A model generated the notes under the pieces. It saw only the letters and a list, made by a program, of their open reading frames with translations, did no database searches and was not told where the DNA came from. The translations under genes and the position numbers were made by a program. Positions 1 to 64,000 of a DNA stretch of 64,000 nt are shown here, in pieces. Every line of letters begins with the position of its first letter. Position 1 is the first letter of the stretch. The DNA is from an uncultured Clostridia bacterium. GTDB taxonomy: Bacteria > Bacillota > Clostridia > Christensenellales > UBA1242. The stretch lies in NCBI GenBank assembly GCA_944350115.1, contig CALVNZ010000001.1, positions 93,378 to 157,377 on the forward strand. The letters are read 5' to 3'.

Positions 1-45
1 CCTTTTTCAACTGATTTTCGCTCATACTTATTCAGTTTATCAAAT

Positions 46-83
46 AAAATAACTCTTGTCAATTATAACAAGAGTTATTTTGT
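46..83. terminator. Bidirectional rho-independent terminator-like hairpin
   Basis: 13-bp perfect stem aaataactcttgt / acaagagttattt with an 8-nt loop. T-runs follow on both strands. It lies directly 3' of the minus-strand CDS ending at 84. Confidence 0.6.
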
Positions 84-1850
84 TTATTCATACAAATCTT
101 TGTAAGCATCTGGATAATATGTTATTTTAACTTCATCTCTTAAAAATTCAATATTCATGTTCTCGAAGAGAGTGTATCTGTCGGAGTTTAACTCATCAAA
201 AATTTCATCTAAAATAGTTTTTTCTTCACCTGCTTTAACTCTCGTTTCATTTAAAACTTCAATATCAGATAAAGTAAGTTTAAAGTTTGAATCTATTCCG
301 CTGAACAAGTTTTCAACTTTGCCTTCATAAACCATGATGTGAATTCCATAATCAGATCTGATAAATTCTGTGCATAAATCTCCAACTTTTGCCGTGCCAT
401 AGTTGTAAAGTTCAATAGCTGCAGTCGTGAAAGATTCAACCATTTCTGAATGCGCTGTGTAAGACGTTCCATTTTCTGTGTCTGGTGTTGTGTAATCAAC
501 GCCTATTACATAATTTCTTTCAGCATTCATGATGCCTTCATCTTCATTATATTTGTAAATAAACTCATCAAAATATTCTGCTTTTAGTTGTTCGTTTCCT
601 GCGGCTGAAGCAAGTTTGTTTTTAAGTTCTGTCATAACTTGTTCAACAGATTTTGTTTCACCAGTCTCAACCCAAACTCCATCATCATTTTTTTCTCGAA
701 TAGGAAATGTTAAATTTGCATAAAGCTGTTCAATTTTTTCTTCGGCCTCTTTTATAGTGTATTTTGTGCTTGTCCCATCCAACACTTTTTGGCATTCATC
801 ATATATCGCTTGCTCTTCATCAGAAAACTTTGCCAAAATGTGAGAAACATAAAAGTACTCTGTTCCGGTTGTTTTGTAATAATAGATTGAGCTTACATCA
901 CTTAAAATGTCTGTATCGTAAGAAGATGCACCTTCAACAACATATTTATTATAAGAATTAACAACTTTGCTTGTGTAAAGCTCCAACAAGTTATCTATTG
1001 TGACAGCAGAATTGTTTGTTTGATTCAGTTCTGCATATTTTTCTATCAAAAACGAATCATACAAAACTTCATAAACTCTTTGAATTTCTCTTTTGAACAC
1101 GGAATCTTGATCTGTTGAAAGATTCATTCCTTCTTCAGATTTTTTTGCATCAGACAAATATTTGTTAAAACCTTGATTGTAAATTGGCTGGTCTTTCAAA
1201 AATTGTTTAATGCAGTCATAAAGCACATTTAAATCATTTTGATTTGCAACATCTCTGTCTTCACCACTCCAATAAACATGCTCATTGACTTCATCAGTTG
1301 TCGTTTTTAACAAAACTATTTCATAAGTTCCGTCTTCGTTTTTTTCAAGTGTAAATGATTTTTCATAAATTGTTTGACTAATTGCTGTTTCATCAGAAGT
1401 CGAATCTTCTTCGTCGTCTTTAATGCCATTTAGGTCATTATAATAACTAATAATATTTTCCTTGATGGCATCATAAGTCATTTCCCACAGATATGTTTTC
1501 TCTTTGGTAGTTAAAACCTCACCGCCATTTTGTTCTTTCAAAATATTTTCAGCAGCCCTTATTGTCAATTTTTCATTCATGACCATTTCCAAAAGTTGTT
1601 TAACAGTTTCTTCGCCAGACAAACCATAATTTTGCATATAGAGTGAACCATAGTTGTTGACTGCATAAACCAAATCTTTCTTGGTTATTTCAATTTTTTC
1701 GCCATCTTCATACTCTAAAACAGCAACCGGTTCAGCGTAATATTTAGCCATGTCTTTTGAAACAAGATCACAACCCGCAAAAACAGAAACGCACATGAAT
1801 AAGCACAGCGTTAAGCATAAAATTAAACTGGTAAATTTAGATCTTTTCAT
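84..1850 (-). CDS. PrsA/SurA-like peptidyl-prolyl isomerase lipoprotein (foldase)
   Basis: Lipoprotein signal with lipobox (..CVSVFAGC). Parvulin-like signatures YFYVSHILAKF and SDYGIHIMVYEG are separated by a long insert. TAA stop is followed by a terminator. Confidence 0.6.
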   Translation of the reverse strand: MKRSKFTSLILCLTLCLFMCVSVFAGCDLVSKDMAKYYAEPVAVLEYEDGEKIEITKKDLVYAVNNYGSLYMQNYGLSGEETVKQLLEMVMNEKLTIRAAENILKEQNGGEVLTTKEKTYLWEMTYDAIKENIISYYNDLNGIKDDEEDSTSDETAISQTIYEKSFTLEKNEDGTYEIVLLKTTTDEVNEHVYWSGEDRDVANQNDLNVLYDCIKQFLKDQPIYNQGFNKYLSDAKKSEEGMNLSTDQDSVFKREIQRVYEVLYDSFLIEKYAELNQTNNSAVTIDNLLELYTSKVVNSYNKYVVEGASSYDTDILSDVSSIYYYKTTGTEYFYVSHILAKFSDEEQAIYDECQKVLDGTSTKYTIKEAEEKIEQLYANLTFPIREKNDDGVWVETGETKSVEQVMTELKNKLASAAGNEQLKAEYFDEFIYKYNEDEGIMNAERNYVIGVDYTTPDTENGTSYTAHSEMVESFTTAAIELYNYGTAKVGDLCTEFIRSDYGIHIMVYEGKVENLFSGIDSNFKLTLSDIEVLNETRVKAGEEKTILDEIFDELNSDRYTLFENMNIEFLRDEVKITYYPDAYKDLYE

Positions 1851-1923
1851 AGCTCTCCCAAATTAGTTCCTAGTTAGTATACAAAATTTTAGTTTGTTTT
1901 TCAAGTGATTTGACTTCTTTTTT

Positions 1924-4900
1924 TTAACTTTCTGTTTTTTTGGCTTCTTCAAAAAAGTTAATCAAAACATCAAGCATTTTAATCATTGGTTTGTTTTTTG
2001 GCAATTTGATTATTGGCAAATTTTCAAATCTTAAACTAGCACCAAATTTTGAAAGCACACTCACCAACCTTTTATCAACAACTTGACTGTCCTTGTACAA
2101 TACGATTTTTATTTCATCACCAAAAGATTTAACTTCCTTAACATTAAAATTGACTGCCAAATTCTTTATATAAGCAATTTTTGCCAAATTTTTGGTTTCT
2201 TGTGGCACATCTCCATAACCATCAACCAAACTTTCAAAAACGCTTTGCATATCTTCGCTTGAACCAATTTCACTGATTTTCATGTAATAAGAAATTCGCT
2301 GTTCACTTGTTGGAAGATAATTTTCAGGAATGAACGCATCAACTGGCAAATCGATTCGAACAGGCTTTTCTTCGTTCACTTTTTTTCCAGAAAGTTCACT
2401 CACCGTTTCATTTAAAAGCTTAATAAACATGTCATAACCAACTTTTTCGATATGACCATGCTGTTCTTTCCCAAAAATGTTGCCAGCACCTCTGATTTCT
2501 AAATCACGCATAGAAATTTTAAATCCGCTTCCAAGTTCTCTAAATTCTTTTATTGCTTCAAGCCTATTGTAAGAATCTTGAGTCAAAACTTTTCCTTCTT
2601 TGTATAACAAGTATGCGTAACTTAATTTATCGCTTCTTCCGATTCTGCCACGCAATTGATAAAGTTGACTTAACCCTAACAAATCTGCATCAAAAATAAT
2701 CATGGTGTTGGCAGAAGGAAGATCGATTCCATTTTCAATCAATGTCGTAGAAACGAAAACGTTGAATTCTCCATTAAAAAGCTTGTCAATGGTTTTTTGC
2801 AATTCTTTTTCTTTCATTTGTCCATGCGCTATTCCAATTTTCGCCTCTGGAACCAATTTTGACAAATAATTTGCAATACTAAAAATTGTTTGAACACGAT
2901 TGTAAATGACAAACACTTTTCCGCCCCTCGCAAGCTCCCTTCGAATGACATTTTTGATGACTTCTTCATCTTCTGCTGTCACATAAGTTTGTATAGGAAG
3001 TCTGTCTCTTGGTGGCGTTGCAATGATTGAAATATCACGTATGCCTGTCAGTGACATATGCAAAGTTCTTGGAATAGGCGTCGCAGAAAGAGCAAGAACA
3101 TCAATATTTTTTCTCAAGTTTTTAATTTTTTCTTTTGCAGCGACACCAAATCTTTGTTCTTCGTCAATGATTAAAAGTCCAAGATTTTTAAATTCTAAAT
3201 CGCTAGACAAAATTCTGTGCGTACCGATCAAAATGTCGACATCTCCATTTTTTGTTCTGTTTAAGATGTCTTTTGTCTGCGCCGTGGTTTTAAATCTGTT
3301 TAAAACTTCAATATTGACGCCAAATTTTTCAAATCTTTTTTTAGCATTTAAATAATGTTGTTCACTTAAAATCGTTGTAGGACACAAAAATGCAACTTGT
3401 TTGTTGTTTATAACTGCTCGAAAAGCAGCCCTGTATGCCACTTCTGTTTTACCAAATCCGACATCTCCGCATAATAGTCTGTCCATAATTTTTGTTGAAC
3501 TCATATCAGTTAAAACTTCTTTTGTTGCTTGAAGTTGATCTGCCGTTTCTTCAAATTCAAAAGCGTTTGCAAATTCATCTTCTAAAAATTTTTCCTGTTT
3601 AAAAACAAAACCTTTTGAATTTTCTCTTTCTTTGTAAAGATTGATAAGCTCAATTGCAAAACCTTCGAGTTTTTCTTTTACTTTCTTTTTTAATTGTTCA
3701 AATTCACGACCGCCAAGCACATTCATTTGTGGGTCTTTTTCTCCTCCGCCCACGAATGCAGATAGAGAACTTGCTTGTTCGCTTGGGAGATAGAGCGTGC
3801 CCCCATTTTTATATTCAATTACAAAATAATCTTTTTCACAGTCAGTCAGTCTCAATTTTTCAATGCTTTTGCATTTGCCAATTCCATGAAATTCATGAAC
3901 AACATATTCACCAATTCTTGGCTGATAAAAAGTTTCTTTTTTGGCATTTGACACAAAACTTTTGTTTTGCTTTGAGAGATTGTCTGACCCTATTGCCACA
4001 ATGTTTAATTCTGAAAACTTAAAAGAATTTGGAAAATATTGATTCGAAATGTAAATGCCATTTGAAAATGTTCGATCTTTTTCAAAATCGAAAAAAGCTA
4101 TGTCCTTGCCTAAAAAGAAATTTTGCAATCTTTTTTTTGCTACATCATCGCCCGCAAAAAGAACCACTCTGTTTTTATCTGGATTATAACTTTTTATATC
4201 ATCTGCAAGCTCATTAAATGAATGAATATAACTTATCTCTGCTCCACTTAACAAATCTTTGCCATCTGATAAAGAAAAATATAAACTTCCATTAAACATC
4301 TCGAAACTAGAAAATTCTTTTTCATTAAAATTTTCCATAGTTTTAAAACTTTCAATAAGCATTGAAGTAGTTTGCATTAAAAGTTCTTTTTGGTCAATGA
4401 CTACGGTTTGGCATAAATCTGTTACATTGTCATTTCCAGAAGATAAAATTGCAGGAAAAATCGAAAATTTTTCAATTTTTTTAATAATTTTCATATCATT
4501 CGGATTAAAATATGCGATTTCTTCAACTTCTTCATCAAAAAAATCAAATCTAACAGGTTGCTTTTCTGTGACAGCGAACACATCCAAAATGTCTCCGCGC
4601 AAAGCAAATTCTCCTTCATTTTCCACAAGATCAACTCTTTCATAACCAAAATCTGTTAATTTTGAAACCAATTCAGCAATTTCGTGATTTTTTCCTTTTT
4701 CAAGCTTGATTGGCGACATGAAGAAGTTTTTATCAAAATTCGTTATAGCAGCATTAGGCAAAAATATCACAAAATCTAGCTTCCCACTTAAAAAGCCCGA
4801 AACAGCAGATGCAAAACCAACAAGGTTTAAATCTTTTTCAACTCCAACCTCTTTCCCACATGAAACAATTTCAACGCTTTTGTTTAACGCAGAAAGCGCT

Positions 4901-5055
4901 TTTTTTAATTTGACCGCTTCAACAAAATCCGCAACAAGAACAACGCCCCTTTCTTTTAATGCAATAAGAAGCGCTTTTTCGCCTATCTTTGCTCCACAAA
5001 ATTCTTTTTCATCTTTTAATTGTGAAGATTTTAAAACTGAAAAAATTTTTTTCAT
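1924..5055 (-). CDS. mfd: Transcription-repair coupling factor Mfd
   Basis: CarD/TRCF domain (GEYVVHEFHGIGK). SF2 helicase motifs GDVGFGKTEVA, DEEQRFG and QLRGRIGR. One-nt TAATG overlap with pth, as in Bacillus-type synteny. Confidence 0.92.
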   Translation of the reverse strand: MKKIFSVLKSSQLKDEKEFCGAKIGEKALLIALKERGVVLVADFVEAVKLKKALSALNKSVEIVSCGKEVGVEKDLNLVGFASAVSGFLSGKLDFVIFLPNAAITNFDKNFFMSPIKLEKGKNHEIAELVSKLTDFGYERVDLVENEGEFALRGDILDVFAVTEKQPVRFDFFDEEVEEIAYFNPNDMKIIKKIEKFSIFPAILSSGNDNVTDLCQTVVIDQKELLMQTTSMLIESFKTMENFNEKEFSSFEMFNGSLYFSLSDGKDLLSGAEISYIHSFNELADDIKSYNPDKNRVVLFAGDDVAKKRLQNFFLGKDIAFFDFEKDRTFSNGIYISNQYFPNSFKFSELNIVAIGSDNLSKQNKSFVSNAKKETFYQPRIGEYVVHEFHGIGKCKSIEKLRLTDCEKDYFVIEYKNGGTLYLPSEQASSLSAFVGGGEKDPQMNVLGGREFEQLKKKVKEKLEGFAIELINLYKERENSKGFVFKQEKFLEDEFANAFEFEETADQLQATKEVLTDMSSTKIMDRLLCGDVGFGKTEVAYRAAFRAVINNKQVAFLCPTTILSEQHYLNAKKRFEKFGVNIEVLNRFKTTAQTKDILNRTKNGDVDILIGTHRILSSDLEFKNLGLLIIDEEQRFGVAAKEKIKNLRKNIDVLALSATPIPRTLHMSLTGIRDISIIATPPRDRLPIQTYVTAEDEEVIKNVIRRELARGGKVFVIYNRVQTIFSIANYLSKLVPEAKIGIAHGQMKEKELQKTIDKLFNGEFNVFVSTTLIENGIDLPSANTMIIFDADLLGLSQLYQLRGRIGRSDKLSYAYLLYKEGKVLTQDSYNRLEAIKEFRELGSGFKISMRDLEIRGAGNIFGKEQHGHIEKVGYDMFIKLLNETVSELSGKKVNEEKPVRIDLPVDAFIPENYLPTSEQRISYYMKISEIGSSEDMQSVFESLVDGYGDVPQETKNLAKIAYIKNLAVNFNVKEVKSFGDEIKIVLYKDSQVVDKRLVSVLSKFGASLRFENLPIIKLPKNKPMIKMLDVLINFFEEAKKTES

Positions 5056-5549
5056 TAAATCCTTTTTTCAATCTCATCAGCGGCTTTTGAGATAAGCTCA
5101 TCATAATCTTTGCCCATTTTTGATAAAACAAAATCTTTAAGATCACCCTCTGGCTTCCCAATACCGACTCTAAGTCTTTTAAAATCTTCGCCAATAAAAT
5201 TAACTATATTTCTCAATCCGTTATGAGTTCCTGCACTTCCATGTTCGCGAAACCTTAATGTGCCTTTTGGTAAATCAATATCATCTGATATAACAATAAT
5301 GTCAGCATCTTTAAATTTTTGCTTTAACATAACAACAGCTTCGCCAGAAAGATTCATGTATGTTTGAGGTTTGACAAGCATGATTTTTTGTCCATCAATT
5401 TTGCCTTCTCCAAAATTTGATTTACATCCTTTTTTTGAAAGCTTGATTCCCAAACGATTTGAAAGTTCGTCAACAACCTTGAATCCCACATTGTGATAAG
5501 TGTTTTCATATTCTTTGCCAGGGTTTCCTAAGCCCACAACAATTTTCAT
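5055..5549 (-). CDS. pth: Peptidyl-tRNA hydrolase
   Basis: N-terminus MKIVVGLGNPGKEYENTYHNVGF and GSAGTHNGLRN are canonical Pth motifs. Confidence 0.93.
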   Translation of the reverse strand: MKIVVGLGNPGKEYENTYHNVGFKVVDELSNRLGIKLSKKGCKSNFGEGKIDGQKIMLVKPQTYMNLSGEAVVMLKQKFKDADIIVISDDIDLPKGTLRFREHGSAGTHNGLRNIVNFIGEDFKRLRVGIGKPEGDLKDFVLSKMGKDYDELISKAADEIEKRI

Positions 5550-6307
5550 TTTTCTTCTCCCCCAACAAGTCTTTTCCCAGCAACCACAGAACCTTTTTTA
5601 ACCACAGTGTCAATGATGACGTTTCCGCTTTTCAAGTGGCACTCTTCTTCAATCACAGTTGTTCCTTTTAAAACATTAAAAGGCTCAACAATAACACCAG
5701 CTCCAATTTCAACATCTGCGTCAATGAATATGCTTTGCTCACCAAGCAACAACACGCCATTTGTTTTGTGAAAATCACGAATCCTTTGTTCTAACACTTC
5801 AAAACATTGGCTAATAACGTTTGCACTATTTGCAACAATAAATTGCTCGGGTGCGATATTTTTTCTCACAGGAGAAAAAATTTCGTCAGCAGTTAAAATA
5901 AAATTCGCAGAAAAAACAAACCCTCTTGGCAAAATCATCGCATTAAGATTTTTCGTTGCAAAAAAATCAAGCGCCTGCGCCAAAGTTTTCTTTTCCAAAA
6001 GTGGCGAATCACTATACAAAACCACAATATATTTTTTACTTTCAGCATAAGGTTTAAGTTCTGACAAAAAATTTTCTTCTTTTATTTCCTCAACAACCAC
6101 CTTTTCCATTTTCCCACAAGCAATCAAAACCCAGTCAAGCATGCTTTTACCACACAACTGCAAACTTGACAAAGGCCTCTTCATCACGATTGCGATTGTT
6201 TCCTTTTCAACCCAATCATAACTTTTGGCTGTCATAATAGATGAGGAAAGCACAGAGCTTTCTTCTTCTTCAATTTTTTCTTCTAAAACCAATGTTTCTT
6301 CCATCAT
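5546..6307 (-). CDS. GlmU-like nucleotidyltransferase / short left-handed beta-helix protein, probably catalytically degenerate
   Basis: GlmU-like blocks LCGKSMLDWVL and VVLYSDSPLL, plus hexapeptide-like IDADVEIGAGVIVEP. The LAAGxGTRM loop is replaced by AIVMKRPLSS and the protein is only 253 aa. It occupies the glmU position upstream of pth. Confidence 0.45.
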   Translation of the reverse strand: MMEETLVLEEKIEEEESSVLSSSIMTAKSYDWVEKETIAIVMKRPLSSLQLCGKSMLDWVLIACGKMEKVVVEEIKEENFLSELKPYAESKKYIVVLYSDSPLLEKKTLAQALDFFATKNLNAMILPRGFVFSANFILTADEIFSPVRKNIAPEQFIVANSANVISQCFEVLEQRIRDFHKTNGVLLLGEQSIFIDADVEIGAGVIVEPFNVLKGTTVIEEECHLKSGNVIIDTVVKKGSVVAGKRLVGGEEK

Positions 6308-6454
6308 GATTTAATTATAAAGCCTAATTACCGCAAATGTCAAACAAATTTTTGTCGACAAAATTTTTGCAATATGTCGAAAATATTTTTGCCTTTTTCA
6401 AATTTATGGTATTATTAATTAACTCAAAGTTGTCAAAAACAAAGAGAGGTGAAA

Positions 6455-7573
6455 ATGAAAAAAGTTAAATCGTTAAAAATCTCATATCTTTTTTTAATTG
6501 CAAGTTGTTTTTTACTTAGCTTAATGGCATGTTTTATTTCAACACCTGCTTTGCAAACAAAAGCCGACTCAAGTCTTTTGGCTTCTTATTCTTCAAATCT
6601 AAACATAACAACTCAAAACCACGAAGGAGAAACCATTTCATCTGTTCCAGGGACAACAACTCTTGTTTATGAAGGTGCAACAACAGCAGATTATGCTTAC
6701 TCATCATTAAACTGGTCAGATTTACGAAACTTCGTGGTAAGTTTTGATATATCTTCAATTCCAGACGCAACTAATTTTGAATATTCCTACTCTGTTTCTT
6801 GGACGCCAGCTGTCATCACTGATGGGAAAGCTGATTTTTCAACAGCTCACACTGTAACAAAAGACATTTTCAAAAAGACTGCTGCGACAAAATCAGATGT
6901 TATCACAGAGTTTAATTTCATAATCGACGATTTGTCAATGGAAGGAGAAAATGTTTATAGAGCTACAGAAATTTTGCAAGATGCAAACAACAATCTCTAT
7001 CAAACACATGGTGGCTGGGGTTTGTATGTATTCTCATTCAATTATTCTCAAACAGGGGCTTTAACCAGTGCTGTGTTGGAAGTTAAACCAACAGATGTGA
7101 ACACTCTTGAAGAACCAACCGTTAAAATAACTGAAAAATCTTCAAACCTTGGAATGAAAAGTTCTTATTTATTCACTTTGTCAGACTCGTTCAAATATGT
7201 CGACAGAAGTTTGATGGTTTGGTATATTGAAGGAATAGGTCGCGATGGATTAAAATATGTTTTAACACCAAGCGACATCGAAGAAATTTCTGACAAGCCA
7301 ATTTATGACACTTCATCTTATTATAGAAATGGATATAGTTTTGATTTTGACACCAGCATTGAAGGAACTTGGACGGCGACTTGCAAAATTTACACGCAAA
7401 CCCCTGAAGAAGGGATTTCACCAAAATATGAAGTTTCAAGTGCAGAAGTTTCAACAGAAAAAGGAATGTCAACACAAGCAATCATTTGGATTGTAGTCGG
7501 CGCAGCAATAATTGCATCAATAATTGTTGCAGTAACCATCGTAGTTTCAATCAAACGAGAAAGAGTTTACTAA
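6455..7573 (+). CDS. Secreted, C-terminally membrane-anchored surface protein (unknown function)
   Basis: ATG at 6455 lies 5 nt after RBS agagagg; the track's GTG at 6449 is less likely. N-terminal signal peptide, C-terminal TM helix plus KRERVY tail. Same topology and T/S/N/Y-rich composition as the giant protein at 52717. Confidence 0.6.
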   Translation: MKKVKSLKISYLFLIASCFLLSLMACFISTPALQTKADSSLLASYSSNLNITTQNHEGETISSVPGTTTLVYEGATTADYAYSSLNWSDLRNFVVSFDISSIPDATNFEYSYSVSWTPAVITDGKADFSTAHTVTKDIFKKTAATKSDVITEFNFIIDDLSMEGENVYRATEILQDANNNLYQTHGGWGLYVFSFNYSQTGALTSAVLEVKPTDVNTLEEPTVKITEKSSNLGMKSSYLFTLSDSFKYVDRSLMVWYIEGIGRDGLKYVLTPSDIEEISDKPIYDTSSYYRNGYSFDFDTSIEGTWTATCKIYTQTPEEGISPKYEVSSAEVSTEKGMSTQAIIWIVVGAAIIASIIVAVTIVVSIKRERVY

Positions 7574-7577
7574 AATA

Positions 7578-7607
7578 AAAATGCGGGCAACTGACCCGCT
7601 TTTTTTT
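7578..7607 (+). terminator. Rho-independent terminator
   Basis: gcggg-caactga-cccgc stem-loop followed by an 8-T run. Confidence 0.65.
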
Positions 7608-7608
7608 A

Positions 7609-8004
7609 TCAAAGCACATTGTGTAAACTTGCACCCATAAAATGCAAATAACTTTTTGAATAAAATTTTATCGCTTCAAGTGAAGCATTAAATTCTTTAA
7701 TTTCATTTTTTTGCTGATATACTTTTAATTTCGCTATTTCAACACCAATTTCTTGAATACTTTTATGATTTGTCAAGTAGCAAAGTTTGCTTTCATTATT
7801 CATCCAATTATATTCCAAAGTGTCAACAGCAAGAGTTATAGGCATTGCTTGCAAGTTTTCTTTTCCGTCTGTTAAATTTTCAATTCTTAAACAATCGTTT
7901 TGCACAATAAACAATGATTTTGAAGATATTTCTTCCTCAACAACACAAATAACAATTAAAAACAAAAACATGAAAACAAGCATAATTTTTGAAAATATTT
8001 TCAT
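7609..8004 (-). CDS. Hypothetical membrane-anchored protein
   Basis: Single N-terminal TM helix. ATGA overlap with the upstream DUF421 gene suggests co-translation. No recognisable motif. Confidence 0.45.
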   Translation of the reverse strand: MKIFSKIMLVFMFLFLIVICVVEEEISSKSLFIVQNDCLRIENLTDGKENLQAMPITLAVDTLEYNWMNNESKLCYLTNHKSIQEIGVEIAKLKVYQQKNEIKEFNASLEAIKFYSKSYLHFMGASLHNVL

Positions 8005-8717
8005 GCGCTCCTCCTGACATTTTCAAAAATCTTTTTGCTTCCATTCATCATTTGCAAATAAACCATGCCGTTTTTGTCTATTGTCATCACCAAAACATTT
8101 TTGATCTTTGCACTTTCGCCAATATTTTTTCTTAAAAAAGATTTTATAAATTCTTCATCAATTTTCGCTATGTTTAAATTGTCTTTCATCACCTTCCCTT
8201 CGCTGACAATGTTGACAGGAATTACTGAAGCTTCAACTTTAAATTTCATTGTTTTGTTTGTTACTGGCGATTCTTCTGCTTTGGGCAAAACACTAATTTT
8301 CCCGTTTGTTTCCATAATTGCATATTCAACCTGCTCCAACGAAAAATAACCAAGACCCCGCATAGCTTCAAAAATATCGTCAATGGTCACATTAAGTTTT
8401 TTTAATGCTTTGTAATCAATGCCTTGGGGATTTATGACTATGACAGGCTTGCCACTTATTATCATAGAAAATTTTGTGCTCCATCGAGAAAAGAGCGTGA
8501 AAACAAAATGCAACAAAACCAAAGTAAACAATGGAATGATTCCATGCAAAACAGGAACTCCTATTTCCGCCATTGGTATTGTTGCTAGATCAGCAATAAT
8601 TAAAGTTAAAACGAGTTCAAAAGGTTGCATTTGACCAAGCTGACGCTTGCCCATGACCCTGAACACAAAAAGCACTACCAAATATATCAAAATTGCTCTA
8701 ATAACGATTGTTAACAT
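8001..8717 (-). CDS. DUF421/YetF-family membrane protein
   Basis: N-terminus ..IYLVVLFVFRVMGKRQLGQMQPFELVLTLIIADLA is typical of the YetF N-terminal membrane domain plus the DUF421 C-terminal domain. Confidence 0.8.
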   Translation of the reverse strand: MLTIVIRAILIYLVVLFVFRVMGKRQLGQMQPFELVLTLIIADLATIPMAEIGVPVLHGIIPLFTLVLLHFVFTLFSRWSTKFSMIISGKPVIVINPQGIDYKALKKLNVTIDDIFEAMRGLGYFSLEQVEYAIMETNGKISVLPKAEESPVTNKTMKFKVEASVIPVNIVSEGKVMKDNLNIAKIDEEFIKSFLRKNIGESAKIKNVLVMTIDKNGMVYLQMMNGSKKIFENVRRSA

Positions 8718-8748
8718 ATCGTTATTATGAAATAATTTTAAAAAATTA

Positions 8749-10281
8749 TCATATTTTTAAAGGCTTTTGCTTATTTTTCTTTTTAAATTTAGATGATACT
8801 TGCACAAAATATCCTTTTACATCAACAACATTCAAAATCATACATAGCAACAGATAAAAAGCCATTCCTATTCCACATGATATGATTATAGACAAAAATT
8901 GTGGCATTACAAACGAGCATAAAACTCCTACAAAAGATGTTATAGCCGCTGATGGAATGGTTGTTATAATCAACAAAACAAGTGGTTTTAAAATTTTCAA
9001 TTTGACTTTAGTTTTTCTTTTCAACATAAAAAAGTTTAAAACACTGGTTATGCACATACATATTCCCATTCCCCAAAACAGCGCATTGATTCCGCAAATT
9101 ATTGGCAAAAACCAAATAGCAATAAACATAACTATTGCCCCTATAAAGTAATTTACACAAGACTTGATTTCATATCCAAGAGAATTTAATAGAGAGGAAG
9201 TTATATTAGTTAAACCCATTGGAATCATGAGCCACGCAGATGACGCCAAAATCACTCCACTTAAACTGTTGTCAAACAAAAATTCTCCAATCATTTCTCC
9301 TGCGCCAATAAAAAGTGGAACTGCCATCGCTGAAACAAACAACGAAAACACCACTGATGAGCGTATTCTAGATTCAATGTGAGCATTGTCTTCTTTTACA
9401 ACCGCCATTGAAATATCCGGAACTAATGCTGTTGAAAGCGAACCAATTAATGTAGTTGGAATAAACAACAATGGCATCGTCATGCCAACTGCAACTCCAA
9501 ACAAACTCATGGTTTGAGAAGATGAATAACCCACGCTCATCAATCTCAAAGGAATTATAAATGCAATTAAAGGTTGCGCTAAACTACCCGCCACGCGCAC
9601 ACCTGTGATTGGCGCCGACCTTTTTATTAATTGTTTGTATTCTTTGCCAGGTTTTGACATTTTCCCGCCATAGATGAAATATAAAAGCACAACAAACAAA
9701 GCTGACACACCGCACGCTATTGTCAGCGACCAAGCCACACCCACAGCTTTACTTAAAACACTTGTTGCAGGGGCTAGAATTAACACGCAAATAAAAATTC
9801 TTACAATCTGTTCAAAAAACTCACTTACGCAAAGAGCAAAATAATTGTCTTGCCCCCACATGGCACCACGAAAAACGCTGTATACAGCAGAGAACACAAG
9901 TGCTGGCAAAAGTGAAATCAAAATTAACAAGCAACTTTCATCTGCAAAAATGTTGGCAAACACACTTTTTAATAACAAAACCACTCCGCATAAAGCCAAA
10001 CTGATTAACACCCCTAAAATGAGTGCTGAACTAACGAGCTTGCCTTGCTTATGTTTGTCATTACTGATTCTATAACCTGCAGTCATTCTCGAAATAATAA
10101 AAGGCAATCCACTGCTTATTATTGTTAACAGAACCATGAAAACGGAAAACGCAACTTGATAAAGTCCAAGAGCCTCCGCCCCAATTGCTCTAGAAAGATA
10201 AATTCTAAACAAAAATCCAACAATTCTTGTAAGCACTGAAAATCCGGTTATAAGCACAACCGTTTTAACCAATGATTTCAT
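8749..10281 (-). CDS. MOP-superfamily flippase (SpoVB/YabM/MurJ-like polysaccharide or lipid II flippase)
   Basis: About 14 predicted TM segments and a 510-aa length. N-terminus GFSVLTRIVGFLFRIYLSRAIGAEALGLYQ is typical of the polysaccharide biosynthesis protein family. Confidence 0.7.
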   Translation of the reverse strand: MKSLVKTVVLITGFSVLTRIVGFLFRIYLSRAIGAEALGLYQVAFSVFMVLLTIISSGLPFIISRMTAGYRISNDKHKQGKLVSSALILGVLISLALCGVVLLLKSVFANIFADESCLLILISLLPALVFSAVYSVFRGAMWGQDNYFALCVSEFFEQIVRIFICVLILAPATSVLSKAVGVAWSLTIACGVSALFVVLLYFIYGGKMSKPGKEYKQLIKRSAPITGVRVAGSLAQPLIAFIIPLRLMSVGYSSSQTMSLFGVAVGMTMPLLFIPTTLIGSLSTALVPDISMAVVKEDNAHIESRIRSSVVFSLFVSAMAVPLFIGAGEMIGEFLFDNSLSGVILASSAWLMIPMGLTNITSSLLNSLGYEIKSCVNYFIGAIVMFIAIWFLPIICGINALFWGMGICMCITSVLNFFMLKRKTKVKLKILKPLVLLIITTIPSAAITSFVGVLCSFVMPQFLSIIISCGIGMAFYLLLCMILNVVDVKGYFVQVSSKFKKKNKQKPLKI

Positions 10282-10348
10282 TTTCCCTCCACTTTAATGT
10301 ATTAAAAAGCTTTTCCAAATAATACAATAAGAAAAAAAGAGGTGAAAA

Positions 10349-10510
10349 ATGCAGAAAAATTTTGTTCCTTTATATGTTGTAAAAAAAGGCGACACTTTAA
10401 ATTCTATCGCCAAAAAGTTCAATGTCAACCCCACGCAAATTTTGGTGGAAAATTACATCACGCCTGCTGGAATAAAAGAAGGCGTTATTCTTTCTATAAC
10501 CAAATCGTGA
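10349..10510 (+). CDS. Small LysM-domain protein (53 aa), missed by the 60-aa ORF track
   Basis: ATG at 10349 lies 6 nt after RBS agaggtg. Translation is MQKNFVPLYVVKKGDTLNSIAKKFNVNPTQILVENYITPAGIKEGVILSITKS, matching the LysM consensus (Y.V..GDTL..IA..F.v....l...N........G..L.I). Confidence 0.7.
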   Translation: MQKNFVPLYVVKKGDTLNSIAKKFNVNPTQILVENYITPAGIKEGVILSITKS

Positions 10511-10516
10511 CAAGAT

Positions 10517-11287
10517 TTATTTTGTTTTTTTCTTAAACATTTTGACAAAAAACTGTTCAATTTGTTTTTCATATTTTGTAGCAAGCCACATCACGACAAT
10601 CGCCATTGTCAAAATAATCGCCCAAACCACAAGTCCCCAACCTTGATATGGAATCACTTCGCCACTTCCTAAATAACTTGTCACAAAAACACCAACAGGC
10701 CGAGTCAATAAATTTGTCACAACAAAAAACTGCCAACTCATGTCTGTGACGCCAGCAACTAAACATAAAATGTCGTCAGGAAACATCGGCAAAAGCATCA
10801 TAAAAAAGAAAGCATATTTAGCTTTTGACAAAAATTTAACCCACTTTTCACAAGTGTCTTTGCCAACCATAAATGAGACAAGCTTTCTTCCAAATGCTCT
10901 TCCAAGCATAAAAGCAACCACGCTTCCAAGCAAAATTCCTGAAAGACTTAATAGTCCCCCTTGAAATGGCCCATAAATTATGGAGCCCGCAATGGTCAAT
11001 ATAGTTGAAGGAATAGGCACAAAAGTTACCTGCAAAAATTGCAAAAAAACAAAAGTGATTCTTCCCCAAAAACCTAAGTCTAGAATAAACAACCTTAATT
11101 TTTCGACTGAATTGAACTTGTCCCACAAATCTGTCCAAACCAAAATAAAATAAGTCAAAACCAAAAAAGCAGTTATTATTAAAATAACCACACTTGTGCG
11201 AAATACTTTTTTCCAAAAACTTAAACTATTTTCTGCCACAAAATTAATATAAGTAAATTTTGAAAAATTAAAACACAGAATTTCCAA
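10517..11287 (-). CDS. TVP38/TMEM64 (DedA-related) family membrane protein
   Basis: Motif block FLQFLQVTFVPIPSTILTIAGSIIYGPFQGGLLSLSGILLGSVVAFMLGRAFGRKL. Confidence 0.75.
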   Translation of the reverse strand: MEILCFNFSKFTYINFVAENSLSFWKKVFRTSVVILIITAFLVLTYFILVWTDLWDKFNSVEKLRLFILDLGFWGRITFVFLQFLQVTFVPIPSTILTIAGSIIYGPFQGGLLSLSGILLGSVVAFMLGRAFGRKLVSFMVGKDTCEKWVKFLSKAKYAFFFMMLLPMFPDDILCLVAGVTDMSWQFFVVTNLLTRPVGVFVTSYLGSGEVIPYQGWGLVVWAIILTMAIVVMWLATKYEKQIEQFFVKMFKKKTK

Positions 11288-11852
11288 TAAAATTTAATAA
11301 TTCTTCTTTTCCTTGGTTTGTCAAACTGCTGTGCAAAAAAACAAGTTCTTCCCTTACTTTTAAACTTTTTGCAATTTTTTGTTTAGCTAAAAATTGTTGC
11401 GCTTTTGAAAGTTTGTCAGCTTTGGTCGCGACGATAACAAAATTTCTTTGTGTTTGAATCAAAAAATTAAACATAACTTTGTCAAGTTCACTTGGCTCAT
11501 GTCGTAAATCCAGCAAAAACAACACAAGTTTTAAATTTTCAGAATTTAACAAATAATCTTCAATCAAACCTGCCCACATCTTTTGATTTGTTTTGCCTGC
11601 TTTGTGAAAACCATATCCCGGCAAATCAACAAAACGAAGTGACCCATCATTAATGTCAAAATAATTTATCATCTTTGTTACGCCGGGCGTGGAAGATGTT
11701 TTTGCGAGCCCCTTTATTCCACACAAATTGTTAATCAAACTTGATTTGCCAACATTGCTTCTTCCAACAAAAGCAAACTCGCAAACTCCATCGTTTAAAA
11801 GTTTGTTTTTGTCCACCACACTAATCAAGTATTTTGCAGAAGTTATTTTCAT
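11268..11852 (-). CDS. engB: Ribosome biogenesis GTP-binding protein YsxC/EngB
   Basis: G1 GRSNVGKSSLIN, G3 DLPGYG, G4 TKADK. Length is 194 aa. Confidence 0.9.
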   Translation of the reverse strand: MKITSAKYLISVVDKNKLLNDGVCEFAFVGRSNVGKSSLINNLCGIKGLAKTSSTPGVTKMINYFDINDGSLRFVDLPGYGFHKAGKTNQKMWAGLIEDYLLNSENLKLVLFLLDLRHEPSELDKVMFNFLIQTQRNFVIVATKADKLSKAQQFLAKQKIAKSLKVREELVFLHSSLTNQGKEELLNFIGNSVF

Positions 11853-11990
11853 ATTTTAATCATAGCATTTTAAACTAAATTTGTGCAAGTTTTTTTAGGA
11901 ACAAAAATTCGACAAAAAGTTCTTATCAATGTGTTTTGAAAAAATTGATTAATCATATAAAATAAATTCGTCGCATTAAAAGGAGAGAAA

Positions 11991-12464
11991 ATGTCAAATT
12001 TGTCAGCAGATGAACAGTGTTATAATAATGTCTTTTCAGATTTGAGATTTATTGGTTTGTCATGTTCACAAAAGGGTTTTACTTATCTGTGTATGACAAT
12101 TTTATTTGCCGTCCAAAACCCAATTTCATTAAAGTCTATAAAATCAAATCTTTTCCCAAAAGTTGCAAACTATTTTAACATTAAAATCGAAAATGTTGAA
12201 AGATCAATGCGACATTGCTTGGACGCAGCATATTTCAAAAACACATTAAAAAAAATTAACGAACTATTGGGGTTCAATTACATTTCTCCCTATGAAAAAC
12301 CTAGTTTAACAAATTTTATTTCGGTTTTAACTGAAAGAAACATAATTTTATATAACAAGATGATAAAAGAAGAAAGAGCAAAAAACAGAAACCTGTTAAA
12401 GTCAACTTTACCAATCTTCACTCCCCCAAAATCGACAACGTTTTTCACTTTTCCGCAACTTTAA
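11991..12464 (+). CDS. Stand-alone Spo0A C-terminal-like DNA-binding domain protein
   Basis: KGFTYLCMTILFAV..., LFPKVANYFNIKIENVERSMRHCLDAAY resembles the Spo0A_C pattern (KGY.YLREAI..., LYP.IAkky.tT.srVERAIRHAIE). There is no receiver domain. Confidence 0.5.
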   Translation: MSNLSADEQCYNNVFSDLRFIGLSCSQKGFTYLCMTILFAVQNPISLKSIKSNLFPKVANYFNIKIENVERSMRHCLDAAYFKNTLKKINELLGFNYISPYEKPSLTNFISVLTERNIILYNKMIKEERAKNRNLLKSTLPIFTPPKSTTFFTFPQL

Positions 12465-12496
12465 ACAAACTTTAAAAATAAGTTTGTTTTTTTTTA
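12463..12496 (+). terminator. Rho-independent terminator
   Basis: 10-bp stem aaacaaactt / aagtttgttt followed by a T-run. Confidence 0.65.
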
Positions 12497-12524
12497 TGAT
12501 TTTGCTAATATTAATTAGGAGCTT

Positions 12525-13076
12525 ATGATGAAGAAGTTTTTTAAAGATTTTAAAGCCTTTATATCAAAAGGAAATGTTTTAGATTTGGCAATAGCAGTCA
12601 TTATGGGCACATCTTTTAGTGCAATAGTCACAGCGCTTGTAAACAGCATATTAATGCCACTTATTTGTTCGATTTTTGGCGCAGAAACTGTCGAAGGCCT
12701 TGCATTTTATGTTAATGGGACAGCTATTCAATATGGCGTTTTTTTACAAGCCGTGATTGATTTCTTGCTTATCGCATTTATCCTTTTCCTCATCATGAAG
12801 GCTGTGATGAGTGCAAAAGGTTTCACTGAAAAAACTTTTAAGGCCTTGCCAACCCGAGCTGAACGCAAAGAGCTTAAAGCTCAGGGCGTGAATTTGAAAA
12901 ATCGCAGAGAGACGATTGAAGCCACAAGAGCTTTAAGAGAATCCAAAAAACCTGCGCCAGTTCCGCCGAAGCCAACAAGTGAGGAGCTTTTAGCGCAGAT
13001 TTTGACAGAACTCAAAAAGCAAAATGAAACCAAGGTGGAAAGCACTGAAAAAAGTGAAGAAAAAACAGCTAAGTGA
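12525..13076 (+). CDS. mscL: Large-conductance mechanosensitive channel MscL with an extended charged C-terminal tail
   Basis: FKDFKAFISKGNVLDLAIAVIMGTSFSAIVTALVNSILMPLI is the canonical MscL N-terminus and TM1. Confidence 0.9.
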   Translation: MMKKFFKDFKAFISKGNVLDLAIAVIMGTSFSAIVTALVNSILMPLICSIFGAETVEGLAFYVNGTAIQYGVFLQAVIDFLLIAFILFLIMKAVMSAKGFTEKTFKALPTRAERKELKAQGVNLKNRRETIEATRALRESKKPAPVPPKPTSEELLAQILTELKKQNETKVESTEKSEEKTAK

Positions 13077-13086
13077 TCGCTGTTTT

Positions 13087-13479
13087 TTATTTTGATATTG
13101 TTGAAATTGCCTCGTCTTGGCGTTGTTGCAAAACCTCCGATTTCCTATCCAAAAAATCTGTCCAATCCACATACAAATCAATCGGGGTTTTACCTGTTAT
13201 TTTGATGAAGGCTTTTTCAAAAGCTGGATTTTCAAATGCGATGTCAGAATCGCTGAGTTTGACATATGTGAAATATCTTCTGATCTTGTCCTGCACAAGC
13301 TCAACTGGAATGGTCAGCATGCCGTCGGCATAATCAAATCCGTTTTCTTCATAAGCACAACCATTTAAGTCAAAATCCTGCACACGGCCATCTTCTGCCC
13401 AAGTTGAAAATGAAACAACTCGCAATTTTTCGCCGTGTAAAAAGTCTATAATTTCCTTATTTTTTAAAAAGTTTATCAT
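13087..13479 (-). CDS. Hypothetical 130-aa protein, tandem paralog A
   Basis: RBS aaggagag. Paralogous to the adjacent 13492..13884 product: shared M(I/V)NFL.N.E(I/V)I.FL N-terminus, RLSD/KLSD core and DLY.DW block. Confidence 0.6.
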   Translation of the reverse strand: MINFLKNKEIIDFLHGEKLRVVSFSTWAEDGRVQDFDLNGCAYEENGFDYADGMLTIPVELVQDKIRRYFTYVKLSDSDIAFENPAFEKAFIKITGKTPIDLYVDWTDFLDRKSEVLQQRQDEAISTISK

Positions 13480-13491
13480 CTCGCTCTCTCC

Positions 13492-13884
13492 TTACAACGT
13501 CCTGTCGTCTTCGCCATTTACAGCTTTGTGATATTCCTCCAACATCGCACCACTTCTCTCTTCAACAAAAGGTTCGAGTTGATCGAGATAATTCATCCAA
13601 TCGTAATAAAGATCTTGCTGAGTTTTTTGAAGCTTTTCAAAATAATCCCGCTTGAAAAGCTCGCTGTCAAAAGTTATATTATCATCGCTCAAACGCACTT
13701 GTGTGGTTCTGCTCAAACCGCACCTCGCATAGCTTACTATAACCAGAAGCTCTCCCTTTGAATATCTGAATCCTGTGCAATCAAATGCGCAGCCTTTTGG
13801 ATCCAACTTGTCTGCAAAATGAGCTTTTAATCCTTCGTCTTCCAAAAATGCTATCACCTCTTCGTTAGTTAAAAAATTTACCAT
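13492..13884 (-). CDS. Hypothetical 130-aa protein, tandem paralog B
   Basis: RBS aaaggag. Same length and motif order as 13087..13479. A 12-nt gap to the next gene suggests an operon. Confidence 0.6.
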   Translation of the reverse strand: MVNFLTNEEVIAFLEDEGLKAHFADKLDPKGCAFDCTGFRYSKGELLVIVSYARCGLSRTTQVRLSDDNITFDSELFKRDYFEKLQKTQQDLYYDWMNYLDQLEPFVEERSGAMLEEYHKAVNGEDDRTL

Positions 13885-13939
13885 ATCAATCTCCTTTGAG
13901 CTATTTTAACATGGTTGATTTGAGATGTCAATACCGGTT

Positions 13940-16174
13940 TTAATTGAAAAGTTCTTTAATTTTCTTTTCTTGCTCCTTAATCAAACTTGTGAGCATTGTA
14001 AAGCGTTTGACCGTGTAGGCGTTTGCCACCATGCGACGCAAATTTTTCTTCTCTCCAACAAGCACCACCATTTTTTTGGCACGAGTGACGGCCGTGTAGA
14101 TCAAGTTTCTGGTCAAAATCATGCTGGTGCCAGCGATGATCGGAATCACCACCACATCAAACTCTGAACCTTGCGACTTGTGGATTGTGATGGCATAAGC
14201 AAGTGAAATTTCGCTTAAATCTGTTCGAGCATAATTACAAACTCTCCCGTCTTCAAATTTCACTGTCGTTTCTCCTGTTTGATAGTCAATCCTAATAATT
14301 TCACCAATATCACCATTAAAAACACCTTCCCCTTCTTCCATGACAAACCCATTTCGCTTTTGCCAAGTTAAATTATAATCGTTTGATGTCTGCATGATTT
14401 TGTCGCCTTCACGGAAAATAGTCGTTCCCACATTAAGTTCTGTTTTGCCTTTCTGTTGTGGATTTAAAATATCTTGTAAAGTTCTGTTTAAATTATCAAT
14501 TCCACACACTCCTGCTTTAAGAGGTGCTAAAACTTGAATTTGTGACGAATCTATATGAAAATATTGAGGAATTCTTTTTGTCACCATTTCTATAATAGAT
14601 GAATGAATATCATTTAAATCTTCTTTTTGCTCAAAGAAGAAATCTTTTGATTTATTGTCAATTACTGGCATAACTCCGTTATTAATCAAATGTGCATTAG
14701 AAATAATAAGGCTGTCATCTGTTTGTCTATAAATTTTAGTGAGCATCGTCACAGGGAAAATTTCGCTTTTTAAGATGTCACCAAGCACATTCCCTGGCCC
14801 CACGCTTGGCAATTGATCCTTGTCACCAACTAAAACAAGGCGAGCATCTCTCGGCAAAGCTTTTAAAAGAGAACTCATAAGCATAACATCAACCATGCTG
14901 ACTTCATCAACAATCACCGCATCAACATCAAGCGGGTTGTTTTCATTGTGAACAAAACGGCTTCCTCTGTCAAAATCACCATTTACTTCAAGTGCACGAT
15001 GGATTGTTTTGGCTTCCATGCCTGTGCTGTCAGAAAGTCTTTTTGCAGCTCTCCCTGTTGGAGCAAGCAACATGACTTTTTCTTTTTGATTCGTTAAAAT
15101 GTCGATAATGCATTTCACTATTGTAGTTTTACCTGTTCCTGGCCCGCCTGTTATGATTGAAACTCCATTGTTAACTGCGCTTTCAATAGCCTTTTTTTGA
15201 TCAATGTGAAATTCAACTTTGTTTCGAAATTCAAAATCTTGAATTTCATTTTGAACATCAATTTTTTCATTTTCGCTAGCATTCATTAGCAAACAAAGTT
15301 TTTGTGCGACAGAATATTCATAACGATAATATTTAGAAAGCATGACGATCTCAATATTTTCATGCCAAAAATCCATGCAAGTCCTATCTGAAACAAGCTG
15401 GTCTAAAACTAAATCAAAAACTTCTTGATAATCGCTTTGATTAAGGCCTAAAATTTCAGCTGTGCTTGAAAAAAGCAAATGTTTGGGCATAAAAGTGTTG
15501 CCATTTTTTTCAGTTGAATTTGTCAAAGAATAAACCATTCCAGCTCGAACTCTGAATTCGCTATCCGTTGGGATTCCGATGTTTTGCGCAATTTTATCAG
15601 CAGTCAAAAACCCTATTCCTTCAATATCTTCAACTAATTTGTAAGGATTTTTTTTAACAATTTCAACTGTATTAGAACCATAAACATCAAAAATCTTTAA
15701 CGCCATATTAACCGTCAAATTATATTCTTGCAAAAACATCACTGCATTTTGAATAGCTTTCAATTCGCCAAACTTTGCAGCAATGTCAAAAGCTTTGTTT
15801 TTGCTGATTCCTTTGACTTGTGTTAGTCTTTCTGGTGCCATTTCAATAATTGAAAAAGTGTCAGCTTTAAATGTTTTAACAATGTTTTTCGCTGTCACTG
15901 GCCCTACGCCTTTTATAAGTCCAGATGACAAATATCTTTCTATCCCAAGCAAAGTTTGTGGCAAGGTTATTTCATAATTTGAAAAAGCAAATTGATATCC
16001 AAACTTTTTGTTATGAACAAATTCGCCCTCAAGCACTAGGTTTTCGCCCACATTTGCAGCAATCATTTTACCAACAATTGTCACCGGAGTGTTGTTATGT
16101 GAAAGCACGGCCACTGTGTAACCATTTTCATCGTTTCTAAAAATTACTTCTTCTATTGTCCCTTCAATTTGCAT
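13940..16174 (-). CDS. recD2: RecD2-type SF1B ATP-dependent DNA helicase (YrrC-like)
   Basis: N-terminal OB/HhH region. Walker A GGPGTGKTT, Walker B VDEVSMVD, GDKDQLPSVGPG, and C-terminal AITIHKSQGSEF..TAVTRAK. Confidence 0.9.
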   Translation of the reverse strand: MQIEGTIEEVIFRNDENGYTVAVLSHNNTPVTIVGKMIAANVGENLVLEGEFVHNKKFGYQFAFSNYEITLPQTLLGIERYLSSGLIKGVGPVTAKNIVKTFKADTFSIIEMAPERLTQVKGISKNKAFDIAAKFGELKAIQNAVMFLQEYNLTVNMALKIFDVYGSNTVEIVKKNPYKLVEDIEGIGFLTADKIAQNIGIPTDSEFRVRAGMVYSLTNSTEKNGNTFMPKHLLFSSTAEILGLNQSDYQEVFDLVLDQLVSDRTCMDFWHENIEIVMLSKYYRYEYSVAQKLCLLMNASENEKIDVQNEIQDFEFRNKVEFHIDQKKAIESAVNNGVSIITGGPGTGKTTIVKCIIDILTNQKEKVMLLAPTGRAAKRLSDSTGMEAKTIHRALEVNGDFDRGSRFVHNENNPLDVDAVIVDEVSMVDVMLMSSLLKALPRDARLVLVGDKDQLPSVGPGNVLGDILKSEIFPVTMLTKIYRQTDDSLIISNAHLINNGVMPVIDNKSKDFFFEQKEDLNDIHSSIIEMVTKRIPQYFHIDSSQIQVLAPLKAGVCGIDNLNRTLQDILNPQQKGKTELNVGTTIFREGDKIMQTSNDYNLTWQKRNGFVMEEGEGVFNGDIGEIIRIDYQTGETTVKFEDGRVCNYARTDLSEISLAYAITIHKSQGSEFDVVVIPIIAGTSMILTRNLIYTAVTRAKKMVVLVGEKKNLRRMVANAYTVKRFTMLTSLIKEQEKKIKELFN

Positions 16175-16258
16175 ATTTAAATTTTAACACCCAAGCGTAA
16201 GAAAAACAAGCAAAAATAGTTGCGATATTCAAAAAAATGTTTATAATAAAATATAGTT

Positions 16259-16642
16259 ATGAAAATAGCACAAAAAATTTTAGAAATAGAAGCGTTATGC
16301 GAAAACCTTCTCAAAAGACACACTGACGGCGGATTGCTGAAATTTAAAGTACTCGCTTTTGCAAAACTTTATGCAAACCTTTCCGTAAGCATGATTATTG
16401 AAAAACTTGGAATAAAAAAATCAAACTTTGCACTTTTGACTGCCGAACTTGAACATGAAGGTTTGTTGACTATTGAACAAGCTGAAATTGATAGACGATG
16501 TCGCGTGTTGAAATTGACAGAAAAAGGCGAAAAAGAACTTTCCGCTTTTTATGATAAAGTTGAAAATGACCTTACTGGTCATGATATTGACACTGAACTT
16601 CAAATCGACATATTAATTAATTATCTAAATAAAAGGATTTAA
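16259..16642 (+). CDS. MarR-family winged-helix transcriptional regulator
   Basis: LLTAELEHEGLLTIEQAEIDRRCRVLKLTEKGEKEL matches the recognition helix and wing pattern. A 2-nt gap to cysS suggests co-transcription. Confidence 0.6.
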   Translation: MKIAQKILEIEALCENLLKRHTDGGLLKFKVLAFAKLYANLSVSMIIEKLGIKKSNFALLTAELEHEGLLTIEQAEIDRRCRVLKLTEKGEKELSAFYDKVENDLTGHDIDTELQIDILINYLNKRI

Positions 16643-16644
16643 CT

Positions 16645-18006
16645 ATGATAAAATTATACAATTCTTTAACAAGGACAAAAGAGGATTTCACACCATACAA
16701 AGACAATATTGTAAAGATGTATTCTTGCGGACCAACAGTTTACTCTTATCCTCACATTGGAAACATGCGTGCTTATCTTTTTATGGACGCTTTAAGAAGA
16801 ATTTTAAAATATAATGGGTACGAAATAGACGGCGTCATGAACATTACTGACGTCGGGCATTTGACAAGTGACGAAGATGAAGGCGAAGACAAAATGATCG
16901 TCGCAAGCGAAAAAGAACACAAAACACCTGAAGAAATTGCAAAATACTACACTGACATTTTTATGGGCGAAATGAAAAAATTAAACATTGACCTTCCAGA
17001 ACACATTTGCCCTGCAACAAGTGTTGTGCCTGAAATCATTGTGTTTGTAAAAACTTTGCTTGAAAAAGGTTTCGCTTATGAAACATCAAAAGGCATATAT
17101 TTTGACATCGCCACCTTCCCTGAATATGGCAAACTTGGTGGAACAGGTCTTGATGAAAAACTTGCTGGTGCAAGAATTGAAATTGATGATGAAAAACGCC
17201 ACCCAGCCGATTTTGCTCTTTGGATTAAAGCTCCAAAAAACCACATTATGAAATGGGATAGCCCTTGGGGGAAAGGATATCCAGGTTGGCATATCGAATG
17301 CAGCACAATTGGAATGAAATTTTTAGGATCTCACATAGACATCCACACAGGCGGTGTTGAACATCGCCCTGTTCACCATGAAAATGAAATTGCGCAAGAT
17401 GACTGCTATGCAGGTCATCAAGTGGTCAAAACTTGGATGCATCTTGAACATCTTTTGGTGGATTCAAAAAAAATGAGCAAATCTCTTGGCAATGTTTATA
17501 AACTAGCCGATCTAGAAAAGAAAGGCTTTAAAGCAGAAGATTATCGTTACTTTTTCTTCACCACACATTATGCAAAACAACAAAACTTCACATGGGAAGG
17601 TTTGGAAAGTGCTAAAAATGCATTAAAGTCTTTAAAAGCTATTGCAAATGAACACAAAATCGCTAGTGAAACAACAAAAATAAAAGTTCAAAAAGCAGAG
17701 GACGCTTTTTTGGAAGCCATAAATGACGACATCAACATGCCAAAAGCTTTGGGCGTTATTTGGACTATGTTGAAACTTCCAAGAGACAGAAGAATTTATG
17801 ATTTACTTATGAAATTTAATGCCGTTTTAGGCTTTGATTTTACAGAGGAAATCATTCCAACGCACATTCAAGAACTTGCAAAACAACGCTGGGAAGCAAA
17901 ACAGGCACGCGATTTTGCAAAAGCGGATGACTTGCGCGCAGAAATATTAAAAAAAGGCTATGAAATCAAAGACAGCGCCAACGATTACGAAATCTTGAAA
18001 AAATAA
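16645..18006 (+). CDS. cysS: Cysteine--tRNA ligase
   Basis: Class I motifs HIGN (PHIGNMR) and KMSKS. Zinc-site residues are in the expected order. Confidence 0.95.
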   Translation: MIKLYNSLTRTKEDFTPYKDNIVKMYSCGPTVYSYPHIGNMRAYLFMDALRRILKYNGYEIDGVMNITDVGHLTSDEDEGEDKMIVASEKEHKTPEEIAKYYTDIFMGEMKKLNIDLPEHICPATSVVPEIIVFVKTLLEKGFAYETSKGIYFDIATFPEYGKLGGTGLDEKLAGARIEIDDEKRHPADFALWIKAPKNHIMKWDSPWGKGYPGWHIECSTIGMKFLGSHIDIHTGGVEHRPVHHENEIAQDDCYAGHQVVKTWMHLEHLLVDSKKMSKSLGNVYKLADLEKKGFKAEDYRYFFFTTHYAKQQNFTWEGLESAKNALKSLKAIANEHKIASETTKIKVQKAEDAFLEAINDDINMPKALGVIWTMLKLPRDRRIYDLLMKFNAVLGFDFTEEIIPTHIQELAKQRWEAKQARDFAKADDLRAEILKKGYEIKDSANDYEILKK

Positions 18007-18024
18007 ATTTAAAAGAGGAAAAAA

Positions 18025-18621
18025 ATGAAAGTCTTGCTTTTAAATGGCAGTCCTCGTGAAAAAGGTTGCACTTATACCGCATTAAAAATCATTGCTGACG
18101 AACTTGAAAAAGAATCAATAAAAACTGAAATTATAAATGTCGGTTCAAAATCGATTTCTAGCATAGGCACAGATGATGCTGATTCAAGTGAATTTGTAAC
18201 CTCAATTGCAAAAGAAATTAAAAACTATGATGGCTTTGTTTTTGGCTCTCCTGTTTATTATGCTTCACCAAACGGCACTTTCATCAGTTTTTTAGATCGT
18301 TTGTTTGCCTGTTGCAATGACTTTGCACAAAAACCAGCCGCATGCATCGTTTCTTGCAGAAGAGGTGGTGCGTCAAGCAGTTTGGAAGTTTTAGAAAAAT
18401 ATCCACAATTTTATTCAATGCCACTTATTTCATCAAATTACTGGAACATGATTCATGGCAACACTCCAGAAGAAGTTATAAAAGATGAAGAAGGCGTTCA
18501 AACAATGCAAGTGCTTGGAAAAAACATGGCTTGGATCTTAAAATGCATTGAAAATGGAAAAAAACAAGGCATTCACCCTCCTAGTTTGCCAACAAAAATT
18601 AAAACCAATTATATTCAGTAA
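18025..18621 (+). CDS. Flavodoxin-like fold NAD(P)H-dependent FMN reductase family protein
   Basis: MKVLLLNGSPREKGCTY start and FGSPVYYASPNG are typical of the FMN_red/Isf-like family. Confidence 0.75.
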   Translation: MKVLLLNGSPREKGCTYTALKIIADELEKESIKTEIINVGSKSISSIGTDDADSSEFVTSIAKEIKNYDGFVFGSPVYYASPNGTFISFLDRLFACCNDFAQKPAACIVSCRRGGASSSLEVLEKYPQFYSMPLISSNYWNMIHGNTPEEVIKDEEGVQTMQVLGKNMAWILKCIENGKKQGIHPPSLPTKIKTNYIQ

Positions 18622-18647
18622 AAAATCGCTAAATGCGATTTTTTTCT
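18622..18647 (+). terminator. Rho-independent terminator
   Basis: aatcgc-taaat-gcgatt stem-loop followed by a T-run. Confidence 0.6.
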
Positions 18648-18675
18648 TTATCCCTTTCATTGATGATAAATTAAC

Positions 18676-18704
18676 TTGCAAATAAAAACGCAACATGATA
18701 TAAT
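18676..18704 (+). promoter_or_regulatory. Sigma-A-type promoter with extended -10, driving the repeat array and tRNA-Leu
   Basis: TTGCAA (18676-18681), 17-nt spacer, TGaTATAAT (18696-18704). Confidence 0.6.
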
Positions 18705-18792
18705 TTACTAGTTTTTGATTAAACAAATTGCGCATTAAATCCGAAGGCTATAAGCAAGATTTTAGTCAAAACAACTTCGCAAAGCAAACTCC

Positions 18793-19239
18793 TTTTATGT
18801 GGCATATTGTAAGTTTATTTTTAACAAGCGGCGCGTCAGCGACATTTGATTAAAAATAAACGAAACAACAGCGCATAAAACACAAAGCCAAAGGCTTTGA
18901 AAGCGGAGCTTTGTTGTAAGTTCATCTTCGCAAAATCAAATTAGTTTTATGTGGCATATTGCAAGTTTGTTTTTAACAAGCGGCGCGTCAGCGACATTTG
19001 ATTAAAAATAAACGAAGCAACAGCGCATAAAACACAAAGCCAAAGGCTTTGAAAGCGGAGCTTTGTTGTAAGTTCATCTTCGCAAAATCAACTTTGTTTT
19101 ATGTGGCATATTGTAAGTTTATTTTTAACAAGCGACGCGTCAGCGACATTTGATTAAAAATAAACGAAACAACAGCGCATAAAACACAAAGCCAAAGGCT
19201 TTGAAAGCGGAGCTTTGTTTTGAGCAAGCTCAAAACGTG
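18793..19239 (+). repeat. Three tandem copies (152, 152 and 143 nt) of a hairpin-forming non-coding unit, candidate structured RNA
   Basis: Units start at 18793, 18945 and 19097 and differ at only a handful of positions (three inside the hairpin between units 1 and 2, plus the tail). Each folds on paper into a ~90-nt hairpin plus the short hairpin caaagcc-aaa-ggctttg. One compensatory pair change separates units 1 and 2. Confidence 0.85.
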
Positions 19240-19245
19240 TTTTAT

Positions 19246-19328
19246 GCGGCTATGGCGGAACTGGCAGACGCGCTGGATTTAGGTTCCAGTGGGAAACCGT
19301 GGAGGTTCAAATCCTCTTAGCCGCACCA
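19246..19328 (+). tRNA. tRNA-Leu (anticodon UAG), CCA encoded
   Basis: Acceptor GCGGCTA/TAGCCGC. Anticodon arm CTGGA-TTTAGGT-TCCAG. Long variable arm. T-arm GGAGGTTCAAATCCTCT. Confidence 0.9.
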
Positions 19329-19348
19329 AAACAAAAAAAAATTTAAAA

Positions 19349-19551
19349 GCTGGATTTACTGCAAGCGAAATTTTGCAAAGCGACACGAAAGTGGCATTTA
19401 TGCAAAATAAGTGAAGCAGCATCAAGAAAACACTGGACCGAAAAGGCCAAAATGCCATGCATTTGATTTTGAAGAATTCAAAAAAGTGTTTTCGCAGATA
19501 TGTTCCAGTGGGAAACCGTGGAGGTTCAAATCCTCTTAGCCGCACCAAAAA
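19349..19551 (+). pseudogene. Partial second tRNA-Leu copy: 10-nt anticodon-stem fragment, 143-nt insert, then the 3' 46 nt including CCA
   Basis: 19349-19358 (gctggattta) equals 19272-19281. 19502-19551 equals 19283-19332 (50/50). There is no acceptor 5' strand or D-arm. Confidence 0.8.
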
Positions 19552-19583
19552 ACATTCTCCTTTTGCTTGAGAATGTTTTTTTA
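19551..19583 (+). terminator. Rho-independent terminator closing the tRNA-Leu transcription unit
   Basis: aacattctc / gagaatgtt 9-bp stem followed by a 7-T run. Confidence 0.7.
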
Positions 19584-19908
19584 TATTATTTTAAATTCGC
19601 AAATTTAAAGGTCTGAACATATCATGTTTTAGGATTTTTTATGAAAAAATTTTTTTATAGCAATCATTGTCAAAGTTTTCCTAAAGATTTAATTTTAAAA
19701 GAAAAACCATGGTGCAACAAAGAGATAATCAATGTAATAGGTCCAACTTGTCCTAGTGAAGGACCAACTGGAGCAAGTTGATACAGCCCTGCTTTCTGGG
19801 ACCACATCGGGAATTCCATATGATTCTGTAACTGATTTAGAAAATAATAATTCTTCAGCAACAGTCAGCGATCAAAGATAAAAAACGCTCCTAATGGAGC
19901 GTTTTTTG

Positions 19909-20070
19909 TTATTCGCCTTTGCGAACATAATATGAACCAGAGTGTTGTGTTGCTGGGAATCTTTCGCCTTTGTTTAAGCGAACTTCTCCCCCGCATTTAC
20001 CTTGCTCATCATAACAAGAATAAGTTGCAGTTTCTGGAGCTTGTTCTCCAGGCACAAATGATGTTTGCAT
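19909..20070 (-). CDS. YjzC-like small protein (53 aa), missed by the ORF track
   Basis: RBS gaggt lies 8 nt upstream of the ATG. Translation MQTSFVPGEQAPETATYSCYDEQGKCGGEVRLNKGERFPATQHSGSYYVRKGE fits the YjzC pattern (PGE.AP..G.Y......G......v.L.kGe.FP.t). A bidirectional terminator lies at 19878-19906. Confidence 0.6.
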   Translation of the reverse strand: MQTSFVPGEQAPETATYSCYDEQGKCGGEVRLNKGERFPATQHSGSYYVRKGE

Positions 20071-20141
20071 GTTTTTTACCTCTCAACTTTATTTTGTGCA
20101 AAACGTTTCACATTATTTATTAGTTTTGAATAAAAATCATT

Positions 20142-20933
20142 ATGACAAAATTTCAAAAAGCCTACAAATTTGCAAAAAAAAGCATTTGGAAAGATGATAC
20201 TTTAGATGAAGTCATTTTAAATTTATCAAAAACTGTTTTTAAAAACATGAAAAAAAATTGCACAAAAACCAAAAAGTTTTTTTGGCTGACAGGACAAAGC
20301 GGATCTGGTAAAACTTCTCAATTATATGAAGCGACTAAACACTTTTGCCAAAATCATAATATTAAACCTATTCATTTCGCTGTTAGAAATTTTGCAATCT
20401 ATCATCCAAAAGCAAAAGCTTTTGAAAAAAACACAAATTTTCGAGAAATTACAAATGGCTTCGCATTAAAGCTTTTAATTTGCGTATTGAATTTAGCAAT
20501 CTCTGAAGGATATGACATTGTTTTGGAAATATGCTTCCTTGACAATGTTTTTCAAAAGTTTGTTTTGGATAATTTACTAAGACAAAATTACAAATTAAGC
20601 TTGCAGATTATGGCAGTCAACAAAACACTTTCAAAATATTTTGTATATAAACGAAGTTTACGGATTCCCCGAAAAACCAATCTTTCATCTTTTAACTATT
20701 TTTACAAACATATGGGTTCAGGATTAAACTACATCTGCCGACACTATGATGTGAATTGTTGCATTTGGTCTGCATATAACAAATCCCCGATTTTTATTGG
20801 AAAAATAAAATTTGCTAAAAAAACATTTAAAAATCAAAGAAAAATATTAAAAAATTTAATTTTTGATGAAAAAACCTTATTAAAATCTAAAATTATTGTT
20901 TTGGAAGAATTATATCAGGATGATTTTTTTTAA
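20142..20933 (+). CDS. P-loop kinase, zeta-toxin/AAA_33-like
   Basis: Walker A LTGQSGSGKTSQL near residue 50. Size and layout fit zeta-type kinases. Very AT-rich. No adjacent antitoxin-like ORF was seen. Confidence 0.45.
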   Translation: MTKFQKAYKFAKKSIWKDDTLDEVILNLSKTVFKNMKKNCTKTKKFFWLTGQSGSGKTSQLYEATKHFCQNHNIKPIHFAVRNFAIYHPKAKAFEKNTNFREITNGFALKLLICVLNLAISEGYDIVLEICFLDNVFQKFVLDNLLRQNYKLSLQIMAVNKTLSKYFVYKRSLRIPRKTNLSSFNYFYKHMGSGLNYICRHYDVNCCIWSAYNKSPIFIGKIKFAKKTFKNQRKILKNLIFDEKTLLKSKIIVLEELYQDDFF

Positions 20934-21705
20934 TATAACAAATATATTTTTTCTCTATGTATTTCCACATGAAAATTAAATTATTTAATTCTTTTTTATT
21001 TATTTTTTTATTGAATTTTTTTTCATAAGAATTTAATAAATAATTTTTATAGCTTTTGTCCAATCTCCCTACAAGTCTTGCGATGTCATTCGTCGGAGAA
21101 GAATAACTTGCAAAGGCAAAATCTAAAATAGCATAAAGTTTCCCTTTTCTAATTAAAATGTTGCCTGGGTTTAAGTCACCATGTGTTAAAACCACTTTTT
21201 CTTTTTTTTCGATTTCGTTTAAACATTTATGTTTGCTTAAATCATAATTAACTCCGCTAACTTTTGACAAGCCTTTCAAAAATTTGGAAGATTTTAAAAG
21301 TTTCGTTGGATAATTCAGAACACTTAAATGTTTTACAAAATCACAAATGTCTTCTGCAAGCTTTTTCTTTTTTCTTTCGCTTAACTTGCATTCGTTTAGC
21401 GGTCTGCCTTTGATTTGATCATGCACAGAAAAAGGCTTGCCGTTTTCATACAATAATTTCATATTCGGCGTTTTTATTTTTAAGTTTTGTGTTTTCAAAA
21501 AATCACAAAAATTTTTTTCTTTTATCAAAGCTTGCCTAAAAAAATCATTTCTAGGAAATCTATAAATTAATTTTTTGTGGGCAGTCTTAACCAAAAAAAC
21601 AAAATTAGTCCATCCAGTTTTTATAGGTTCAATTTTTTTTATATGTTTAACCGACTTGTTGATTATTTTTACAAAATCATCTTCTCTAACAAAAAATTTT
21701 CTCAT
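20893..21705 (-). CDS. Aminoglycoside/choline-kinase-type phosphotransferase (APH family)
   Basis: Brenner motif HGDLNPGNIL and the ILDFAFASY (DFG-like) block. It starts 21 nt downstream of glmS on the same strand. Confidence 0.7.
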   Translation of the reverse strand: MRKFFVREDDFVKIINKSVKHIKKIEPIKTGWTNFVFLVKTAHKKLIYRFPRNDFFRQALIKEKNFCDFLKTQNLKIKTPNMKLLYENGKPFSVHDQIKGRPLNECKLSERKKKKLAEDICDFVKHLSVLNYPTKLLKSSKFLKGLSKVSGVNYDLSKHKCLNEIEKKEKVVLTHGDLNPGNILIRKGKLYAILDFAFASYSSPTNDIARLVGRLDKSYKNYLLNSYEKKFNKKINKKELNNLIFMWKYIEKKYICYIKKNHPDIILPKQ

Positions 21706-21726
21706 AAAACTTATTTATGAAATTAG

Positions 21727-23490
21727 TTATTCAACTGTCACTGCCTTCGCAAGATTTCGAGGCATATCGGGATTGTTTCCTTTCATAACTGCAACATTAT
21801 AAGCTAAAAGCTGTAAAGGAATGGTTGTGAGCACACAAATCAAATCCTTGTCGACGTTAGGTAAGCTTAAACACATTTCAAACTTTTCTATATTAACAAG
21901 ATGTGGCGGTAAAGCTGTGATTAAATATAGCTTTGCTCCCCTAGCTTTTGCTTCAAAAGCGCTGTTCATGGTTTTTTCAATAATTTTTTTGTCCGTCGCG
22001 ATAACAATAACTGGAGTTTCTTTTTCTATTAAGGTTAAAACCCCATGTTTTAACTCACCCGCAGCAAACGCGTTACAGTTAATATAACTTATTTCTTTTA
22101 ATTTTAACGCGCCTTCAAGAGCTGTAACATAATCTGCTCCTCTACCTATAAAAAAGATGCTGTTTTCGCCAGCAATATCAAATGCAAATTTTCCTAAATT
22201 GACATAAAATCTTTCTAAAATATTCGAAAGTCTTTTAATTTTTTTTAAAGCTTTATCAAATCTTTTTTCTGTGAATGCATTTGCTAGTAAATATAGCGCT
22301 GCAACTTGACAACAATAAGCTTTCGTCGACGCCACTGCGATTTCAGGCCCTGCACTTATTGGCAATGTAATAGATGAAATAGACGCCAAAGTCGAATGTG
22401 CAACATTTGTGAGAGAAATTATTTTTTTTGTAAACTTTTTGGCTTTTTCTGCGGCAGCAATTGTATCTGCAGTTTCTCCACTTTGGCTAACAAAAATGCA
22501 AAGCGTTGTGCTGTCAAGTATTTCATAATCATATCTAAATTCGCTTGCAGTAATGGCTTCGGCATCAATTTTTAAAAATTTTTTAAAAAATCTAGCGCCC
22601 ATTAAACATGAATGAAACGCGGTTCCACAGCCAATCAATTTGACTTTGTTTATCCACCATTTTTTAATCTTTGAAAAATCGTAATCTTTTAAATTCGTAT
22701 AAAGATTTTGCAGCGCTTCTGGCGTTTCATAAATTTCTTTAAGCATAAAGTGCTCATAACCATTTTTTGAAACATCTTGCATAACTGCCATGTTTGTTAT
22801 AGGCTGTTTTATTATTTTTTCTCCTTTTATATTGTAAAAAATTACTTCTGATTGCGACACTTGTGCAAATTCTAAATCTTCCATTTTGTAATATTCACCC
22901 TCAGGAAAACATATCGGATCACTTGCTACAATCGATGTATTATCTTTGCAATAAATATAAAGTGGGCTTTTGTTTTTTGCAATAAATATGCTTCTTTCTT
23001 TGTCATTTTTCATCGCGCAAAACGCATAACTTCCTTTAAGTTTTTTTGTTGCCCAAATTAGATTTTCAACATCGTTTTTAAAATTTTTTAACGACAAAAG
23101 CGATGCAATAACTTCTGAATCAGTTTCCGTTTTAAATACATGCCCTTCTTTCACCAAATTATCTTTAAGTTCTTCGAAATTTTCTATAATACCATTGTGA
23201 ACTATTGCCCATTCACCATTTAAACTAGTAATTGGATGTGCGTTTTTTTCTGAAACTTCTCCATGCGTCGCCCACCTAGTATGGCCAATCGCAACATAAG
23301 CATCTTTTATTTCCGGACTTTTTTTTATTAGAGAGTCAATTGTTCCTTTTGTTTTGTAAGTATGTAGACCTTTGTCATTTTTTAAGCATATACCAGCTGA
23401 ATCATAGCCTCTGTATTGCAACTTTTTTAAACCCTCAAAAACGATTTTTTGACAATCCTTTGAATCAATTACCCCAACAATGCCACACAT
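21727..23490 (-). CDS. glmS: Glutamine--fructose-6-phosphate aminotransferase
   Basis: N-terminal MCGIVG nucleophile. Two SIS domains (SQSGETADT). C-terminal PRNLAKAVTVE. Confidence 0.95.
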   Translation of the reverse strand: MCGIVGVIDSKDCQKIVFEGLKKLQYRGYDSAGICLKNDKGLHTYKTKGTIDSLIKKSPEIKDAYVAIGHTRWATHGEVSEKNAHPITSLNGEWAIVHNGIIENFEELKDNLVKEGHVFKTETDSEVIASLLSLKNFKNDVENLIWATKKLKGSYAFCAMKNDKERSIFIAKNKSPLYIYCKDNTSIVASDPICFPEGEYYKMEDLEFAQVSQSEVIFYNIKGEKIIKQPITNMAVMQDVSKNGYEHFMLKEIYETPEALQNLYTNLKDYDFSKIKKWWINKVKLIGCGTAFHSCLMGARFFKKFLKIDAEAITASEFRYDYEILDSTTLCIFVSQSGETADTIAAAEKAKKFTKKIISLTNVAHSTLASISSITLPISAGPEIAVASTKAYCCQVAALYLLANAFTEKRFDKALKKIKRLSNILERFYVNLGKFAFDIAGENSIFFIGRGADYVTALEGALKLKEISYINCNAFAAGELKHGVLTLIEKETPVIVIATDKKIIEKTMNSAFEAKARGAKLYLITALPPHLVNIEKFEMCLSLPNVDKDLICVLTTIPLQLLAYNVAVMKGNNPDMPRNLAKAVTVE

Positions 23491-23647
23491 AAATTTAGAC
23501 TCCTTTCTAGTTCCATTTGTATGTTTAAAAATTTTATTTCGTGAATTTTTTCAAAAAAATTTAATAAAGTTTTGCTCTATATTAATTTGTAAAATTATTT
23601 GTTTTTTTTAATAAATTTTATTATACTTTAATTAGGGAGAGTGCTTT

Positions 23648-24271
23648 ATGAAAATATTAAAAATTGAAGCTCTTAATGATTTAAAAAAATTGCATGAAGC
23701 TTTTAACTTTTTTAAAGCATCTTTTTTTAACACCATTCAAACAGAAACTATTGCATTTTTGCCATTAAGCGATATTTATGATGCAATGGTTGAAAATTTG
23801 AAAAACAAACGAAAACTACAATTTTATGCAACATATGAAAATCAAGTTATTGGTTGCGTTATTGCGCAACCAATAAAAGGTGAAAAAGGCGCTTTGTTTA
23901 TGCCAATACTCGCAATCAGTCAAGATTATCGCGGTGGAGGAATTGCATCAAAACTTTTAGAACATCTTGAAGAGCAAGCTTCTAAACAAGGGTATTTTAG
24001 AATTAAAATGAACAGCACCCAAACCTCGTTAAATTTTATAAAGAAAAACAAATTTAAGCCGTACTTATATTTAGAAGTTGGTGCTCCCTACACACTTGAA
24101 GACGTTACAAATGCTGTCAATGATGATTACATTTTAATTGAAAAAAGTGTTGGCAAAACAATAAAAACAAAATACCTTGTTCCTTTTAACTTTGATGAAA
24201 AAGACTTGACACCTTTAAAGAAAAAATTTAAAAATCTCAACTATAAAATTTTGTTTGAAAAAAGATTTTAA
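23648..24271 (+). CDS. GNAT-family N-acetyltransferase
   Basis: Motif A QDYRGGGIASKLLEHLEEQA (Q/R-x-x-G-x-G/A). Confidence 0.65.
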   Translation: MKILKIEALNDLKKLHEAFNFFKASFFNTIQTETIAFLPLSDIYDAMVENLKNKRKLQFYATYENQVIGCVIAQPIKGEKGALFMPILAISQDYRGGGIASKLLEHLEEQASKQGYFRIKMNSTQTSLNFIKKNKFKPYLYLEVGAPYTLEDVTNAVNDDYILIEKSVGKTIKTKYLVPFNFDEKDLTPLKKKFKNLNYKILFEKRF

Positions 24272-24349
24272 CCTTTGCTTTTGTAAAGGTTTTTTTAAAC
24301 GCATAAAAGCTTTGGTTTTACTCACAATAGACTCAAGGAGAAAACTTTT

Positions 24350-25075
24350 ATGCCAAATAAAAACAATAAAACTTTTATTTTTGATGAATACAATCTGAAA
24401 ACAAAAACAAAAGGAAAATGGTTTGATCTCGTCCTTGCAAACATGCTTGCTTTGGCATTCACAGCACTTGGATTTTTTACGCCTTTATTAAGCTTAGCTC
24501 TTGCATTTGTTGTGATGTCTTATATGCAAATAGCAGTTTATTACTATGTTTTAAATTCATACAGAGAAATAGAAGTTGATTTTTCTAACATTTCCCCGCC
24601 TTTTAAGAGTGTGCTTAAAATTTTGTGCATTAAAATAATCGCTCTTTCGGGCATGTTTTTATGGGGTTTATTATTAATTGTGCCAGGCGTCATTTATGGT
24701 CTTAATTGTGCTTACGCAGGATTAATATTTATTGATGATCCAAAACTTACAATAAAACAAATTTTCGCAAAATCAAAAGAGTTGGTTGTTGGAAAAAGAA
24801 TTATGATTTTACTTGTAGCTTTAATAGGCTTGATTATAATTTGTGCGGCCGCTTCCATCGGTGTTGGCATAAATTTTCTTTTTAATTTGGCATTTACTGT
24901 TCCGACAGCTTTGACGGCTGTTTTGATAATTTTACCAATTATAATAGCCTTTATTACAGCGTCAGCTCCACTTTTTCAATTTTATTTGGTTGCAACTTAT
25001 GATCAATCTCAAAATAAAAGCTTAATTCAAAAAAAATCTAAAAACGTTTCAAAATCAAAAAAAGATGTGATATAA
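24350..25075 (+). CDS. DUF975-like polytopic membrane protein
   Basis: Short cytosolic N-terminus with a K.KGKW motif followed by 5-6 TM helices, then a Lys-rich tail. Confidence 0.45.
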   Translation: MPNKNNKTFIFDEYNLKTKTKGKWFDLVLANMLALAFTALGFFTPLLSLALAFVVMSYMQIAVYYYVLNSYREIEVDFSNISPPFKSVLKILCIKIIALSGMFLWGLLLIVPGVIYGLNCAYAGLIFIDDPKLTIKQIFAKSKELVVGKRIMILLVALIGLIIICAAASIGVGINFLFNLAFTVPTALTAVLIILPIIIAFITASAPLFQFYLVATYDQSQNKSLIQKKSKNVSKSKKDVI

Positions 25076-25101
25076 TCTTCTTATAAAAAAGGAGAAAAAC
25101 T

Positions 25102-25662
25102 TTGGATAAAGAAGATTTTGTAACAAAAGCTGATGCTTTTCAAGGTTTCACACAACTTCGAAGCATAATGAACGATTGCATTGAAAATCCGGAAAATTAT
25201 GCCAAGTCTTTTCTTGACATGTTTGCAGAAGTGGGTTCACTTGCTATGGAAGGCAACGCAATAGCACAAGATGTTATGAGTTACTACTATAAAGATGGCG
25301 TTAAAGGTTTTGTGCCACAAAATTACGATTTGTATATGCAATGGGCAATTTTAGCTGCTGCAAATGGCAATGAATTTACTATCGAAAAACTACAATTCTT
25401 TTTAAATTATGCTTTTGAAGAAATTGTTGATAACGATAAATTACAACAAATTTTAGAAAAAAACGATATAGATGAAAAAAATTATGTTTTCGTTCTTGGA
25501 AATCTTTTATGCGAAGGAATTGTTGACGAACTCCAAATAACAGCAAAAAAACTTGTTGAAACTCAAAATAAAGAGTCCTTATACACTCCAGAAAAATTGC
25601 GATCATATAGAAGAGCTCTCGACAAAGCCTTGCCAAAGGTTTTAGATTACCTGTTAGTTTAA
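25102..25662 (+). CDS. Sel1-like repeat protein (hypothetical)
   Basis: EGNAIAQDVMSYYYKDGVKGFVPQNYDLYMQWAILAAANGN fits the Sel1 repeat consensus. TTG start lies after RBS aaggag. Confidence 0.45.
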   Translation: MDKEDFVTKADAFQGFTQLRSIMNDCIENPENYAKSFLDMFAEVGSLAMEGNAIAQDVMSYYYKDGVKGFVPQNYDLYMQWAILAAANGNEFTIEKLQFFLNYAFEEIVDNDKLQQILEKNDIDEKNYVFVLGNLLCEGIVDELQITAKKLVETQNKESLYTPEKLRSYRRALDKALPKVLDYLLV

Positions 25663-26133
25663 ATTATTTAAACTAACCGTCATAACGTCACCTATCTCAA
25701 ATAAATCAGCTGAAAGTCTCATTCTTTGAAAAATTAAGCCGACGAGAAATTCATACTCGTCGCTTTTTTGTGCTAATAAAAAGAGTTTAATCAAAAGCCT
25801 ATTTTCAAGACTAATTGCATTTAAAAAACATTTCGTTTTATTCCAATTTACTTTAAAACCCCTGTTTTGTTTATATGAAAACTTACTGCGCAACAAATCA
25901 ATTTGCTCTTCATTTAAGCTATAAAATTTATCGCAACCCATAAAGTTCCCTATCGCCCTATAAGAAGCACGAAGTTTAAACATCAAATCGAAAACTTCAT
26001 CAATAAGAATGTTGACACCTTCATTATCTAAACGAACAAAAATGAATCCTTTTTCTTTTAACGAATCTGAATAGGCTTTTGCTAAAACCTCATATTCATC
26101 TGGAGTAGGACAAACAAAATCGTCATATTCCAT
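25654..26133 (-). CDS. Hypothetical 159-aa protein immediately downstream of the T4CP gene
   Basis: RBS agaggtg. No recognisable motif. Confidence 0.5.
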   Translation of the reverse strand: MEYDDFVCPTPDEYEVLAKAYSDSLKEKGFIFVRLDNEGVNILIDEVFDLMFKLRASYRAIGNFMGCDKFYSLNEEQIDLLRSKFSYKQNRGFKVNWNKTKCFLNAISLENRLLIKLFLLAQKSDEYEFLVGLIFQRMRLSADLFEIGDVMTVSLNNLN

Positions 26134-26183
26134 AGCTCACACCTCTGCTTTAAATATGACGAAATTGAAATTTCTGTTACTTT

Positions 26184-26219
26184 TAAAAACAAAAAAAGAA
26201 GAGAGTTTCTTCTCTTCTT
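26184..26219 (-). terminator. Rho-independent terminator after the T4CP gene
   Basis: 9-bp stem aagaagaga / tctcttctt. On the minus strand it is followed by tttttttgttttt. Confidence 0.55.
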
Positions 26220-28205
26220 TTACCAATTAACTCTGCCAGTAACCATAGAATTTCTTCTATCAATATCATAGAAAACTCTGTTTTCATCCAAAGAATTGCC
26301 AAATCTTGGCGCAGTGATTGGTGGATATTTTGTCATTTGGCTTGTTTTGTACCATGGCATTGGTTTTATTTTTAATGGGTTGTATCTAAAAATCTTTACA
26401 ATTCCTGTTCCAAATGGTAAAAGTGAAAGTTCATAAGGGTCAACCAGTGGTCTTGTAACTCTTTGTTGAGAAGTTGAAAGAGATGTTGAACTTTCCTTTC
26501 CTTTATTTTCAGTTTTTGATTCTTCTTTTGTCACCAATTGAATTTCACCACAACTCTTTGAAAAAGCTTCTCTTGTGTTTGGATCTTCCGTTCCCAAGAA
26601 AACTTGAATGTTGAAATTGCTTTTTAAAGTTTCAGCAACTTCTTTGCCATATTTAGTGTCAAGCTGTGTGAAAGATTGAATAACAATTTCAAATATGATG
26701 TTTCTTGAACGAGCAACAGTCACCATGGTTCCAAAATCTTGAATAACCGGCAAGTTGCCAAACTCATCAAGCAAGAAATAAACGTGCCTTGGCAATTTTT
26801 GTTTTGGGTATTTATTGGCAATGTCAACAAGCGATCTATAAAGCTGTGCGATGCAAATGGTTGCAAGTGGATGACGTTCTTTTTTATGATCAGGGATTTT
26901 AATAAAGAAAGCTGTTGGTCTGTCAATGAATTCATTAAATTTTATGTCTGAACCAGAAGTTGCATAACAAATACCCATATCGCTCATCAAACTGTTAATC
27001 TTTCCAGACAAAACTGAAAGATATGATTTTGTTGTAGAAGGTGCTGAATTGACAATAGGCAAAGTCATAATGGAAACGTCAGAAGTTTTGGCTCTTCCCA
27101 TACAAAATCTTTTTAGAGGCCCAAAAGGATTTTCTGGATCGTTTGGATCCTTTTTGTTTGCAATTTTATAAAGATTGTAAAAATTGTATTGATCTTCTCT
27201 TAATTTATTTTCGCCTAATCTCGCATCGACACTATCTTCAAGCATAGCGATCATAATTCCATACAAAAAGTCTTGTGCCCCTTGCTCCCACATGGTGTCT
27301 TGCGTGCCTTGTGAAACTGGACATAACGATGAAGCCACCCCTTTTAAATCAAATGTCGCATCATTAATAAGCTGTTGTTTTTTTGTTTCTAATTGTCTTT
27401 TCAAAGATTCTTCATCTGGGAAAGCAACCCCATCGAACTCAAACCAAACATCACCATATTCAGCATTTGCCATGCGTTCTTTGCCCGCTTGTTCAGGAGT
27501 GCAGTTTTGATATTTTTTAGCTTCTTTATACAAATTTAATGCCCTGTGATATGTCTTGAAAGGTTTCTCCATAGGGTTCCATCTTGATGATGAATATGGA
27601 TTGTCAAGGTCATAAACGCGAACATCATAACCTTCTTCTTGAAGCGCTTTTGCGTGGTTGTTGTAAAGCTCGCCTTTTGGGTCTGCAATAACCATTGATG
27701 GTTTTTCAGCAGAATGGGCAAAAATTCTAATAGTTGGCTCCAAAATCATGGTGGTTTTACCAGTTCCTGTTGTTCCGATGATCAGTGAGTGTGTTTCATC
27801 TTTCATGGATATTTCATATCTTGAACCAACATTTTCGTTACGAAAAACCATGCCTGTGTTTTTTAAAGAAGGCAAACTGCTCCAAGTTGTGTTAATCAAA
27901 AATTTGTCTTGTAATATTTTTTCTCTAGTTAAAAACCCTGCGTCGAAATGCAAATCGAATTCTTGCCCTTGTGCCGTTTTCCCTTTTTTTTGTAAACCTT
28001 TCTCTTTTTTAGGTCTAAAATAAAAAGCAAGCAACACGCCTGAAATTGCACCAATTCCCAAACCAATGAGCGCGGCATCGCCTTTTAGTAAATCCGTTGA
28101 CCAAGTTGTGTCATTTAAAGCATAACCTGCACCTATTCCAATTCCGTAACCAATTAGTAAAAAAACGACTACATAAATAAGTAAGTTAACTAAAAATTTT
28201 TTCAT
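26220..28205 (-). CDS. Type IV secretion coupling protein (TraG/VirD4/TraD family ATPase)
   Basis: Two N-terminal TM helices. Walker A GTTGTGKTT, Walker B FLLDEFGNLP. Size is 661 aa. Confidence 0.8.
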   Translation of the reverse strand: MKKFLVNLLIYVVVFLLIGYGIGIGAGYALNDTTWSTDLLKGDAALIGLGIGAISGVLLAFYFRPKKEKGLQKKGKTAQGQEFDLHFDAGFLTREKILQDKFLINTTWSSLPSLKNTGMVFRNENVGSRYEISMKDETHSLIIGTTGTGKTTMILEPTIRIFAHSAEKPSMVIADPKGELYNNHAKALQEEGYDVRVYDLDNPYSSSRWNPMEKPFKTYHRALNLYKEAKKYQNCTPEQAGKERMANAEYGDVWFEFDGVAFPDEESLKRQLETKKQQLINDATFDLKGVASSLCPVSQGTQDTMWEQGAQDFLYGIMIAMLEDSVDARLGENKLREDQYNFYNLYKIANKKDPNDPENPFGPLKRFCMGRAKTSDVSIMTLPIVNSAPSTTKSYLSVLSGKINSLMSDMGICYATSGSDIKFNEFIDRPTAFFIKIPDHKKERHPLATICIAQLYRSLVDIANKYPKQKLPRHVYFLLDEFGNLPVIQDFGTMVTVARSRNIIFEIVIQSFTQLDTKYGKEVAETLKSNFNIQVFLGTEDPNTREAFSKSCGEIQLVTKEESKTENKGKESSTSLSTSQQRVTRPLVDPYELSLLPFGTGIVKIFRYNPLKIKPMPWYKTSQMTKYPPITAPRFGNSLDENRVFYDIDRRNSMVTGRVNW

Positions 28206-28349
28206 AAATTTCTCCTAACTGTATGAATATAGTTTAGCACAAAAAAGACAATATTAAAAATAAAAATTACAATTTGTTTCAAATAATATCTTCTGTTAAC
28301 AAACATATTTAAAAAAACAAAGCAAAAAAAATATAAATCTGCAAAAAAG

Positions 28350-28378
28350 TTGAAAAAATAAAAAATTTACACTATAAT
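28350..28378 (+). promoter_or_regulatory. Sigma-A-type promoter in front of the tRNA-Arg 5' fragment
   Basis: TTGAAA (28350-28355), 17-nt spacer, TATAAT (28373-28378). The fragment starts 11 nt downstream. Confidence 0.6.
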
Positions 28379-28388
28379 AAACAAGTAA

Positions 28389-28429
28389 GCTCTCGTGGTG
28401 TAATGGATAGCACAATGGTCTTCGGAACC
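28389..28429 (+). pseudogene. Orphan 5' 41 nt of tRNA-Arg (acceptor 5' strand through the anticodon loop)
   Basis: 41/41 identical to 28596-28636. Identity ends inside the 3' anticodon stem. No T-arm follows. Confidence 0.85.
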
Positions 28430-28595
28430 TGCTCGCATTTGGCAACTTTCACGCTCGCCAACTCTCTAAACTCGCTGGCTACGCTCTCGTTGCCATGCTC
28501 CGCTCCCCAAAATCTTTTAGATTTTAAGGACCCCTAAGGAACTAATGGTTCCTCAGAAATTGGCACAAACATTAATTTAAAACTTTATAACTTCT

Positions 28596-28670
28596 GCTCT
28601 CGTGGTGTAATGGATAGCACAATGGTCTTCGGAACCATTAGTTCGGGTTCGAGTCCTGACGGGAGCACCA
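28596..28670 (+). tRNA. tRNA-Arg (anticodon UCG), CCA encoded
   Basis: Acceptor GCTCTCG/CGGGAGC. Anticodon arm ATGGT-CTTCGGA-ACCAT. T-arm TCGGGTTCGAGTCCTGA. Confidence 0.85.
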
Positions 28671-28718
28671 AATATTGTAACGAAAATTATTGGCTAAAAC
28701 AGAGAAAGGCGCTTGAAC

Positions 28719-28749
28719 AAAAAACATGCTTACACAGCATGTTTTTTTA
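28719..28749 (+). terminator. Rho-independent terminator
   Basis: acatgct-tacac-agcatgt stem-loop followed by a 7-T run. Confidence 0.65.
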
Positions 28750-28777
28750 AATATATGATTTTTTACACAGTTTTTTC

Positions 28778-29377
28778 TTATTTTTGAAGCTTTTTTAAGA
28801 AATTATTTAACTTTTTTCGATGTTTAAATTGATAAAGATGACTTTGTTTCAAAACCTTGAAAAGGTAACTGGCTTTGTTTTTATGCTTTGGCAAATCTCT
28901 TTTAAGTCGATTTCTTAACGATTGAAAGCTTGATGTGCCTTTCACTATGATTGGTAAATTTTTTACTACTTCAAAATCGATGAGCGTGAAAATTTGCAAC
29001 CCTTCAACAATATAGGTTCGGCTTTTGTCACATGAATCTAAAAATGATTGCAAAAACATGTTGATGTATTTTTGTAAAAGTTCGTGCTCATCTTCATTTT
29101 TGACATCATTCCATTTGTTTTCAACATATGGCACTATTTCTGGATTCGCCCTCAAAAACTCGTCCAACAACGGCTTAAACTCTTGCGAAACATGTTTGGA
29201 GTGAATCAGCCATTCCGGTTGAAAAATGCTGGCGCCGCAACTTCCGGCAAGTTCTTTCGCCGTCCAACTCTTTCCGCTGCCAGACAATCCCGTGACAAAA
29301 AGTATTTTGCTTTCACTAGGAAATTTTTCAAAATTGATTTTTATGTCATCAACATTTTTAAAGCGGTTGATTTTCAT
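28778..29377 (-). CDS. P-loop NTPase/kinase-like protein (unknown substrate)
   Basis: Walker A GLSGSGKSWT. Its ATG at 29377 overlaps the dfx stop (ATGA), indicating translational coupling. Confidence 0.55.
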   Translation of the reverse strand: MKINRFKNVDDIKINFEKFPSESKILFVTGLSGSGKSWTAKELAGSCGASIFQPEWLIHSKHVSQEFKPLLDEFLRANPEIVPYVENKWNDVKNEDEHELLQKYINMFLQSFLDSCDKSRTYIVEGLQIFTLIDFEVVKNLPIIVKGTSSFQSLRNRLKRDLPKHKNKASYLFKVLKQSHLYQFKHRKKLNNFLKKLQK

Positions 29378-29748
29378 TTCCACAATCCATGCAAGTTGCA
29401 GTAAGCATACACGCTTTTCACGCTTTCGCCCCCTAAAAGCATGAAGCTTGCCTGTGGAGCGTCAGTTGGAGCTAAATACTTGCCTGAAAAGCCATTGTTT
29501 GTCTCCAAAACGATCATTGTTATGTAATGTTCTTTGCTCATAGGGTGAAGCACACTTCCCACTTGGACATCAACCCTTTCGCCTTCAATTTTGACAACCG
29601 GTTTATGTTTCTCACTGGCGGCATCAACAGTGTTTGGCTCGATCTTTTGCATTGGAGCCCCGCAGCAAAAAACAGGAACACCCGAGTCGTGAAGTTTGAC
29701 ACAGATGTTTCCGCATACATTGCATCTGAAAAATTCTAACTTTTTCAT
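29374..29748 (-). CDS. dfx: Desulfoferrodoxin (2Fe superoxide reductase)
   Basis: N-terminal desulforedoxin CxxC...CC (CNVCGNICVKL..VFCCGAPM). Center II residues (H..H, C..H: YAYCNLHGLW). Confidence 0.9.
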   Translation of the reverse strand: MKKLEFFRCNVCGNICVKLHDSGVPVFCCGAPMQKIEPNTVDAASEKHKPVVKIEGERVDVQVGSVLHPMSKEHYITMIVLETNNGFSGKYLAPTDAPQASFMLLGGESVKSVYAYCNLHGLWK

Positions 29749-29760
29749 AGGCCTCTCCTT

Positions 29761-30369
29761 TTACTTTTTAAAGCACTTTTTTATAAACTCTTTTTGATCT
29801 TGAATACACTTTCCTTCAAGCTTGTTAGCCTCTTCTATTGTCATCTCGCTCCAATATTTTTGCTTTTCCTTGCTGTAATCGAGCGATCGCAATGGCAAGC
29901 CTTTTATAACCGTCTTGCTTGGCTTGGCGACCATATAACGATAGCTTCTGAATTCAGCTGTGTGATACTTGCCATCAAAATCGCAAGTGACAAGCGCAAT
30001 TTTGAAATAAGAATCACTTTCGCCACCAACCTCTTCGAGCTTTTTAGAAAAAATCTTGATGGTTTCTTCGTCGGAAAGCTCGTTTCCGCCATATCTATGC
30101 ACGAACACTCCCGGTTGATCTTCTGGCTTTAATCTTTCGATCAACAGCCCGCTGTCGTTTGCGATCACCGGCAAACCAGTGGCTTCGTGATAGGCTTTGG
30201 CCTTTAAAAGCGCATTTTCAAGTTCAGTTGCGCCGGTCTCCTCCACCTGGACATCTAAATGCATATCTCGCAAAGTGACATATTCAAGGCCCAATTCGTC
30301 CAGCACTTGCGAGTATATGGCAATTTTGCCGGCATTAGATGTTGCGATCAAAATCTTCTTTTGTTGCAT
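29761..30369 (-). CDS. Ham1/RdgB-like non-canonical purine NTP pyrophosphatase
   Basis: ILIATSNAGKI at the N-terminus, E..GAT..ENALLKA, and IANDSGLLIE, matching Ham1 family blocks. Confidence 0.6.
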   Translation of the reverse strand: MQQKKILIATSNAGKIAIYSQVLDELGLEYVTLRDMHLDVQVEETGATELENALLKAKAYHEATGLPVIANDSGLLIERLKPEDQPGVFVHRYGGNELSDEETIKIFSKKLEEVGGESDSYFKIALVTCDFDGKYHTAEFRSYRYMVAKPSKTVIKGLPLRSLDYSKEKQKYWSEMTIEEANKLEGKCIQDQKEFIKKCFKK

Positions 30370-30508
30370 ATTTCCCTCCTCCTATACATTCTTAGATTAT
30401 CATTTTAAAACTTATTTGATAAAAAAACAAGCAATTAAAAAACAAAACTCCATTTGCTTGGTCGTTTTTTAAAAAGGTGCTATAATTAAAACAAGGAGGA
30501 AAAGTGCC

Positions 30509-30739
30509 ATGGCTAAAACAAAAGCAAGAAAAGACTATTTTGGAATGGGCAGAATCGTCAGCATCATTCTCGCCATTTTCCCAATTACCGCTTGGCTTTT
30601 AGGTTGTATCACAAGGTTTAAAGAAGGCAAAATTGTGGCAGGGATCATACGAATCTTTTTTGGTTTCAATATTCTTTGGATTGTTGACTTAATCGTAATG
30701 ATTGTTAAAGGAAGAATCTGCCGTCTTATTAATTTTTAA
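30509..30739 (+). CDS. Small two-TM membrane protein
   Basis: RBS aaggagg. Two hydrophobic helices. No assignable family. Confidence 0.5.
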   Translation: MAKTKARKDYFGMGRIVSIILAIFPITAWLLGCITRFKEGKIVAGIIRIFFGFNILWIVDLIVMIVKGRICRLINF

Positions 30740-30762
30740 AAATTTTTTACTTGAAGGATTTT

Positions 30763-31539
30763 ATGCAACAAGAACAAATCTCTAAATTTTTGAAACTCTT
30801 GCGCATGGCACAAGACATTGTTGTCTTGACCGGCGCAGGGGTTTCAACTCCAAGTGGATTATCCGACTTTAAAAGTTTATATAACAGCAAATCTTTATTT
30901 CAAGGTTACAAACCCATTGAAATATTGTCTAATTATTTTTTAGTTAGAAACCCAAAAATTTTCTATGATTTTGTCATGCACTATTTTTCTAAACCTTGCG
31001 AACCTAATGTTTGCCATCAGTTTGTCAAAATTCTTGAACAAACCGGAAAAAATGTTACTGTCGTTACTCAAAACATTGACGGCTTACATCAAAAGGCAGG
31101 CAGTAAAAAGGTTGTTGAATTGCATGGAAGCCTTAATGAATGGTATTGCACTGATTGCGGACAATCTCGCACTTTTGAAGAAATTAAAGATTTAAACTTA
31201 TTTGATTGCGAAAATTTTGGTTGCCACGGCTTTTTTCGTCCGGACGTGGTGTTGTATGGAGAAGAAATTAAAAAGAATGCGTTAAATGATGCATTGAGAT
31301 CTTTTTCGAATGCAGACACATTGATTGTAATGGGCACAAGTTTAAAAACCTCTTTGCCATTTGAATTAATTAAAAATGTTTTTAGAGGCTATACGATTAT
31401 TTCTATGGACAAAGATTTTGTTGATTTCCCACAGCATCAAAGCCCAAAAATGAGAATTCAAGAACCTTTAGAAAAAGCTTGTAAACAACTAAATTTTGCG
31501 ATAAAAAAAGAATATGCAACACATGAAAAACAAACTTAA
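30763..31539 (+). CDS. cobB: NAD-dependent protein deacylase (sirtuin, CobB-type)
   Basis: GAGVSTPSGLSDF, QNIDGLHQKAG, ELHG, and Zn ribbon CTDCG...C..C. ATG at 30763 after gaagga is preferred over the track's TTG at 30751. Confidence 0.85.
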   Translation: MQQEQISKFLKLLRMAQDIVVLTGAGVSTPSGLSDFKSLYNSKSLFQGYKPIEILSNYFLVRNPKIFYDFVMHYFSKPCEPNVCHQFVKILEQTGKNVTVVTQNIDGLHQKAGSKKVVELHGSLNEWYCTDCGQSRTFEEIKDLNLFDCENFGCHGFFRPDVVLYGEEIKKNALNDALRSFSNADTLIVMGTSLKTSLPFELIKNVFRGYTIISMDKDFVDFPQHQSPKMRIQEPLEKACKQLNFAIKKEYATHEKQT

Positions 31540-32251
31540 AAATTGTTGGGACAAAATTTTAGAATTTTTGTTCCCTTCTAATTTAAAATGCGTGTTTTGT
31601 GGGCGAGATGTGCCGTCCAAAGATTTTTGTTGTTGCGAAGATTGTCTTCATACTCTACCCTTTAATAATGGACAGAGATGCAAAATTTGTGATGACGAAA
31701 TTTGTGGAGATGGCAACATTTGCGACAACTGTAAATCACATCACAAAAAGTTTGACAAAGCCATTGCTTCATTTATTTATGAAGGCGATGTAAAGAAAAT
31801 TGTTTTAAAATTTAAAAATGACAATGCAAAATATTTAGCGCCACACATGGCAAAATTTATGTTTGACAGATTGAAACAAGAAACAGTTTCTTTCGATTTG
31901 ATTCTCCCTGTTCCACTTTCTGAAAAATCTTTAAATAAAAGAAAATATAATCAAGCAAGTCTATTAGCAGAAGAAATTGCAAAACTTACAAATTCTTCTT
32001 TTAACAATTGTGTACTAATTAAAGAAAAAGAAACAAAACATCAAAAAGAACTTGGATTTTTAGATCGTCAAAATAATTTACATAATGCTTTTAAAGTTGT
32101 CGACAAAAATGCAATCATAAACAAAAACATTTTGCTTGTTGATGATGTGATGACGACTGGCGCAACAGCAAATGAATGTGCAAAAACACTTAAAAAGTAC
32201 GCTAGCAAAGTTTATATTCTCACTTTTGCTAGGAACAAGTTAAGTAAATAA
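31514..32251 (+). CDS. comFC: ComF-family (ComFC) phosphoribosyltransferase-domain protein
   Basis: N-terminal Cys-rich zinc finger. PRTase loop ILLVDDVMTTGAT. Confidence 0.85.
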   Translation: MQHMKNKLKNCWDKILEFLFPSNLKCVFCGRDVPSKDFCCCEDCLHTLPFNNGQRCKICDDEICGDGNICDNCKSHHKKFDKAIASFIYEGDVKKIVLKFKNDNAKYLAPHMAKFMFDRLKQETVSFDLILPVPLSEKSLNKRKYNQASLLAEEIAKLTNSSFNNCVLIKEKETKHQKELGFLDRQNNLHNAFKVVDKNAIINKNILLVDDVMTTGATANECAKTLKKYASKVYILTFARNKLSK

Positions 32252-32281
32252 TAAAATTGCAGACTTTTTTTAACAAAACAC

Positions 32282-32311
32282 TTGACTTTATCTTTACTTT
32301 TCGAGTATAAT
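32282..32311 (+). promoter_or_regulatory. Sigma-A-type promoter for tRNA-Glu
   Basis: TTGACT (32282-32287), 18-nt spacer, TATAAT (32306-32311). Confidence 0.6.
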
Positions 32312-32333
32312 CGTAATCGTCTGCAAGACATAT

Positions 32334-32408
32334 GGCCTCATGGTCAATCGGTTAAGACGCCGCCCTTTCACGGCGGAATGAGGGGTTCGACTCCCCTTGA
32401 GGCTACCA
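32334..32408 (+). tRNA. tRNA-Glu (anticodon UUC), CCA encoded
   Basis: Close to the Bacillus tRNA-Glu layout. Anticodon arm CCGCC-CTTTCAC-GGCGG. T-arm AGGGGTTCGACTCCCCT. Confidence 0.9.
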
Positions 32409-32418
32409 GAAAGAGAAG

Positions 32419-32446
32419 GAGTTGATAGAATTCAACTCTTTTTTAT
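32419..32446 (+). terminator. Rho-independent terminator directly after tRNA-Glu
   Basis: gagttga-tagaat-tcaactc stem-loop followed by ttttttatt. Confidence 0.6.
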
Positions 32447-32538
32447 TAAAACTAAGCGGGAGAGTCGAACCCTTGGGTTCGTGGGTCTCCTGAAAATGAC
32501 TTGTCATTTTTAGGGTATGGCTCCCCTTGAGGCTACCA
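32447..32538 (+). ncRNA. Candidate structured element ending in an 18-nt duplicate of the tRNA-Glu 3' end (with CCA)
   Basis: Two hairpins: ggaga..cgaaccc-tt-gggttcg..tctcc and aaaatgac-tt-gtcatttt. Then ctccccttgaggctacca, identical to 32391-32408. Expression is untested. Confidence 0.3.
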
Positions 32539-32548
32539 TAAAAATAAA

Positions 32549-32578
32549 GCGAAGAAAATGTTTCTTCGTTTTTTTTTA
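32549..32578. terminator. Rho-independent terminator
   Basis: gcgaagaaa-atg-tttcttcg stem-loop followed by a 9-T run. It also lies 3' of the convergent DUF378 gene. Confidence 0.6.
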
Positions 32579-32629
32579 TTTAAACATATAAAAAAAGTGA
32601 AGAATTTAATCTTCACTTTTTTAATAATT

Positions 32630-32872
32630 TTATTTGTCATTTTTTTCGTTTACTTTGTATTGTCCACCAAGATCAAGAATTCCGCGAGAAATGATTGGTG
32701 AAATGATAAGCCAAATTGTAGCAAGCAAGATTACAATATAAATTATGATTGACCCAGCATTTCTTCCGCCACACATCCAACTTACAAGGTCAAAATTGAA
32801 AATACCAACAAGTCCCCAGTTTAATCCACCTATTAAAGTCAAAATGTAGGCGATATAGTTTGCTATAACCAT
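32630..32872 (-). CDS. DUF378-family small membrane protein
   Basis: ATG at 32872 lies after RBS gggaggg; the track's 100-aa version is an upstream extension. The GGLNWGLVGIFNFDLV motif is the DUF378 hallmark. Confidence 0.8.
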   Translation of the reverse strand: MVIANYIAYILTLIGGLNWGLVGIFNFDLVSWMCGGRNAGSIIIYIVILLATIWLIISPIISRGILDLGGQYKVNEKNDK

Positions 32873-33004
32873 GTTTTTTCCCTCCCTATTCCATATTTTT
32901 TGCAAATCAAACAAAATTATTCTCAATGTCATTGTTTTGATTTTTTTACAATTTGATTTTTATTTTCAAATAAAAGTGATATACTGAAATCAAGTGAGGT
33001 GCAA

Positions 33005-34207
33005 ATGAAAACAATTCTATTTGAAGGAAAAATTTCAAAAGTTGCAATAATAAAAATTTTATCATTTTTTTCAAAAAAAGCTTATCACAGCAAACTTTCC
33101 CCCGTCGTTTATAAAGAATATCCTGACCCAAAACTTCCAGCGGAAAACTGGGTTAGAGTCAAAAATATTCAAACAGGAATTTGCGGTTCTGACATGACTT
33201 TTTATCGTTGTGCACAAGGCCCTAGCACCGCTTTTTTGCCTATGCCTTGTTCAGATGTTACTTATTTAGGCCATGAAACCGTTGGTGAAATCATCGAAGT
33301 AGGCAAAGAAGTAAAAAAATTTAAAGTTGGCGACAGGGTTTGCATGAGAAAATATTTGTCTAGTTGTGAACTTAAAGGTTACAAAGAAGAAGAATTTTGT
33401 GATATGTGCAAAATTGGAAACTACTCTGATTGCGAAAATTATGGCGAGCCTAGTAAAATTAATGTGCCAACAGGTGCAGGAATGGGCGACACTTACATCG
33501 CGCCTGAAGGTCAAGTTATGTCTGTTGATGGATTAACCGACGATGAAGCACTTTTAATTGAACCTTTTGCAGTTTCGTTGCACGCTGTTTTAAAACATGT
33601 GCCAAAACCAAATGACAAAGTTTTAGTAATTGGCGCTGGAATGATTGGCTTAAATGTCATTCAATTTGTAAAACTTTTACAACCAAAATGCCAAATTTAT
33701 GTTATGGAAAACAATCCAAACAAACATGCTTTTGCAAAAAAATTGGGCGCTGATCAAATTTTAATTGGAGACCCTTACAAAGCTGTTGCAAACGCAACGA
33801 ATGCAAAACTTTATCAATCTGGAAAAAACAAAATGCTTATGGGTGGGTTTGATGTTATTTTCGATTGTGTTGGAAAAGGAACGCTATTTAACGACACTTT
33901 GCGCTGGCTCAAAGCTCAAGGAACGCTTGTTAAAGTCGGTTATCAGATGACAAAAACTAAATTTGATGAAACTCCAATTTGGTGGCAAGGGCTTCAAATA
34001 ATTGGGGCTGATTCTCATGGTCTTGAAATAGTCAACGGCAAGCCAATGCAAACATTTGATCTAATAAAAGACATGATGTTGAAAAAAGAAATAATTACCG
34101 ATGGCTTCATAACCCACCGCTTCCCTCTCGACGATTACAAAAAGGCTTTCAAACTTTTAATTGAAAATCCAAGAGATACAATAAAAGTTGTGCTCGAATG
34201 CGACTGA
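33005..34207 (+). CDS. Zinc-dependent medium-chain alcohol/polyol dehydrogenase family protein
   Basis: GICGSD, GHETVGEI and Rossmann GAGMIGL motifs. ATG at 33005 lies after the gtgagg RBS. Confidence 0.8.
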   Translation: MKTILFEGKISKVAIIKILSFFSKKAYHSKLSPVVYKEYPDPKLPAENWVRVKNIQTGICGSDMTFYRCAQGPSTAFLPMPCSDVTYLGHETVGEIIEVGKEVKKFKVGDRVCMRKYLSSCELKGYKEEEFCDMCKIGNYSDCENYGEPSKINVPTGAGMGDTYIAPEGQVMSVDGLTDDEALLIEPFAVSLHAVLKHVPKPNDKVLVIGAGMIGLNVIQFVKLLQPKCQIYVMENNPNKHAFAKKLGADQILIGDPYKAVANATNAKLYQSGKNKMLMGGFDVIFDCVGKGTLFNDTLRWLKAQGTLVKVGYQMTKTKFDETPIWWQGLQIIGADSHGLEIVNGKPMQTFDLIKDMMLKKEIITDGFITHRFPLDDYKKAFKLLIENPRDTIKVVLECD

Positions 34208-34425
34208 CCTTCTATTGACTTCCTAGTATATTATTAATTAGCAAAATTCAAAAGTAAAAAAACTTCACTAAAATTAAAGAGCACAACAAAGTTTAAATTA
34301 TTTTGATTTATGTTTTGCCATCCTCCAAATTATAATTTTTAATTTTGTTAATTAGATTTTTATCTAAAAAACACCTTAATTTTAAGGTGTTTTTATTTAT
34401 ATTCTATCACTGCCCAAGTTTTGAG

Positions 34426-35139
34426 TTACTTTATACCACGACACAAATTTGGGTCTTTTGTTTCATTTGAAGTATCATTAACATTTTCACTAAACAATTT
34501 TTCTTCAGCAAGTTTAAAAAATTGTGAAAAATCTGCTATGCAATCTTTTTTAGACGCTCTTGTCCTTGCAATATCTAAAACTGTTTGTTCTTCATTCGTT
34601 TTAATTGTTAAAAGGTCTGGATTTATCTCTAACGCTTTGATTAGAACTTCAGAAAGGTCTTCTTCTGCTGCTGTATGCAAGATGGTTTCGCCGTTCCAAT
34701 TTTTCTCTTTCGCAAGTTCTGGATCAACTTCTAATGCTTCAATTAACACTTCGAACAGGCCTTGCCGTGCAGCTATGTGCAAGAAGGTTTTGCCATCTTC
34801 ATCTTTCTCTCTTGCAAGTTCTGGATCAACTTCTAATGCTTTTATTAACACATCAGAAAAACCTTCCCATGCAACATCATGCAAGAAGGTTTCTCCCCGG
34901 ATATTTTTCTCTCTTGCAAGATTTTTATATTTTTCTACTACCAAACACAAAAAGGCTGTCATGCCGTTTGAAATCGCCAGATCAATCAATGTTTCCCCAT
35001 CACAAGATTTCATTTTTAGCAATTCTTCATCTTTACTACCTTTTGCATCCAACTCTGAAAAATAGTTGATTAAGTATTTCTCTGCTTTTTCGTCGTCTCC
35101 GTCAATTAACTTTTTAGTTTTATCAACAAAGTTTTCCAT
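34426..35139 (-). CDS. Ankyrin-repeat protein (about 5 ANK repeats, no signal peptide)
   Basis: Repeated G(E/K)T(F/I)LH.AA..G...V(L)I.AL motifs, each preceded by PELA(R/K)EK(D/N)..G. Good RBS aaaggag. Confidence 0.85.
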   Translation of the reverse strand: MENFVDKTKKLIDGDDEKAEKYLINYFSELDAKGSKDEELLKMKSCDGETLIDLAISNGMTAFLCLVVEKYKNLAREKNIRGETFLHDVAWEGFSDVLIKALEVDPELAREKDEDGKTFLHIAARQGLFEVLIEALEVDPELAKEKNWNGETILHTAAEEDLSEVLIKALEINPDLLTIKTNEEQTVLDIARTRASKKDCIADFSQFFKLAEEKLFSENVNDTSNETKDPNLCRGIK

Positions 35140-35240
35140 ATCTCACTCCTTTGATAGTCACACTATATCATAGCTTTACGCCATTGTCAATATACAAATT
35201 ATCAAAGTTTTGGTGAGTAAAATAAATAGTAACAAATTTA

Positions 35241-35261
35241 GTCGTGCTCGAATGCAATTAA
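35241..35261 (+). repeat. Relic copy of the dehydrogenase gene 3' end (VVLECN-stop)
   Basis: gtcgtgctcgaatgcaattaa matches gttgtgctcgaatgcgactga (34187-34207) at 17/21 positions. Both read V-V-L-E-C-(D/N)-stop. Confidence 0.6.
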
Positions 35262-35282
35262 AAAACAAACTTTATTAGCTTT

Positions 35283-36122
35283 TTACAATTTACAATCTTT
35301 TTTTATTACTTTAAATTCAAGTGCTACAACACCGTCACTTTTTTGTTTTTCTTTTGGATAGTATTTTTCCATATCTTTAAAACTTGCTTTTTCTTTCTCG
35401 GCATAACCAAGAACTTTTTTGTCGGTATAAAATTTATAAAGTTCTTTAAAAGATTTAAATGTGTTTATTTTTGTTATTTTAACTTTAATTTTTTTATCTT
35501 CTTCTCCCTGCTTTGAAAAGACAATTTTGTCTCCCACATTAAGCATTCTTCGTTTTTCATCGTAAAGTCGCATTTCAACTGTTTTTTGTCCACTTTCTAT
35601 TTTTTCAAATGGCGTTTCCTGTAATTTCATTTGAACGGTTTTTGCAAGAGGCTTTGAATTGATGGATTTTCTAAAAACGAAATATCTTTGCCATAAAAAT
35701 TCGGTCACAAAATTTAAAAGCATCATTAAAACTGTGACTAATGTTCCGTGCCAACCAATTTCTTCAAGAGCGTTTCCGCCAAACACAGAAATTGGAATAA
35801 AAACAGCATAATAAAGTAGCACCCAACCCATCGCAATATAAATATTGTTGGCAGACTGAAAAGTAAATTTTCTGTTAAAAGTAAAATTCCAAATTACTGA
35901 TAAAATGATAGAGATTAAATAGCTTGGCCACCAATACCAATTTATTGCATGATACAAAATTTCAAATGATGCAATTTGAATGACTCCTGCAGATATAGAA
36001 AAGCCAACGAATTTTAGCAATCTAAAAAATTCGTTTTTGTCAAACTTCTTTTTTTCTTTCTTTTCTTCTTTGATAGAATGATTTTCTTTAGTTGTTTCTA
36101 CTACCAAATTATCTTGTTCCAT
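35283..36122 (-). CDS. GtrA-like membrane domain fused to a C-terminal ASCH domain
   Basis: GtrA signature FFRLLKFVGFS..., NFTFNRKFTF with 4 TM helices. C-terminal MKLQETPFEKIESGQKTVEMRLYDEKRRMLNVGDKIVF matches the ASCH beta-barrel start. Confidence 0.6.
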   Translation of the reverse strand: MEQDNLVVETTKENHSIKEEKKEKKKFDKNEFFRLLKFVGFSISAGVIQIASFEILYHAINWYWWPSYLISIILSVIWNFTFNRKFTFQSANNIYIAMGWVLLYYAVFIPISVFGGNALEEIGWHGTLVTVLMMLLNFVTEFLWQRYFVFRKSINSKPLAKTVQMKLQETPFEKIESGQKTVEMRLYDEKRRMLNVGDKIVFSKQGEEDKKIKVKITKINTFKSFKELYKFYTDKKVLGYAEKEKASFKDMEKYYPKEKQKSDGVVALEFKVIKKDCKL

Positions 36123-36164
36123 GTGAAAAAATATATCACATTTTTAACTTTAAAAAAAATAATT

Positions 36165-36656
36165 TTATGCTTTTTCGGCAAATTTAACACCTTCTGCAAT
36201 CTTAATTGTATAAATTTGTTCCGCAGAATCAGGTGTCCATGTAACATAAACTTTTAATTCTTTGTTTTTCTCGCTTACTAGCGGTGTCAAAACAAAGTAA
36301 TTTTGAATTTGGTCGTAAACTGTCATCATAAAAGATCCTGAAACATATTCAGTGCCTTCAAAATTTAATTTTGCTTTGGAGTAATCAGTCACTTCACTTG
36401 GAGCATAAATTTTAACCCCGATTCTATTTCCACCTGTTCGCCCAAGTTCAATATCTTCAGGGTAATAAGCGACAACTTCGCCTTCTTTCCCAAAGGTGGC
36501 TGTATGAGTCGATGAATCATAAACAAAACTTAAATTACCACCAGTCAAAGCTGAGTCTCTTTCAATTATTCCATAAGACAAATTGGTCCCGCACCCAAAA
36601 GTGAACATCATAATAAAAGCCAAAAAACTTACTAGAAAAACGCGATAAACTTTCAT
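36165..36656 (-). CDS. Lipoprotein of unknown function
   Basis: Start at the second ATG (36656) after ggagg. Signal peptide with lipobox FTFGC. Confidence 0.55.
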   Translation of the reverse strand: MKVYRVFLVSFLAFIMMFTFGCGTNLSYGIIERDSALTGGNLSFVYDSSTHTATFGKEGEVVAYYPEDIELGRTGGNRIGVKIYAPSEVTDYSKAKLNFEGTEYVSGSFMMTVYDQIQNYFVLTPLVSEKNKELKVYVTWTPDSAEQIYTIKIAEGVKFAEKA

Positions 36657-36714
36657 TTTTTCCTCCAACTTTATTTTGCGTTGGAAAAAGAAAAAAATTC
36701 AATATAAAAAGTTA

Positions 36715-38175
36715 TTAACTATCTTTTATTTTATTTTTTTCAGATTTTTCTTTTTCATTGATTTTAAGTTGAGCTTTTAAAACATCTGACCTTTTTATTT
36801 TATATCTTGAAAAAATTGCAATAGCAAGAGCCAGAGCGATTGAACACCCACAAAAAACAATTGTTCCTAGCCCTGTTTGAACGCTCATGGCTTGGATGGG
36901 TTTTGAAGAGTCAAATTTTATGACATCTAATAAAATGCCAATAAACAACATAGACAAGGAATTTGACAGATTGTATGTGAAAGAATAATATCCTAAATAC
37001 GCACCTGAACGATTCTCACCGGAAGCAAATTGTTCCAAAGTCACGACATCAGCATACATAGAAATTGGTAATGAGTACATTGCGCCAAGTCCAAAACCGC
37101 AAATAAATATGCAAACCGCAACAAAAATAAACAAAGTTTGCGTTGGAACATATTGTCTAAATAAAAATGAAATCAATGTTAAGCCAATCCCTAATAGCAA
37201 AAGAGATAACGCAGAAATTAAAGCACCTTTTTTATCAATCCTTTTAGAAAGAGCCACCCAGACAGGTTGAGATAAAATGGCACCAACAAACAATATAATC
37301 AACAAAACAGAAATGCTTGCCGTTGAAAAATGATAACAATATGTGAACAGATGCATCCCAACGGAAGTTAAGAAAGAGGATGCAATCTGCGCTATAGAGT
37401 ATCCTAAAATCAAGCATGCAAATGAAGACTTTTTAAAAACATCGAAATAACCCAACATCAAATTTTTAAAAGCATGCTTTTCTTTTACTGGAGGTTGTCC
37501 GTAATGCACAAACTTTCTAACTCGTTTTAAACTCCCAAAAATTGCGATAAGGCCAAAAACTATCATCATCAGTCCATTTAACAAAGCTATTTTAATAAAA
37601 CCACCTTGACTTGCATCTGCAGCATCATTGCCCAATGTTACAGAAGGCATAATCCAAAAGACTAAAAGACTTGGAACAATCATTCCTATAACATTAAAAA
37701 GTGTTTTATAAGATTGAATTTTTGATTGTTCGTTATAATCTGGCGCGATATCAAGTGCTAATGCCGAAAATGGAGTTGACCAAAAAGTGTTTGCTGTTTC
37801 TAAAAGAAGTAAAAAAATTAAAAGCCAAGCAAACATTCCAAATTGGGATGTTTTTGGCATACTCCAAAGAGCCAAATTACAAAATGCGATGCAAAAAATT
37901 GCAAAAATCATAAATTTAAGTCTTTTGCCAAAATATCCAACCTTGGCTCTATCTGATAAATGTCCAACTAAAGGGTCGCTGATTCCATCCCATAAAGATG
38001 CAATGCCTATTGCCAAGCCTACAAGAGTGCCAGAAAGTCCCATAATTGATGTACAAAAAAACATTAAAAAAGAACCTATCGTTTGCGATAGAGCATTATA
38101 CCCTAATCCTCCTATGCCGTAAAATAATTTGTTTCTAAAAGGCAAAGCGTTTTTTTTGCTTTTAATTTTTTTCAC
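36715..38175 (-). CDS. MFS transporter, glycoside-pentoside-hexuronide (GPH/MelB-like) family
   Basis: 12 TM helices. N-terminal FYGIGGLGYN and the WDGISDPLVGHLSDR motif are typical of GPH symporters. GTG start with no clear RBS. Confidence 0.7.
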   Translation of the reverse strand: MKKIKSKKNALPFRNKLFYGIGGLGYNALSQTIGSFLMFFCTSIMGLSGTLVGLAIGIASLWDGISDPLVGHLSDRAKVGYFGKRLKFMIFAIFCIAFCNLALWSMPKTSQFGMFAWLLIFLLLLETANTFWSTPFSALALDIAPDYNEQSKIQSYKTLFNVIGMIVPSLLVFWIMPSVTLGNDAADASQGGFIKIALLNGLMMIVFGLIAIFGSLKRVRKFVHYGQPPVKEKHAFKNLMLGYFDVFKKSSFACLILGYSIAQIASSFLTSVGMHLFTYCYHFSTASISVLLIILFVGAILSQPVWVALSKRIDKKGALISALSLLLLGIGLTLISFLFRQYVPTQTLFIFVAVCIFICGFGLGAMYSLPISMYADVVTLEQFASGENRSGAYLGYYSFTYNLSNSLSMLFIGILLDVIKFDSSKPIQAMSVQTGLGTIVFCGCSIALALAIAIFSRYKIKRSDVLKAQLKINEKEKSEKNKIKDS

Positions 38176-38229
38176 ATTTCAATATATGTAAGAAAATTAA
38201 AAAAAAGGACAACCATAAAAAAACGAGAC

Positions 38230-39000
38230 TTATGCCTCGTCTGTTTTTTCAGTTTGTGGGTTTTCCGCTTTTTTAAGCTGTTCTTTAATTTGCTTTCTTG
38301 AAAGTGATTTTCCGGTTGCAACTTTTGGCCTAAGCACTCTTTGTGCAATTTCAAAACGACTCTCTTTATATGGGAACAACTCTTTGCATTTTCTATCTAC
38401 CGCGTCCAAAACTTCCTCTGTTTCTTTTTTAAATGCTGGGTCGCTCGGCAATGCAATCGTAGCCCCTTTCTTTTTAACTTTTCTTCCTGTCAAAAGATCT
38501 TTATATGTGGCAGTTTCAAACATCACAGAACCTTTCATGCCTGAACCACTTGTGAGAGTGTAAACATCTCCCTTAACTTTTATTTCATATTTTGGAATAG
38601 TTTGTTTAACGACTTCAACAAGGTCGATAGTAAAAATATTTGAAAAAGCATTATTTATTGCAGTGGCAATTTGAAGTGGATAATCTTTAGGCGTTTCTCT
38701 GTTGTTGCATTCTGCTAAATAGTATTTGGCACTTGGTTTCCTAAGTTCAGTTGGCAAATATGAAAATTTTCTAACTTTAAAAAAAGCTTTTGAATTTTCG
38801 TATTGTTTGCTTAAAACTATGCCTGCGCCTGTTAAAAGATTATTTAGTGTGTCATAAATTATTTCAATTCCTTTTGCTTTTTCTTTATAATAAAGACGAT
38901 AAAACGCAAGTTCTCTGTCAAGTTTTTTTATGACATGAGAAACATCATCTCTTAGCATATCGTAATGATATTTGACCATAGGATAATCTTTATTTTCCAT
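38230..39000 (-). CDS. Hypothetical protein with a Lys-rich C-terminal tail
   Basis: ATG at 39000 lies after RBS ggagag. The track's 296-aa version runs through the divergent promoter region and into the rubrerythrin start. Confidence 0.5.
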   Translation of the reverse strand: MENKDYPMVKYHYDMLRDDVSHVIKKLDRELAFYRLYYKEKAKGIEIIYDTLNNLLTGAGIVLSKQYENSKAFFKVRKFSYLPTELRKPSAKYYLAECNNRETPKDYPLQIATAINNAFSNIFTIDLVEVVKQTIPKYEIKVKGDVYTLTSGSGMKGSVMFETATYKDLLTGRKVKKKGATIALPSDPAFKKETEEVLDAVDRKCKELFPYKESRFEIAQRVLRPKVATGKSLSRKQIKEQLKKAENPQTEKTDEA

Positions 39001-39100
39001 AACAAACTCTCCGTAAATAGAGTGTAGCAGTTTTCCGTTAAAAATGCAAATGTTTGAAACAATTAAAATTTGTCTATAAAATAAAAAAAGGAGAAAAAAA

Positions 39101-39682
39101 ATGGAATTTAAAGATAGCAAAACATGTCACAATCTTGCAAGAGCATTTGCGGCGGAATGTCAAGATGGCGCAAGATATCAATTTATTGCTAAAGACGCAA
39201 AACAAAATCAAATGAACTATGTGGCAACAATTTTAAAAATGTTTGCGAAAAATGAAATGGCGCATGCAAAAATGTTTTATCAACATTTAATAGACAATTT
39301 GCAAACCGCCAATGGTAATGTCAACATTGAAGCAGGCTACCCATTTAAACAATCTGAATTAAAAACATCTTTAGCTTCTGCCACAGTAATTGAAGAATCA
39401 GAAGGAGAAAACATCTATCCTGCTTTTGCAAAAATTGCAAAAGATGAGGGGTATAATGAAATTTCAAAAACTTTTTTAATGGTGGCAGAAGTAGAAAAAA
39501 CGCACGCAAGTAAGTTGTCAATGCTTGCAGAAATGTATAAAACAAAAAAGCTTTATTCAAGTTCAACGCCAAAAGAATATGAATGTTCAAATTGTGGACA
39601 TAAAGAAAAGAAAAAAACAGCGTGGAAGAATTGCCCTCTATGTAATTATCCACAAGGTTATGTAATTATTAATTTAGAATAA
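39101..39682 (+). CDS. rbr: Rubrerythrin
   Basis: Diiron four-helix motifs (E..EMAHAKMF; EE.E...Y..FA..A..EG). C-terminal rubredoxin-like CSNCGH...CPLC. Confidence 0.9.
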   Translation: MEFKDSKTCHNLARAFAAECQDGARYQFIAKDAKQNQMNYVATILKMFAKNEMAHAKMFYQHLIDNLQTANGNVNIEAGYPFKQSELKTSLASATVIEESEGENIYPAFAKIAKDEGYNEISKTFLMVAEVEKTHASKLSMLAEMYKTKKLYSSSTPKEYECSNCGHKEKKKTAWKNCPLCNYPQGYVIINLE

Positions 39683-39709
39683 AAAAAACCGCATCACGCG
39701 GTTTTTTTT
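39681..39709. terminator. Bidirectional rho-independent terminator between rbr and hup
   Basis: aaccgc-atcac-gcggtt stem-loop flanked by an A-run and a T-run. Confidence 0.7.
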
Positions 39710-39719
39710 CTAAATTATA

Positions 39720-39992
39720 TTAGTTGAAAATAGCTTTAAAACTGTTTCCGAATTTGAAAGCAGGAGCATTTGAAGCAGCAATTTTTACTTTTTGTTTTGT
39801 CATAGGGTTGATGCCTGTTCTAGCAGGTTTCTTTTTAATTTCATAAGTTCCAAAACCAGCGATTGCGATTTTTTCTCCTTTTTTAAGTGCGTCAACAACA
39901 GTTGCCACCATAGCTTCGAAAGCAATTCCAGCATCTTTTTGAGTGAAGTTTGCTTTTTCTGCGAAAGCTTTAATAAATTCAGATTTGTTCAT
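39720..39992 (-). CDS. hup: HU-family DNA-binding protein
   Basis: MNKSEFIKAFAEKA..., GFGTYEIKKKPARTGINPMTKQKVKIAAS. Start at 39992 lies after aagggag, giving 90 aa. Confidence 0.95.
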   Translation of the reverse strand: MNKSEFIKAFAEKANFTQKDAGIAFEAMVATVVDALKKGEKIAIAGFGTYEIKKKPARTGINPMTKQKVKIAASNAPAFKFGNSFKAIFN

Positions 39993-40110
39993 AGTTTTTT
40001 CTCCCTTTATTTTTTTTAGCACATCTTATGCTAAAACAAGTTTAGCATATTTTTGCCTTTAAACAAAACGATTTTCGCCATTTGCAAGCAATTTTAAACC
40101 TTTAAATACT

Positions 40111-40139
40111 AAAAAAATGCCTGTAAACAGGCATTTTTA
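40111..40139 (-). terminator. Rho-independent terminator after lepB
   Basis: atgcctg-taaa-caggcat stem-loop. A T-run follows on the minus strand. Confidence 0.65.
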
Positions 40140-40141
40140 AG

Positions 40142-40999
40142 CTATCTGGCAAAAGCTTCTTCAACTTTATCCCAATAGAATCCACAGATTGAAACAAATT
40201 TTATGCCAAGTCTTTGTGAATCATTTGCATTTTCGGCATTTTTTAAAATAATCTCCGCCACACCTTGCACATCACTCAAATATCCTATTCCTCTAATTCT
40301 TGAATCAGAAGAATACGCTCTGTTGTCTCCCATGTAAAACACACCATCTTCTGGGACACGATAAAACCAAGTGTCGCCAATCTTTATGATATTTTCTTCA
40401 TTGCCATCAATAAAGTTGTCATAAAATCTTTTTTCATATTCAACAATATGCCCATCAGAATAATCTACATGTGTGTTGGGCTCTAACGGAGATGTTCGAT
40501 AGCGAGTCCACTCCTCATAACTTTTAACATAATCTTCCACAAGCATTTCGACATCTGTTTCGCCTGCTCGTTGAACATAAACATGAAAATAACCATCTCC
40601 GCTATCACTTGTATCTTTTTTTATGGTTATTAAATCACCTTCAAGCGCAATCACCCTTTTAACTAACGAAATTGGCTCTTGTTCACCATCGCTATTTATT
40701 TGGGTGTCCACAATCACAATAATATCATAAAGTTCAGGCGTCTGACCGTTATTCAAATAAAACCAATCTTCGCAATCAGTGGTTGAAGTAATGTCCGGAT
40801 TTAAAGTGTTTTGCATGCTTGTTCCTTCAACCTTACAAAGAGTATATGTGTTAATAAAATAAAAGTACCAAATCATATAAGATGCAAACAACAAAAAATA
40901 AACAAGAAAAACCCAGAAAAGTATCTTGGGATACTTTTTAACGCTTCTTTCGATAAATTCTTCTTTTCTTTTAGCTTTTCTTGATTTGAACCCTAACAT
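40142..40999 (-). CDS. lepB: Signal peptidase I with a large insertion
   Basis: VEGTSMQNTLNP (SM box), LVKRVIALEGD and GDNRAYSSDSR. The first ATG (40999) after aggaaag is preferred; the track ORF begins at a TTG at 41053. Confidence 0.8.
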   Translation of the reverse strand: MLGFKSRKAKRKEEFIERSVKKYPKILFWVFLVYFLLFASYMIWYFYFINTYTLCKVEGTSMQNTLNPDITSTTDCEDWFYLNNGQTPELYDIIVIVDTQINSDGEQEPISLVKRVIALEGDLITIKKDTSDSGDGYFHVYVQRAGETDVEMLVEDYVKSYEEWTRYRTSPLEPNTHVDYSDGHIVEYEKRFYDNFIDGNEENIIKIGDTWFYRVPEDGVFYMGDNRAYSSDSRIRGIGYLSDVQGVAEIILKNAENANDSQRLGIKFVSICGFYWDKVEEAFAR

Positions 41000-41534
41000 C
41001 TCTTTCCTTTTTTGAAAATCTGCATCCGCAGTAGTCTTGTCTATAAAGATCAAATTCTTTTGACAATTTTATGCTGTCAAGATAGCCATCTTTCTTTTTA
41101 AAATTTTCTGGCAAAAATTCAATGCTCTCTTGTTTTGCAATATCATTTCCAACTTCGTTGATGACAACTGTATTTTTATGTGGACTGACTGAAAGCGTAG
41201 TCGCAAACAAATCAAACCCTAGTTCCTTTGCTTTTTTTGCCGTTTCTTTTAATCTCATTTGAAAGCATTTTCTGCACCTTTGTCCGCCTTCCTTATCATC
41301 TTCATTTCCACGACATGACGACAAGAACTTTTCTTCATCATAAAAGCCTTCAATAACCGGAATCTTTTTTATTTTAGCATATTTTAATTGCTCTTCCAAT
41401 CTTTTTTTATATTCTTCAAGCGGATAAATATTAGGATTAAAGTAGAAAATTGTCAAATCATAATTTTCTTCAAGCACCTTTATGACATGGGTAGAACATG
41501 GCCCACAACAACTATGTAACAAAAGTTTTTTCAC
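40971..41534 (-). CDS. queH: Epoxyqueuosine reductase QueH (DUF208)
   Basis: LLLHSCCGPCS start and C-terminal QDYCGC. Confidence 0.85.
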   Translation of the reverse strand: MKKLLLHSCCGPCSTHVIKVLEENYDLTIFYFNPNIYPLEEYKKRLEEQLKYAKIKKIPVIEGFYDEEKFLSSCRGNEDDKEGGQRCRKCFQMRLKETAKKAKELGFDLFATTLSVSPHKNTVVINEVGNDIAKQESIEFLPENFKKKDGYLDSIKLSKEFDLYRQDYCGCRFSKKERDVRVQIKKS

Positions 41535-41962
41535 TTCAATCCTCGCAACAACTCAATTAAATCTTGAAAAGCTTTGTCATGATTTTTTGTTTCCGCATAA
41601 TTTTTGCCAACAAATTCAAGTGAAGTTAAAAAACTAAAAAGTTCTCCTTTTATTTGAACAAAAGCTTGTGCTAAACAGTTTTCCTTTCCTATTATATATA
41701 AAGCAATTTGACTTTCGCCCATGTTGATCTTAAATTTTTTCTTCATTTGTAAATTGTCCGTAATTTTTTCGTAATCGCGAATCATCTTATCATAAGTTTC
41801 TAAATCTTCTTTCGCTTTTAAAACAGTTATAACTGTGCCTTTATCGCTGACAAGATTAACATAAAATTGCAAATTTTGATCATTTGCAAGTTCATATTTT
41901 TCTTCTAATACTTTAAAATTTGAAGGCAATTTAAAACATAAATTTTCTGATCTCGTTTTCAT
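41531..41962 (-). CDS. Hypothetical protein
   Basis: ATGA overlap with queH. No recognisable motif. Confidence 0.5.
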   Translation of the reverse strand: MKTRSENLCFKLPSNFKVLEEKYELANDQNLQFYVNLVSDKGTVITVLKAKEDLETYDKMIRDYEKITDNLQMKKKFKINMGESQIALYIIGKENCLAQAFVQIKGELFSFLTSLEFVGKNYAETKNHDKAFQDLIELLRGLK

Positions 41963-42000
41963 AGCACTAATTTTAACAAATTAAGAAAAAAAAGTCAACT

Positions 42001-42333
42001 TTACAAATATTCAACAGCATACATCATAACATCGCTTATAGTTTTTTCAATCAAACTATAAAGCAAAATTTTGCCATCTCTTCTGTAATTGACAAGGCCT
42101 TGATCTTTTAAAATTTTTAATTGATGAGAAATTGTCGTTTGATTTATGTTTAAAAGGTTTGAAATGTCACCCACACACATATCACACAAAGACAAACAAG
42201 AAATAATTTTTAATCTTGTTGAATCAGAAAAATTTTGAAAATAATCAGCAAGTCTTGAAACTTCTGAATCTGTTGGTAAAAAAGAAAGAATTTCATTTTT
42301 TCTTCTTTCAGAAAGCATCAAATATTTTTCCAT
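42001..42333 (-). CDS. ArsR/SmtB-family metalloregulator
   Basis: Alpha-3 metal site-like SLCDMCVGD. HTH QTTISHQLKILKDQGLV. Confidence 0.85.
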   Translation of the reverse strand: MEKYLMLSERRKNEILSFLPTDSEVSRLADYFQNFSDSTRLKIISCLSLCDMCVGDISNLLNINQTTISHQLKILKDQGLVNYRRDGKILLYSLIEKTISDVMMYAVEYL

Positions 42334-42483
42334 AACGCCCCTTTTAATTCTGTGTCAAATATGCAAGTCAATGCATATATACTTTGCATAGCAATGATAT
42401 TATCTTTCACAAAAGAAAAAACGCAAATTAAAATTTTGACATATTTTGCATTTTAAAATTAAAATTTGTTGAAAGGGGGTCTT

Positions 42484-42663
42484 ATGAACTCACAAGATAT
42501 ATTGCTCGTTTTGCTTTTATCAATTTTTGCTAATGCAACTGACACAAATTTAAACACCAACACCAACTTTTTGCTTCTGTTGTTGCTGGCATTGTCAAAC
42601 GGATCAAACTACTATGGTTGCGCCAACACCTGCCCTGGCCAGTGTTTTGGCAGATTGTTTTAA
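42484..42663 (+). CDS. Small hydrophobic Cys-containing peptide (59 aa)
   Basis: ATG at 42484 lies after RBS aaggggg. A TTGACA/-10-like promoter lies at 42436-42465. Two Leu-rich segments and a C-terminal CANTCPGQC motif. It is divergent from ArsR. Confidence 0.5.
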   Translation: MNSQDILLVLLLSIFANATDTNLNTNTNFLLLLLLALSNGSNYYGCANTCPGQCFGRLF

Positions 42664-42985
42664 TTACTAAAAAATGATTGTTTGTTTAATATAATTTATT
42701 CAATTAAAATATTTTAATATCTTTTCTTATATCAATTTTAATCTTAATAAAACTCGCTTGTTTAAATATGCGAGTTTTTTATTTTTTTTTAATAAAAAAA
42801 TTTTTTTTTATTTTAAAAAAATTATGTAAAATCATTTGGTATTAATTTTTATTTGTGATAAGATTTACTTGTAAAAAAGATTTCGAATAGAAACGAGTTT
42901 TTTACAAATATTAAAAAAAAGCACGAAAGTCAACAGCACTTGCACTGCACACTGCAAAAAGTAATGTGCTTAAATGGAGGTTTTT

Positions 42986-43336
42986 ATGTTAAATTTCTTA
43001 TCATTATTAGGCGGATGGCAAGATATTTCTTGGCCCGATGAGTATAATTGGCTCCCATCATTGTTTAATGTTTTGTATCCATTGTTATACGCAATAATGG
43101 CAGTTGTAGGTGCAGCTGGTGCAATTTATGCAATTGTGCTCGGCATCAATCTTGCACGTGCAGAAGATCAATCAAAACGTGATGAAGCGAAGAAAAGATT
43201 GATCACAACAATCATCGCAGTTGCAGTAACCATCTTGCTTGTTGTTTTCTTCAACGAATTGCTTCCTATGATTATTGAAGCTTTCATTGGAACACCAGAC
43301 GCCCCTGGAACAGTTATTCCACCAGCAGACGCATAA
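42986..43336 (+). CDS. VirB2/TrbC-like two-TM pilin-type protein (tentative)
   Basis: ATG at 42986 lies after ggagg. Topology is leader, TM1 (AIMAVVGAAGAIYAIVLGI), charged loop (ARAEDQSKRDEAKKRL) and TM2, as in T4SS pilin subunits. A holin-like role is not excluded. Confidence 0.4.
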   Translation: MLNFLSLLGGWQDISWPDEYNWLPSLFNVLYPLLYAIMAVVGAAGAIYAIVLGINLARAEDQSKRDEAKKRLITTIIAVAVTILLVVFFNELLPMIIEAFIGTPDAPGTVIPPADA

Positions 43337-43355
43337 ATATTTATTGATTTGATTT

Positions 43356-43384
43356 AAAGCGACAAAATCTTGTCGCTTTTTTTA
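43356..43384 (+). terminator. Rho-independent terminator
   Basis: gcgaca-aaatct-tgtcgc stem-loop followed by an 8-T run. Confidence 0.65.
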
Positions 43385-43532
43385 TTGTAATTTTAGTAAG
43401 CACAAAATTTGACCTCCCCCTATTTTATAAGCTTTTTAAAAACATTTTACGTATTGCAAACAAAACAAAAAAGATGTTTAATTTTAACAAGGAGATTTTA
43501 TATGATTAAGCCACCACTTGTTTTAGTAATGG

Positions 43533-43838
43533 ATGACACTGGCTTTAACGCTGACAGCACAATTTGACGAAAACAATGAATTAAATTCTGCGTTTAAACA
43601 TGGCTTTCAAAATTTACAAATCAAAAATTCAAACAAACAAAAAGCTTTTTTTGTAGCTTTTTTAGAAGCAAAAAAATACATTGAAGAAAATTATCCAGAC
43701 GCAGAACTCCGAAAAGTAGTTTGCGACGAAGGTCTTCGAAAAGCTGGAACTGAAATAAGCATAGATTTTGAAAATCAACAAACCCAAAGGCCAATACAAA
43801 TTTCTTTTGAAAGCAGTAAAAATTTGCTAATCTTTTAA
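43533..43838 (+). CDS. Hypothetical protein, possibly the distal part of a frameshifted gene starting at 43502
   Basis: The ORF has no RBS of its own. A 21-codon ORF with a strong RBS (aaggag) starts at 43502 in the -1 frame relative to it and stops at 43567. Confidence 0.35.
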   Translation: MTLALTLTAQFDENNELNSAFKHGFQNLQIKNSNKQKAFFVAFLEAKKYIEENYPDAELRKVVCDEGLRKAGTEISIDFENQQTQRPIQISFESSKNLLIF

Positions 43839-44744
43839 ATCAAACCACGTTCTCATGTGGTGAATACTTATGCCATAGTTCACAAAATCCTGACCGCATT
43901 CATTTGTGATGAGTTGAGCCAACGTTTCAAGCTCAGCATTCATCACTGCTTTTCCCTCTTCAAAAAAGGTTATATCATCACCTTCACTTGATTGTGCAGT
44001 TTCAACACAAAAAAACAGAGTTGCATTTTGATCCTTGGCATACAACAATTCATTTTTGACGCTGTCAAAGATTCTTGTCGCCTCGTCTCGATAGCTCATG
44101 ACAAAAACGCGGTCTGCAAAATCAATGACAAATTTGAATGCCTCTTTGCGCTCTCCCTGAAAGTCCACCACATAGTCATCAAACCAAAACGGAATGTCAA
44201 AATCGAAACTTATGTCCGAAAATTTTTGGTTTTGAGTTGCAGATCGCACAAAACCCAAATAATCGGTCACGATTTGCTCACGAGTGGATTGATCTGCTCC
44301 GCTCCATTCCGGCGATTGATGTGGTTCGACATCAAGATGAATCCCACTAAACTTGTTTTCGAAATTGTTTTGATATGTTTGATATTGCTCCACAACCTCT
44401 TCAAAATCCGCTGGATTTTGAATCCATTGATATTCACCACAAAGAAAGAAAACCTTTATGCCAAACTGGTTGGCCTTGCTGATAAACTCGTTCACTTGCT
44501 CGTCGAAAGCAGAGTTTGAATAGTAAATTTCATTGACTCCATTTTCTTTGGCAAAATTTAAATACTCCTCGTCTGGTTGAGTCACGCTCCACCACCACAC
44601 ACCTTTTGCCGGCAGAGTTTGTGAATTTGCGTCATCATTTTTCGTTGCAAAAACGATTGCAAGCACGCAGCCTGCAATCAACAAACAACAAGCGATGATG
44701 ATGGCAATTTTCGCCTTTACACTTTTCAATCTTGCTCCTGACAA
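43827..44744 (-). CDS. Membrane-anchored TIM-barrel-like putative glycoside hydrolase (GHL-type)
   Basis: N-terminal TM anchor. Alternating beta/alpha pattern with GVWWW, VFFLCGE and GIHLDVEP blocks. Family assignment is tentative. TTG start. Confidence 0.35.
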   Translation of the reverse strand: MSGARLKSVKAKIAIIIACCLLIAGCVLAIVFATKNDDANSQTLPAKGVWWWSVTQPDEEYLNFAKENGVNEIYYSNSAFDEQVNEFISKANQFGIKVFFLCGEYQWIQNPADFEEVVEQYQTYQNNFENKFSGIHLDVEPHQSPEWSGADQSTREQIVTDYLGFVRSATQNQKFSDISFDFDIPFWFDDYVVDFQGERKEAFKFVIDFADRVFVMSYRDEATRIFDSVKNELLYAKDQNATLFFCVETAQSSEGDDITFFEEGKAVMNAELETLAQLITNECGQDFVNYGISIHHMRTWFDLKD

Positions 44745-44802
44745 AGTTTTTTGATTGCAATATGGGCGCGATTATCAACCCCTCCTGCAACGTTTATTTC
44801 AT

Positions 44803-44893
44803 TGGCGGAGACGGTGGGATTCGAACCCACGTGCCGGTTGCCCGACAACTTGATTTCGAGTCAAGCTCGTTGCGACCACTTCGATACGTCTCC
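44803..44893 (-). tRNA. tRNA-Ser (anticodon CGA), CCA encoded
   Basis: Reverse complement GGAGACG...CGTCTCC acceptor. Anticodon arm CTTGA-CTCGAAA-TCAAG. Long variable arm. T-arm GTGGGTTCGAATCCCAC. Confidence 0.9.
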
Positions 44894-44996
44894 AAATGAG
44901 CATAAATATTTTAGCACATGAAAAACAAAACTGCAAGTTTTTTAAATTATAAAAATATTAAATAAATAAAATATTTAATAATAAGCATTTAAAACG

Positions 44997-45028
44997 CAAA
45001 AAAATGCACAATTTTGTGCATTTTTTTA
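44997..45028. terminator. Bidirectional rho-independent terminator
   Basis: atgcaca-attt-tgtgcat stem-loop flanked by A- and T-runs, 2 nt from the helicase stop. Confidence 0.7.
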
Positions 45029-45029
45029 T

Positions 45030-48000
45030 TTATTTTTTATTTTCTTTTATTTTTTTCTTATTTGTTTCAATTTGTTTAACAAGATTTGAAATAACTTTGT
45101 TTTTGTTTAACCACCAATCTCGGCTCCAAACTCGGACAATTTTCCAACCTCTTGACTGCAAAAATTTGTTGCGATAGACATCTCTTTCCAAAACAGAATC
45201 ACTGCTTTGATATGCCGCATAGTCACACTCTATCCCAAGCAAATATCTGTCAAGTTTTTTATCATAAACTGCAAGCGACAATTTATAATTTGTGTTGCCT
45301 AAATTTGTTTCAATTTCGTACCCTAGTTTTTCAAGTTCTTCTTTTATCTCGCCTTCAAATTGATTAAGTTTTATTTCGCTTTTCTTTTCAACGATAGGTT
45401 TAAAAGAATCTAAAATATAACTGATTTCTTTTTTCTTTCCAGCAGAAACTGCACGAACATATTGCAAATATTTTTTAAATATTTTTGGTCCAGCATTTTT
45501 TGTGCCTTCCACTTGCAATTCTTCGGGCTCTATACTTGTCACAACATAAATCTTTTCTTTTGCACGAGTAATTGCAACATTCAACCTGTTTTCACCGCCC
45601 TCAACAGAAAGCGGACCAAAATGAGCAACAACTCTTCCAAATTCATTTCGCGCATATCCTGTGCTGAAAATAATTATATCTCGCTCATCACCTTGAACGT
45701 TTTCAAGGTTTTTGATAAATATGCTTTCATCTTCGCCATTTTTAAATCGGTTTTGTTCTCTGATATAAGCATCACGAAAAGCTTGATCTTTTTGACATTC
45801 TTTGTCAATTGCATCTTCAATCGCGCCTTCTTGTTCAGTGTTAAAAGAAATAATTCCTATTGAAAATTTATTTCTTTTATTTTTAATGAGTTTTTTAAGA
45901 AGCGACACAACCGCATTTGCTTCTTCTTGGTTTTTTCTCCCAATCCAACTGCCATTCACTTTTATTCTTTCAATCGGCTTTTTGCCTATGTTTTTGCTGG
46001 TGTTCGGTGCTATTTGCAATTTCCCATCATAAAAAGCATAATTTGAAAAATTGATGAGTTCTTCGTTTCGACTGCGATAGTGATAAGTAAGGTTTGTGCT
46101 GTGATATCTTGATGTTGCAAGGTCAAGCAAGCTTTCAACTTCCAGCGCAGCCTGTGTAGACAAGTCAAGTTCTTCATCACTATCATTACCCATATATCTT
46201 TTCATAAAGGTTGAAGTCGGCCTTAATTGTTTGTTGTCCCCTGCAACAACAATGAATTTACCTCTATAAATTGATGGCAATGTGTTTTCAATGAAAACCT
46301 GCGATGCTTCATCAAAAAGAACGATGTCAAAAAGATTTTTTTCAAGTGGGAAAATGTTTGAAACGCTTTCTGGTGACAAAAGCCAACATGGAAACAGTCT
46401 TAAAAGAAAATCGCCATAAGTGTCCATCATCTTTCGTATTGGCATCAACATTTGTTGTTTTGAAATTTGATATAAGAAATTTTTATTTTCAGGGTTGGAT
46501 TCATAATATGTCTGATATTCTTCCTTAAACTTATCAAGACAAATTGATGTCGCAATAGTTTTTTCTTCGTTTTTTAAAGACAATATTCTGTTTCGAATAT
46601 TTTCAAAATCAATTATTTTTGACAAGTCACTCTTATATTTATCTTCATAAGTGATCGCTTCATGATAAATTCTAATTTCAAGTAGTTTGCTGACAATTTC
46701 CTTAAAATTTTTAAGAGTTTTGCTGTTTTCATAAGCAAAATCCAGTATTGCTCTTTCATGAACCGAACATGATTTCAATGAAACCACAACATCACGAACT
46801 TCAATGTAATCATTTAATGCATTCAACAAGAGTCGCAAAAAGGCATGGTTTCCGTTTAAAATGTTGTCTACTGTCATGACATAACCTTTGCGATCTAAAA
46901 CTTTTTCCAAAAGTTTGTAATTGCCAACATATTGTTTAATGTCCACCATAGCTTTTTGAAAATCTTGTTCCAACTTTTGCTCTTCTTTGACAACTTTTGC
47001 CTTATATATTGGATACAAAGGTAAAAAGATTTTTGAAAAATTGAGTTTTTTATGCAAGCTTGGATAACAAACTTTACTTAACATTTGAACAAGTGGTTTT
47101 ATGTCTGTGTTGTCTGGCAAATTGTTTTCAACTAAATATGCCATAAGTTGACGCGTGTGAGCATACTTTGTGCTATCAAATGGCACAATGTTTTTATTTA
47201 ACAAATTGTTTAAAAAGGTTTTAATTTGATTTACAGTGTGGATCTCCAAATTTTCTTTTATGTGGTCAACAAGTGGATTCGCCTTCTTCAAATGAATGTA
47301 TTTGTAAAACAGATCGCATTTGTTCTTTTCTTCAATGACTCTGACCGCTTGATAAAAATCGTTGAAGTCAAGTTTCATCAGCTCTTTGTTTTTAATCAGT
47401 TTTTTGTAAATTTCGTAATCAGAACTGTTTTTACCTATTTTTGCAGAATTAGAATATAGTTCCTGTAATGTTAATCCAAATGGAGTTTTTGAAAACAGAA
47501 CATCACTTATCGCTTGAAGTTGCGATGTTTCATTTTCAATATTTGCTTGTATGTCTTCAAAGTTTTCTTGATAATTTTCTTGCGATTTATAACCATCCAT
47601 AATCTGTTGATGCATTTGTTTGCAACGCTCATAAAAAGCAACTTTGTTTTTTTCTGCATCTATAATGAACATACATTTTGAATTTAATTCTTTTAAACGG
47701 TTGAAAACAACATCAAGCGCAGCCTTTTTTTGCGACACAACAAGCACTCTTTTGTCTTTACAAAGCGCGTCAGAAATTATGTTTACAATCGTTTGACTCT
47801 TACCCGTACCCGGTGGTCCATAAATCACCATATTGCCAAATTTATTTAATTTTTCAATAGCATTTTCTTGCGCAAAATCCAAATCGTTGATTGTGTAAAG
47901 TTGAGTGTTTGGTTTTTTAACTTTTTTGCTCGGCTTACTTTCCAAAAGTTCATCAATCGCATCACTTGAAAGGCGTCTTTTGTCAAGCAATGTATAATCA

Positions 48001-48842
48001 TTGTAAATTGAGTTTGCAAGTGGAAACCTTCCAATCACACACGCCTGAACAATTTTTAAACTTTCGCCCCTTGTTGGGTCTTTTACATTGTCAAATCTAA
48101 CAAGCCCCTTATCATTTTCTTGATAACGAATTTTTATATCAAATGTTGCTAAATATTTTATTACGTCGCTTATAGTTTTTAATCGATAATCAAGCAAATT
48201 ATCAAATTCCATAATAAGATTATCAATATTAAGTTTTCTTGCTTTTGCATATGCCAGCAGTAAAACTTTGTTCAGCTGAACTGACTCTCCTGCTTTCACT
48301 TCCAAAGAAACTGTTGAATCATTTTCAACATTAATTGTCACAGGAAACAAAATTAAAGGAGCTTTAATTTGTAACTCTGGATTTATGTAACCTGTCACAA
48401 AAGGATAGCCGACAAACATCTCATATCGTCCAGTTTCTTTCGCAAATTCTTCAATTTCTCTTTTCAATGTTTTTAATGCAGAAACTTGCCCTAGCAACAA
48501 TTTTTTCGACTCTTCTCTTTTTTGTCTTTCTTTCTTTAAATTCGCATCTCTTTTTTCTTCTGCAGTCAAATTAGTTTGATCAGCAAAACCACTTTCAATT
48601 TTTTTATCTAGACCAAAATTTTTGAAAAGTTGCTCTTTCATGTCTTTATCAATAAGAGTGAAACCACGACGCTTTCCTTTCCAAATAAAATCCAATAACT
48701 CTTGAAGTTGCTCTTTGTTATCTAAAATTACAGACCCAATATCGAAAGAATATTTTTTACTAATTTTCTTTGAATATAAACTTCTGTTTCTTCCACTTAT
48801 TTCTATTAATCGTTCTTTATAAAATTTGTAAATCGTTCGCAT
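45030..48842 (-). CDS. DUF4011 / Upf1-DNA2-like SF1 helicase fused to a C-terminal Vsr/DUF559-like endonuclease domain
   Basis: N-terminal GRNRSLY block. GPPGTGKSQT, DEASQV, VVAGDNKQL, YHYRS, VQGDERD and NVAITRAK. C-terminal GIECDYAAYQSS..RDVYRNKFLQSRGWKIVRVWSRDWW. Confidence 0.85.
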   Translation of the reverse strand: MRTIYKFYKERLIEISGRNRSLYSKKISKKYSFDIGSVILDNKEQLQELLDFIWKGKRRGFTLIDKDMKEQLFKNFGLDKKIESGFADQTNLTAEEKRDANLKKERQKREESKKLLLGQVSALKTLKREIEEFAKETGRYEMFVGYPFVTGYINPELQIKAPLILFPVTINVENDSTVSLEVKAGESVQLNKVLLLAYAKARKLNIDNLIMEFDNLLDYRLKTISDVIKYLATFDIKIRYQENDKGLVRFDNVKDPTRGESLKIVQACVIGRFPLANSIYNDYTLLDKRRLSSDAIDELLESKPSKKVKKPNTQLYTINDLDFAQENAIEKLNKFGNMVIYGPPGTGKSQTIVNIISDALCKDKRVLVVSQKKAALDVVFNRLKELNSKCMFIIDAEKNKVAFYERCKQMHQQIMDGYKSQENYQENFEDIQANIENETSQLQAISDVLFSKTPFGLTLQELYSNSAKIGKNSSDYEIYKKLIKNKELMKLDFNDFYQAVRVIEEKNKCDLFYKYIHLKKANPLVDHIKENLEIHTVNQIKTFLNNLLNKNIVPFDSTKYAHTRQLMAYLVENNLPDNTDIKPLVQMLSKVCYPSLHKKLNFSKIFLPLYPIYKAKVVKEEQKLEQDFQKAMVDIKQYVGNYKLLEKVLDRKGYVMTVDNILNGNHAFLRLLLNALNDYIEVRDVVVSLKSCSVHERAILDFAYENSKTLKNFKEIVSKLLEIRIYHEAITYEDKYKSDLSKIIDFENIRNRILSLKNEEKTIATSICLDKFKEEYQTYYESNPENKNFLYQISKQQMLMPIRKMMDTYGDFLLRLFPCWLLSPESVSNIFPLEKNLFDIVLFDEASQVFIENTLPSIYRGKFIVVAGDNKQLRPTSTFMKRYMGNDSDEELDLSTQAALEVESLLDLATSRYHSTNLTYHYRSRNEELINFSNYAFYDGKLQIAPNTSKNIGKKPIERIKVNGSWIGRKNQEEANAVVSLLKKLIKNKRNKFSIGIISFNTEQEGAIEDAIDKECQKDQAFRDAYIREQNRFKNGEDESIFIKNLENVQGDERDIIIFSTGYARNEFGRVVAHFGPLSVEGGENRLNVAITRAKEKIYVVTSIEPEELQVEGTKNAGPKIFKKYLQYVRAVSAGKKKEISYILDSFKPIVEKKSEIKLNQFEGEIKEELEKLGYEIETNLGNTNYKLSLAVYDKKLDRYLLGIECDYAAYQSSDSVLERDVYRNKFLQSRGWKIVRVWSRDWWLNKNKVISNLVKQIETNKKKIKENKK

Positions 48843-48986
48843 TTTTATTCCTCGCTTAATTATTATAGCACAATATTAAATCAAGTCGTTGCTTTTTCTT
48901 AAAAAATAAAAATTTTTATTAATTTTTTTGTTTTTCTATTGAATTTAAACAAAATTTTAGTTATTATAAAAAGCATGGAGACCAAA

Positions 48987-49775
48987 ATGAATAAGCAAAT
49001 TTATGAAAAGTCCATAATTTTAACAGGACCAGTTGGAAGTTGCAAAAGTTTGATTTCTTCCGCATTAGCAGAAGAACTAGACATGCCAAAAGTTGAATTA
49101 GATAAACTTCGACACTTGCCAAGTGAAAAAATGATTTTAGAGTTTTTAAATCAAGAAACCGACCCTGAAAAAATTGAAGAACTAAACGCACAATTACAAT
49201 TAAGAAGAAGGTTCCCAAATGTTTTAAGTTATGAAGACATGGGCTATAGTTTAAAATTTAGTCAATACATGATAAATTATCATGGAACTGTTGGTTGGCA
49301 TAGCTATCAAAAGCAATTCGAAACCATTTTGCTTTACTCCTTTTTTGACAATTTAGACCAGCCAATGATCATCGATATGGGCGGAAGCATGGGTGTAAGT
49401 TTAGATAAATATATAGACCCATTTCTAGAAGAATTTGAACAGCAAAATCCTGACAAATATGCAGAATACTTTAAAAGAAGAGATGTCATTGGTTTTGACA
49501 AAATTTATAACCTTCTAGAACCTTTTAAAAATGTTTTCAGCATGAAATTACCTGACAACTATCATCAAACCATGTTGAAAGCTTCAAGTTCAAAATTAAA
49601 CAATTCCTTTACCGTCACTGATCAGTATGACACTTCCGCAAAATATCAAATTCATTTAGGCGGGCTAATCAACGGCAAGTTTTTAGATTTGTTACGGCTT
49701 GAAAAAATTAAAGAAAGCATTATAAGTTTAATGGTTCAGCAATCTTCAACTTTTGCAACAGAACTAAAAAGATAA
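48987..49775 (+). CDS. P-loop kinase-like protein (shikimate-kinase/AAA_33-like fold)
   Basis: ATG at 48987 lies after ggag. Walker A-like LTGPVGSCKS right at the N-terminus. Divergent from the helicase gene. Confidence 0.5.
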   Translation: MNKQIYEKSIILTGPVGSCKSLISSALAEELDMPKVELDKLRHLPSEKMILEFLNQETDPEKIEELNAQLQLRRRFPNVLSYEDMGYSLKFSQYMINYHGTVGWHSYQKQFETILLYSFFDNLDQPMIIDMGGSMGVSLDKYIDPFLEEFEQQNPDKYAEYFKRRDVIGFDKIYNLLEPFKNVFSMKLPDNYHQTMLKASSSKLNNSFTVTDQYDTSAKYQIHLGGLINGKFLDLLRLEKIKESIISLMVQQSSTFATELKR

Positions 49776-49801
49776 AAGAGTGCCACAGCGCACTCTTTTT
49801 T
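49776..49801. terminator. Bidirectional rho-independent terminator
   Basis: agagtgc-cacagc-gcactct stem-loop flanked by A- and T-runs. Confidence 0.65.
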
Positions 49802-51221
49802 ATCCTAATATATCACTTCTGTCTTGATAAGATGTGTGAAGAAGCGAATTGCCAAATTCTTTTAAAAATTCATCATAAACCATTTCAACTTCTGGATTTT
49901 TATAAGAATATCTGATTTTTGAGTCTTTATCTAACTTGTAAAGCGCTTCACTTCTTTGCTTTCTCGCTTGTTCGTGCGATAATTTGACGTTAATTGGTTG
50001 ACCTCCGCCACCCAAGCAACCACCTAAACACGCCATTACTTCAACTATATCAAACCTTTTCCCTTTTTCCATTTCTTCAAAAAGTTTTCTTGCGTTTATT
50101 GTGCCTGAAACAGAAACTACTGAAAGTTTTTTATCTCCAAGTTTGACTTGGCTTTCAACATAACCATCAAGATTGCGCACTTTTTTTATTTCAAGGTCTT
50201 TTAAGTCGTTCCCTGTCAAAAAGTAATGCGCCGTTCTTATCACTGCTTCCATCACTCCGCCAGATGAACCAAAAATGACCCCTGCGCCACTGCCCGTTCC
50301 CATAATTGAATCATAATCGCTGTCTTTTAATTCAAAATAGTTTAAACTTTTCTCTTTAAACCATTTTGTAAGTTCTCTTATAGGAATAACAAAGTCAACA
50401 TCGTTAAACTTTTTTATCTCCGCTTTTTTTGCTGTGCAAGGAGTGATTGCCACACTCACAATATCTTCTGGTTTTATGTTCATTTTTTTCGCAAAATAAG
50501 ATTTGATCAAACTGCCTTCAATTGAAATAGGGCTTTTAGTAGACGATAAATTTTCTTTATATTTTGGATAAAAAATTTCCACAAACTTCACCCATGCAGG
50601 GCAACAACTGGTCATGATTGGCAAATTTTTGCCTGTTTTAAGTCTTTCAAGAAGTTCGTGTGCTTCTTCCATGACCGTCATATCTGCACCAAATGTCGTG
50701 TCTAAAACATAATTTGCGCCAAGCGCTCTTAACATCGCCACTAATTTGCCTGTGCAGGCGTCACCAGCTTCTCCTCCAAATTCTTCTGCAAGCGAAACTC
50801 TAACCGACGGAGCTGTTTGAAAAACAAAAATCTTTTGCCCTTGTTTAATCATTTGGTCAAGTTTTTTATAATCTTCTTTTATGTGCAAAGCGCTTTTAGG
50901 GCAATTTAAAGTGCACTGGCCACAATCTATGCACACAGACTTACATTTAATTTTTTGCAAATCATAATAGCCATAAACGCCCTGTTTAAACCTGCAAACA
51001 GACTTGCAATTTCCACAATAAACGCATTTTGATGGGTCTCTTTTAATGCTTGGGTTGTCGTCATCAACTTCAATAAAAACTGTTTCTTCTCTTTTTGTTT
51101 CTTCAACTTTTTGAAAAAATTCTTTTTTTACGCCACAGACCGGGCAAACATAATCATCATCTAAAGCTTCAAAATCGCCTTCAAAAACATATCCACAAAC
51201 TGCGCACACATATTTTGACAT
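49800..51221 (-). CDS. [FeFe]-hydrogenase catalytic subunit with an N-terminal rubredoxin-like domain and two 4Fe-4S ferredoxin motifs
   Basis: CAVCGY...CPVCG rubredoxin knuckles. [11 protein letters not shown] and [13 protein letters not shown]-cluster motifs [16 protein letters not shown] and [15 protein letters not shown]. Confidence 0.9.
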
Positions 51222-51277
51222 AAAACAACTTTCTCCTTTTTCAAAGAGATGTTTTGAATCTCTAATACGATTTTAGA

Positions 51278-52357
51278 TTATTTAAGCATTTTTTCAAAAT
51301 GATTTATAAAATATTTTTCATTGTTTTGAACAGACGAATCATTTGGTCGCAATGCTTTTGAAATTTCATGAAAATGAAAAGATTTTTGAATGTCGTTTTT
51401 TAAAAAATATAAATAACAAAGTTGCAATGCAGGCAAAAAGTCATGCATATCCCTTTCAATAAAAGCGCCATTTTCAACAATTTGCGAATGTTCCAGAGCG
51501 CACAAAAACCAAAATTCCGCCTCGTCAAGCTTTTTGTTTTTCAAAAACCAATTTCCTAATCTATAACTGACTTCGCTTCTTGGCTCACTATATTGTAATG
51601 CTAACAACAAACTTGTTAATTCTTTGTCAGGTTGATTCAAATTTTTATAACAAAAACTTTTATCTATACACGCTTGAATTTTATTTTCCACCCAACCTTC
51701 TGGCTCTTTTAAAAAACTATTAAATTCTCTTAACGCTTCTGTATAATAACCATTAAACATCAACTCCCTTGCATAATAAAACTTTTGCCTTGGCGAAAAC
51801 TTCACTTTTTCTCTTTTTAACTTTCTGTAAATTTTTAAATTTCTGCCCGGAAGATTGGGTTTTTCCTTCATGTGATAAATTTTAATGTCTCTGTTTTCAA
51901 TGTCACCACTCAACACAACAACTTCATGCACTGGATCAACCCACTTAAAATTTTTGCTTCTCTTAAAAAGCCTTTCTCTTAAATATTTAAAAATTGGCGT
52001 ATAATCTTTTTCATAAGTCAACACATATTCAAACATATAAATGTCTGCCTGCATGTTTGATTTCTTTAAAGACAAGATTTTTTCAACATCTTCGTCCATT
52101 ACATAATCATCAGCATCAAGCCACATAATGTAGTCACTTTTTGCAAAAGAAAAAGCATAATTTCTTGCTTTGCTAAAATCGCCCACCCACTTAAACAGAT
52201 AAACTTTGTCTGTGTAAGATTTCGCTATCTCAATTGTTTTGTCTTTTGACCCTGTGTCAACGACAATGATTTCATCTGCAAATTTAACAGCTTGCTTTAA
52301 AAGTCTTCCAATCACCGCTTCTTCATCTTTCACAATCATACATAAAGAAATAGTCAT
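51278..52357 (-). CDS. Family-2 glycosyltransferase with a C-terminal TPR-like domain (SunS-like architecture)
   Basis: SLCMIVKDEE, DTGSKD, W.GDFSKARN, WLDADD and VHE. The C-terminal half has helical repeats. Confidence 0.7.
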   Translation of the reverse strand: MTISLCMIVKDEEAVIGRLLKQAVKFADEIIVVDTGSKDKTIEIAKSYTDKVYLFKWVGDFSKARNYAFSFAKSDYIMWLDADDYVMDEDVEKILSLKKSNMQADIYMFEYVLTYEKDYTPIFKYLRERLFKRSKNFKWVDPVHEVVVLSGDIENRDIKIYHMKEKPNLPGRNLKIYRKLKREKVKFSPRQKFYYARELMFNGYYTEALREFNSFLKEPEGWVENKIQACIDKSFCYKNLNQPDKELTSLLLALQYSEPRSEVSYRLGNWFLKNKKLDEAEFWFLCALEHSQIVENGAFIERDMHDFLPALQLCYLYFLKNDIQKSFHFHEISKALRPNDSSVQNNEKYFINHFEKMLK

Positions 52358-52716
52358 TATTGCTCCTTAAAACTACAATAATGCTATTCAATATTTAAAA
52401 TAAATGTGAATAACCAATATTTTAATTTTTTAATATTTTTTTAATAATTATTTAATTTTTATTAATTTTTTAATATTTTTTTCAAAAAAAACACTTTTTT
52501 ATTAAATTTTAAGATAATTATTTGCTTTTAAAATAAAGCTGATAAATTATATTTGATATAGCTATTTGCAAAAATTATTAATGATATTTATTTTTCTATT
52601 TTATTTAATATTTAAAAATTTATTTATAATATTTTATATTTATATATATTTATTTTGTTTTTGGGAAAAACTATGATAAAATGATTTTGTCAAAAATTGA
52701 CAGAAGAGGTGTTTAA

Positions 52717-55700
52717 ATGAGCAAAGTCAAACAAATCTTTAAACTATCGTTTTTATCTTTCATCGCCGTTTGCCTAACAATCGGCGGTTGGCTGTTTTCA
52801 ATTCCAAAATCCAGCGTGGTGAATGCTGATGTTGTAGATTCGGTGATAGAAAATCAATTGCCGGTCTTTTTTAATAACAATGATTACACAAAAGAATATT
52901 ATTACAACAACGAAAACGCCGTTGTAAAATTTGACTTTGAAGAAATAGATGGAATTTATAAATATTACCCTGAAGGCAAAGAAAATGAGAATCACTACTA
53001 TTACATTGACATAACTCAAATCTCTTTGACTTTGGACGGACAACCTATCGTTTTTGCTAACGACGCATCTGCAAACGATATAATTTTAAATTCTTCTACT
53101 CCTGCCCTGTTTGACCCAAACTTTTTTTCTAAAACTTTGGATTTTGAAGTCGTGTTAAATACTTCCAACGAAAACAACACTATTACATCTTCCGAAGACT
53201 CTGAAAAGAAAACTGTGACGATAAATAAACAGGGGCTTTTAAACATTTCAGCGCAATACAATCTTTATGATGTCACTTTCACCCCTGCAGGAAGCGGGTC
53301 GCAAAACGCAAAAGAGTCTTACACTCTTTACAACAATATAACTTTTGATTACAGCATTTTTATGCTTGACAAAAGCACCTATTTCTTAGGAAATGACGAA
53401 AGCGTTCCAAATGTTGAATACAACACAACAAACACATCAAGGACGCCAAGTGAATCTTCAAATCATAGATATAACTACTTTTACAATTTTAAATCATCAA
53501 ACGCAACTTCAAACGATCTTCCTTACATAACATACAATCCTTTATATTACAAACTCACTATTTCTAAAACAATCAACAACTCGTCATCTTCTGAAACAAT
53601 TTCATTTAATCCTGAAACAAAAGCCTACAATGAACCAAGTTTTGTTTATGACTTAACTTATGATGAAGAAACGGGACTAATTAAAGTTTACTTTAATGAT
53701 TTAGGACTTTACAATTTGCATTTTGATGTGATTTACACATTCACAAATGGTCAAAACACAAATGTTTACAATTTGTCAAAAACAGTTTTGGATCAAAAAT
53801 TTTATGTTTACGGCGCACAAATGTATTACACCGATTACGACAAAAATGATTTCGTTGAATTTAAAACTATTGATTCAAACCAAATAACTGCATCAGCAGA
53901 CATAACAAGAAAACTTTCAAGTTTGACCTCTGTGGACTCTGATGGAACAAAAAACGCCTTGTCACCAGATGACAGCCCATTAAAAGAATATTTAAATTTA
54001 AAAGAGAATTCACCAGTGCGCACAAACCAAACCCCTGTGAAGCTTTCAACTTATGGAAGCAATATTCAAGCTACTTTATACACAAAAACAGATGATGGTT
54101 GGAGCAAAGGCGAAGGCATAAGCGCAACAAAAAACATAAGTGAAGATGGAATTTATGTTCTCGTCTTGACCTATAACTTTGCAAATTACACCAATGCTTC
54201 TGGCGCTCTTGACACAGCAACTAAATTTTATCAATATTTCTACTTCCAAATTCAAAAAGAAACACCACAAGTGGATGTTAAAAAAGAAAATTCTGAAGGT
54301 GGTTGGGAAACACTTTATTCAAAACAATACACAAACCGGCAAGTAAAAATCACTTACAATGGTGAAAACGAGTCTGCGTTTGATTCATCAGTTTATGTCA
54401 CTTTGACAAGAAAAGACTTCGTCACAGGTCAAACAGGAAGTGAAATTTATCTCTTCCCTAAATCAAAAAATGAAGGCTTGATCAATGAGTCCGGGCAGAT
54501 GACCGTCGACAATGGAAACTACACAATCACATATCAAGAAGATGGAAATTCGGTGATTGTTGAAAAGGAAGACGGCTCTTACACCATAAAAATTTATTAT
54601 GGCAAAAATGCTATGGGCGAAACTCCTATGACAAGCACATTCACCATTGACACGACTGAAATTGAAAATCTTTCCGCTTATTCAATTACGACATCCTCCA
54701 ACAAAAACGCAATAGCAAACAAGCTTGAAGGCAATGTCACAAATGAAGCTTTCACATTTAATTGGAAAAACACCAAACAAAGTGGAGCTTTAACATATGG
54801 TTATTTTAAATATTACTCTCTCAACTACTTTGACTATTATGACACAACAGATTTAGGTTCAACAAGTTTAGGAACTCTCATTTATACATTGCTTGCAAAT
54901 GATTTGCTTGCCACTGATGCACAACTTGATTTGTCAAAAACATCAAATGAATGGATGGAATATTCAAACTCATCTGTTTATCCTTCTTCGTCAATTCCTG
55001 CAAACTGCGTAAAAAGCAGTGCTGGACTTTACATTTTCCAAGTTTTTGATGAAGCCGGAAACACCAGCGCATACTATATGCTCCTTGACGACTCTTCACC
55101 ATATTTCGTTTTGCAAACAAGTTCTGGCTATTCTCTCATTAGTTCAAATCATACTTTGATTTCAGATGCAACACTTTATTGGAGTGATTACAAAGGAATC
55201 AACATTAATCTTGGTTCAAACACGCTTTCAAAAACTGGATCTGCTTACGAAATTAGTGAAACTTTCTATACCAATAAAAATGGTCAAGTCGATGACACGT
55301 TAAAAGCAGTTTTTGAACAATTTATTGACAATGGCGGTATTACATCATTTTCTAGTTCAGCTTTTGGCAGTCGTGCAGGCACTTACTATTTAAGCAAAAT
55401 AAATGACACTATTGCATTTAAAAATTATGACACTGACTACTACTCATTGCTTGGAAGCGCAGACCAAGACATTAATAGTTATGAAATCCAATTCTCTTAT
55501 TCTGTTTATTATGGCAATGTTTCAGGCAACACTCAAACCTCTTTCCTTTTCTCAACAACAAACACAAACGTTTATTTGGATGAAAATGGGCAAGAAGTTG
55601 ATGCTGGCACAATAACAAATCTAAAAGAAGCCGACTTATACAAAATCATTTACGATGATGGCTCAAAAGAATTTTTCTATGGCGAACAAGGCTCGCAAAC

Positions 55701-58700
55701 TGTTAAGTCTTTAAAAGACAAAACGACTTTGGCAACTGTTTCATCTACCGTTGGCACAGAAGAATATTCGATTTTACTTAATGGCATCTCTTATTCCGCA
55801 ACAAAAGAAACTTTTGTTGACATGGAAGGTGAATATGGGTTTATGATCATGGACGCTTCCAACACAAAAGGAGCAAATTTAAGTCTGCTTGACAAACTTA
55901 CTCGCTATCCATCAAACAGTCAATACATCAGTGTAACTGGCGACACGTCGCTTACAAAAGTCACTTATATTGACAATGTAAAAGATGAAGAGGGCGTTGA
56001 AACAACATTGTTCACAGCAGCTTATTCAAGCACTTCTTCTTCAACTGAATCGTCTGCTTACACAATCAAAAACAGTTTCTACACACCAACTGCTTTGGAA
56101 AAAGTCTTGACTTTGTCTTTTATTCCAACAATCAAATCTGGGACAAAAACCACGCAAGTTAAATCTATAACACTTGAATTTTATCCTTACGAAACACAAA
56201 TTGTCGCAAACAAAACCGCTGATGGTAAAATCAAGCTTTCTTATTATAGAACTCTTGCAAGCGAACCTTCGTTTGTGGACACCGCTTACGAATTTGACGG
56301 ATCAACAACAAATGAAAATGTTGTGACTTATGAAATAAACCTTGCAAACAACATGACCCGCGAAGGCAAATATGTCATCACAAGAATTTATGAAACTGGC
56401 GACGAGTTCACTGTTGATAAATATGACTACACTGAAAGAAATTTGACAGTTTATGTTGACCGCGAAGGTGTCGTTAGTGGACCAAGTACAATAAGTTACA
56501 CTGCAAAAGAATATTCGTTGACCCAAGGCGAAGAAACTTTGGGCACAGCGGTTGTTTATCAAAATGCAATTATAGTTTCTCCAAATGTTGAAGGCGGATT
56601 TGATGGTCTCGATCAAAGTGACATAGTTGTTAAAAATAACGAAGAAACTCAACAGGTTGTAGATTTCGAAGAATGTTATATTCTTGATGGAATGCTTTAC
56701 ATTATTATGCCACAAGACTTCGAATTTGGTTCTTTGGAAATTATGGGATTCACATCAACTTCAACTGGCGAAAACGTTGTTGGCCCTTCTTATGAAAGTA
56801 TAGTCGGCGGAGACATTTTCGTGAACATGTATGAAGGCATTGATGAAAATTCTGGAATTTTATCAGTAACCTTCCCTCATGTTGAAAATTTAATAAATTC
56901 TGGCGACTCTTTCTACACACAAGATAGAGACAGCGATTGGGAAAACAACTTGCCTTCAATTGTGTTTGAAACAAATAAACTTCCTGTTAAAGTTTATGTT
57001 CCAGAATACAAATACACAAAATACAATAGTGAAAACATTAAAGACGGAACAAATTATGTCACTGAATATGATTCAATAATAAATGAGGACCTTTCCTACT
57101 ATGAAAAAGATGTTGCTTATTCAAGCATCACAAACTACAAACTCTTTTCAGAAATCAAATTCGTTCCAAGTTCTGGTGCTTCAAGCATTACATACACCTC
57201 TTCTACAATTGACGAAAATGGTTATATGACTTTCACAAACCAAGGTCAAACAAAAAATGAATTTACTGAAGCTGGCACTTATTATGTTTTAATCGTTCAA
57301 AGCAACAATTCAAGCGGTGCAGGAACTGAAAATAATTTTAGAAAAGAATACATGTTTGCATTTACTATCAAGTCTTCCGCCCCTAGCTTTGATTTGACAA
57401 CAAATGGAAAAAGTTTGGAAACTTTGGACGAACAAAAATATTACACAAATCAAAAGACTTTTACAGCAACTTGGGAAGACAGCAATTCACGTTACATAGC
57501 AGACATTGACAAAACAAACTTGTTATTACAATTTAATTCTTCAATAAAAGACATTATAGTTGATGTCAGCGATTCTTCAAACTTGACAATTAAATATGCA
57601 AACGGTGACCAAGCAGATGAAGTTTTAAATAAAATTAAACAAGCCTTGTCTTATAATTTGTCAGGAAATGTAAACACTCTTACGTTTAATTTTGAAACAG
57701 CAGGATTATATACAAATGGGACAAATGTCGGTCTTACAATGCAATTTGTCGGACATAATGAATATTATCAAAAAACAACAAAAAGCATTGTTGTAGATAA
57801 AACCGCAAGCAATGATGAGATTTCATCTCTAATCAGCAAACTTTCTTCTTTCTCAACAGGCACTATTAATTTCACAGAATCTTCATTAAGAAATTATTAC
57901 AATGTTGAAGGTCAAAGCGTTGCAACCGCAAGTGAAGCAAGTTACAATGTTTCAAAAAATATTGAAACCTTTAAATATTATTCTTACATGGTTGACAAAT
58001 CTTTCTTGACTTCTTTAGCTTCAAAAGCTCAAGAAAATAAAAATAAAGGCGCAAATTATGACGGAACAACAATCAATGTTTATTACAGAGTTGTAAGTGA
58101 CCCTTATTCAGATGAATACAATGAAACATCTTATGACAATTTCGTTGAATCATCTTACTCACAATTGAGCACAAATGCTGATGACTATGTTTATGACAGA
58201 GCTTACTATGAAATAATCGAACAAGACCTTGCTGGAAATCTAACTATTTATTTGGTTTATTTATATCAAGATGACCAAGGAGAAGGTTTCCAAAGTGCAA
58301 TTGGAACAGAATATCAAGGATTTGAATTTACTGATGGAGATAAAACAAAACGAGCAAGTGATGCACAAATTTTAGCGCAAACGACAAGCGGAAGAGTGGT
58401 GGAATTATTCTCATCAACCAATTTCTCATTAACAAACTTAAACTTCCGCAATGATCCGTGGTTAAAACTTACAATCACACGAAACAACTCAACACGTTAC
58501 TACATGTTCTCCCCTTGGCTAGATGGAGCAGTTTACAACATGACAACTGGACAAATCGAACAAGTTTCATCATTGTTTAGTGGTTACGCATCAAGCACAA
58601 ATGAAATTTCTCTGTCAATTTCAAACAGGGCAGACGGAACATCTTTAAAGCTTGCATTACATCTTGTTGATGGCGTAAGCTTGAACGCAGAATATTCGAA

Positions 58701-61473
58701 CTCAAACACAGAAGAATATTTGCGCGTTGGCAAAACCAGCATTGCTTATCCTGTTCAAATTGTAATAACTTCTGGTGATAACACTGTTAAATATGATTTT
58801 ACAAATGATCCTAATTCATTAGAAAATCTTCTTAACGCAAACTATAACTACAATCAATCTTGGATTTCAAATGATGACATTAATTATACCTATGACGCCA
58901 TAAACCAAATCCTTAAATTTAATTATATTAATTTGCCTGTTTTAGGAGACAAAGTTAGATATAAGATAACAGATAATTTTGGAAATGTCACACCATTGAT
59001 TCACATCTTTGGACAAGGCAGTTTTGAAGAAATTTCAAGCTCTGGGAACATGTATCAAGACATTATTTCAGATCCAGCAATTACAACAGGAGAATATGTA
59101 ACAAGCTATATTAGCCCAACAGATTTAAAATATTCTTACAATAGTAACGTTTATATCCCGGTTGTTGAAAAATACTTGAATGGCAAGTGGGAAACAGCTT
59201 CCCAAGATCAAGATTATTCTTTTAGTGGATCGGAAATTGTAACGCTTACTTTTCCTCGTAACTCCACTGCCCCACAAATAAATCAACGTTACCGCATAAC
59301 TGTTTACGAAGTTGACGAAGCAAACCCAACCGTCGTAAATGAAAACATGTTTGTCAAAAAACTTTATTTACATCTTTACGAAATAAAACCAGAACTTGCA
59401 ATTGGCGACACTGCAAACCTGCTTTCAACAATCAAATTTAGCGATAACTATGGCGTAAACATAACAGAAGAAACTTTAACTGACACAAGTGCTCAATATG
59501 TGACCATAAATGGTTCGCGTTATAAAGTTAGTGTTGCAGGTCAAACTTTTGCATTAAACATTACATTGTCGTATGAGCCGGAAGCTACTTTATTTGATTA
59601 CCCTTATGAAGTCCTCTATTACAAACAAGGCTCGACAATGACTGATTTCGAAACCATTAAATCAGGAACGAGACTGGATGAAAGTGGCGTTTATTACTTC
59701 TTAGTTCGTTATGCAACAAACAACGATAATCCAACTCTTTTAAACAATGAATATGATCTATATAAAATTGAATTGTTGGATTCTTCAAGCGAATTTTATA
59801 GAGTCACAAACAATGGTGTCGTCGTTGAAAAATCTTCTCTCTACTACACTTATGAAGGTCGCGAATATTCCGATTACTATATTGTAAATGTCAAATATGA
59901 TTCTGACCAAGAACTTGTGAAAATTGTCCCTAATGACTATCAAAACATCAATGTTTATAAGGGAACTGATCCTATTGACGAAGGAAATGATGTGATAACA
60001 GTCGGTTATTTAGTGACAAACTACACAAAAGATTTTGCAGGAGATTACACCATTGTTCCAACAGAAACAGGAATTTCACCTTTCCGTCGCATGGTCTTTA
60101 TAACATATATTCCTGCTACACAAAGACCTGTCGCAGAAGCAGTTTACTACTTCAACAGCAGTGAAACATTTGATATGTTGGGGTCAAACAGCATAAACGC
60201 TATTGTAGAAAAAACAAACTACAACATAGACTCAGTAACAATCAAATGGTCAAGCACTTACGGAATAAACACCAACCTTGTAAATCTTGAAGTTCTTAAA
60301 GATGGCGTTTCCTATCCTATTTCTTATAGAACCGAAGGTGGCTACAATTACACGACACTTTCCGTAAGCGGAACCTACACATTGACATTTAGAGACACGG
60401 CAGGCAATGTTCAAACATTTGCTTACAACACATCATCTGCTTCAACAACACAAAAGTTCGTGTTCTTAAAAGATGTTGCCTTCTCTATGACATACACTGA
60501 TGGCGCAACAGGAGAAACAATTGTTTCCGACCCAATAAACAAAGGCGTGTTTAATGGAGATGTTAAACTTACAATTTTGAATATAAGCGAATACTACACT
60601 GCTCAATCAAGCGGAAGCGGTCAAGGTATGATAAGAGCCAAGAAAAATGGCGTAGACATCACTTCATTTAATTATGATGCAAACACGCAAACATTCACTT
60701 TCTCAGATCCTGGTTATTACAGCGTTTACTTTGTTGCAACAAGCACAACAGGTGTTGAAGTAAGACAACAAACTTACAACTTTACAATTGTTAATCCTAA
60801 TGAATCAAGATATTCTTATGAATTTTCACCTTATCAAAACTACTATATCAAATCAGTTGTCAAAGATAATCTTGGAGACATTACTCAAACAATCATTGAT
60901 GATATGAACAGCGAAAACCCAACTATGGGATTAAAATTGCAAACCACTGTGATAAATGGTCAAACATATTTGAAAGAACTTCTTACTTCATATATAGGAA
61001 CAGGAAGTGGAAGATACACAGTCACAATTGCAACAAACGGAAACTATGATCGAACAGATTATACTAAACCAACAGAACTGACCTTCTCTTATTGGATTAA
61101 TATGGCAAATGTTCCTATTGAAGTTTCAATTGAAGAAGGCGGATCATCAAGCTCTGACATAATCGTGTCTTTCAACGCAGAACGTGTCTACCAAGCAGTT
61201 GGTGATTGCACTTTAACAATAGCAAACTTAACATACCAAATTAATGAAAACAACATGGCAAGTTTGGGAACAGTGCAAGTTGCAATCTCTGGAACTGGAA
61301 CTTATTTCATAACTGCTCGTTCTATGAGTGGAAATTTGCTCTACAGCTATAAAGTGACAAAAACCGAACCTCTTAATGGTTGGGCAATTGCAGCAATTGT
61401 AATTGGTTGTGTTGCAGCGATTGTTGCAGTGATAATCATAATCAGACTTCGCAAAAAGATTAAAGTTAAATAA
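52717..61473 (+). CDS. Giant (2918 aa) secreted, C-terminally membrane-anchored surface protein built of Ig-like-type modules
   Basis: RBS agaggtg. Signal peptide (..SSVVNA-DV). Recurrent G.Y...(V/I/L) strand followed by (D/E).AGN (FDEAGN, QDLAGN, RDTAGN, DNFGN, SMSGN). C-terminal TM helix plus RLRKKIKVK. No LPXTG. Confidence 0.85.
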   Translation: MSKVKQIFKLSFLSFIAVCLTIGGWLFSIPKSSVVNADVVDSVIENQLPVFFNNNDYTKEYYYNNENAVVKFDFEEIDGIYKYYPEGKENENHYYYIDITQISLTLDGQPIVFANDASANDIILNSSTPALFDPNFFSKTLDFEVVLNTSNENNTITSSEDSEKKTVTINKQGLLNISAQYNLYDVTFTPAGSGSQNAKESYTLYNNITFDYSIFMLDKSTYFLGNDESVPNVEYNTTNTSRTPSESSNHRYNYFYNFKSSNATSNDLPYITYNPLYYKLTISKTINNSSSSETISFNPETKAYNEPSFVYDLTYDEETGLIKVYFNDLGLYNLHFDVIYTFTNGQNTNVYNLSKTVLDQKFYVYGAQMYYTDYDKNDFVEFKTIDSNQITASADITRKLSSLTSVDSDGTKNALSPDDSPLKEYLNLKENSPVRTNQTPVKLSTYGSNIQATLYTKTDDGWSKGEGISATKNISEDGIYVLVLTYNFANYTNASGALDTATKFYQYFYFQIQKETPQVDVKKENSEGGWETLYSKQYTNRQVKITYNGENESAFDSSVYVTLTRKDFVTGQTGSEIYLFPKSKNEGLINESGQMTVDNGNYTITYQEDGNSVIVEKEDGSYTIKIYYGKNAMGETPMTSTFTIDTTEIENLSAYSITTSSNKNAIANKLEGNVTNEAFTFNWKNTKQSGALTYGYFKYYSLNYFDYYDTTDLGSTSLGTLIYTLLANDLLATDAQLDLSKTSNEWMEYSNSSVYPSSSIPANCVKSSAGLYIFQVFDEAGNTSAYYMLLDDSSPYFVLQTSSGYSLISSNHTLISDATLYWSDYKGININLGSNTLSKTGSAYEISETFYTNKNGQVDDTLKAVFEQFIDNGGITSFSSSAFGSRAGTYYLSKINDTIAFKNYDTDYYSLLGSADQDINSYEIQFSYSVYYGNVSGNTQTSFLFSTTNTNVYLDENGQEVDAGTITNLKEADLYKIIYDDGSKEFFYGEQGSQTVKSLKDKTTLATVSSTVGTEEYSILLNGISYSATKETFVDMEGEYGFMIMDASNTKGANLSLLDKLTRYPSNSQYISVTGDTSLTKVTYIDNVKDEEGVETTLFTAAYSSTSSSTESSAYTIKNSFYTPTALEKVLTLSFIPTIKSGTKTTQVKSITLEFYPYETQIVANKTADGKIKLSYYRTLASEPSFVDTAYEFDGSTTNENVVTYEINLANNMTREGKYVITRIYETGDEFTVDKYDYTERNLTVYVDREGVVSGPSTISYTAKEYSLTQGEETLGTAVVYQNAIIVSPNVEGGFDGLDQSDIVVKNNEETQQVVDFEECYILDGMLYIIMPQDFEFGSLEIMGFTSTSTGENVVGPSYESIVGGDIFVNMYEGIDENSGILSVTFPHVENLINSGDSFYTQDRDSDWENNLPSIVFETNKLPVKVYVPEYKYTKYNSENIKDGTNYVTEYDSIINEDLSYYEKDVAYSSITNYKLFSEIKFVPSSGASSITYTSSTIDENGYMTFTNQGQTKNEFTEAGTYYVLIVQSNNSSGAGTENNFRKEYMFAFTIKSSAPSFDLTTNGKSLETLDEQKYYTNQKTFTATWEDSNSRYIADIDKTNLLLQFNSSIKDIIVDVSDSSNLTIKYANGDQADEVLNKIKQALSYNLSGNVNTLTFNFETAGLYTNGTNVGLTMQFVGHNEYYQKTTKSIVVDKTASNDEISSLISKLSSFSTGTINFTESSLRNYYNVEGQSVATASEASYNVSKNIETFKYYSYMVDKSFLTSLASKAQENKNKGANYDGTTINVYYRVVSDPYSDEYNETSYDNFVESSYSQLSTNADDYVYDRAYYEIIEQDLAGNLTIYLVYLYQDDQGEGFQSAIGTEYQGFEFTDGDKTKRASDAQILAQTTSGRVVELFSSTNFSLTNLNFRNDPWLKLTITRNNSTRYYMFSPWLDGAVYNMTTGQIEQVSSLFSGYASSTNEISLSISNRADGTSLKLALHLVDGVSLNAEYSNSNTEEYLRVGKTSIAYPVQIVITSGDNTVKYDFTNDPNSLENLLNANYNYNQSWISNDDINYTYDAINQILKFNYINLPVLGDKVRYKITDNFGNVTPLIHIFGQGSFEEISSSGNMYQDIISDPAITTGEYVTSYISPTDLKYSYNSNVYIPVVEKYLNGKWETASQDQDYSFSGSEIVTLTFPRNSTAPQINQRYRITVYEVDEANPTVVNENMFVKKLYLHLYEIKPELAIGDTANLLSTIKFSDNYGVNITEETLTDTSAQYVTINGSRYKVSVAGQTFALNITLSYEPEATLFDYPYEVLYYKQGSTMTDFETIKSGTRLDESGVYYFLVRYATNNDNPTLLNNEYDLYKIELLDSSSEFYRVTNNGVVVEKSSLYYTYEGREYSDYYIVNVKYDSDQELVKIVPNDYQNINVYKGTDPIDEGNDVITVGYLVTNYTKDFAGDYTIVPTETGISPFRRMVFITYIPATQRPVAEAVYYFNSSETFDMLGSNSINAIVEKTNYNIDSVTIKWSSTYGINTNLVNLEVLKDGVSYPISYRTEGGYNYTTLSVSGTYTLTFRDTAGNVQTFAYNTSSASTTQKFVFLKDVAFSMTYTDGATGETIVSDPINKGVFNGDVKLTILNISEYYTAQSSGSGQGMIRAKKNGVDITSFNYDANTQTFTFSDPGYYSVYFVATSTTGVEVRQQTYNFTIVNPNESRYSYEFSPYQNYYIKSVVKDNLGDITQTIIDDMNSENPTMGLKLQTTVINGQTYLKELLTSYIGTGSGRYTVTIATNGNYDRTDYTKPTELTFSYWINMANVPIEVSIEEGGSSSSDIIVSFNAERVYQAVGDCTLTIANLTYQINENNMASLGTVQVAISGTGTYFITARSMSGNLLYSYKVTKTEPLNGWAIAAIVIGCVAAIVAVIIIIRLRKKIKVK

Positions 61474-61481
61474 CTTATCAC

Positions 61482-61517
61482 AAAAAAAAATAGCACTTTA
61501 AAAAGTGCTATTTTTTA
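61482..61517. terminator. Bidirectional rho-independent terminator
   Basis: tagcact-ttaaaa-agtgcta stem-loop flanked by A- and T-runs. Confidence 0.7.
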
Positions 61518-61615
61518 TTGTTGTTTTTATCTTCTTTTTTTTGCTCGGGGCATAATTTTTTAATTAATTCGTCAAATTTGTCATCCATATATTTTTTAAA
61601 TTCATCAAACTTCAT
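61508..61615 (-). CDS. Possible 35-aa charged peptide coupled to the repeat-protein gene
   Basis: Its ATG lies 1 nt after the TAA of the upstream gene, preceded by gggggtgg. Translation is MKFDEFKKYMDDKFDELIKKLCPEQKKEDKNNNKK. The stop lies inside the terminator stem. Confidence 0.3.
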   Translation of the reverse strand: MKFDEFKKYMDDKFDELIKKLCPEQKKEDKNNNKK

Positions 61616-61616
61616 T

Positions 61617-62372
61617 TTACCACCCCCATTCTCCAATCTCTTTTATACTTTTTGCTTGTTTCTCCTCGCTTTGTCTAATTAGTTCTTTCACGCCACTTCG
61701 CATTCTTTCATCAACTTCTTGGCCAATTTGCTCTAGTTTTTCATCAAACGCCATTTGCACTTCTTCTGGCACTCCTGATTTATCATATCCACTTTCTTTA
61801 CAAAGCTCGGCAAAACGCATTGTTGTTCTTCCCTTTATAAGATCTAATAAATATCGTCTCGCCTCGTTGTTTACAAAAACATCGGAAGGAAGTTCGCTTG
61901 ACTTTATTTTTCCTGCACCATATAAAATTAATGCTTCTCTCGCATTTTCTGAAATTTCCAAAATTTGTTCTGGGATAGCGGCTTTCTGTTCTTCTGTTAA
62001 ATCCCTCAAATCTCCACCCTTAGCCACATATTGATTAATAGCTTCTTGTGGAATAGCGGCTATCTGTTCTTCTGTGAAATAACCCAATCTGCCACCATTA
62101 GCTGCACGTTTATTAATAACTTCTTGTGGGATAGCGGCTATCTGTTCTTCTGTTAAATAAACCAATCTGCCACCATTAGCTGCACGTTTATTAATAACTT
62201 CTTGTGGGATAGCGGCTCTCTGTTCTTTTGTTAAATCTAACAAGCTTCCACCATTAGCTACACGTTTATTAATAACTTCTTGTGGGATAGCGGCTCTCTG
62301 TTCTTTTGTTAAATCTAACAAGCTTCCACCATTCTCCACATATTTTTCCAAATCTTCTTGTGTTATTTTCAT
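61617..62372 (-). CDS. Cytoplasmic protein with five tandem 26-aa repeats (NGG.L..LT.EQ.AAIPQEVINKR) and a helical C-terminal domain
   Basis: RBS aaggggg. Repeats are read directly from the translation. No signal peptide and no family recognised. Confidence 0.7.
   Translation of the reverse strand: MKITQEDLEKYVENGGSLLDLTKEQRAAIPQEVINKRVANGGSLLDLTKEQRAAIPQEVINKRAANGGRLVYLTEEQIAAIPQEVINKRAANGGRLGYFTEEQIAAIPQEAINQYVAKGGDLRDLTEEQKAAIPEQILEISENAREALILYGAGKIKSSELPSDVFVNNEARRYLLDLIKGRTTMRFAELCKESGYDKSGVPEEVQMAFDEKLEQIGQEVDERMRSGVKELIRQSEEKQAKSIKEIGEWGW
61960..62345. repeat. 78-bp tandem DNA repeat, about 5 copies, inside the CDS
   Basis: cttcttgtgg recurs at 62042, 62120, 62198 and 62276 (period 78). 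A degenerate copy lies near 61964. Neighbouring copies are nearly identical. Confidence 0.85.
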
Positions 62373-62491
62373 CTTCTCCCCCTTTTAATTTTTATTATAT
62401 CAACAATTTTTTTAAAAGTCAATATCTTTAAAAATTTTTTAGTGCAGTAAAAAACATGGTTTTCTTTTTGCACAAAAAATTAAAATTAAAC

Positions 62492-62524
62492 AAAAAACCA
62501 TCTAGAAACTAGATGGTTTTTTTT
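62492..62524 (-). terminator. Rho-independent terminator after rplA
   Basis: ccatctag-aaa-ctagatgg stem-loop with flanking A- and T-runs. Confidence 0.7.
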
Positions 62525-62532
62525 AAATCTTA

Positions 62533-63216
62533 TTAACCAGCTGTCACAACTTTAACGCCAGGCCCCATGCTTGAACATAATGAAATGTTCTTAAAATATT
62601 GCCCTTTGGCTGCTGCTGGTTTCGCTCTGGTGAGTGCATCGATAACTGTGTTGTAGTTGTCCATAAGTTTTTCTTTACCAAAGCTTGCTTTCCCTAAAAT
62701 AACGTGAACATTGTTTGTCTTGTCAAGTCTGTATTCAACCTTACCAGCTTTAACATCTGCAATGGCTTTTTTAACATCCATTGTAACAGTTCCGCTTTTT
62801 GGGTTTGGCATCAAACCTTTAGGTCCCAAAACTCTTGCGACACGTCCAATAACGCCCATCATGTCTGGTGTGGTGATGCAGACATCAAAATCTAACCAGC
62901 CACCTTGAATTTTTGCAACTAATTCTTCAGCTCCAACGAAATCAGCACCAGCTTTTACGGCTTCATCCGCTTTGTCGCCTTTTGCAATAACAAGAACTTT
63001 AACGCTTTTCCCAGTTCCATGTGGTAAAACAACCACGCCACGAACTTGTTGATCTGCATTTCTTCCGTCAACGCCAAGTTTAACGTGAAGTTCGATTGTT
63101 TCGTCAAATTTTGCTTTCGCATTGTTTAAAACATTGTCCATTGCTTCGCTTGCTGAATACGCTTTAAGCTTATTGTAAGATTCAAGCGCAGCTTTCATTC
63201 TTTTCCCTTGTTTCAT
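62533..63216 (-). CDS. rplA: 50S ribosomal protein L1
   Basis: Conserved blocks [22 protein letters not shown] and [10 protein letters not shown]. Confidence 0.95.
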
Positions 63217-63233
63217 AATTCTGCTCTCTCCTC

Positions 63234-63665
63234 TTATTCAACAACCGTCACGCCCATACTGCGTGCAGCACCTTCAATCATGCTCATAGCTGCTTCAATG
63301 CTTCCAGCGTTCAAGTCTGGCATTTTAAGTTCAGCAATCTCTCTAATTTGAGCTTTTGTGATTGATCCGACTTTTGTTTTGTTTGGTTTTGCTGATCCTT
63401 TTTCAATTCCAATAGCCTTTTTAATTAAAACGGCTGCTGGTGGTGTTTTCAGCACGAATGAGAATGATCTGTCTTGATAAATTGTTATCACAACAGGAAT
63501 GATAAGACCAGCTTGTGCTGCTGTTTTATCATTAAATTCTTTGGTAAATGCCGCAATGTTGATACCATGTGGTCCGAGAGAAGAACCAACTGGTGGTCCA
63601 GGTGTGGCTTTACCAGCTGGGAGTTGAAGTTTAACAACTGCCCCAATCTTTTTTACTACTGCCAT
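63234..63665 (-). CDS. rplK: 50S ribosomal protein L11
   Basis: Start at 63665 lies after aaggagg. [27 protein letters not shown].. is canonical L11. The track's longer version is an upstream extension. Confidence 0.95.
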
Positions 63666-63779
63666 TTTTTCCTCCTTATAATTTTGTGGTGCGTTGAGCA
63701 GATGCAGTTCCCGCTCTCCCACTGGTGCTTTTCGCACCTTTTTTTGTATTTAAAGCAATTTCTTGCAAAATACCAATTT

Positions 63780-64000
63780 TTAAGCGTCTATTTTTCGCAT
63801 TTGAGTGAAATCAAGATCAACAGGTGCCTCTCTTCCAAACATTTCAACGATGACTGTTGCAACGCTTGTTTCAGCATTGACACTTTGAACTGTTCCAATA
63901 GTTCCTTCAAGTGGACCGTCGATAACTTCAACTTTGTCGCCAACTTGCAAGTTTGCTTCAACTTTAATTTTTTCAAGTTTGTTTTTTCTCACTTCTTCTT
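63780..64000 (-). CDS. nusG: Transcription antitermination factor NusG, C-terminal KOW part (5' end outside the window)
   Basis: VGDKVEVIDGPLEGTIGTVQSV...VEMFGREAPVDLDFTQ is the KOW domain. The frame stays open to the window edge. Confidence 0.85.
   Translation of the reverse strand, partial: EEVRKNKLEKIKVEANLQVGDKVEVIDGPLEGTIGTVQSVNAETSVATVIVEMFGREAPVDLDFTQMRKIDA

Follow-up and report, generated by a model that had tools for sequence, protein, structure and literature searches.

Displaced gene-end copies around short inserts in a chicken-gut bacterium: possible footprints of small insertion modules

Gene-end repeats and strain polymorphism at four loci

The window, a 64-kb stretch of the genome of a small bacterium from the chicken gut, contains four tRNAs identified by ARAGORN, Leu(UAG), Arg(UCG), Glu(UUC) and Ser(CGA). 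A sequence-only reading had proposed that the first three and a dehydrogenase gene follow the same logic, an intact gene end, a short insert and a displaced copy of that end. This is true of all four loci. The inserts measure 112–170 nt at the tRNA loci and 1.05 kb at the dehydrogenase gene, and the direct repeats (15 to 85 nt) invariably reach the gene end. Strains were compared through contigs from other studies (runs X5, X6, and X8). Contigs without the Leu, Glu or dehydrogenase insert exist, and at these three loci the inserts behave as insertions or deletions. The Arg insert was found in the independent assemblies X5 and X6 and the Leu insert also in X6, so neither is an assembly artefact. 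The Leu locus has the following features:

18781–19236, plus strand: three tandem 152-nt units immediately 5' of tRNA-Leu(UAG) (local-repeat family; copy number strain-variable)
19246–19328, plus strand: intact tRNA-Leu(UAG) (ARAGORN, Rfam model search)
19329–19498, plus strand: Leu insert body (present in X6, absent in X8)
19499–19550, plus strand: displaced partial tRNA-Leu(UAG), anticodon through CCA plus 4 nt (repeat comparison)

The Leu 3' repeat, described earlier as 50 nt, covers 52 nt at 98% identity, 46 nt of them exact (19280–19331 versus 19499–19550), and the displaced copy carries the anticodon TAT where the tRNA has TAG. Near its start (19349–19358) the insert body contains a 10-nt direct copy of tRNA nucleotides 27–36. 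The body has no second match anywhere in the genome, and a search of 100 further genomes of the genus gave a single partial match, of 31 nt (G111). The empty site of X8 joins 19328 to 19595 via 37 other letters. Upstream, X6 joins 18831 to 19136 and skips 304 nt, leaving one unit of the 152-nt repeat, not three.

At the Arg locus, the displaced copy belongs to the 5' end of the gene:

28389–28429, plus strand: 5' partial tRNA-Arg(UCG), nucleotides 1–41 (repeat comparison across species)
28430–28537, minus strand: reverse-oriented structured module resembling the element E described below (covariance-model match, 16.9 bits)
28538–28552, plus strand: inverted copy of tRNA-Arg nucleotides 36–49, spanning the 41/42 junction and co-varying with the tRNA in other species
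28596–28670, plus strand: intact tRNA-Arg(UCG) (ARAGORN, Rfam model search)

The 5' copy is identical to the gene at 41 of 41 positions (28389–28429 versus 28596–28636), as had been noted, and stands downstream of a promoter-like TTGAAA/TATAAT (28352–28378); within it, X5 and X6 have 28399–28409 swapped for 69 other letters. The module contains a long hairpin (28435–28446 with 28489–28498) with compensatory changes over five species, and a P1-like hairpin (28505–28534). C-A mismatches of the hairpin on the plus strand are G-U pairs on the minus strand. At least five species have the insert, and the segments derived from the tRNA co-vary with the tRNA of the species concerned. The Arg module is old, conserved and vertically inherited. 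The earlier reading held that its claim would be refuted if all inserts proved ancient, fixed and shared with distant relatives; sharing with relatives applies to the Arg insert and not to the species-specific Leu insert. The same 41/42 junction is used in another genome (G054) for a 3' copy that flanks a 1.1-kb one-gene cassette.

The Glu locus is arranged as follows:

32334–32408, plus strand: intact tRNA-Glu(UUC) (ARAGORN, Rfam model search)
32409–32457, plus strand: first part of the 130-nt Glu unit, with a terminator hairpin and T-run of its own (32417–32446)
32458–32472, plus strand: inverted copy of the tRNA-Glu T-arm, nucleotides 50–60 exact (tRNA-fragment scan)
32482–32519, plus strand: P1-type hairpin, TCTCCTGAAAATG...CATTTTTAGGG (covariance model, 18.2 bits, E 0.016, top match in the window)
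32513–32547, plus strand: displaced partial tRNA-Glu 3' end (18 nt exact at 32521–32538)

The 18-nt repeat proposed here is exact and lies within a 35-nt repeat of 83% identity (32383–32417 versus 32513–32547). The Glu unit is precisely absent from X6, where 32390 is joined to 32521, 130 nt are skipped, and the junction falls inside the 18-nt repeat. In the strain lacking the unit, the second terminator is used directly.

The fourth locus is a protein-coding gene:

32999–34207, plus strand: gene of the Zn-dependent alcohol dehydrogenase family, its last two codons (GAC TGA) supplied by the insert
34202–35240, no strand assigned: 1.05-kb cassette with one ankyrin-repeat gene (34426–35139, minus strand)
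35241–35262, plus strand: displaced original dehydrogenase 3' end, GTCGTGCTCGAATGC AAT TAA (repeat and empty-allele comparison)

The dehydrogenase repeat aligns at 74% over 31 nt (34171–34201 versus 35225–35255), with a 15-nt core matching at 14 of 15 positions. The background for gene-end repeats was assessed with 50-nt windows from the 3' ends of 612 gene-like ORFs; downstream exact matches of at least 12 nt numbered 41 from gene 3' ends and 30 from internal control windows. As a sequence match alone, the dehydrogenase repeat is no better than this background, and the 21-nt repeat (17/21) noted earlier is a chance-level match. The 1.05-kb insert it was taken to mark is nevertheless genuine. 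In X6, 34201 is joined to 35261 via 38 other letters, and the gene without cassette has its original C-terminus and terminator. The second dehydrogenase copy retains the last codons and stop of this empty allele (GAATGC AAT TAA). The cassette is real because of this empty site and because the original gene end is kept in the displaced copy. It comes with its own promoter (TTGACA/TATAGT) and with a bidirectional terminator, and contains the ankyrin gene only, with no recombinase. A sister species (G106) has the cassette at the same locus, whereas G067, G079, G110 and X6 lack it.

The remaining tRNA of the window serves as internal control:

44803–44893, minus strand: tRNA-Ser(CGA), without partial copy (ARAGORN and tRNA-fragment scan)

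Its partial-copy scan was empty, in agreement with the earlier reading. Across the whole genome, exact partial copies of 17–70 nt accompany 12 of the 42 tRNA genes at a distance of about 100–500 nt, and the high-identity non-coding local repeats lie almost all at tRNA genes. The phenomenon is larger than first described.

A folded module at many tRNA loci

The inserts had been described as unrelated to each other, which does not hold: the Glu and Arg inserts and many others share a hairpin module. This hairpin, P1, is a CCCC-AAAAT/ATTTT-GGGG stem of 30–35 nt and was found in the tRNA-Ile fragments on contig C4 as well as at three Leu loci and the Arg and Glu loci; the sequence of the Ser(GGA) locus shows a related hairpin. 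Several inserts carry E, a 103-nt structured element with strong covariation, and the Arg insert is related to this family, in reverse orientation. The covariance model matches the window's Glu and Arg modules weakly (18.2 and 16.9 bits). In an alignment of 28 copies of E, 96% of cells are paired and 12 of 17 pairs have compensatory changes; none of 500 shuffles reaches the observed level, and slid controls give 33–58%. The frequent G-U pairs fix the active strand. Searches against Rfam 15 gave no family match for E; they returned only tRNA, rRNA and sub-threshold noise.

Within the genus, 51 of 101 genomes carry E in multiple copies, as many as 9, and contig ends are a frequent location. Across the order, 12 of 92 genera have E. 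In this genome, full E lies at three tRNA-Leu loci and nowhere else in the assembled contigs, with no copy adjoining rRNA; the contigs break at rRNA-linked tRNAs, where an unassembled copy may lie. Elsewhere, E directly borders position 1 of the 16S rRNA model (two species, L061 and L072) or precedes an intact tRNA by 3 nt (tRNA-Leu(CAA) in G081, tRNA-Gln in G055), all without duplication; it is also found directly after an rRNA promoter and before a boxA-like sequence. The RNA contigs gave zero cover on the inserts, an observation neutral for or against a host RNA role.

These positions, together with the strong and strand-specific covariation of E, favour a reading in which E and P1 serve stable-RNA operons as leaders or spacers, for instance as signals for processing or antitermination. 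The sense and antisense pieces derived from the tRNA would be selected for pairing with the tRNA or its precursor, as working parts and not scars. The antisense piece and 5' copy of the Arg locus, which co-vary with the tRNA across species, also fit, and the age of the Arg module and E at intact 16S and tRNA 5' ends without duplication are compatible with host RNA function. We nevertheless consider this reading rather unlikely. In the mirror cases (Arg here and Ser in G072) E is antisense to the tRNA, and E-sense RNA would come from the opposite tRNA strand, so a single role at the RNA level is hard to define. Moreover, the units are absent from close strains and most species, full E is restricted in the assembled contigs of this genome to the three tRNA-Leu loci, and one-gene cassettes obey the same gene-end logic.

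The usual order is an intact tRNA, a short inverted copy spanning the junction, the module, and a direct copy that extends as far as the gene end. At Leu(UAA) of G085, inverted nucleotides 3–20, E and direct nucleotides 14–86 follow each other; at Gly of G080, the segments are inverted 38–49, E and direct 48–75. Pro of G218 has three tandem units of inverted nucleotides 22–33, E and direct nucleotides from 31 onward. The Ser locus of G072 and the Arg locus of this genome have the mirror-image layout. The layout is not universal, as the distant G143 has the inverted piece on the opposite side of E.

Besides Pro in G218, tandem arrays of varying copy number were found for the 152-nt repeat, Asn (three units), Ile (three) and Leu(UAA) (1.8). 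Such arrays could arise with no element at all, by tandem duplication and template switching at hairpin-forming tRNA genes (slippage, quasi-palindrome correction) and unequal crossing-over, and template switching could keep the inverted copies matched to the tRNA. This explanation is very unlikely in our judgement, since it accounts neither for a conserved co-varying module at unlinked loci and in distant genera nor for foreign-gene cassettes with their own promoters.

Recombinases of the genome and comparison with known systems

As the sequence-only reading had stated, the 64-kb window contains no match to any of the recombinase and transposase families tested. All recombinase matches (PF00589, PF00239) are located outside it and comprise three tyrosine recombinases (one Xer-sized, two in integrase islands arranged in tandem at tRNA-Thr) and a large serine recombinase in an island at tRNA-Ser(GCU). 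The genome has no IS110, reverse transcriptase, HUH Y1 or TnpB genes, and IS110 and TnpB are likewise absent from five E-rich genomes. The sole GIY-YIG match is a 603-aa frame, which we take to be UvrC, of a size seen in nearly all genomes of the genus; small GIY-YIG ORFs of two relatives do not adjoin tRNAs. Among the families searched, no candidate enzyme for the inserts was found.

The inserts have the gene-end direct repeat and the filled and empty sites of tRNA-targeting integrative elements, and no integrase inside. Integrase-less inserts and tRNA fragments have precedents in CIMEs, elements that have lost their integration and transfer genes and kept attL and attR (PMC5704250), and in reported tRNA fragments (PMC9897764). 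As in integrase islands, prophages and CIMEs, the insert has an intact gene on one side and a displaced end copy on the other, junctions fall in tRNA loops, a replacement end with terminator is supplied and units stack in tandem; CIMEs also share the missing integrase and the retained attL/attR-like repeats. The inserts could therefore be decayed islands, one integrase element per locus reduced by internal deletion to att-proximal DNA between attL and attR, with tandem units as accretions. The junctions in D, anticodon and T loops fit this origin. Williams reportedly described these loops in 2002 as the sublocations favoured by tRNA-targeting integrases. The replacement gene ends and terminators brought by the inserts, and the genuine islands at tRNA-Thr and tRNA-Ser(GCU), fit as well.

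Several differences make decayed islands unlikely. The inserts are only 0.1–1.1 kb long and carry one folded module at many tRNAs and junction positions, an inverted target copy spans the junction, which is not a known attP feature, and 5'- and 3'-regenerating versions both occur. Independent deletions would not leave the same 35–103-nt folded module at the junctions of many tRNAs in 12 genera. At least 10 target sequences would need as many integrase specificities, whereas the genome has two island integrases; no helper element of matching specificity was found, the integrase islands being just at tRNA-Thr and tRNA-Ser(GCU). No larger integrase-bearing relative of any insert, including those at the Leu, Arg and Glu sites, was seen in the loci examined. 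Of the three explanations offered earlier, decay of large elements would thus hardly yield one conserved module. The best fit is with small elements mobilised in trans or with an unrecognised mechanism that acts at structured gene ends.

Other mobile systems were compared and rejected. Fungal mitochondrial mORFs bring a new C-terminus to a protein gene and displace its native end downstream (PMC3630166). The dehydrogenase cassette follows this logic, but mORFs encode a LAGLIDADG or GIY-YIG endonuclease; a homing-endonuclease cassette, whether mORF-like or GIY-YIG in tRNA genes, was rejected, as the inserts contain no endonuclease ORF. REP/RAYT and IS200/IS605-derived palindromic elements are likewise small, protein-less, strand-specific multicopy hairpins, often at contig ends. 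To our knowledge, they do not duplicate the end of a target gene, and this type was rejected because the genome has no HUH Y1 transposase or TnpB. The IS110 bridge RNA is a guide-carrying recombination RNA whose conserved scaffold and variable flanks, matching the target on either side of the insertion point, resemble the present arrangement; here, however, the segments that match the target are found outside the scaffold, and one side has much longer ones than the other. An IS110-type element was rejected, since no DEDD/IS110 recombinase occurs here or in the five E-rich relatives. A MITE or IS-derived transposon would have terminal inverted repeats and a fixed-length target-site duplication, which does not agree with repeats of 15 to 85 nt that always run to the gene end. 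A group I intron was rejected because there is no Rfam match for an intron at E-values up to 1 and an uninterrupted tRNA is present at every locus.

A proposed insertion mechanism

We tentatively read the repeats, with slightly less than even confidence, as footprints of small non-autonomous insertion modules that regenerate gene ends, and the pattern suggests a small insertion element of a kind not yet described. The landing sites of such modules would be the single-stranded D, anticodon and T loop regions of stable-RNA genes and, in occasional cases, the final codons of a protein gene. The gene would stay intact because a copy of its end, from junction to terminus, is present on both sides of the insert; one copy would complete the working gene and the other would remain as the displaced partial copy. 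A module would consist of the P1 hairpin, in the full version E, and usually a 10–18-nt inverted target copy spanning the junction, with no cargo, a structured element or one gene, such as that of the ankyrin protein here or of a 295-aa protein without known family in another species. Modules may insert either way round with respect to the tRNA, while their polarity with respect to E stays constant, and they may duplicate in tandem. Gain and loss between strains probably proceed via recombination across the direct repeats.

The anatomy of the loci, their recurrence through the genome and the order, the covariation and the differences between strains are shown; we infer that the units were created by insertion and not by duplication only. 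Deletion between direct repeats explains the empty sites equally well, so the direction of events is not proven. The enzyme would be a trans-acting recombinase or nuclease that recognises structure and base-pairing, not one fixed sequence. At the tRNA-Leu(CAA) locus, units with differing junctions (nucleotides 17, 40 and 69–72) occur in different species. In this genome, three tRNA-Leu isoacceptors have an insert in common that is 80–89% identical, and the partial copies each match their own tRNA at 100% identity.

Partial gene copies at tRNA genes in the window and across the genome

The window contains four tRNA genes, all confirmed by ARAGORN and Rfam. The repeats claimed by the sequence-only reading at tRNA-Leu, tRNA-Arg and tRNA-Glu are all present:

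19246-19328, tRNA-Leu(UAG) (ARAGORN and Rfam)
19499-19550, 3'-part copy of tRNA-Leu(UAG), 52 nt, 170 nt downstream of the gene
28389-28429, 5' copy of tRNA-Arg(UCG), its first 41 nt, exact, upstream of the gene
28596-28670, tRNA-Arg(UCG) (ARAGORN and Rfam)
32334-32408, tRNA-Glu(UUC) (ARAGORN and Rfam)

The Leu(UAG) copy runs from the anticodon to CCA and four flanking bases with a single change (TAG to TAT), and resembles a shortened tRNA whose anticodon loop has received an insertion. A promoter-like TTGAAA/TATAAT lies immediately upstream of the 41-nt Arg(UCG) copy. The 3' end of tRNA-Glu(UUC) is repeated exactly over 18 nt, 112 nt downstream, within a 35-nt repeat at 83% identity. No partial copy of the fourth gene, tRNA-Ser(CGA), was found when the 42 tRNAs were matched against the genome, in agreement with the claim that it lacks such a footprint. 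Upstream of tRNA-Leu(UAG), at 18781-19236, lie three tandem 152-nt units, the start of each resembling the 5' flank and start of that gene. Genetic code 4 did not lengthen the ORFs, and code 11 was kept.

The genome comprises 865,569 bp in nine contigs (99% complete) and, according to run records, comes from chicken gut metagenomes. The same matching, a genome-wide search proposed by the sequence-only reading, showed that exact partial copies of 17-70 nt adjoin 12 of the 42 tRNAs. Upstream 5' copies accompany Thr(GGU), Arg(UCG), Arg(CCU) and Ile(GAU); downstream 3' copies accompany Leu(UAG), Leu(CAG), Leu(CAA), Leu(UAA), Glu(UUC), Asn(GUU, three copies), Ser(GGA) and Lys(CUU). The junctions, the tRNA positions at which a copy starts or stops, lie within or next to three parts of the molecule: the D loop (nt 16/17), the anticodon loop and stem (nt 35-41) and the T loop (nt 50-70). 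In a genome self-comparison, high-identity non-coding local repeats were nearly all at tRNA genes, the remaining high-identity local repeats lying within large repetitive coding regions. Several contigs start or end in tRNA partial-copy repeats.

Two further arrangements were seen outside the window. Downstream of tRNA-Val(UAC) (contig C3, 2056-2560) stand 150-nt tandem units, each with a reverse-complement tRNA 3' end (TGGTGGGAG), a partial direct copy (ATATAACTCCA) and its own terminator. A second tRNA-Ile sequence (acceptor TAGTCGCG) is present in pieces only, at L009 (C9:1-700) and L016 (C4:1-1600): the 5' halves on C9 carry an insertion of about 60 nt in the anticodon loop, the 3' halves on C4 carry a hairpin between T stem and T loop, and both contigs break inside these repeats.

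tRNA genes are classic landing sites for mobile DNA, and partial tRNA copies are routinely taken as scars of large islands. The gene-end logic seen here is that of site-specific integration, and the genome also has ordinary islands of that kind. It encodes three tyrosine recombinases, one Xer-sized on contig C6 and two in related stacked islands beside tRNA-Thr(GGU) near the start of contig C1, and one large serine recombinase adjoining tRNA-Ser(GCU). All four lie outside the window, which had correctly been described as free of recombinases. Partial tRNAs are generally read as remnants of island decay (PMC9897764), and decayed islands that have att sites but lack an integrase are known as CIMEs (PMC5704250). 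Decay of this type, with att sites kept and the integrase lost, draws support here from the gene-end logic and from the ordinary islands.

The two islands (C1:1-20400; L002, L003 and L013) have homologous left ends with repeated TAGGTGT motifs, and a diverged 3' tRNA-Thr fragment lies at C1:20090-20135. A likeness between the second Asn unit and the left end of a tRNA-Thr island consists of a terminator-like 30 nt only and is not informative.

A shared structured module and its layout

The inserts had been described as unrelated to each other. This does not hold: those of three tRNA-Leu isoacceptors (CAG, CAA, UAA) on different contigs are 80-89% identical, and a hairpin with the pattern CCCC-AAAAT(G)-loop-(C)ATTTT-GGGG, here called P1, is common to the Leu inserts, the Glu insert (32482-32519) and the Arg insert (28505-34). 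The 70-nt Leu partial copies (nt 17-86) are each 100% identical to their own neighbouring tRNA, not to the other loci. P1 also stands at T-loop positions of the tRNA-Ile fragments on C4, and the Ser(GGA) insert has a related hairpin (CCCCGCAAAAAG...TTTTTGTGGGG). A loose regular-expression scan gave many chance matches in this AT-rich genome; only the perfect matches sit at tRNA loci.

The Leu-type insert, here called E, is found in 51 of 101 genomes of the genus with up to 9 copies, often at contig ends. Its 103-nt consensus, aligned from 28 copies, consists of P1, an AAGGA linker and a long-range helix of (A/G)CAAAC with GTTTG(T)GAC, which surrounds two GAGCG motifs and a variable inner hairpin. 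In this fold 96% of alignment cells are paired and both sides have changed in 12 of 17 pairs; these values were reached in none of 500 shuffles, and pairing fell to 33-58% when the partners were slid. The many G-U pairs at two positions reveal which of the two strands is the relevant one. E matched no Rfam family and no phage record. Its covariance model finds full copies in this genome at the three Leu loci only, with weak partial matches in the window's Glu and Arg modules. In a sample of 92 genera from the whole order, it finds full-length copies in 12. A partial copy joined to the end of E was also tried as a full tRNA-like fold; it scored 27.6 bits with the tRNA model, below threshold, and acceptor pairing is impossible.

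The order of parts around E and P1-only inserts is common to different tRNAs and taxa. The intact tRNA is followed by a linker of about 13-76 nt, a 10-18-nt inverted tRNA copy that spans or abuts the junction, a few bases, the module, 1-8 bases, and a direct tRNA copy from the junction to the gene end.

Inverted and direct tRNA copies flanking the module
Leu(CAG), this genome: inverted nt 10-20; direct nt 17-86
Leu(CAA) and Leu(UAA), this genome: shorter inverted matches (10 and 8 nt) at the Leu(CAG) position, seen in the sequence
Glu, this genome: inverted nt 50-60; direct from nt 55-58
Ser(GGA), this genome: inverted nt 62-78; direct nt 70-88
Leu(UAA), related genome G085: inverted nt 3-20; direct nt 14-86; twice
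Gly, related genome G080: inverted nt 38-49; direct nt 48-75
tRNA-Pro, G218 (another family of the order): three tandem units of inverted nt 22-33, E, direct nt 31 onward

The window's Arg locus and a tRNA-Ser of relative G072 are mirror images, with the module on the opposite strand; there the long copy is the tRNA 5' part and the short inverted piece lies between module and intact gene. The polarity is thus fixed relative to E and independent of tRNA direction, which argues for a DNA-level process over a single RNA-level role. Exceptions are Leu(UAG), whose short piece (nt 27-36, at 19349-19358) is direct, and the distant G143, whose inverted piece is on the other side of E.

These features bear on island decay. 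In many tRNAs, and in genera that are only distantly related, one folded module abuts the junction, whose position varies; targets far outnumber integrases; and for the inverted junction-spanning target copy we know of no counterpart in attP sites. Decay alone therefore fits poorly, and we regard it as unlikely.

Alternatively, the modules might be purely host-functional RNAs. The covariation of E speaks for this, as does its exact placement, in some species, at the 5' ends of 16S rRNA and intact tRNAs, but the mirror-image cases speak against it. The RNA contigs, those of X20, cover only tRNAs and a few genes and are silent on insert expression either way. A group I intron at the Arg and Leu loci was rejected, with no Rfam match and incompatible end letters: such introns usually follow an exon ending in U and themselves end in G, whereas identical flanking copies make the last letters of exon and intron equal.

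Age, turnover and one-gene cassettes

Judged by its distribution, the Arg module is old. The whole arrangement is common to five species at 75-92% identity, with shorter versions in two more; about 20 other species have tRNA-Arg(UCG) alone. Each species' own tRNA is matched by the inverted piece and by the final 20 nt of the 5' copy, as in G047 (anticodon stem AACGU/ACGUU, inverted piece GGACGATAAACGTTCC), and the module's long hairpin shows compensatory changes between species. The Leu(UAG) insert is, on the same kind of comparison, young: its body was not found in 100 other genomes of the genus except for one 31-nt partial match, in G111. Whether the inserts are ancient and shared, a point raised earlier, is thus answered differently for each, the Arg module being both and the Leu(UAG) insert neither.

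Contigs of other studies (X5, X6, X8) were aligned to window 18500-35400. Presence or absence differs at the Leu, Glu and dehydrogenase loci; the Arg insert is kept in X5 and X6, with 69 other letters within the 5' copy. X6 has a single 152-nt unit upstream of tRNA-Leu, against three here. In X8, position 19328 is joined to 19595 via 37 other letters, and the Leu insert and partial copy are consequently both absent. At the Glu locus X6 lacks exactly 130 nt, with the junction within the 18-nt repeat, which places the second terminator directly after its tRNA-Glu. In other species the tRNA-Leu(CAA) junction lies at nt 40 (G005) or nt 69-72 (G010, G014, G017, G021, G024), which speaks for repeated independent events. 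On the present comparison each locus is compatible with gain as well as with loss. Downstream of the Leu locus, strain differences fall within a stretch whose ORFs are all short: at 19738, 18 nt are inserted in X8 (AGGTCCAAC twice), and at 19776/19777 X5 and X6 have 149 extra letters.

The fourth repeat of the sequence-only reading, which lies where a Zn-dependent alcohol dehydrogenase family gene ends, does not stand as a sequence match: its 15-nt core (14/15) within 31 nt at 74% is no better than background. The displacement it was taken to mark is seen in the empty allele of X6, where 34201 is joined to 35261 via 38 letters containing a terminator and the gene ends ...GAATGC AAT TAA before that terminator. 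In this genome it ends ...GAATGC GAC TGA, followed by a 1.05-kb insert, 3' of which GTCGTGCTCGAATGC AAT TAA is the displaced original end. The insert carries a single ankyrin-repeat gene on the opposite strand, together with a bidirectional terminator and a TTGACA/TATAGT promoter. At this locus the ankyrin gene is longer in sister species G106 and missing in G067, G079 and G110. The expected genome-wide excess of gene-3'-end repeats did not appear: among 612 gene-like ORFs, exact downstream matches of at least 12 nt numbered 41 at 3'-end windows against 30 at internal controls. Repeats alone therefore cannot reveal protein-gene cases.

The same gene-end logic is found in relative G054 (L034:1592-2704), where a 1.1-kb one-gene cassette follows tRNA-Arg(UCG) and precedes a copy of nt 42-75. 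The product of its gene, 295 aa long, has a hydrophobic segment at the N terminus and matches no Pfam family. The cassette uses the 41/42 junction of this genome's Arg(UCG) 5' copy. In fungal mitochondria, a mobile endonuclease ORF provides the gene it enters with a new C-terminal end, and the native C-terminus is displaced (PMC3630166). This is the closest described parallel to the dehydrogenase cassette, which, in contrast, carries no endonuclease. For host-functional RNAs, the age of the Arg module counts in favour; units lost in close strains and cassettes with foreign genes count against, and we find this explanation somewhat improbable.

Proposed mobile modules, candidate agents and E at rRNA loci

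We tentatively favour small non-autonomous insertion modules with intrinsic polarity, moved by a putative agent acting in trans. Such modules would insert at loop positions of stable-RNA genes and be tolerated only where the gene-end copy restores the gene; tandem multiplication, then loss by recombination between repeats, would follow. A more specific version, which we think quite unlikely, makes E the scaffold of a nucleic-acid-guided, tRNA-loop-targeting insertion system, with two programmable guides, namely the inverted copy and the first part of the direct copy. The guides would pair with both target strands either side of the insertion point, and one trans-acting enzyme could insert a single module, facing either way, into many tRNA genes, the tRNA surviving through the copied gene end.

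Among possible helpers, IS110-type recombinases, reverse transcriptases, HUH Y1 transposases and TnpB were not found in this genome, nor IS110 and TnpB in five E-rich relatives. Small GIY-YIG nuclease cassettes were likewise rejected: the sole match in this genome is a 603-aa frame, presumably UvrC, as almost all genomes of the genus have a frame of this size, and two small GIY-YIG genes of relatives are not at tRNAs.

Literature searches found no published description of such bacterial elements. Here tRNA scars are far commoner than islands, and they enclose tiny stretches of DNA. A large part of this DNA is a conserved co-varying fold that is found, in a recurring arrangement with target-derived pieces, beside numerous tRNAs and in numerous gut Clostridia genera, which points to a protein-less element class targeting tRNA genes. 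Practical effects of such elements are assembly breaks at tRNA genes, tRNA-like fragments prone to mis-annotation, delivery of small cargo genes and a supply of strain markers. If target choice were guided by base pairing, the system would be of interest as a programmable insertion tool.

E also occurs at rRNA loci in other species of the genus:

L061:1501-1606, minus strand, E
L072:1889-1991, E
L072:1501-1607, E
L073:1501-1607, E

At L061 and L072, E runs up to the very start of the Rfam 16S rRNA model; a second copy lies directly after the rRNA promoter, before a boxA-like sequence. E may also serve stable-RNA operons, as a leader or in processing. In three species (L062:1396-1815, L076 and L082) a conserved non-coding block of about 400 nt contains E, then GCCAGGAGTTTAGTACNCCTAAATGACTGG, then a second E-like unit, and may be a larger unannotated RNA.

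What the first reader, a model, noticed from the sequence alone, without database searches (positions are those of the whole stretch)
18793..19239. Three tandem 152-nt hairpin repeats co-transcribed with tRNA-Leu(UAG), with a compensatory base-pair change
Layout: a consensus promoter (18676-18704) is followed by units starting at 18793, 18945 and 19097. The period is exactly 152 nt; the third unit is 143 nt and runs directly into the tRNA-Leu leader. No terminator occurs until 19551.

Fold: on paper each unit forms a ~90-nt hairpin. The lower stem is gttttatgtgg / gcgcataaaac. The upper 12-bp stem is gtttatttttaa / ttaaaaataaac. The loop is the 25-nt, relatively GC-rich caagcggcgcgtcagcgacatttga. 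A second hairpin caaagcc-aaa-ggctttg follows.

Covariation: only three substitutions separate unit 1 from unit 2 inside the hairpin. Two of them are the partners of one predicted pair (T18810-A18865 becomes C18962-G19017). The third changes an A-T pair to a G-T wobble (A18817 to G18969, partner T18857). This suggests selection on RNA structure rather than a neutral DNA repeat.

tRNA resemblance: each unit begins with gttttatgNggc, matching the leader plus first nucleotides of the tRNA at 12 of 13 positions.

I do not recognise it as any known RNA family (not CRISPR, T-box or 6S-like), but that recognition is by eye only.
Basis: seen in the sequence. Interest (0 to 1): 0.7.

Follow-up and report, generated by a model that had tools for sequence, protein, structure and literature searches.

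The report
Tandem structured RNA units before tRNA-Leu
Between a promoter and a leucine tRNA gene, an uncultured gut-type Clostridia bacterium carries two or three tandem copies of a roughly 150-base module that folds into a long hairpin; a related species keeps the module with base-pair-preserving changes, so it is probably a new small structured RNA made together with the tRNA, with unknown function.

Summary
Three units of period 152 nt lie between a near-consensus promoter (18676-18704) and tRNA-Leu(UAG) (19246-19328). Each unit folds into a 92-nt rod-like hairpin (HP1) followed by two small hairpins. No Rfam family, phage record or plasmid record matches.

New evidence:
- Strains of the same species carry 2 or 3 units.
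- A second species (L034; CysRS 85% aa, third codon positions 55% identical) has 2 units of period 138 at the same place. HP1 and HP2 are 85-94% identical between species. The spacers and the 5' leader are only about 50% identical.
- Six HP1 pairs change on both sides, and two pairs are deleted together. Unpaired bases are almost invariant.
- The unit start changes in step with the tRNA leader.
- Some strains have a diverged unit plus a copy of the tRNA 3' half after the tRNA.

Best reading: a lineage-restricted structured RNA module, tandemly duplicated in the 5' spacer of the tRNA-Leu precursor and probably released during tRNA maturation. Co-transcription, processing and function are inferred, not shown. 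Rivals are a cis-acting attenuator, a neutral repeat expansion and an 18-codon ORF.

Interest is moderate: a new variant of tRNA-operon spacer RNAs.

The parts
18676..18704 (+). Sigma-70-type promoter, TTGCAA-17 nt-TATAAT with an extended -10 TG. It is the only promoter-like site upstream of the array and the tRNA.
   Evidence: Conserved in all strains. L020 carries a 60-nt tandem duplication of it.
18705..18791 (+). 5' leader before the first unit. It is not conserved between species. Its last ~17 nt (from 18775) are a partial copy of the unit spacer (CTTCGCAAAG...).
   Evidence: (48% identity to L034).
18792..18943 (+). Unit 1. HP1 rod-like hairpin 18792-18883, HP2 18883-18899, HP3 18900-12, variable single-stranded spacer 18913-18943.
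   Evidence: (CM 110.7 bits).
18944..19095 (+). Unit 2. HP1 18944-19035 (the C-G / G-U variant), HP2 19035-19051, HP3 19052-19064, spacer 19065-19095.
   Evidence: (113.4 bits).
19096..19216 (+). Unit 3. HP1 19096-19187, HP2 19187-19203, HP3 19204-19216. The spacer is replaced by the hairpin before the tRNA.
   Evidence: (115.3 bits).
19216..19237 (+). Hairpin before the tRNA, GUUUUGAGC-loop-GCUCAAAAC, followed by UGUUUUAU. It is terminator-like: either a leaky terminator or a processing element. The stem is conserved in L034.
   Evidence: (L034 6747-6769).
19239..19250 (+). tRNA leader plus the first 5 nt of the tRNA (GTTTTATGCGGC). It copies the start of each unit and evolves in step with it; L034 lacks AT both here and in its units.
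19246..19328 (+). tRNA-Leu, anticodon UAG, with encoded CCA. It is identical in L034.
19329..19498 (+). Strain-variable insertion after the tRNA. It holds a diverged copy of a unit (HP1' 19349-19433, an HP2-like hairpin and a TTCGCA tail), enclosed by anticodon-stem-like GCUGGA...UCCAG.
   Evidence: 72% over 58 nt; 54 bits. Present in the window, L014 and L023; absent in L019-L021.
19499..19550 (+). Direct repeat of the tRNA-Leu 3' half, 51 of 52 identical to 19280-19331.
   Evidence: partial tRNA hit, 20.7 bits.
19547..19582 (+). Intrinsic terminator of the transcription unit: a 13-bp stem followed by a U run.

Best explanation
The array consists of tandemly duplicated, structurally constrained RNA modules in the 5' external transcribed spacer of the tRNA-Leu(UAG) gene. 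One promoter drives a precursor made of a leader, 2-3 units (HP1-HP2-HP3 plus spacer), a hairpin and tRNA-Leu, with a diverged unit and a terminator following in some strains.

Shown here:
- the repeat;
- the fold and its covariation;
- mosaic conservation across two species;
- copy-number polymorphism;
- concerted evolution with the tRNA 5' flank.

Inferred:
- The units are transcribed on the + strand together with the tRNA, or as a leaky-terminated RNA with read-through into it.
- Cuts in the poorly conserved single-stranded spacers, plus RNase P at the tRNA 5' end, release stable rod-like RNAs of about 90-125 nt.
- Their nearly invariant internal loops and apical region are recognised by a protein or RNA partner in trans, with dose set by unit number.

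Units multiply and shrink by unequal crossing-over between the repeated GUUUU(AU)GYGGC starts. The last of these starts is the tRNA's own leader and 5' end.
For: - Repeat and fold.
- Layout: there is a single promoter, and no other promoter-like site lies in the array on either strand. The order terminator, promoter, units, hairpin, tRNA, terminator is the same in L034.
- Selection: L034 differs from the window at 22% of CysRS nucleotides and 45% of third codon positions. Yet HP1 is 85% identical, HP2 94% and the hairpin before the tRNA 86%. The spacer is only 50% identical and the 5' leader 48%. This mosaic argues against both neutrality and recent transfer of the whole locus.
- Covariation: 6 pairs change on both sides, there is a paired 2-bp co-deletion, and wobble intermediates occur. 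Only 0-1 of 500 shuffles reach these values. Between species, 1 of 24 unpaired HP1 columns changes against 12 of 68 paired positions (my count).
- Strand: 28 G-U cells at 6 pairs on the + strand would be A-C mismatches on the - strand, against 2 of the opposite kind. The covariance model scores 105-115 bits on + and 28-40 on -. The unit energy is -48 on + and -36 on -. The promoter, tRNA and terminators are all on +.
- Dose and turnover: strains carry 2 or 3 units.
- Position: a diverged unit also sits 3' of the tRNA. The module is therefore tied to the tRNA transcript, not to a fixed 5' position.
- Precedent: RNAs released from tRNA-operon transcripts are known, namely RtT (PMC4986893) and the 3'ETS sponge (cited in PMC9514646).
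Against: - There are no expression or processing data.
- Only two species plus strains were found, and within-species units are not independent because of concerted evolution.
- The alignment used was fitted to the model.
- The closest sister species (L004) and the outgroup (L007) have the tRNA without the array, so the array is dispensable.
- HP1 alone folds about equally well on both strands.
- The hairpin at 19216-19237 could terminate most transcripts before the tRNA.
- No target or partner is identified.
- Copy-number variation and concerted evolution are also what a neutral tandem repeat would show.
Confidence: 0.45

Rival explanations
1. The units are a cis-acting leader. Together with the terminator-like hairpin directly before the tRNA, they set how much tRNA-Leu(UAG) is made or matured. 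This tRNA decodes rare codons. Control could work through leaky termination, or through competition between the HP1 3' strand and the tRNA leader and acceptor 5' strand.
For: - The terminator-like hairpin plus U-rich tract is conserved in both species.
- CUA and CUG make up only 4.8% and 3.2% of Leu codons.
- The HP1 3' strand GCGCAUAAAAC is fully complementary to the tRNA leader plus G1-G3 (GUUUUAUGCG). All three segments lose AU together in L034.
Against: - A cis switch is normally single-copy, whereas here the copy number varies from 2 to 3.
- A diverged unit also lies 3' of the tRNA.
- No alternative (antiterminator) structure or ligand or partner site was identified.
- HP1 forms co-transcriptionally long before the tRNA leader emerges.
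- Relatives manage with a 20-nt leader.
Confidence: 0.2
2. The array is a neutral or selfish expansion of a structured tRNA leader. A hairpin-containing leader was duplicated by slippage or unequal crossing-over between short repeats, and it is simply removed and degraded during tRNA maturation. The apparent conservation reflects concerted evolution and a need not to interfere with tRNA folding.
For: - Copy-number polymorphism, and a promoter duplication in L020.
- Loss in L004 and absence in L007.
- The array is restricted to a narrow clade, with no hits elsewhere.
Against: - Conservation between species is mosaic: HP1 and HP2 are far better kept than the spacers and than synonymous sites.
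- There are compensatory changes, and the unpaired bases are nearly invariant.
Confidence: 0.18
3. Each unit encodes an 18-residue peptide (MWHIVSLFLTSGASATFD), for example a small toxin or leader peptide. This would resemble the tandem Sib/Ibs or Ldr type I toxin-antitoxin repeats.
For: - An 18-codon frame is open in every unit and in L034, where it has a TTG start (LRHIASTFLTSGASATFD).
- The C-terminal 11 residues are unchanged, with 3 synonymous differences.
Against: - Neither species has a Shine-Dalgarno sequence.
- The start codon is buried in the HP1 base stem.
- An open frame of 18 codons is expected by chance about a quarter of the time at this composition (my estimate).
- Two of the three 'synonymous' changes are the two sides of one RNA pair.
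- Overall there are about 6 synonymous and 7-8 non-synonymous changes.
- The peptide is not hydrophobic.
- There is no antisense promoter.
- The frame is broken in the diverged copy.
Confidence: 0.04
4. The repeat acts at the DNA level, or is a relic: a MITE-like or integrative-element remnant, decayed tRNA-Leu gene copies, or protein-binding iterons, with no RNA role.
For: - The tRNA-Leu locus is a rearrangement hotspot. The tRNA 3' half is duplicated over 52 nt, with a strain-variable 219-nt insertion.
- L004 has tRNA-like fragments in its leader and an island after the tRNA.
- The ends of the units resemble the ends of the tRNA.
- HP1 is an inverted repeat that folds on either strand.
Against: - The units are tandem, not dispersed. 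The covariance model finds no other copy in the 64-kb window or in about 130 kb of related loci.
- No integrase or transposase is nearby.
- ARAGORN and the Rfam tRNA model do not see the units as tRNA-like.
- The G-U pattern is asymmetric towards the + strand.
Confidence: 0.06

Closest known systems
RtT RNA (Rfam RtT family) and the tandem repeats of the E. coli tyrT operon
   Same: [quoted passage not shown] From my own knowledge, it derives from roughly 178-bp tandem repeats linked to the tRNA gene. The shared features are therefore tandem, unit-sized, structured, non-tRNA RNA made with a tRNA.
   Different: RtT lies downstream of the tRNA in Enterobacteria and Pasteurellaceae. Here the units lie upstream, in Clostridia. 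There is no sequence or structure match to the Rfam model. The fold differs: a 92-nt rod-like hairpin.
3' external transcribed spacer of glyW-cysT-leuZ (3'ETS-leuZ) and other functional tRNA spacers
   Same: A spacer of a tRNA precursor survives processing and acts in trans as a sponge for sRNAs (Lalaouna et al. 2015, as cited in PMC9514646). This is the same logic as the proposed mechanism.
   Different: It is single-copy, short, Hfq-dependent and on the 3' side, in E. coli. No base-pairing partner is known here. The units are repeated and much more structured.
tRNA-linked polycistronic small RNAs processed by tRNA enzymes (MHV68 tRNA-miRNA TMERs; plant tRNA-snoRNA genes)
   Same: Hairpin RNAs are physically linked to a tRNA or tRNA-like element and are freed by RNase P or RNase Z (my own knowledge).
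   Different: These are eukaryotic or viral, transcribed by Pol III, with the hairpins downstream of the tRNA-like part. There is no homology.
Type III antitoxin arrays (ToxI) and CRISPR arrays
   Same: Tandem repeated RNA units are transcribed as one precursor and cut into unit-length RNAs.
   Different: ToxI repeats are about 36 nt and sit directly upstream of a toxN-type gene. CRISPR repeats are 23-47 nt and alternate with unique spacers near cas genes. Neither condition holds here.
Sib/Ibs and Ldr tandem type I toxin-antitoxin repeats
   Same: Units of about 150 nt, sometimes in tandem, each with an 18-19-codon ORF.
   Different: Ibs peptides are strongly hydrophobic, have ribosome binding sites and face an antisense RNA with its own promoter. 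None of this is seen here.
Correia-type MITEs
   Same: About 150 nt with long inverted repeats. When transcribed they form RNase III-sensitive hairpins.
   Different: MITEs are dispersed, with terminal inverted repeats and target-site duplications. These units are strictly tandem at one locus.

Membership tests
Any Rfam 15 family (including RtT, T-box, 6S, tRNA, group I intron) | Match to the family covariance model at or near its gathering score | tested here: not met
   Only the true tRNAs pass the gathering score. At E<=10 nothing credible overlaps the units in the window, nor in L034 at E<=1.
tRNA-operon spacer-derived RNA (RtT / 3'ETS type) | Lies inside the transcription unit of a tRNA gene, between its promoter and terminator | tested here: met
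   Promoter at 18676-18704, units, tRNA at 19246-19328, terminator at 19547-19582. No other promoter-like site lies in between. L034 has the same layout. These are consensus matches, not mapped transcript ends.
tRNA-operon spacer-derived RNA (RtT / 3'ETS type) | Released as a discrete stable RNA by tRNA processing enzymes | not testable with these tools
   This needs RNA-seq, Northern blots or in vitro RNase P, III or Y assays.
tRNA-operon spacer-derived RNA (RtT / 3'ETS type) | Acts in trans on a partner RNA or protein | not testable with these tools
   No partner is identified. The GGA loop of HP3, a possible CsrA site, is not conserved in L034.
CRISPR array | Short (23-47 nt) repeats alternating with unique spacers, usually near cas genes | tested here: not met
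   The period is 152 nt and the whole unit, including its 'spacer', is repeated at 95%. The flanking genes scanned against Pfam show no cas domain.
Type III toxin-antitoxin (ToxIN-like) | Tandem short RNA repeats directly upstream of an endoribonuclease toxin gene | tested here: not met
   The next gene is tRNA-Leu. The nearest protein genes are a 46-aa ORF, a YjzC-like ORF and a zeta-toxin-family kinase.
Type I toxin-antitoxin repeat (Sib/Ibs-like) | Translated hydrophobic small ORF plus an antisense RNA with its own promoter | tested here: not met
   The ORF is present. It has no SD, the peptide is not hydrophobic, and no minus-strand promoter is found. Translation itself was not tested.
MITE / dispersed repeat | Many dispersed copies with terminal inverted repeats and target-site duplications | tested here: inconclusive
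   No other copy is found in the 64-kb window or in related loci. The whole genome was not available.
tRNA gene or pseudogene | Cloverleaf recognised by tRNA models | tested here: not met
   ARAGORN and Rfam tRNA find only the real tRNA and the 3'-half copy at 19494-19544. Only the ends of the units resemble the ends of the tRNA.
Integrated element at a tRNA (attL/attR) | Direct repeats of the tRNA 3' part flanking an island that carries an integrase | tested here: inconclusive
   A 52-nt direct repeat is present, but only 167 nt lie between the copies and there is no integrase. Presence varies between strains. This concerns the 3' insertion, not the array.

The most novel reading that the evidence does not exclude
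The units are a previously undescribed class of bacterial regulatory RNA that rides on a tRNA gene. They would be rod-like hairpins whose base helix copies the pre-tRNA leader and acceptor end, so that the tRNA maturation machinery excises them. They would be amplified or lost by unequal crossing-over with the tRNA's own 5' end, giving strain-specific dosage of a trans-acting RNA. They might originally derive from tRNA-Leu gene copies invaded by a hairpin element.
Probability: 0.25. Interest if true: 0.7.

Novelty: new variant of a known kind. Interest (0 to 1): 0.5.

Why it matters
Functional RNAs hidden in the spacers of tRNA precursors are known from only a few cases, almost all in E. coli. 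This locus offers a structurally well-defined, repeat-amplified example in uncultured Clostridia, and it has natural copy-number variants (2 or 3 units, with or without a 3' copy). That makes three questions directly testable:
- whether tRNA leaders can host independent, dosage-tunable small RNAs;
- how such modules arise, by duplication against the tRNA's own 5' end;
- whether they modulate supply of a rare-codon tRNA.

If it proves to be only a tolerated repeat, it is still a clean example of concerted evolution and structure-preserving drift in a tRNA leader.

Tried and rejected
- **Rfam:** searched at gathering score and at E<=10, with nothing found.
- **BLAST:** blastn of the array against phage and plasmid collections gave no match.
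- **Genome pattern scan:** a loop 20-mer scanned against GTDB genomes gave 3 hits in high-GC Planctomycetes, Verrucomicrobia and Rhodospirillaceae MAGs. I judge these to be chance matches.
- **Metagenome and viral scans:** two JGI metagenome scans were run. The loop pattern gave 0 hits. The base-stem pattern with a gap gave 10 hits; none scores with the covariance model (no match at E<=1) and their own predicted folds show no HP1-like hairpin. Six viral-contig scans all gave 0 hits.
- **FMN-reductase homologues:** the 68-73% homologues (L008, L009, L017, L018) lie in a different gene context without the tRNA.
- **L004 leader:** the full covariance model with filters off found no unit homology.
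- **CsrA-sponge idea:** the GGA triloop in HP3 is not conserved in L034.
- **T-box idea:** there is no CUA specifier and no Rfam hit.
- **K-turn idea:** the AA/GAA internal loop lacks the tandem G-A arrangement.
- **Pairing with the tRNA:** 9-nt complementarity between the HP1 apex and the tRNA D/anticodon region is broken by the unit 3 variant and absent from the diverged copy.
- **Strand by energy:** folding energy of HP1 alone does not discriminate between the strands.
- **Peptide reading:** considered and kept only as a weak rival.
- **Taxonomic naming:** only 'Clostridia bacterium' at 66% CysRS identity.
Full report
**1. Observation**

- **The repeat.** The window holds one strong tandem repeat at 18775-19219: period 152, 2.9 copies, 95% identity, no indels, score 813. 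The repeat finder puts the copies at 18781-18932, 18933-19084 and 19085-19236. The core motifs occur three times, against 0-0.15 expected by chance.
- **The flanks.** ARAGORN and Rfam place tRNA-Leu (anticodon UAG) at 19246-19328. A near-consensus promoter (TTGCAA, 17 nt, TG-n-TATAAT) sits at 18676-18704. It lies just after the terminator of an FMN-reductase gene.
- **The fold.**
  - HP1 is 92 nt. It has a 10-bp base stem (GUUUUAUGUG / CGCAUAAAAC), a 5x3 internal loop, a 4-bp stem, a 2x3 loop and a 12+4-bp A/U-rich stem. It ends in a small G+C-rich apical stem-loop.
  - HP2 is CAAAGCC-AAA-GGCUUUG.
  - HP3 is AAAGC-GGA-GCUUU.
  - About 30 nt of unstructured spacer follow.
- **The substitutions.** One is a double change in one pair; one turns A-U into G-U.
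- **Corrections.**
  - Unit 1 begins with C.
  - A terminator-like hairpin plus UGUUUUAU lies at 19216-19237, directly before the tRNA.
  - The unit 2 variant is shared by several strains, so it counts as one event.

**2. Context and source**

The window is part of an ENA metagenome scaffold; L001 is identical to it. The neighbouring genes are housekeeping: RecD2, a MarR-like protein, CysRS and FMN reductase upstream; a 46-aa ORF, a YjzC-like ORF, a zeta-toxin-family kinase, an APH-family kinase and GlmS downstream. The nearest named CysRS homologue, at 66%, is from a 'Clostridia bacterium'. A relative carries Spo0A nearby. The host is therefore an uncultured Clostridia lineage with about 33% G+C.

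**3. Strains of the same species**

- **Contig breaks.** Several short-read contigs end inside the array (L002, L003, L015, L016), as expected for a tandem repeat.
- **Copy number.** Contigs that span the locus show two units in L019, L020, L021 and L023, against three in the window.
- **Promoter.** L020 also has a 60-nt tandem duplication of the promoter.
- **Informative unit variants.**
  - L021 unit 2 has U-G at the pair that is U-A or C-G elsewhere. This is the wobble intermediate.
  - Four distinct unit sequences have U-G instead of C-G in the apical stem.
  - One unit has an A-C mismatch, and one has a 1-nt deletion in the upper stem.

**4. Other species**

- **Relationships.** CysRS and RecD2 identities give the order ((window, L004), L034), L007.
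- **L034.** CysRS is 85% identical at the amino-acid level, 78% at the nucleotide level, and only 55% at third codon positions.
  - Two tandem units of period 138 lie between an extended -10 promoter-like site and an identical tRNA-Leu(UAG). The same hairpin precedes the tRNA.
  - The covariance model built from the window's units scores these two units at 88 and 92 bits.
- **L004.** It keeps the tRNA, but with an unrelated leader of about 190 nt and an inserted gene. No unit is detectable even with filters off.
- **L007.** The promoter sits about 20 nt before the tRNA.
- **Inference.** The array is older than the window/L034 split and was lost or replaced in L004. It is therefore conserved but dispensable.

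**5. Evidence for selection on an RNA structure**

- **Mosaic conservation.** Window-to-L034 identity is 85% for HP1, 94% for HP2 and 86% for the hairpin before the tRNA. It is 50% for HP3 plus spacer and 48% for the 5' leader. This pattern fits neither neutral drift nor a recent transfer of the whole locus.
- **Pair counts.** These come from 12 distinct sequences: the units from both species plus the diverged copy.
  - 96.7% of cells are standard pairs.
  - 6 pairs change on both sides.
  - 0-1 of 500 shuffles reach these values.
  - Slid-partner controls give 1-3 such pairs.
- **Paired deletion.** L034 lacks an A-U and a U-A pair of the base stem on both strands. It also turns a U-G into C-G.
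- **Loops against stems.** Between species only 1 of 24 unpaired HP1 columns differs, against 12 of 68 paired positions (my count). Stems drift with compensation while loops stay fixed, which is the usual signature of a functional structured RNA.
- **Caveats.** There are few independent lineages. Units within a species evolve in concert. The alignment was fitted to the model, although the MAFFT alignment gives the same direction.

**6. Strand**

- The hairpin is an inverted repeat and folds on both strands.
- 28 G-U cells at 6 pairs would be A-C mismatches on the minus strand. Only 2 cells go the other way.
- The model scores 105-115 bits on the plus strand and 28-40 on the minus strand.
- The full unit is 12 kcal/mol more stable on the plus strand.
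- The promoter, tRNA and terminators are all on the plus strand, and no minus-strand promoter is seen.
- The RNA is most likely the plus-strand transcript.

**7. Relation to the tRNA**

- **Shared start.** Each unit starts with GUUUUAUGUGGC-AUAU-G. The tRNA leader plus 5' end reads GUUUUAUGCGGC-UAU-G.
- **Change in step.** In L034 both the units and the tRNA leader lack the AU (GUUUUGCGGC). L004 and L007, which lack the array, also lack this leader. The tRNA start is therefore the last, partial repeat of the array.
- **Mechanism.** Unequal crossing-over between these starts explains how units are gained and lost, and why they evolve in concert.
- **Not tRNA-like.** The units are not recognised by tRNA models.

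**8. A diverged unit after the tRNA**

- **The insertion.** In the window, L014 and L023, 219 nt follow the tRNA: 167 nt plus a copy of the tRNA 3' half that matches at 51 of 52 positions (19499-19550). L019-L021 and L034 lack this and have a different terminator.
- **Its content.** The 167 nt contain a diverged copy of a unit. HP1' lies at 19349-19433: 72% identity over 58 nt, and 54 bits with the model, though it was in the seed alignment. An HP2-like hairpin and a TTCGCA tail follow.
- **Extra covariation.** HP1' adds further compensating changes (U-A to C-G, and G-C to A-U) and a G.A to A.G swap.
- **Enclosing stem.** The copy is enclosed by GCUGGA...UCCAG, which is the anticodon stem.
- **Reading.** The simplest explanation is a decayed or foreign second 'unit plus tRNA-Leu' module recombined at the tRNA. 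This shows that diverged relatives of the module exist. It also shows that the module is tied to the tRNA transcript rather than to one side of the tRNA.

**9. Mechanism**

- **Shown.** The repeat, the fold, the covariation, the mosaic conservation, the copy-number polymorphism and the concerted evolution with the tRNA 5' flank.
- **Inferred.**
  - One precursor runs from the single promoter.
  - Units of about 90-125 nt are released by cuts in the variable spacers and by RNase P at the tRNA.
  - A trans partner recognises the invariant loops and apex.
- **The hairpin at 19216-19237.** It may be a leaky terminator. In that case the array would be mainly a separate RNA, with read-through supplying a tRNA that reads rare codons. 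CUA is 4.8% and CUG 3.2% of Leu codons.
- **Rivals.**
  - A cis-acting attenuator or maturation control.
  - A tolerated neutral repeat.
  - An 18-codon ORF. It stays open in both species, but it has no ribosome binding site, its start codon is buried in the stem, and its 'synonymous' changes are explained by RNA pairing.
  - DNA-level or relic explanations.

**10. Comparison with known systems**

- **Closest in kind.** These are RNAs released from tRNA-operon transcripts.
  - RtT comes from tyrT and other operons (PMC4986893). From my own knowledge, it arises from tandem 178-bp repeats.
  - The 3'ETS sponge is the other case (Lalaouna 2015, cited in PMC9514646).
- **Membership.** The units do not match the Rfam RtT model or any other family. 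They lie upstream of the tRNA and have a different fold. They work like these RNAs at most and are not members.
- **Excluded.** CRISPR arrays, ToxI-type arrays, Sib/Ibs repeats and T-box leaders fail their defining features. MITEs remain untested at whole-genome level (see the membership table).

**11. Verdict**

This is a real, structurally constrained RNA module, restricted to one lineage, tandemly duplicated in a tRNA-Leu leader, and not described in Rfam. Its function is unknown. It is a new variant of tRNA-spacer-derived RNAs. Interest is moderate (0.5), because the phylogenetic range found is narrow and there are no expression data.

Noticed in passing
window 19280-19331 and 19499-19550, with the 167 nt between them: The tRNA-Leu 3' half is duplicated as a 52-nt direct repeat, att-like, with only 167 nt between the copies and no integrase. 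The 219-nt insertion is present in some strains (window, L014, L023) and absent in others (L019-L021), which also have a different terminator.
   Followed up: yes
L020 4215-4340 (equivalent to window 18652-18711): One strain carries a 60-nt tandem duplication of the promoter region, giving two promoters in series before the array.
   Followed up: partly
L004 6486-6672 and 6874-10597: In the sister species the tRNA-Leu leader (about 190 nt) contains fragments resembling tRNA-Leu itself (ACAGACGCGCGGATTTTAG, and the palindrome GTTCCAGTGGCCACTGGAAC) plus a 13-bp A/T hairpin. An island with an HNH protein, an M78 peptidase and a type I restriction-modification system follows the tRNA. Logan contigs of relatives (L006, L007) break exactly in the anticodon loop.
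   Followed up: partly
window 19641-19781 (+): A 46-aa ORF (MKKFFYSNHCQSFPKDLILKEKPWCNKEIINVIGPTCPSEGPTGAS) ends in collagen-like G-P-T triplets. Other strains (L019, L020, L021, L023) have extra GGTCCAACA repeats, so its length varies between strains.
   Followed up: partly
window 61971-62333: Tandem repeat of period 78, 4.7 copies, 90% identity. Its period is a multiple of three, so it may be a repeat within a protein-coding gene.
   Followed up: no
window 34675-34920: Tandem repeat of period 102, about 2.2 copies, 80% identity. It lies inside overlapping ORFs on both strands.
   Followed up: no
window 26220-28205 (-), next to tRNA-Arg at 28596-28670: A type IV secretion coupling protein gene (TraG/VirD4 family). 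Its three nearest scanned neighbours (24350-26133) have no Pfam match and no other conjugation domain was seen among the ORFs scanned, so it may be a remnant of an integrative conjugative element.
   Followed up: no
window 18883-18899, 19035-19051, 19187-19203 (- strand): Read on the minus strand, each HP2 followed by the HP1 base strand (UGUUUUAUGC) scores as an intrinsic terminator, in both species. This is probably a by-product of the A/U-rich base stem. It would nevertheless block antisense transcription through the array.
   Followed up: partly
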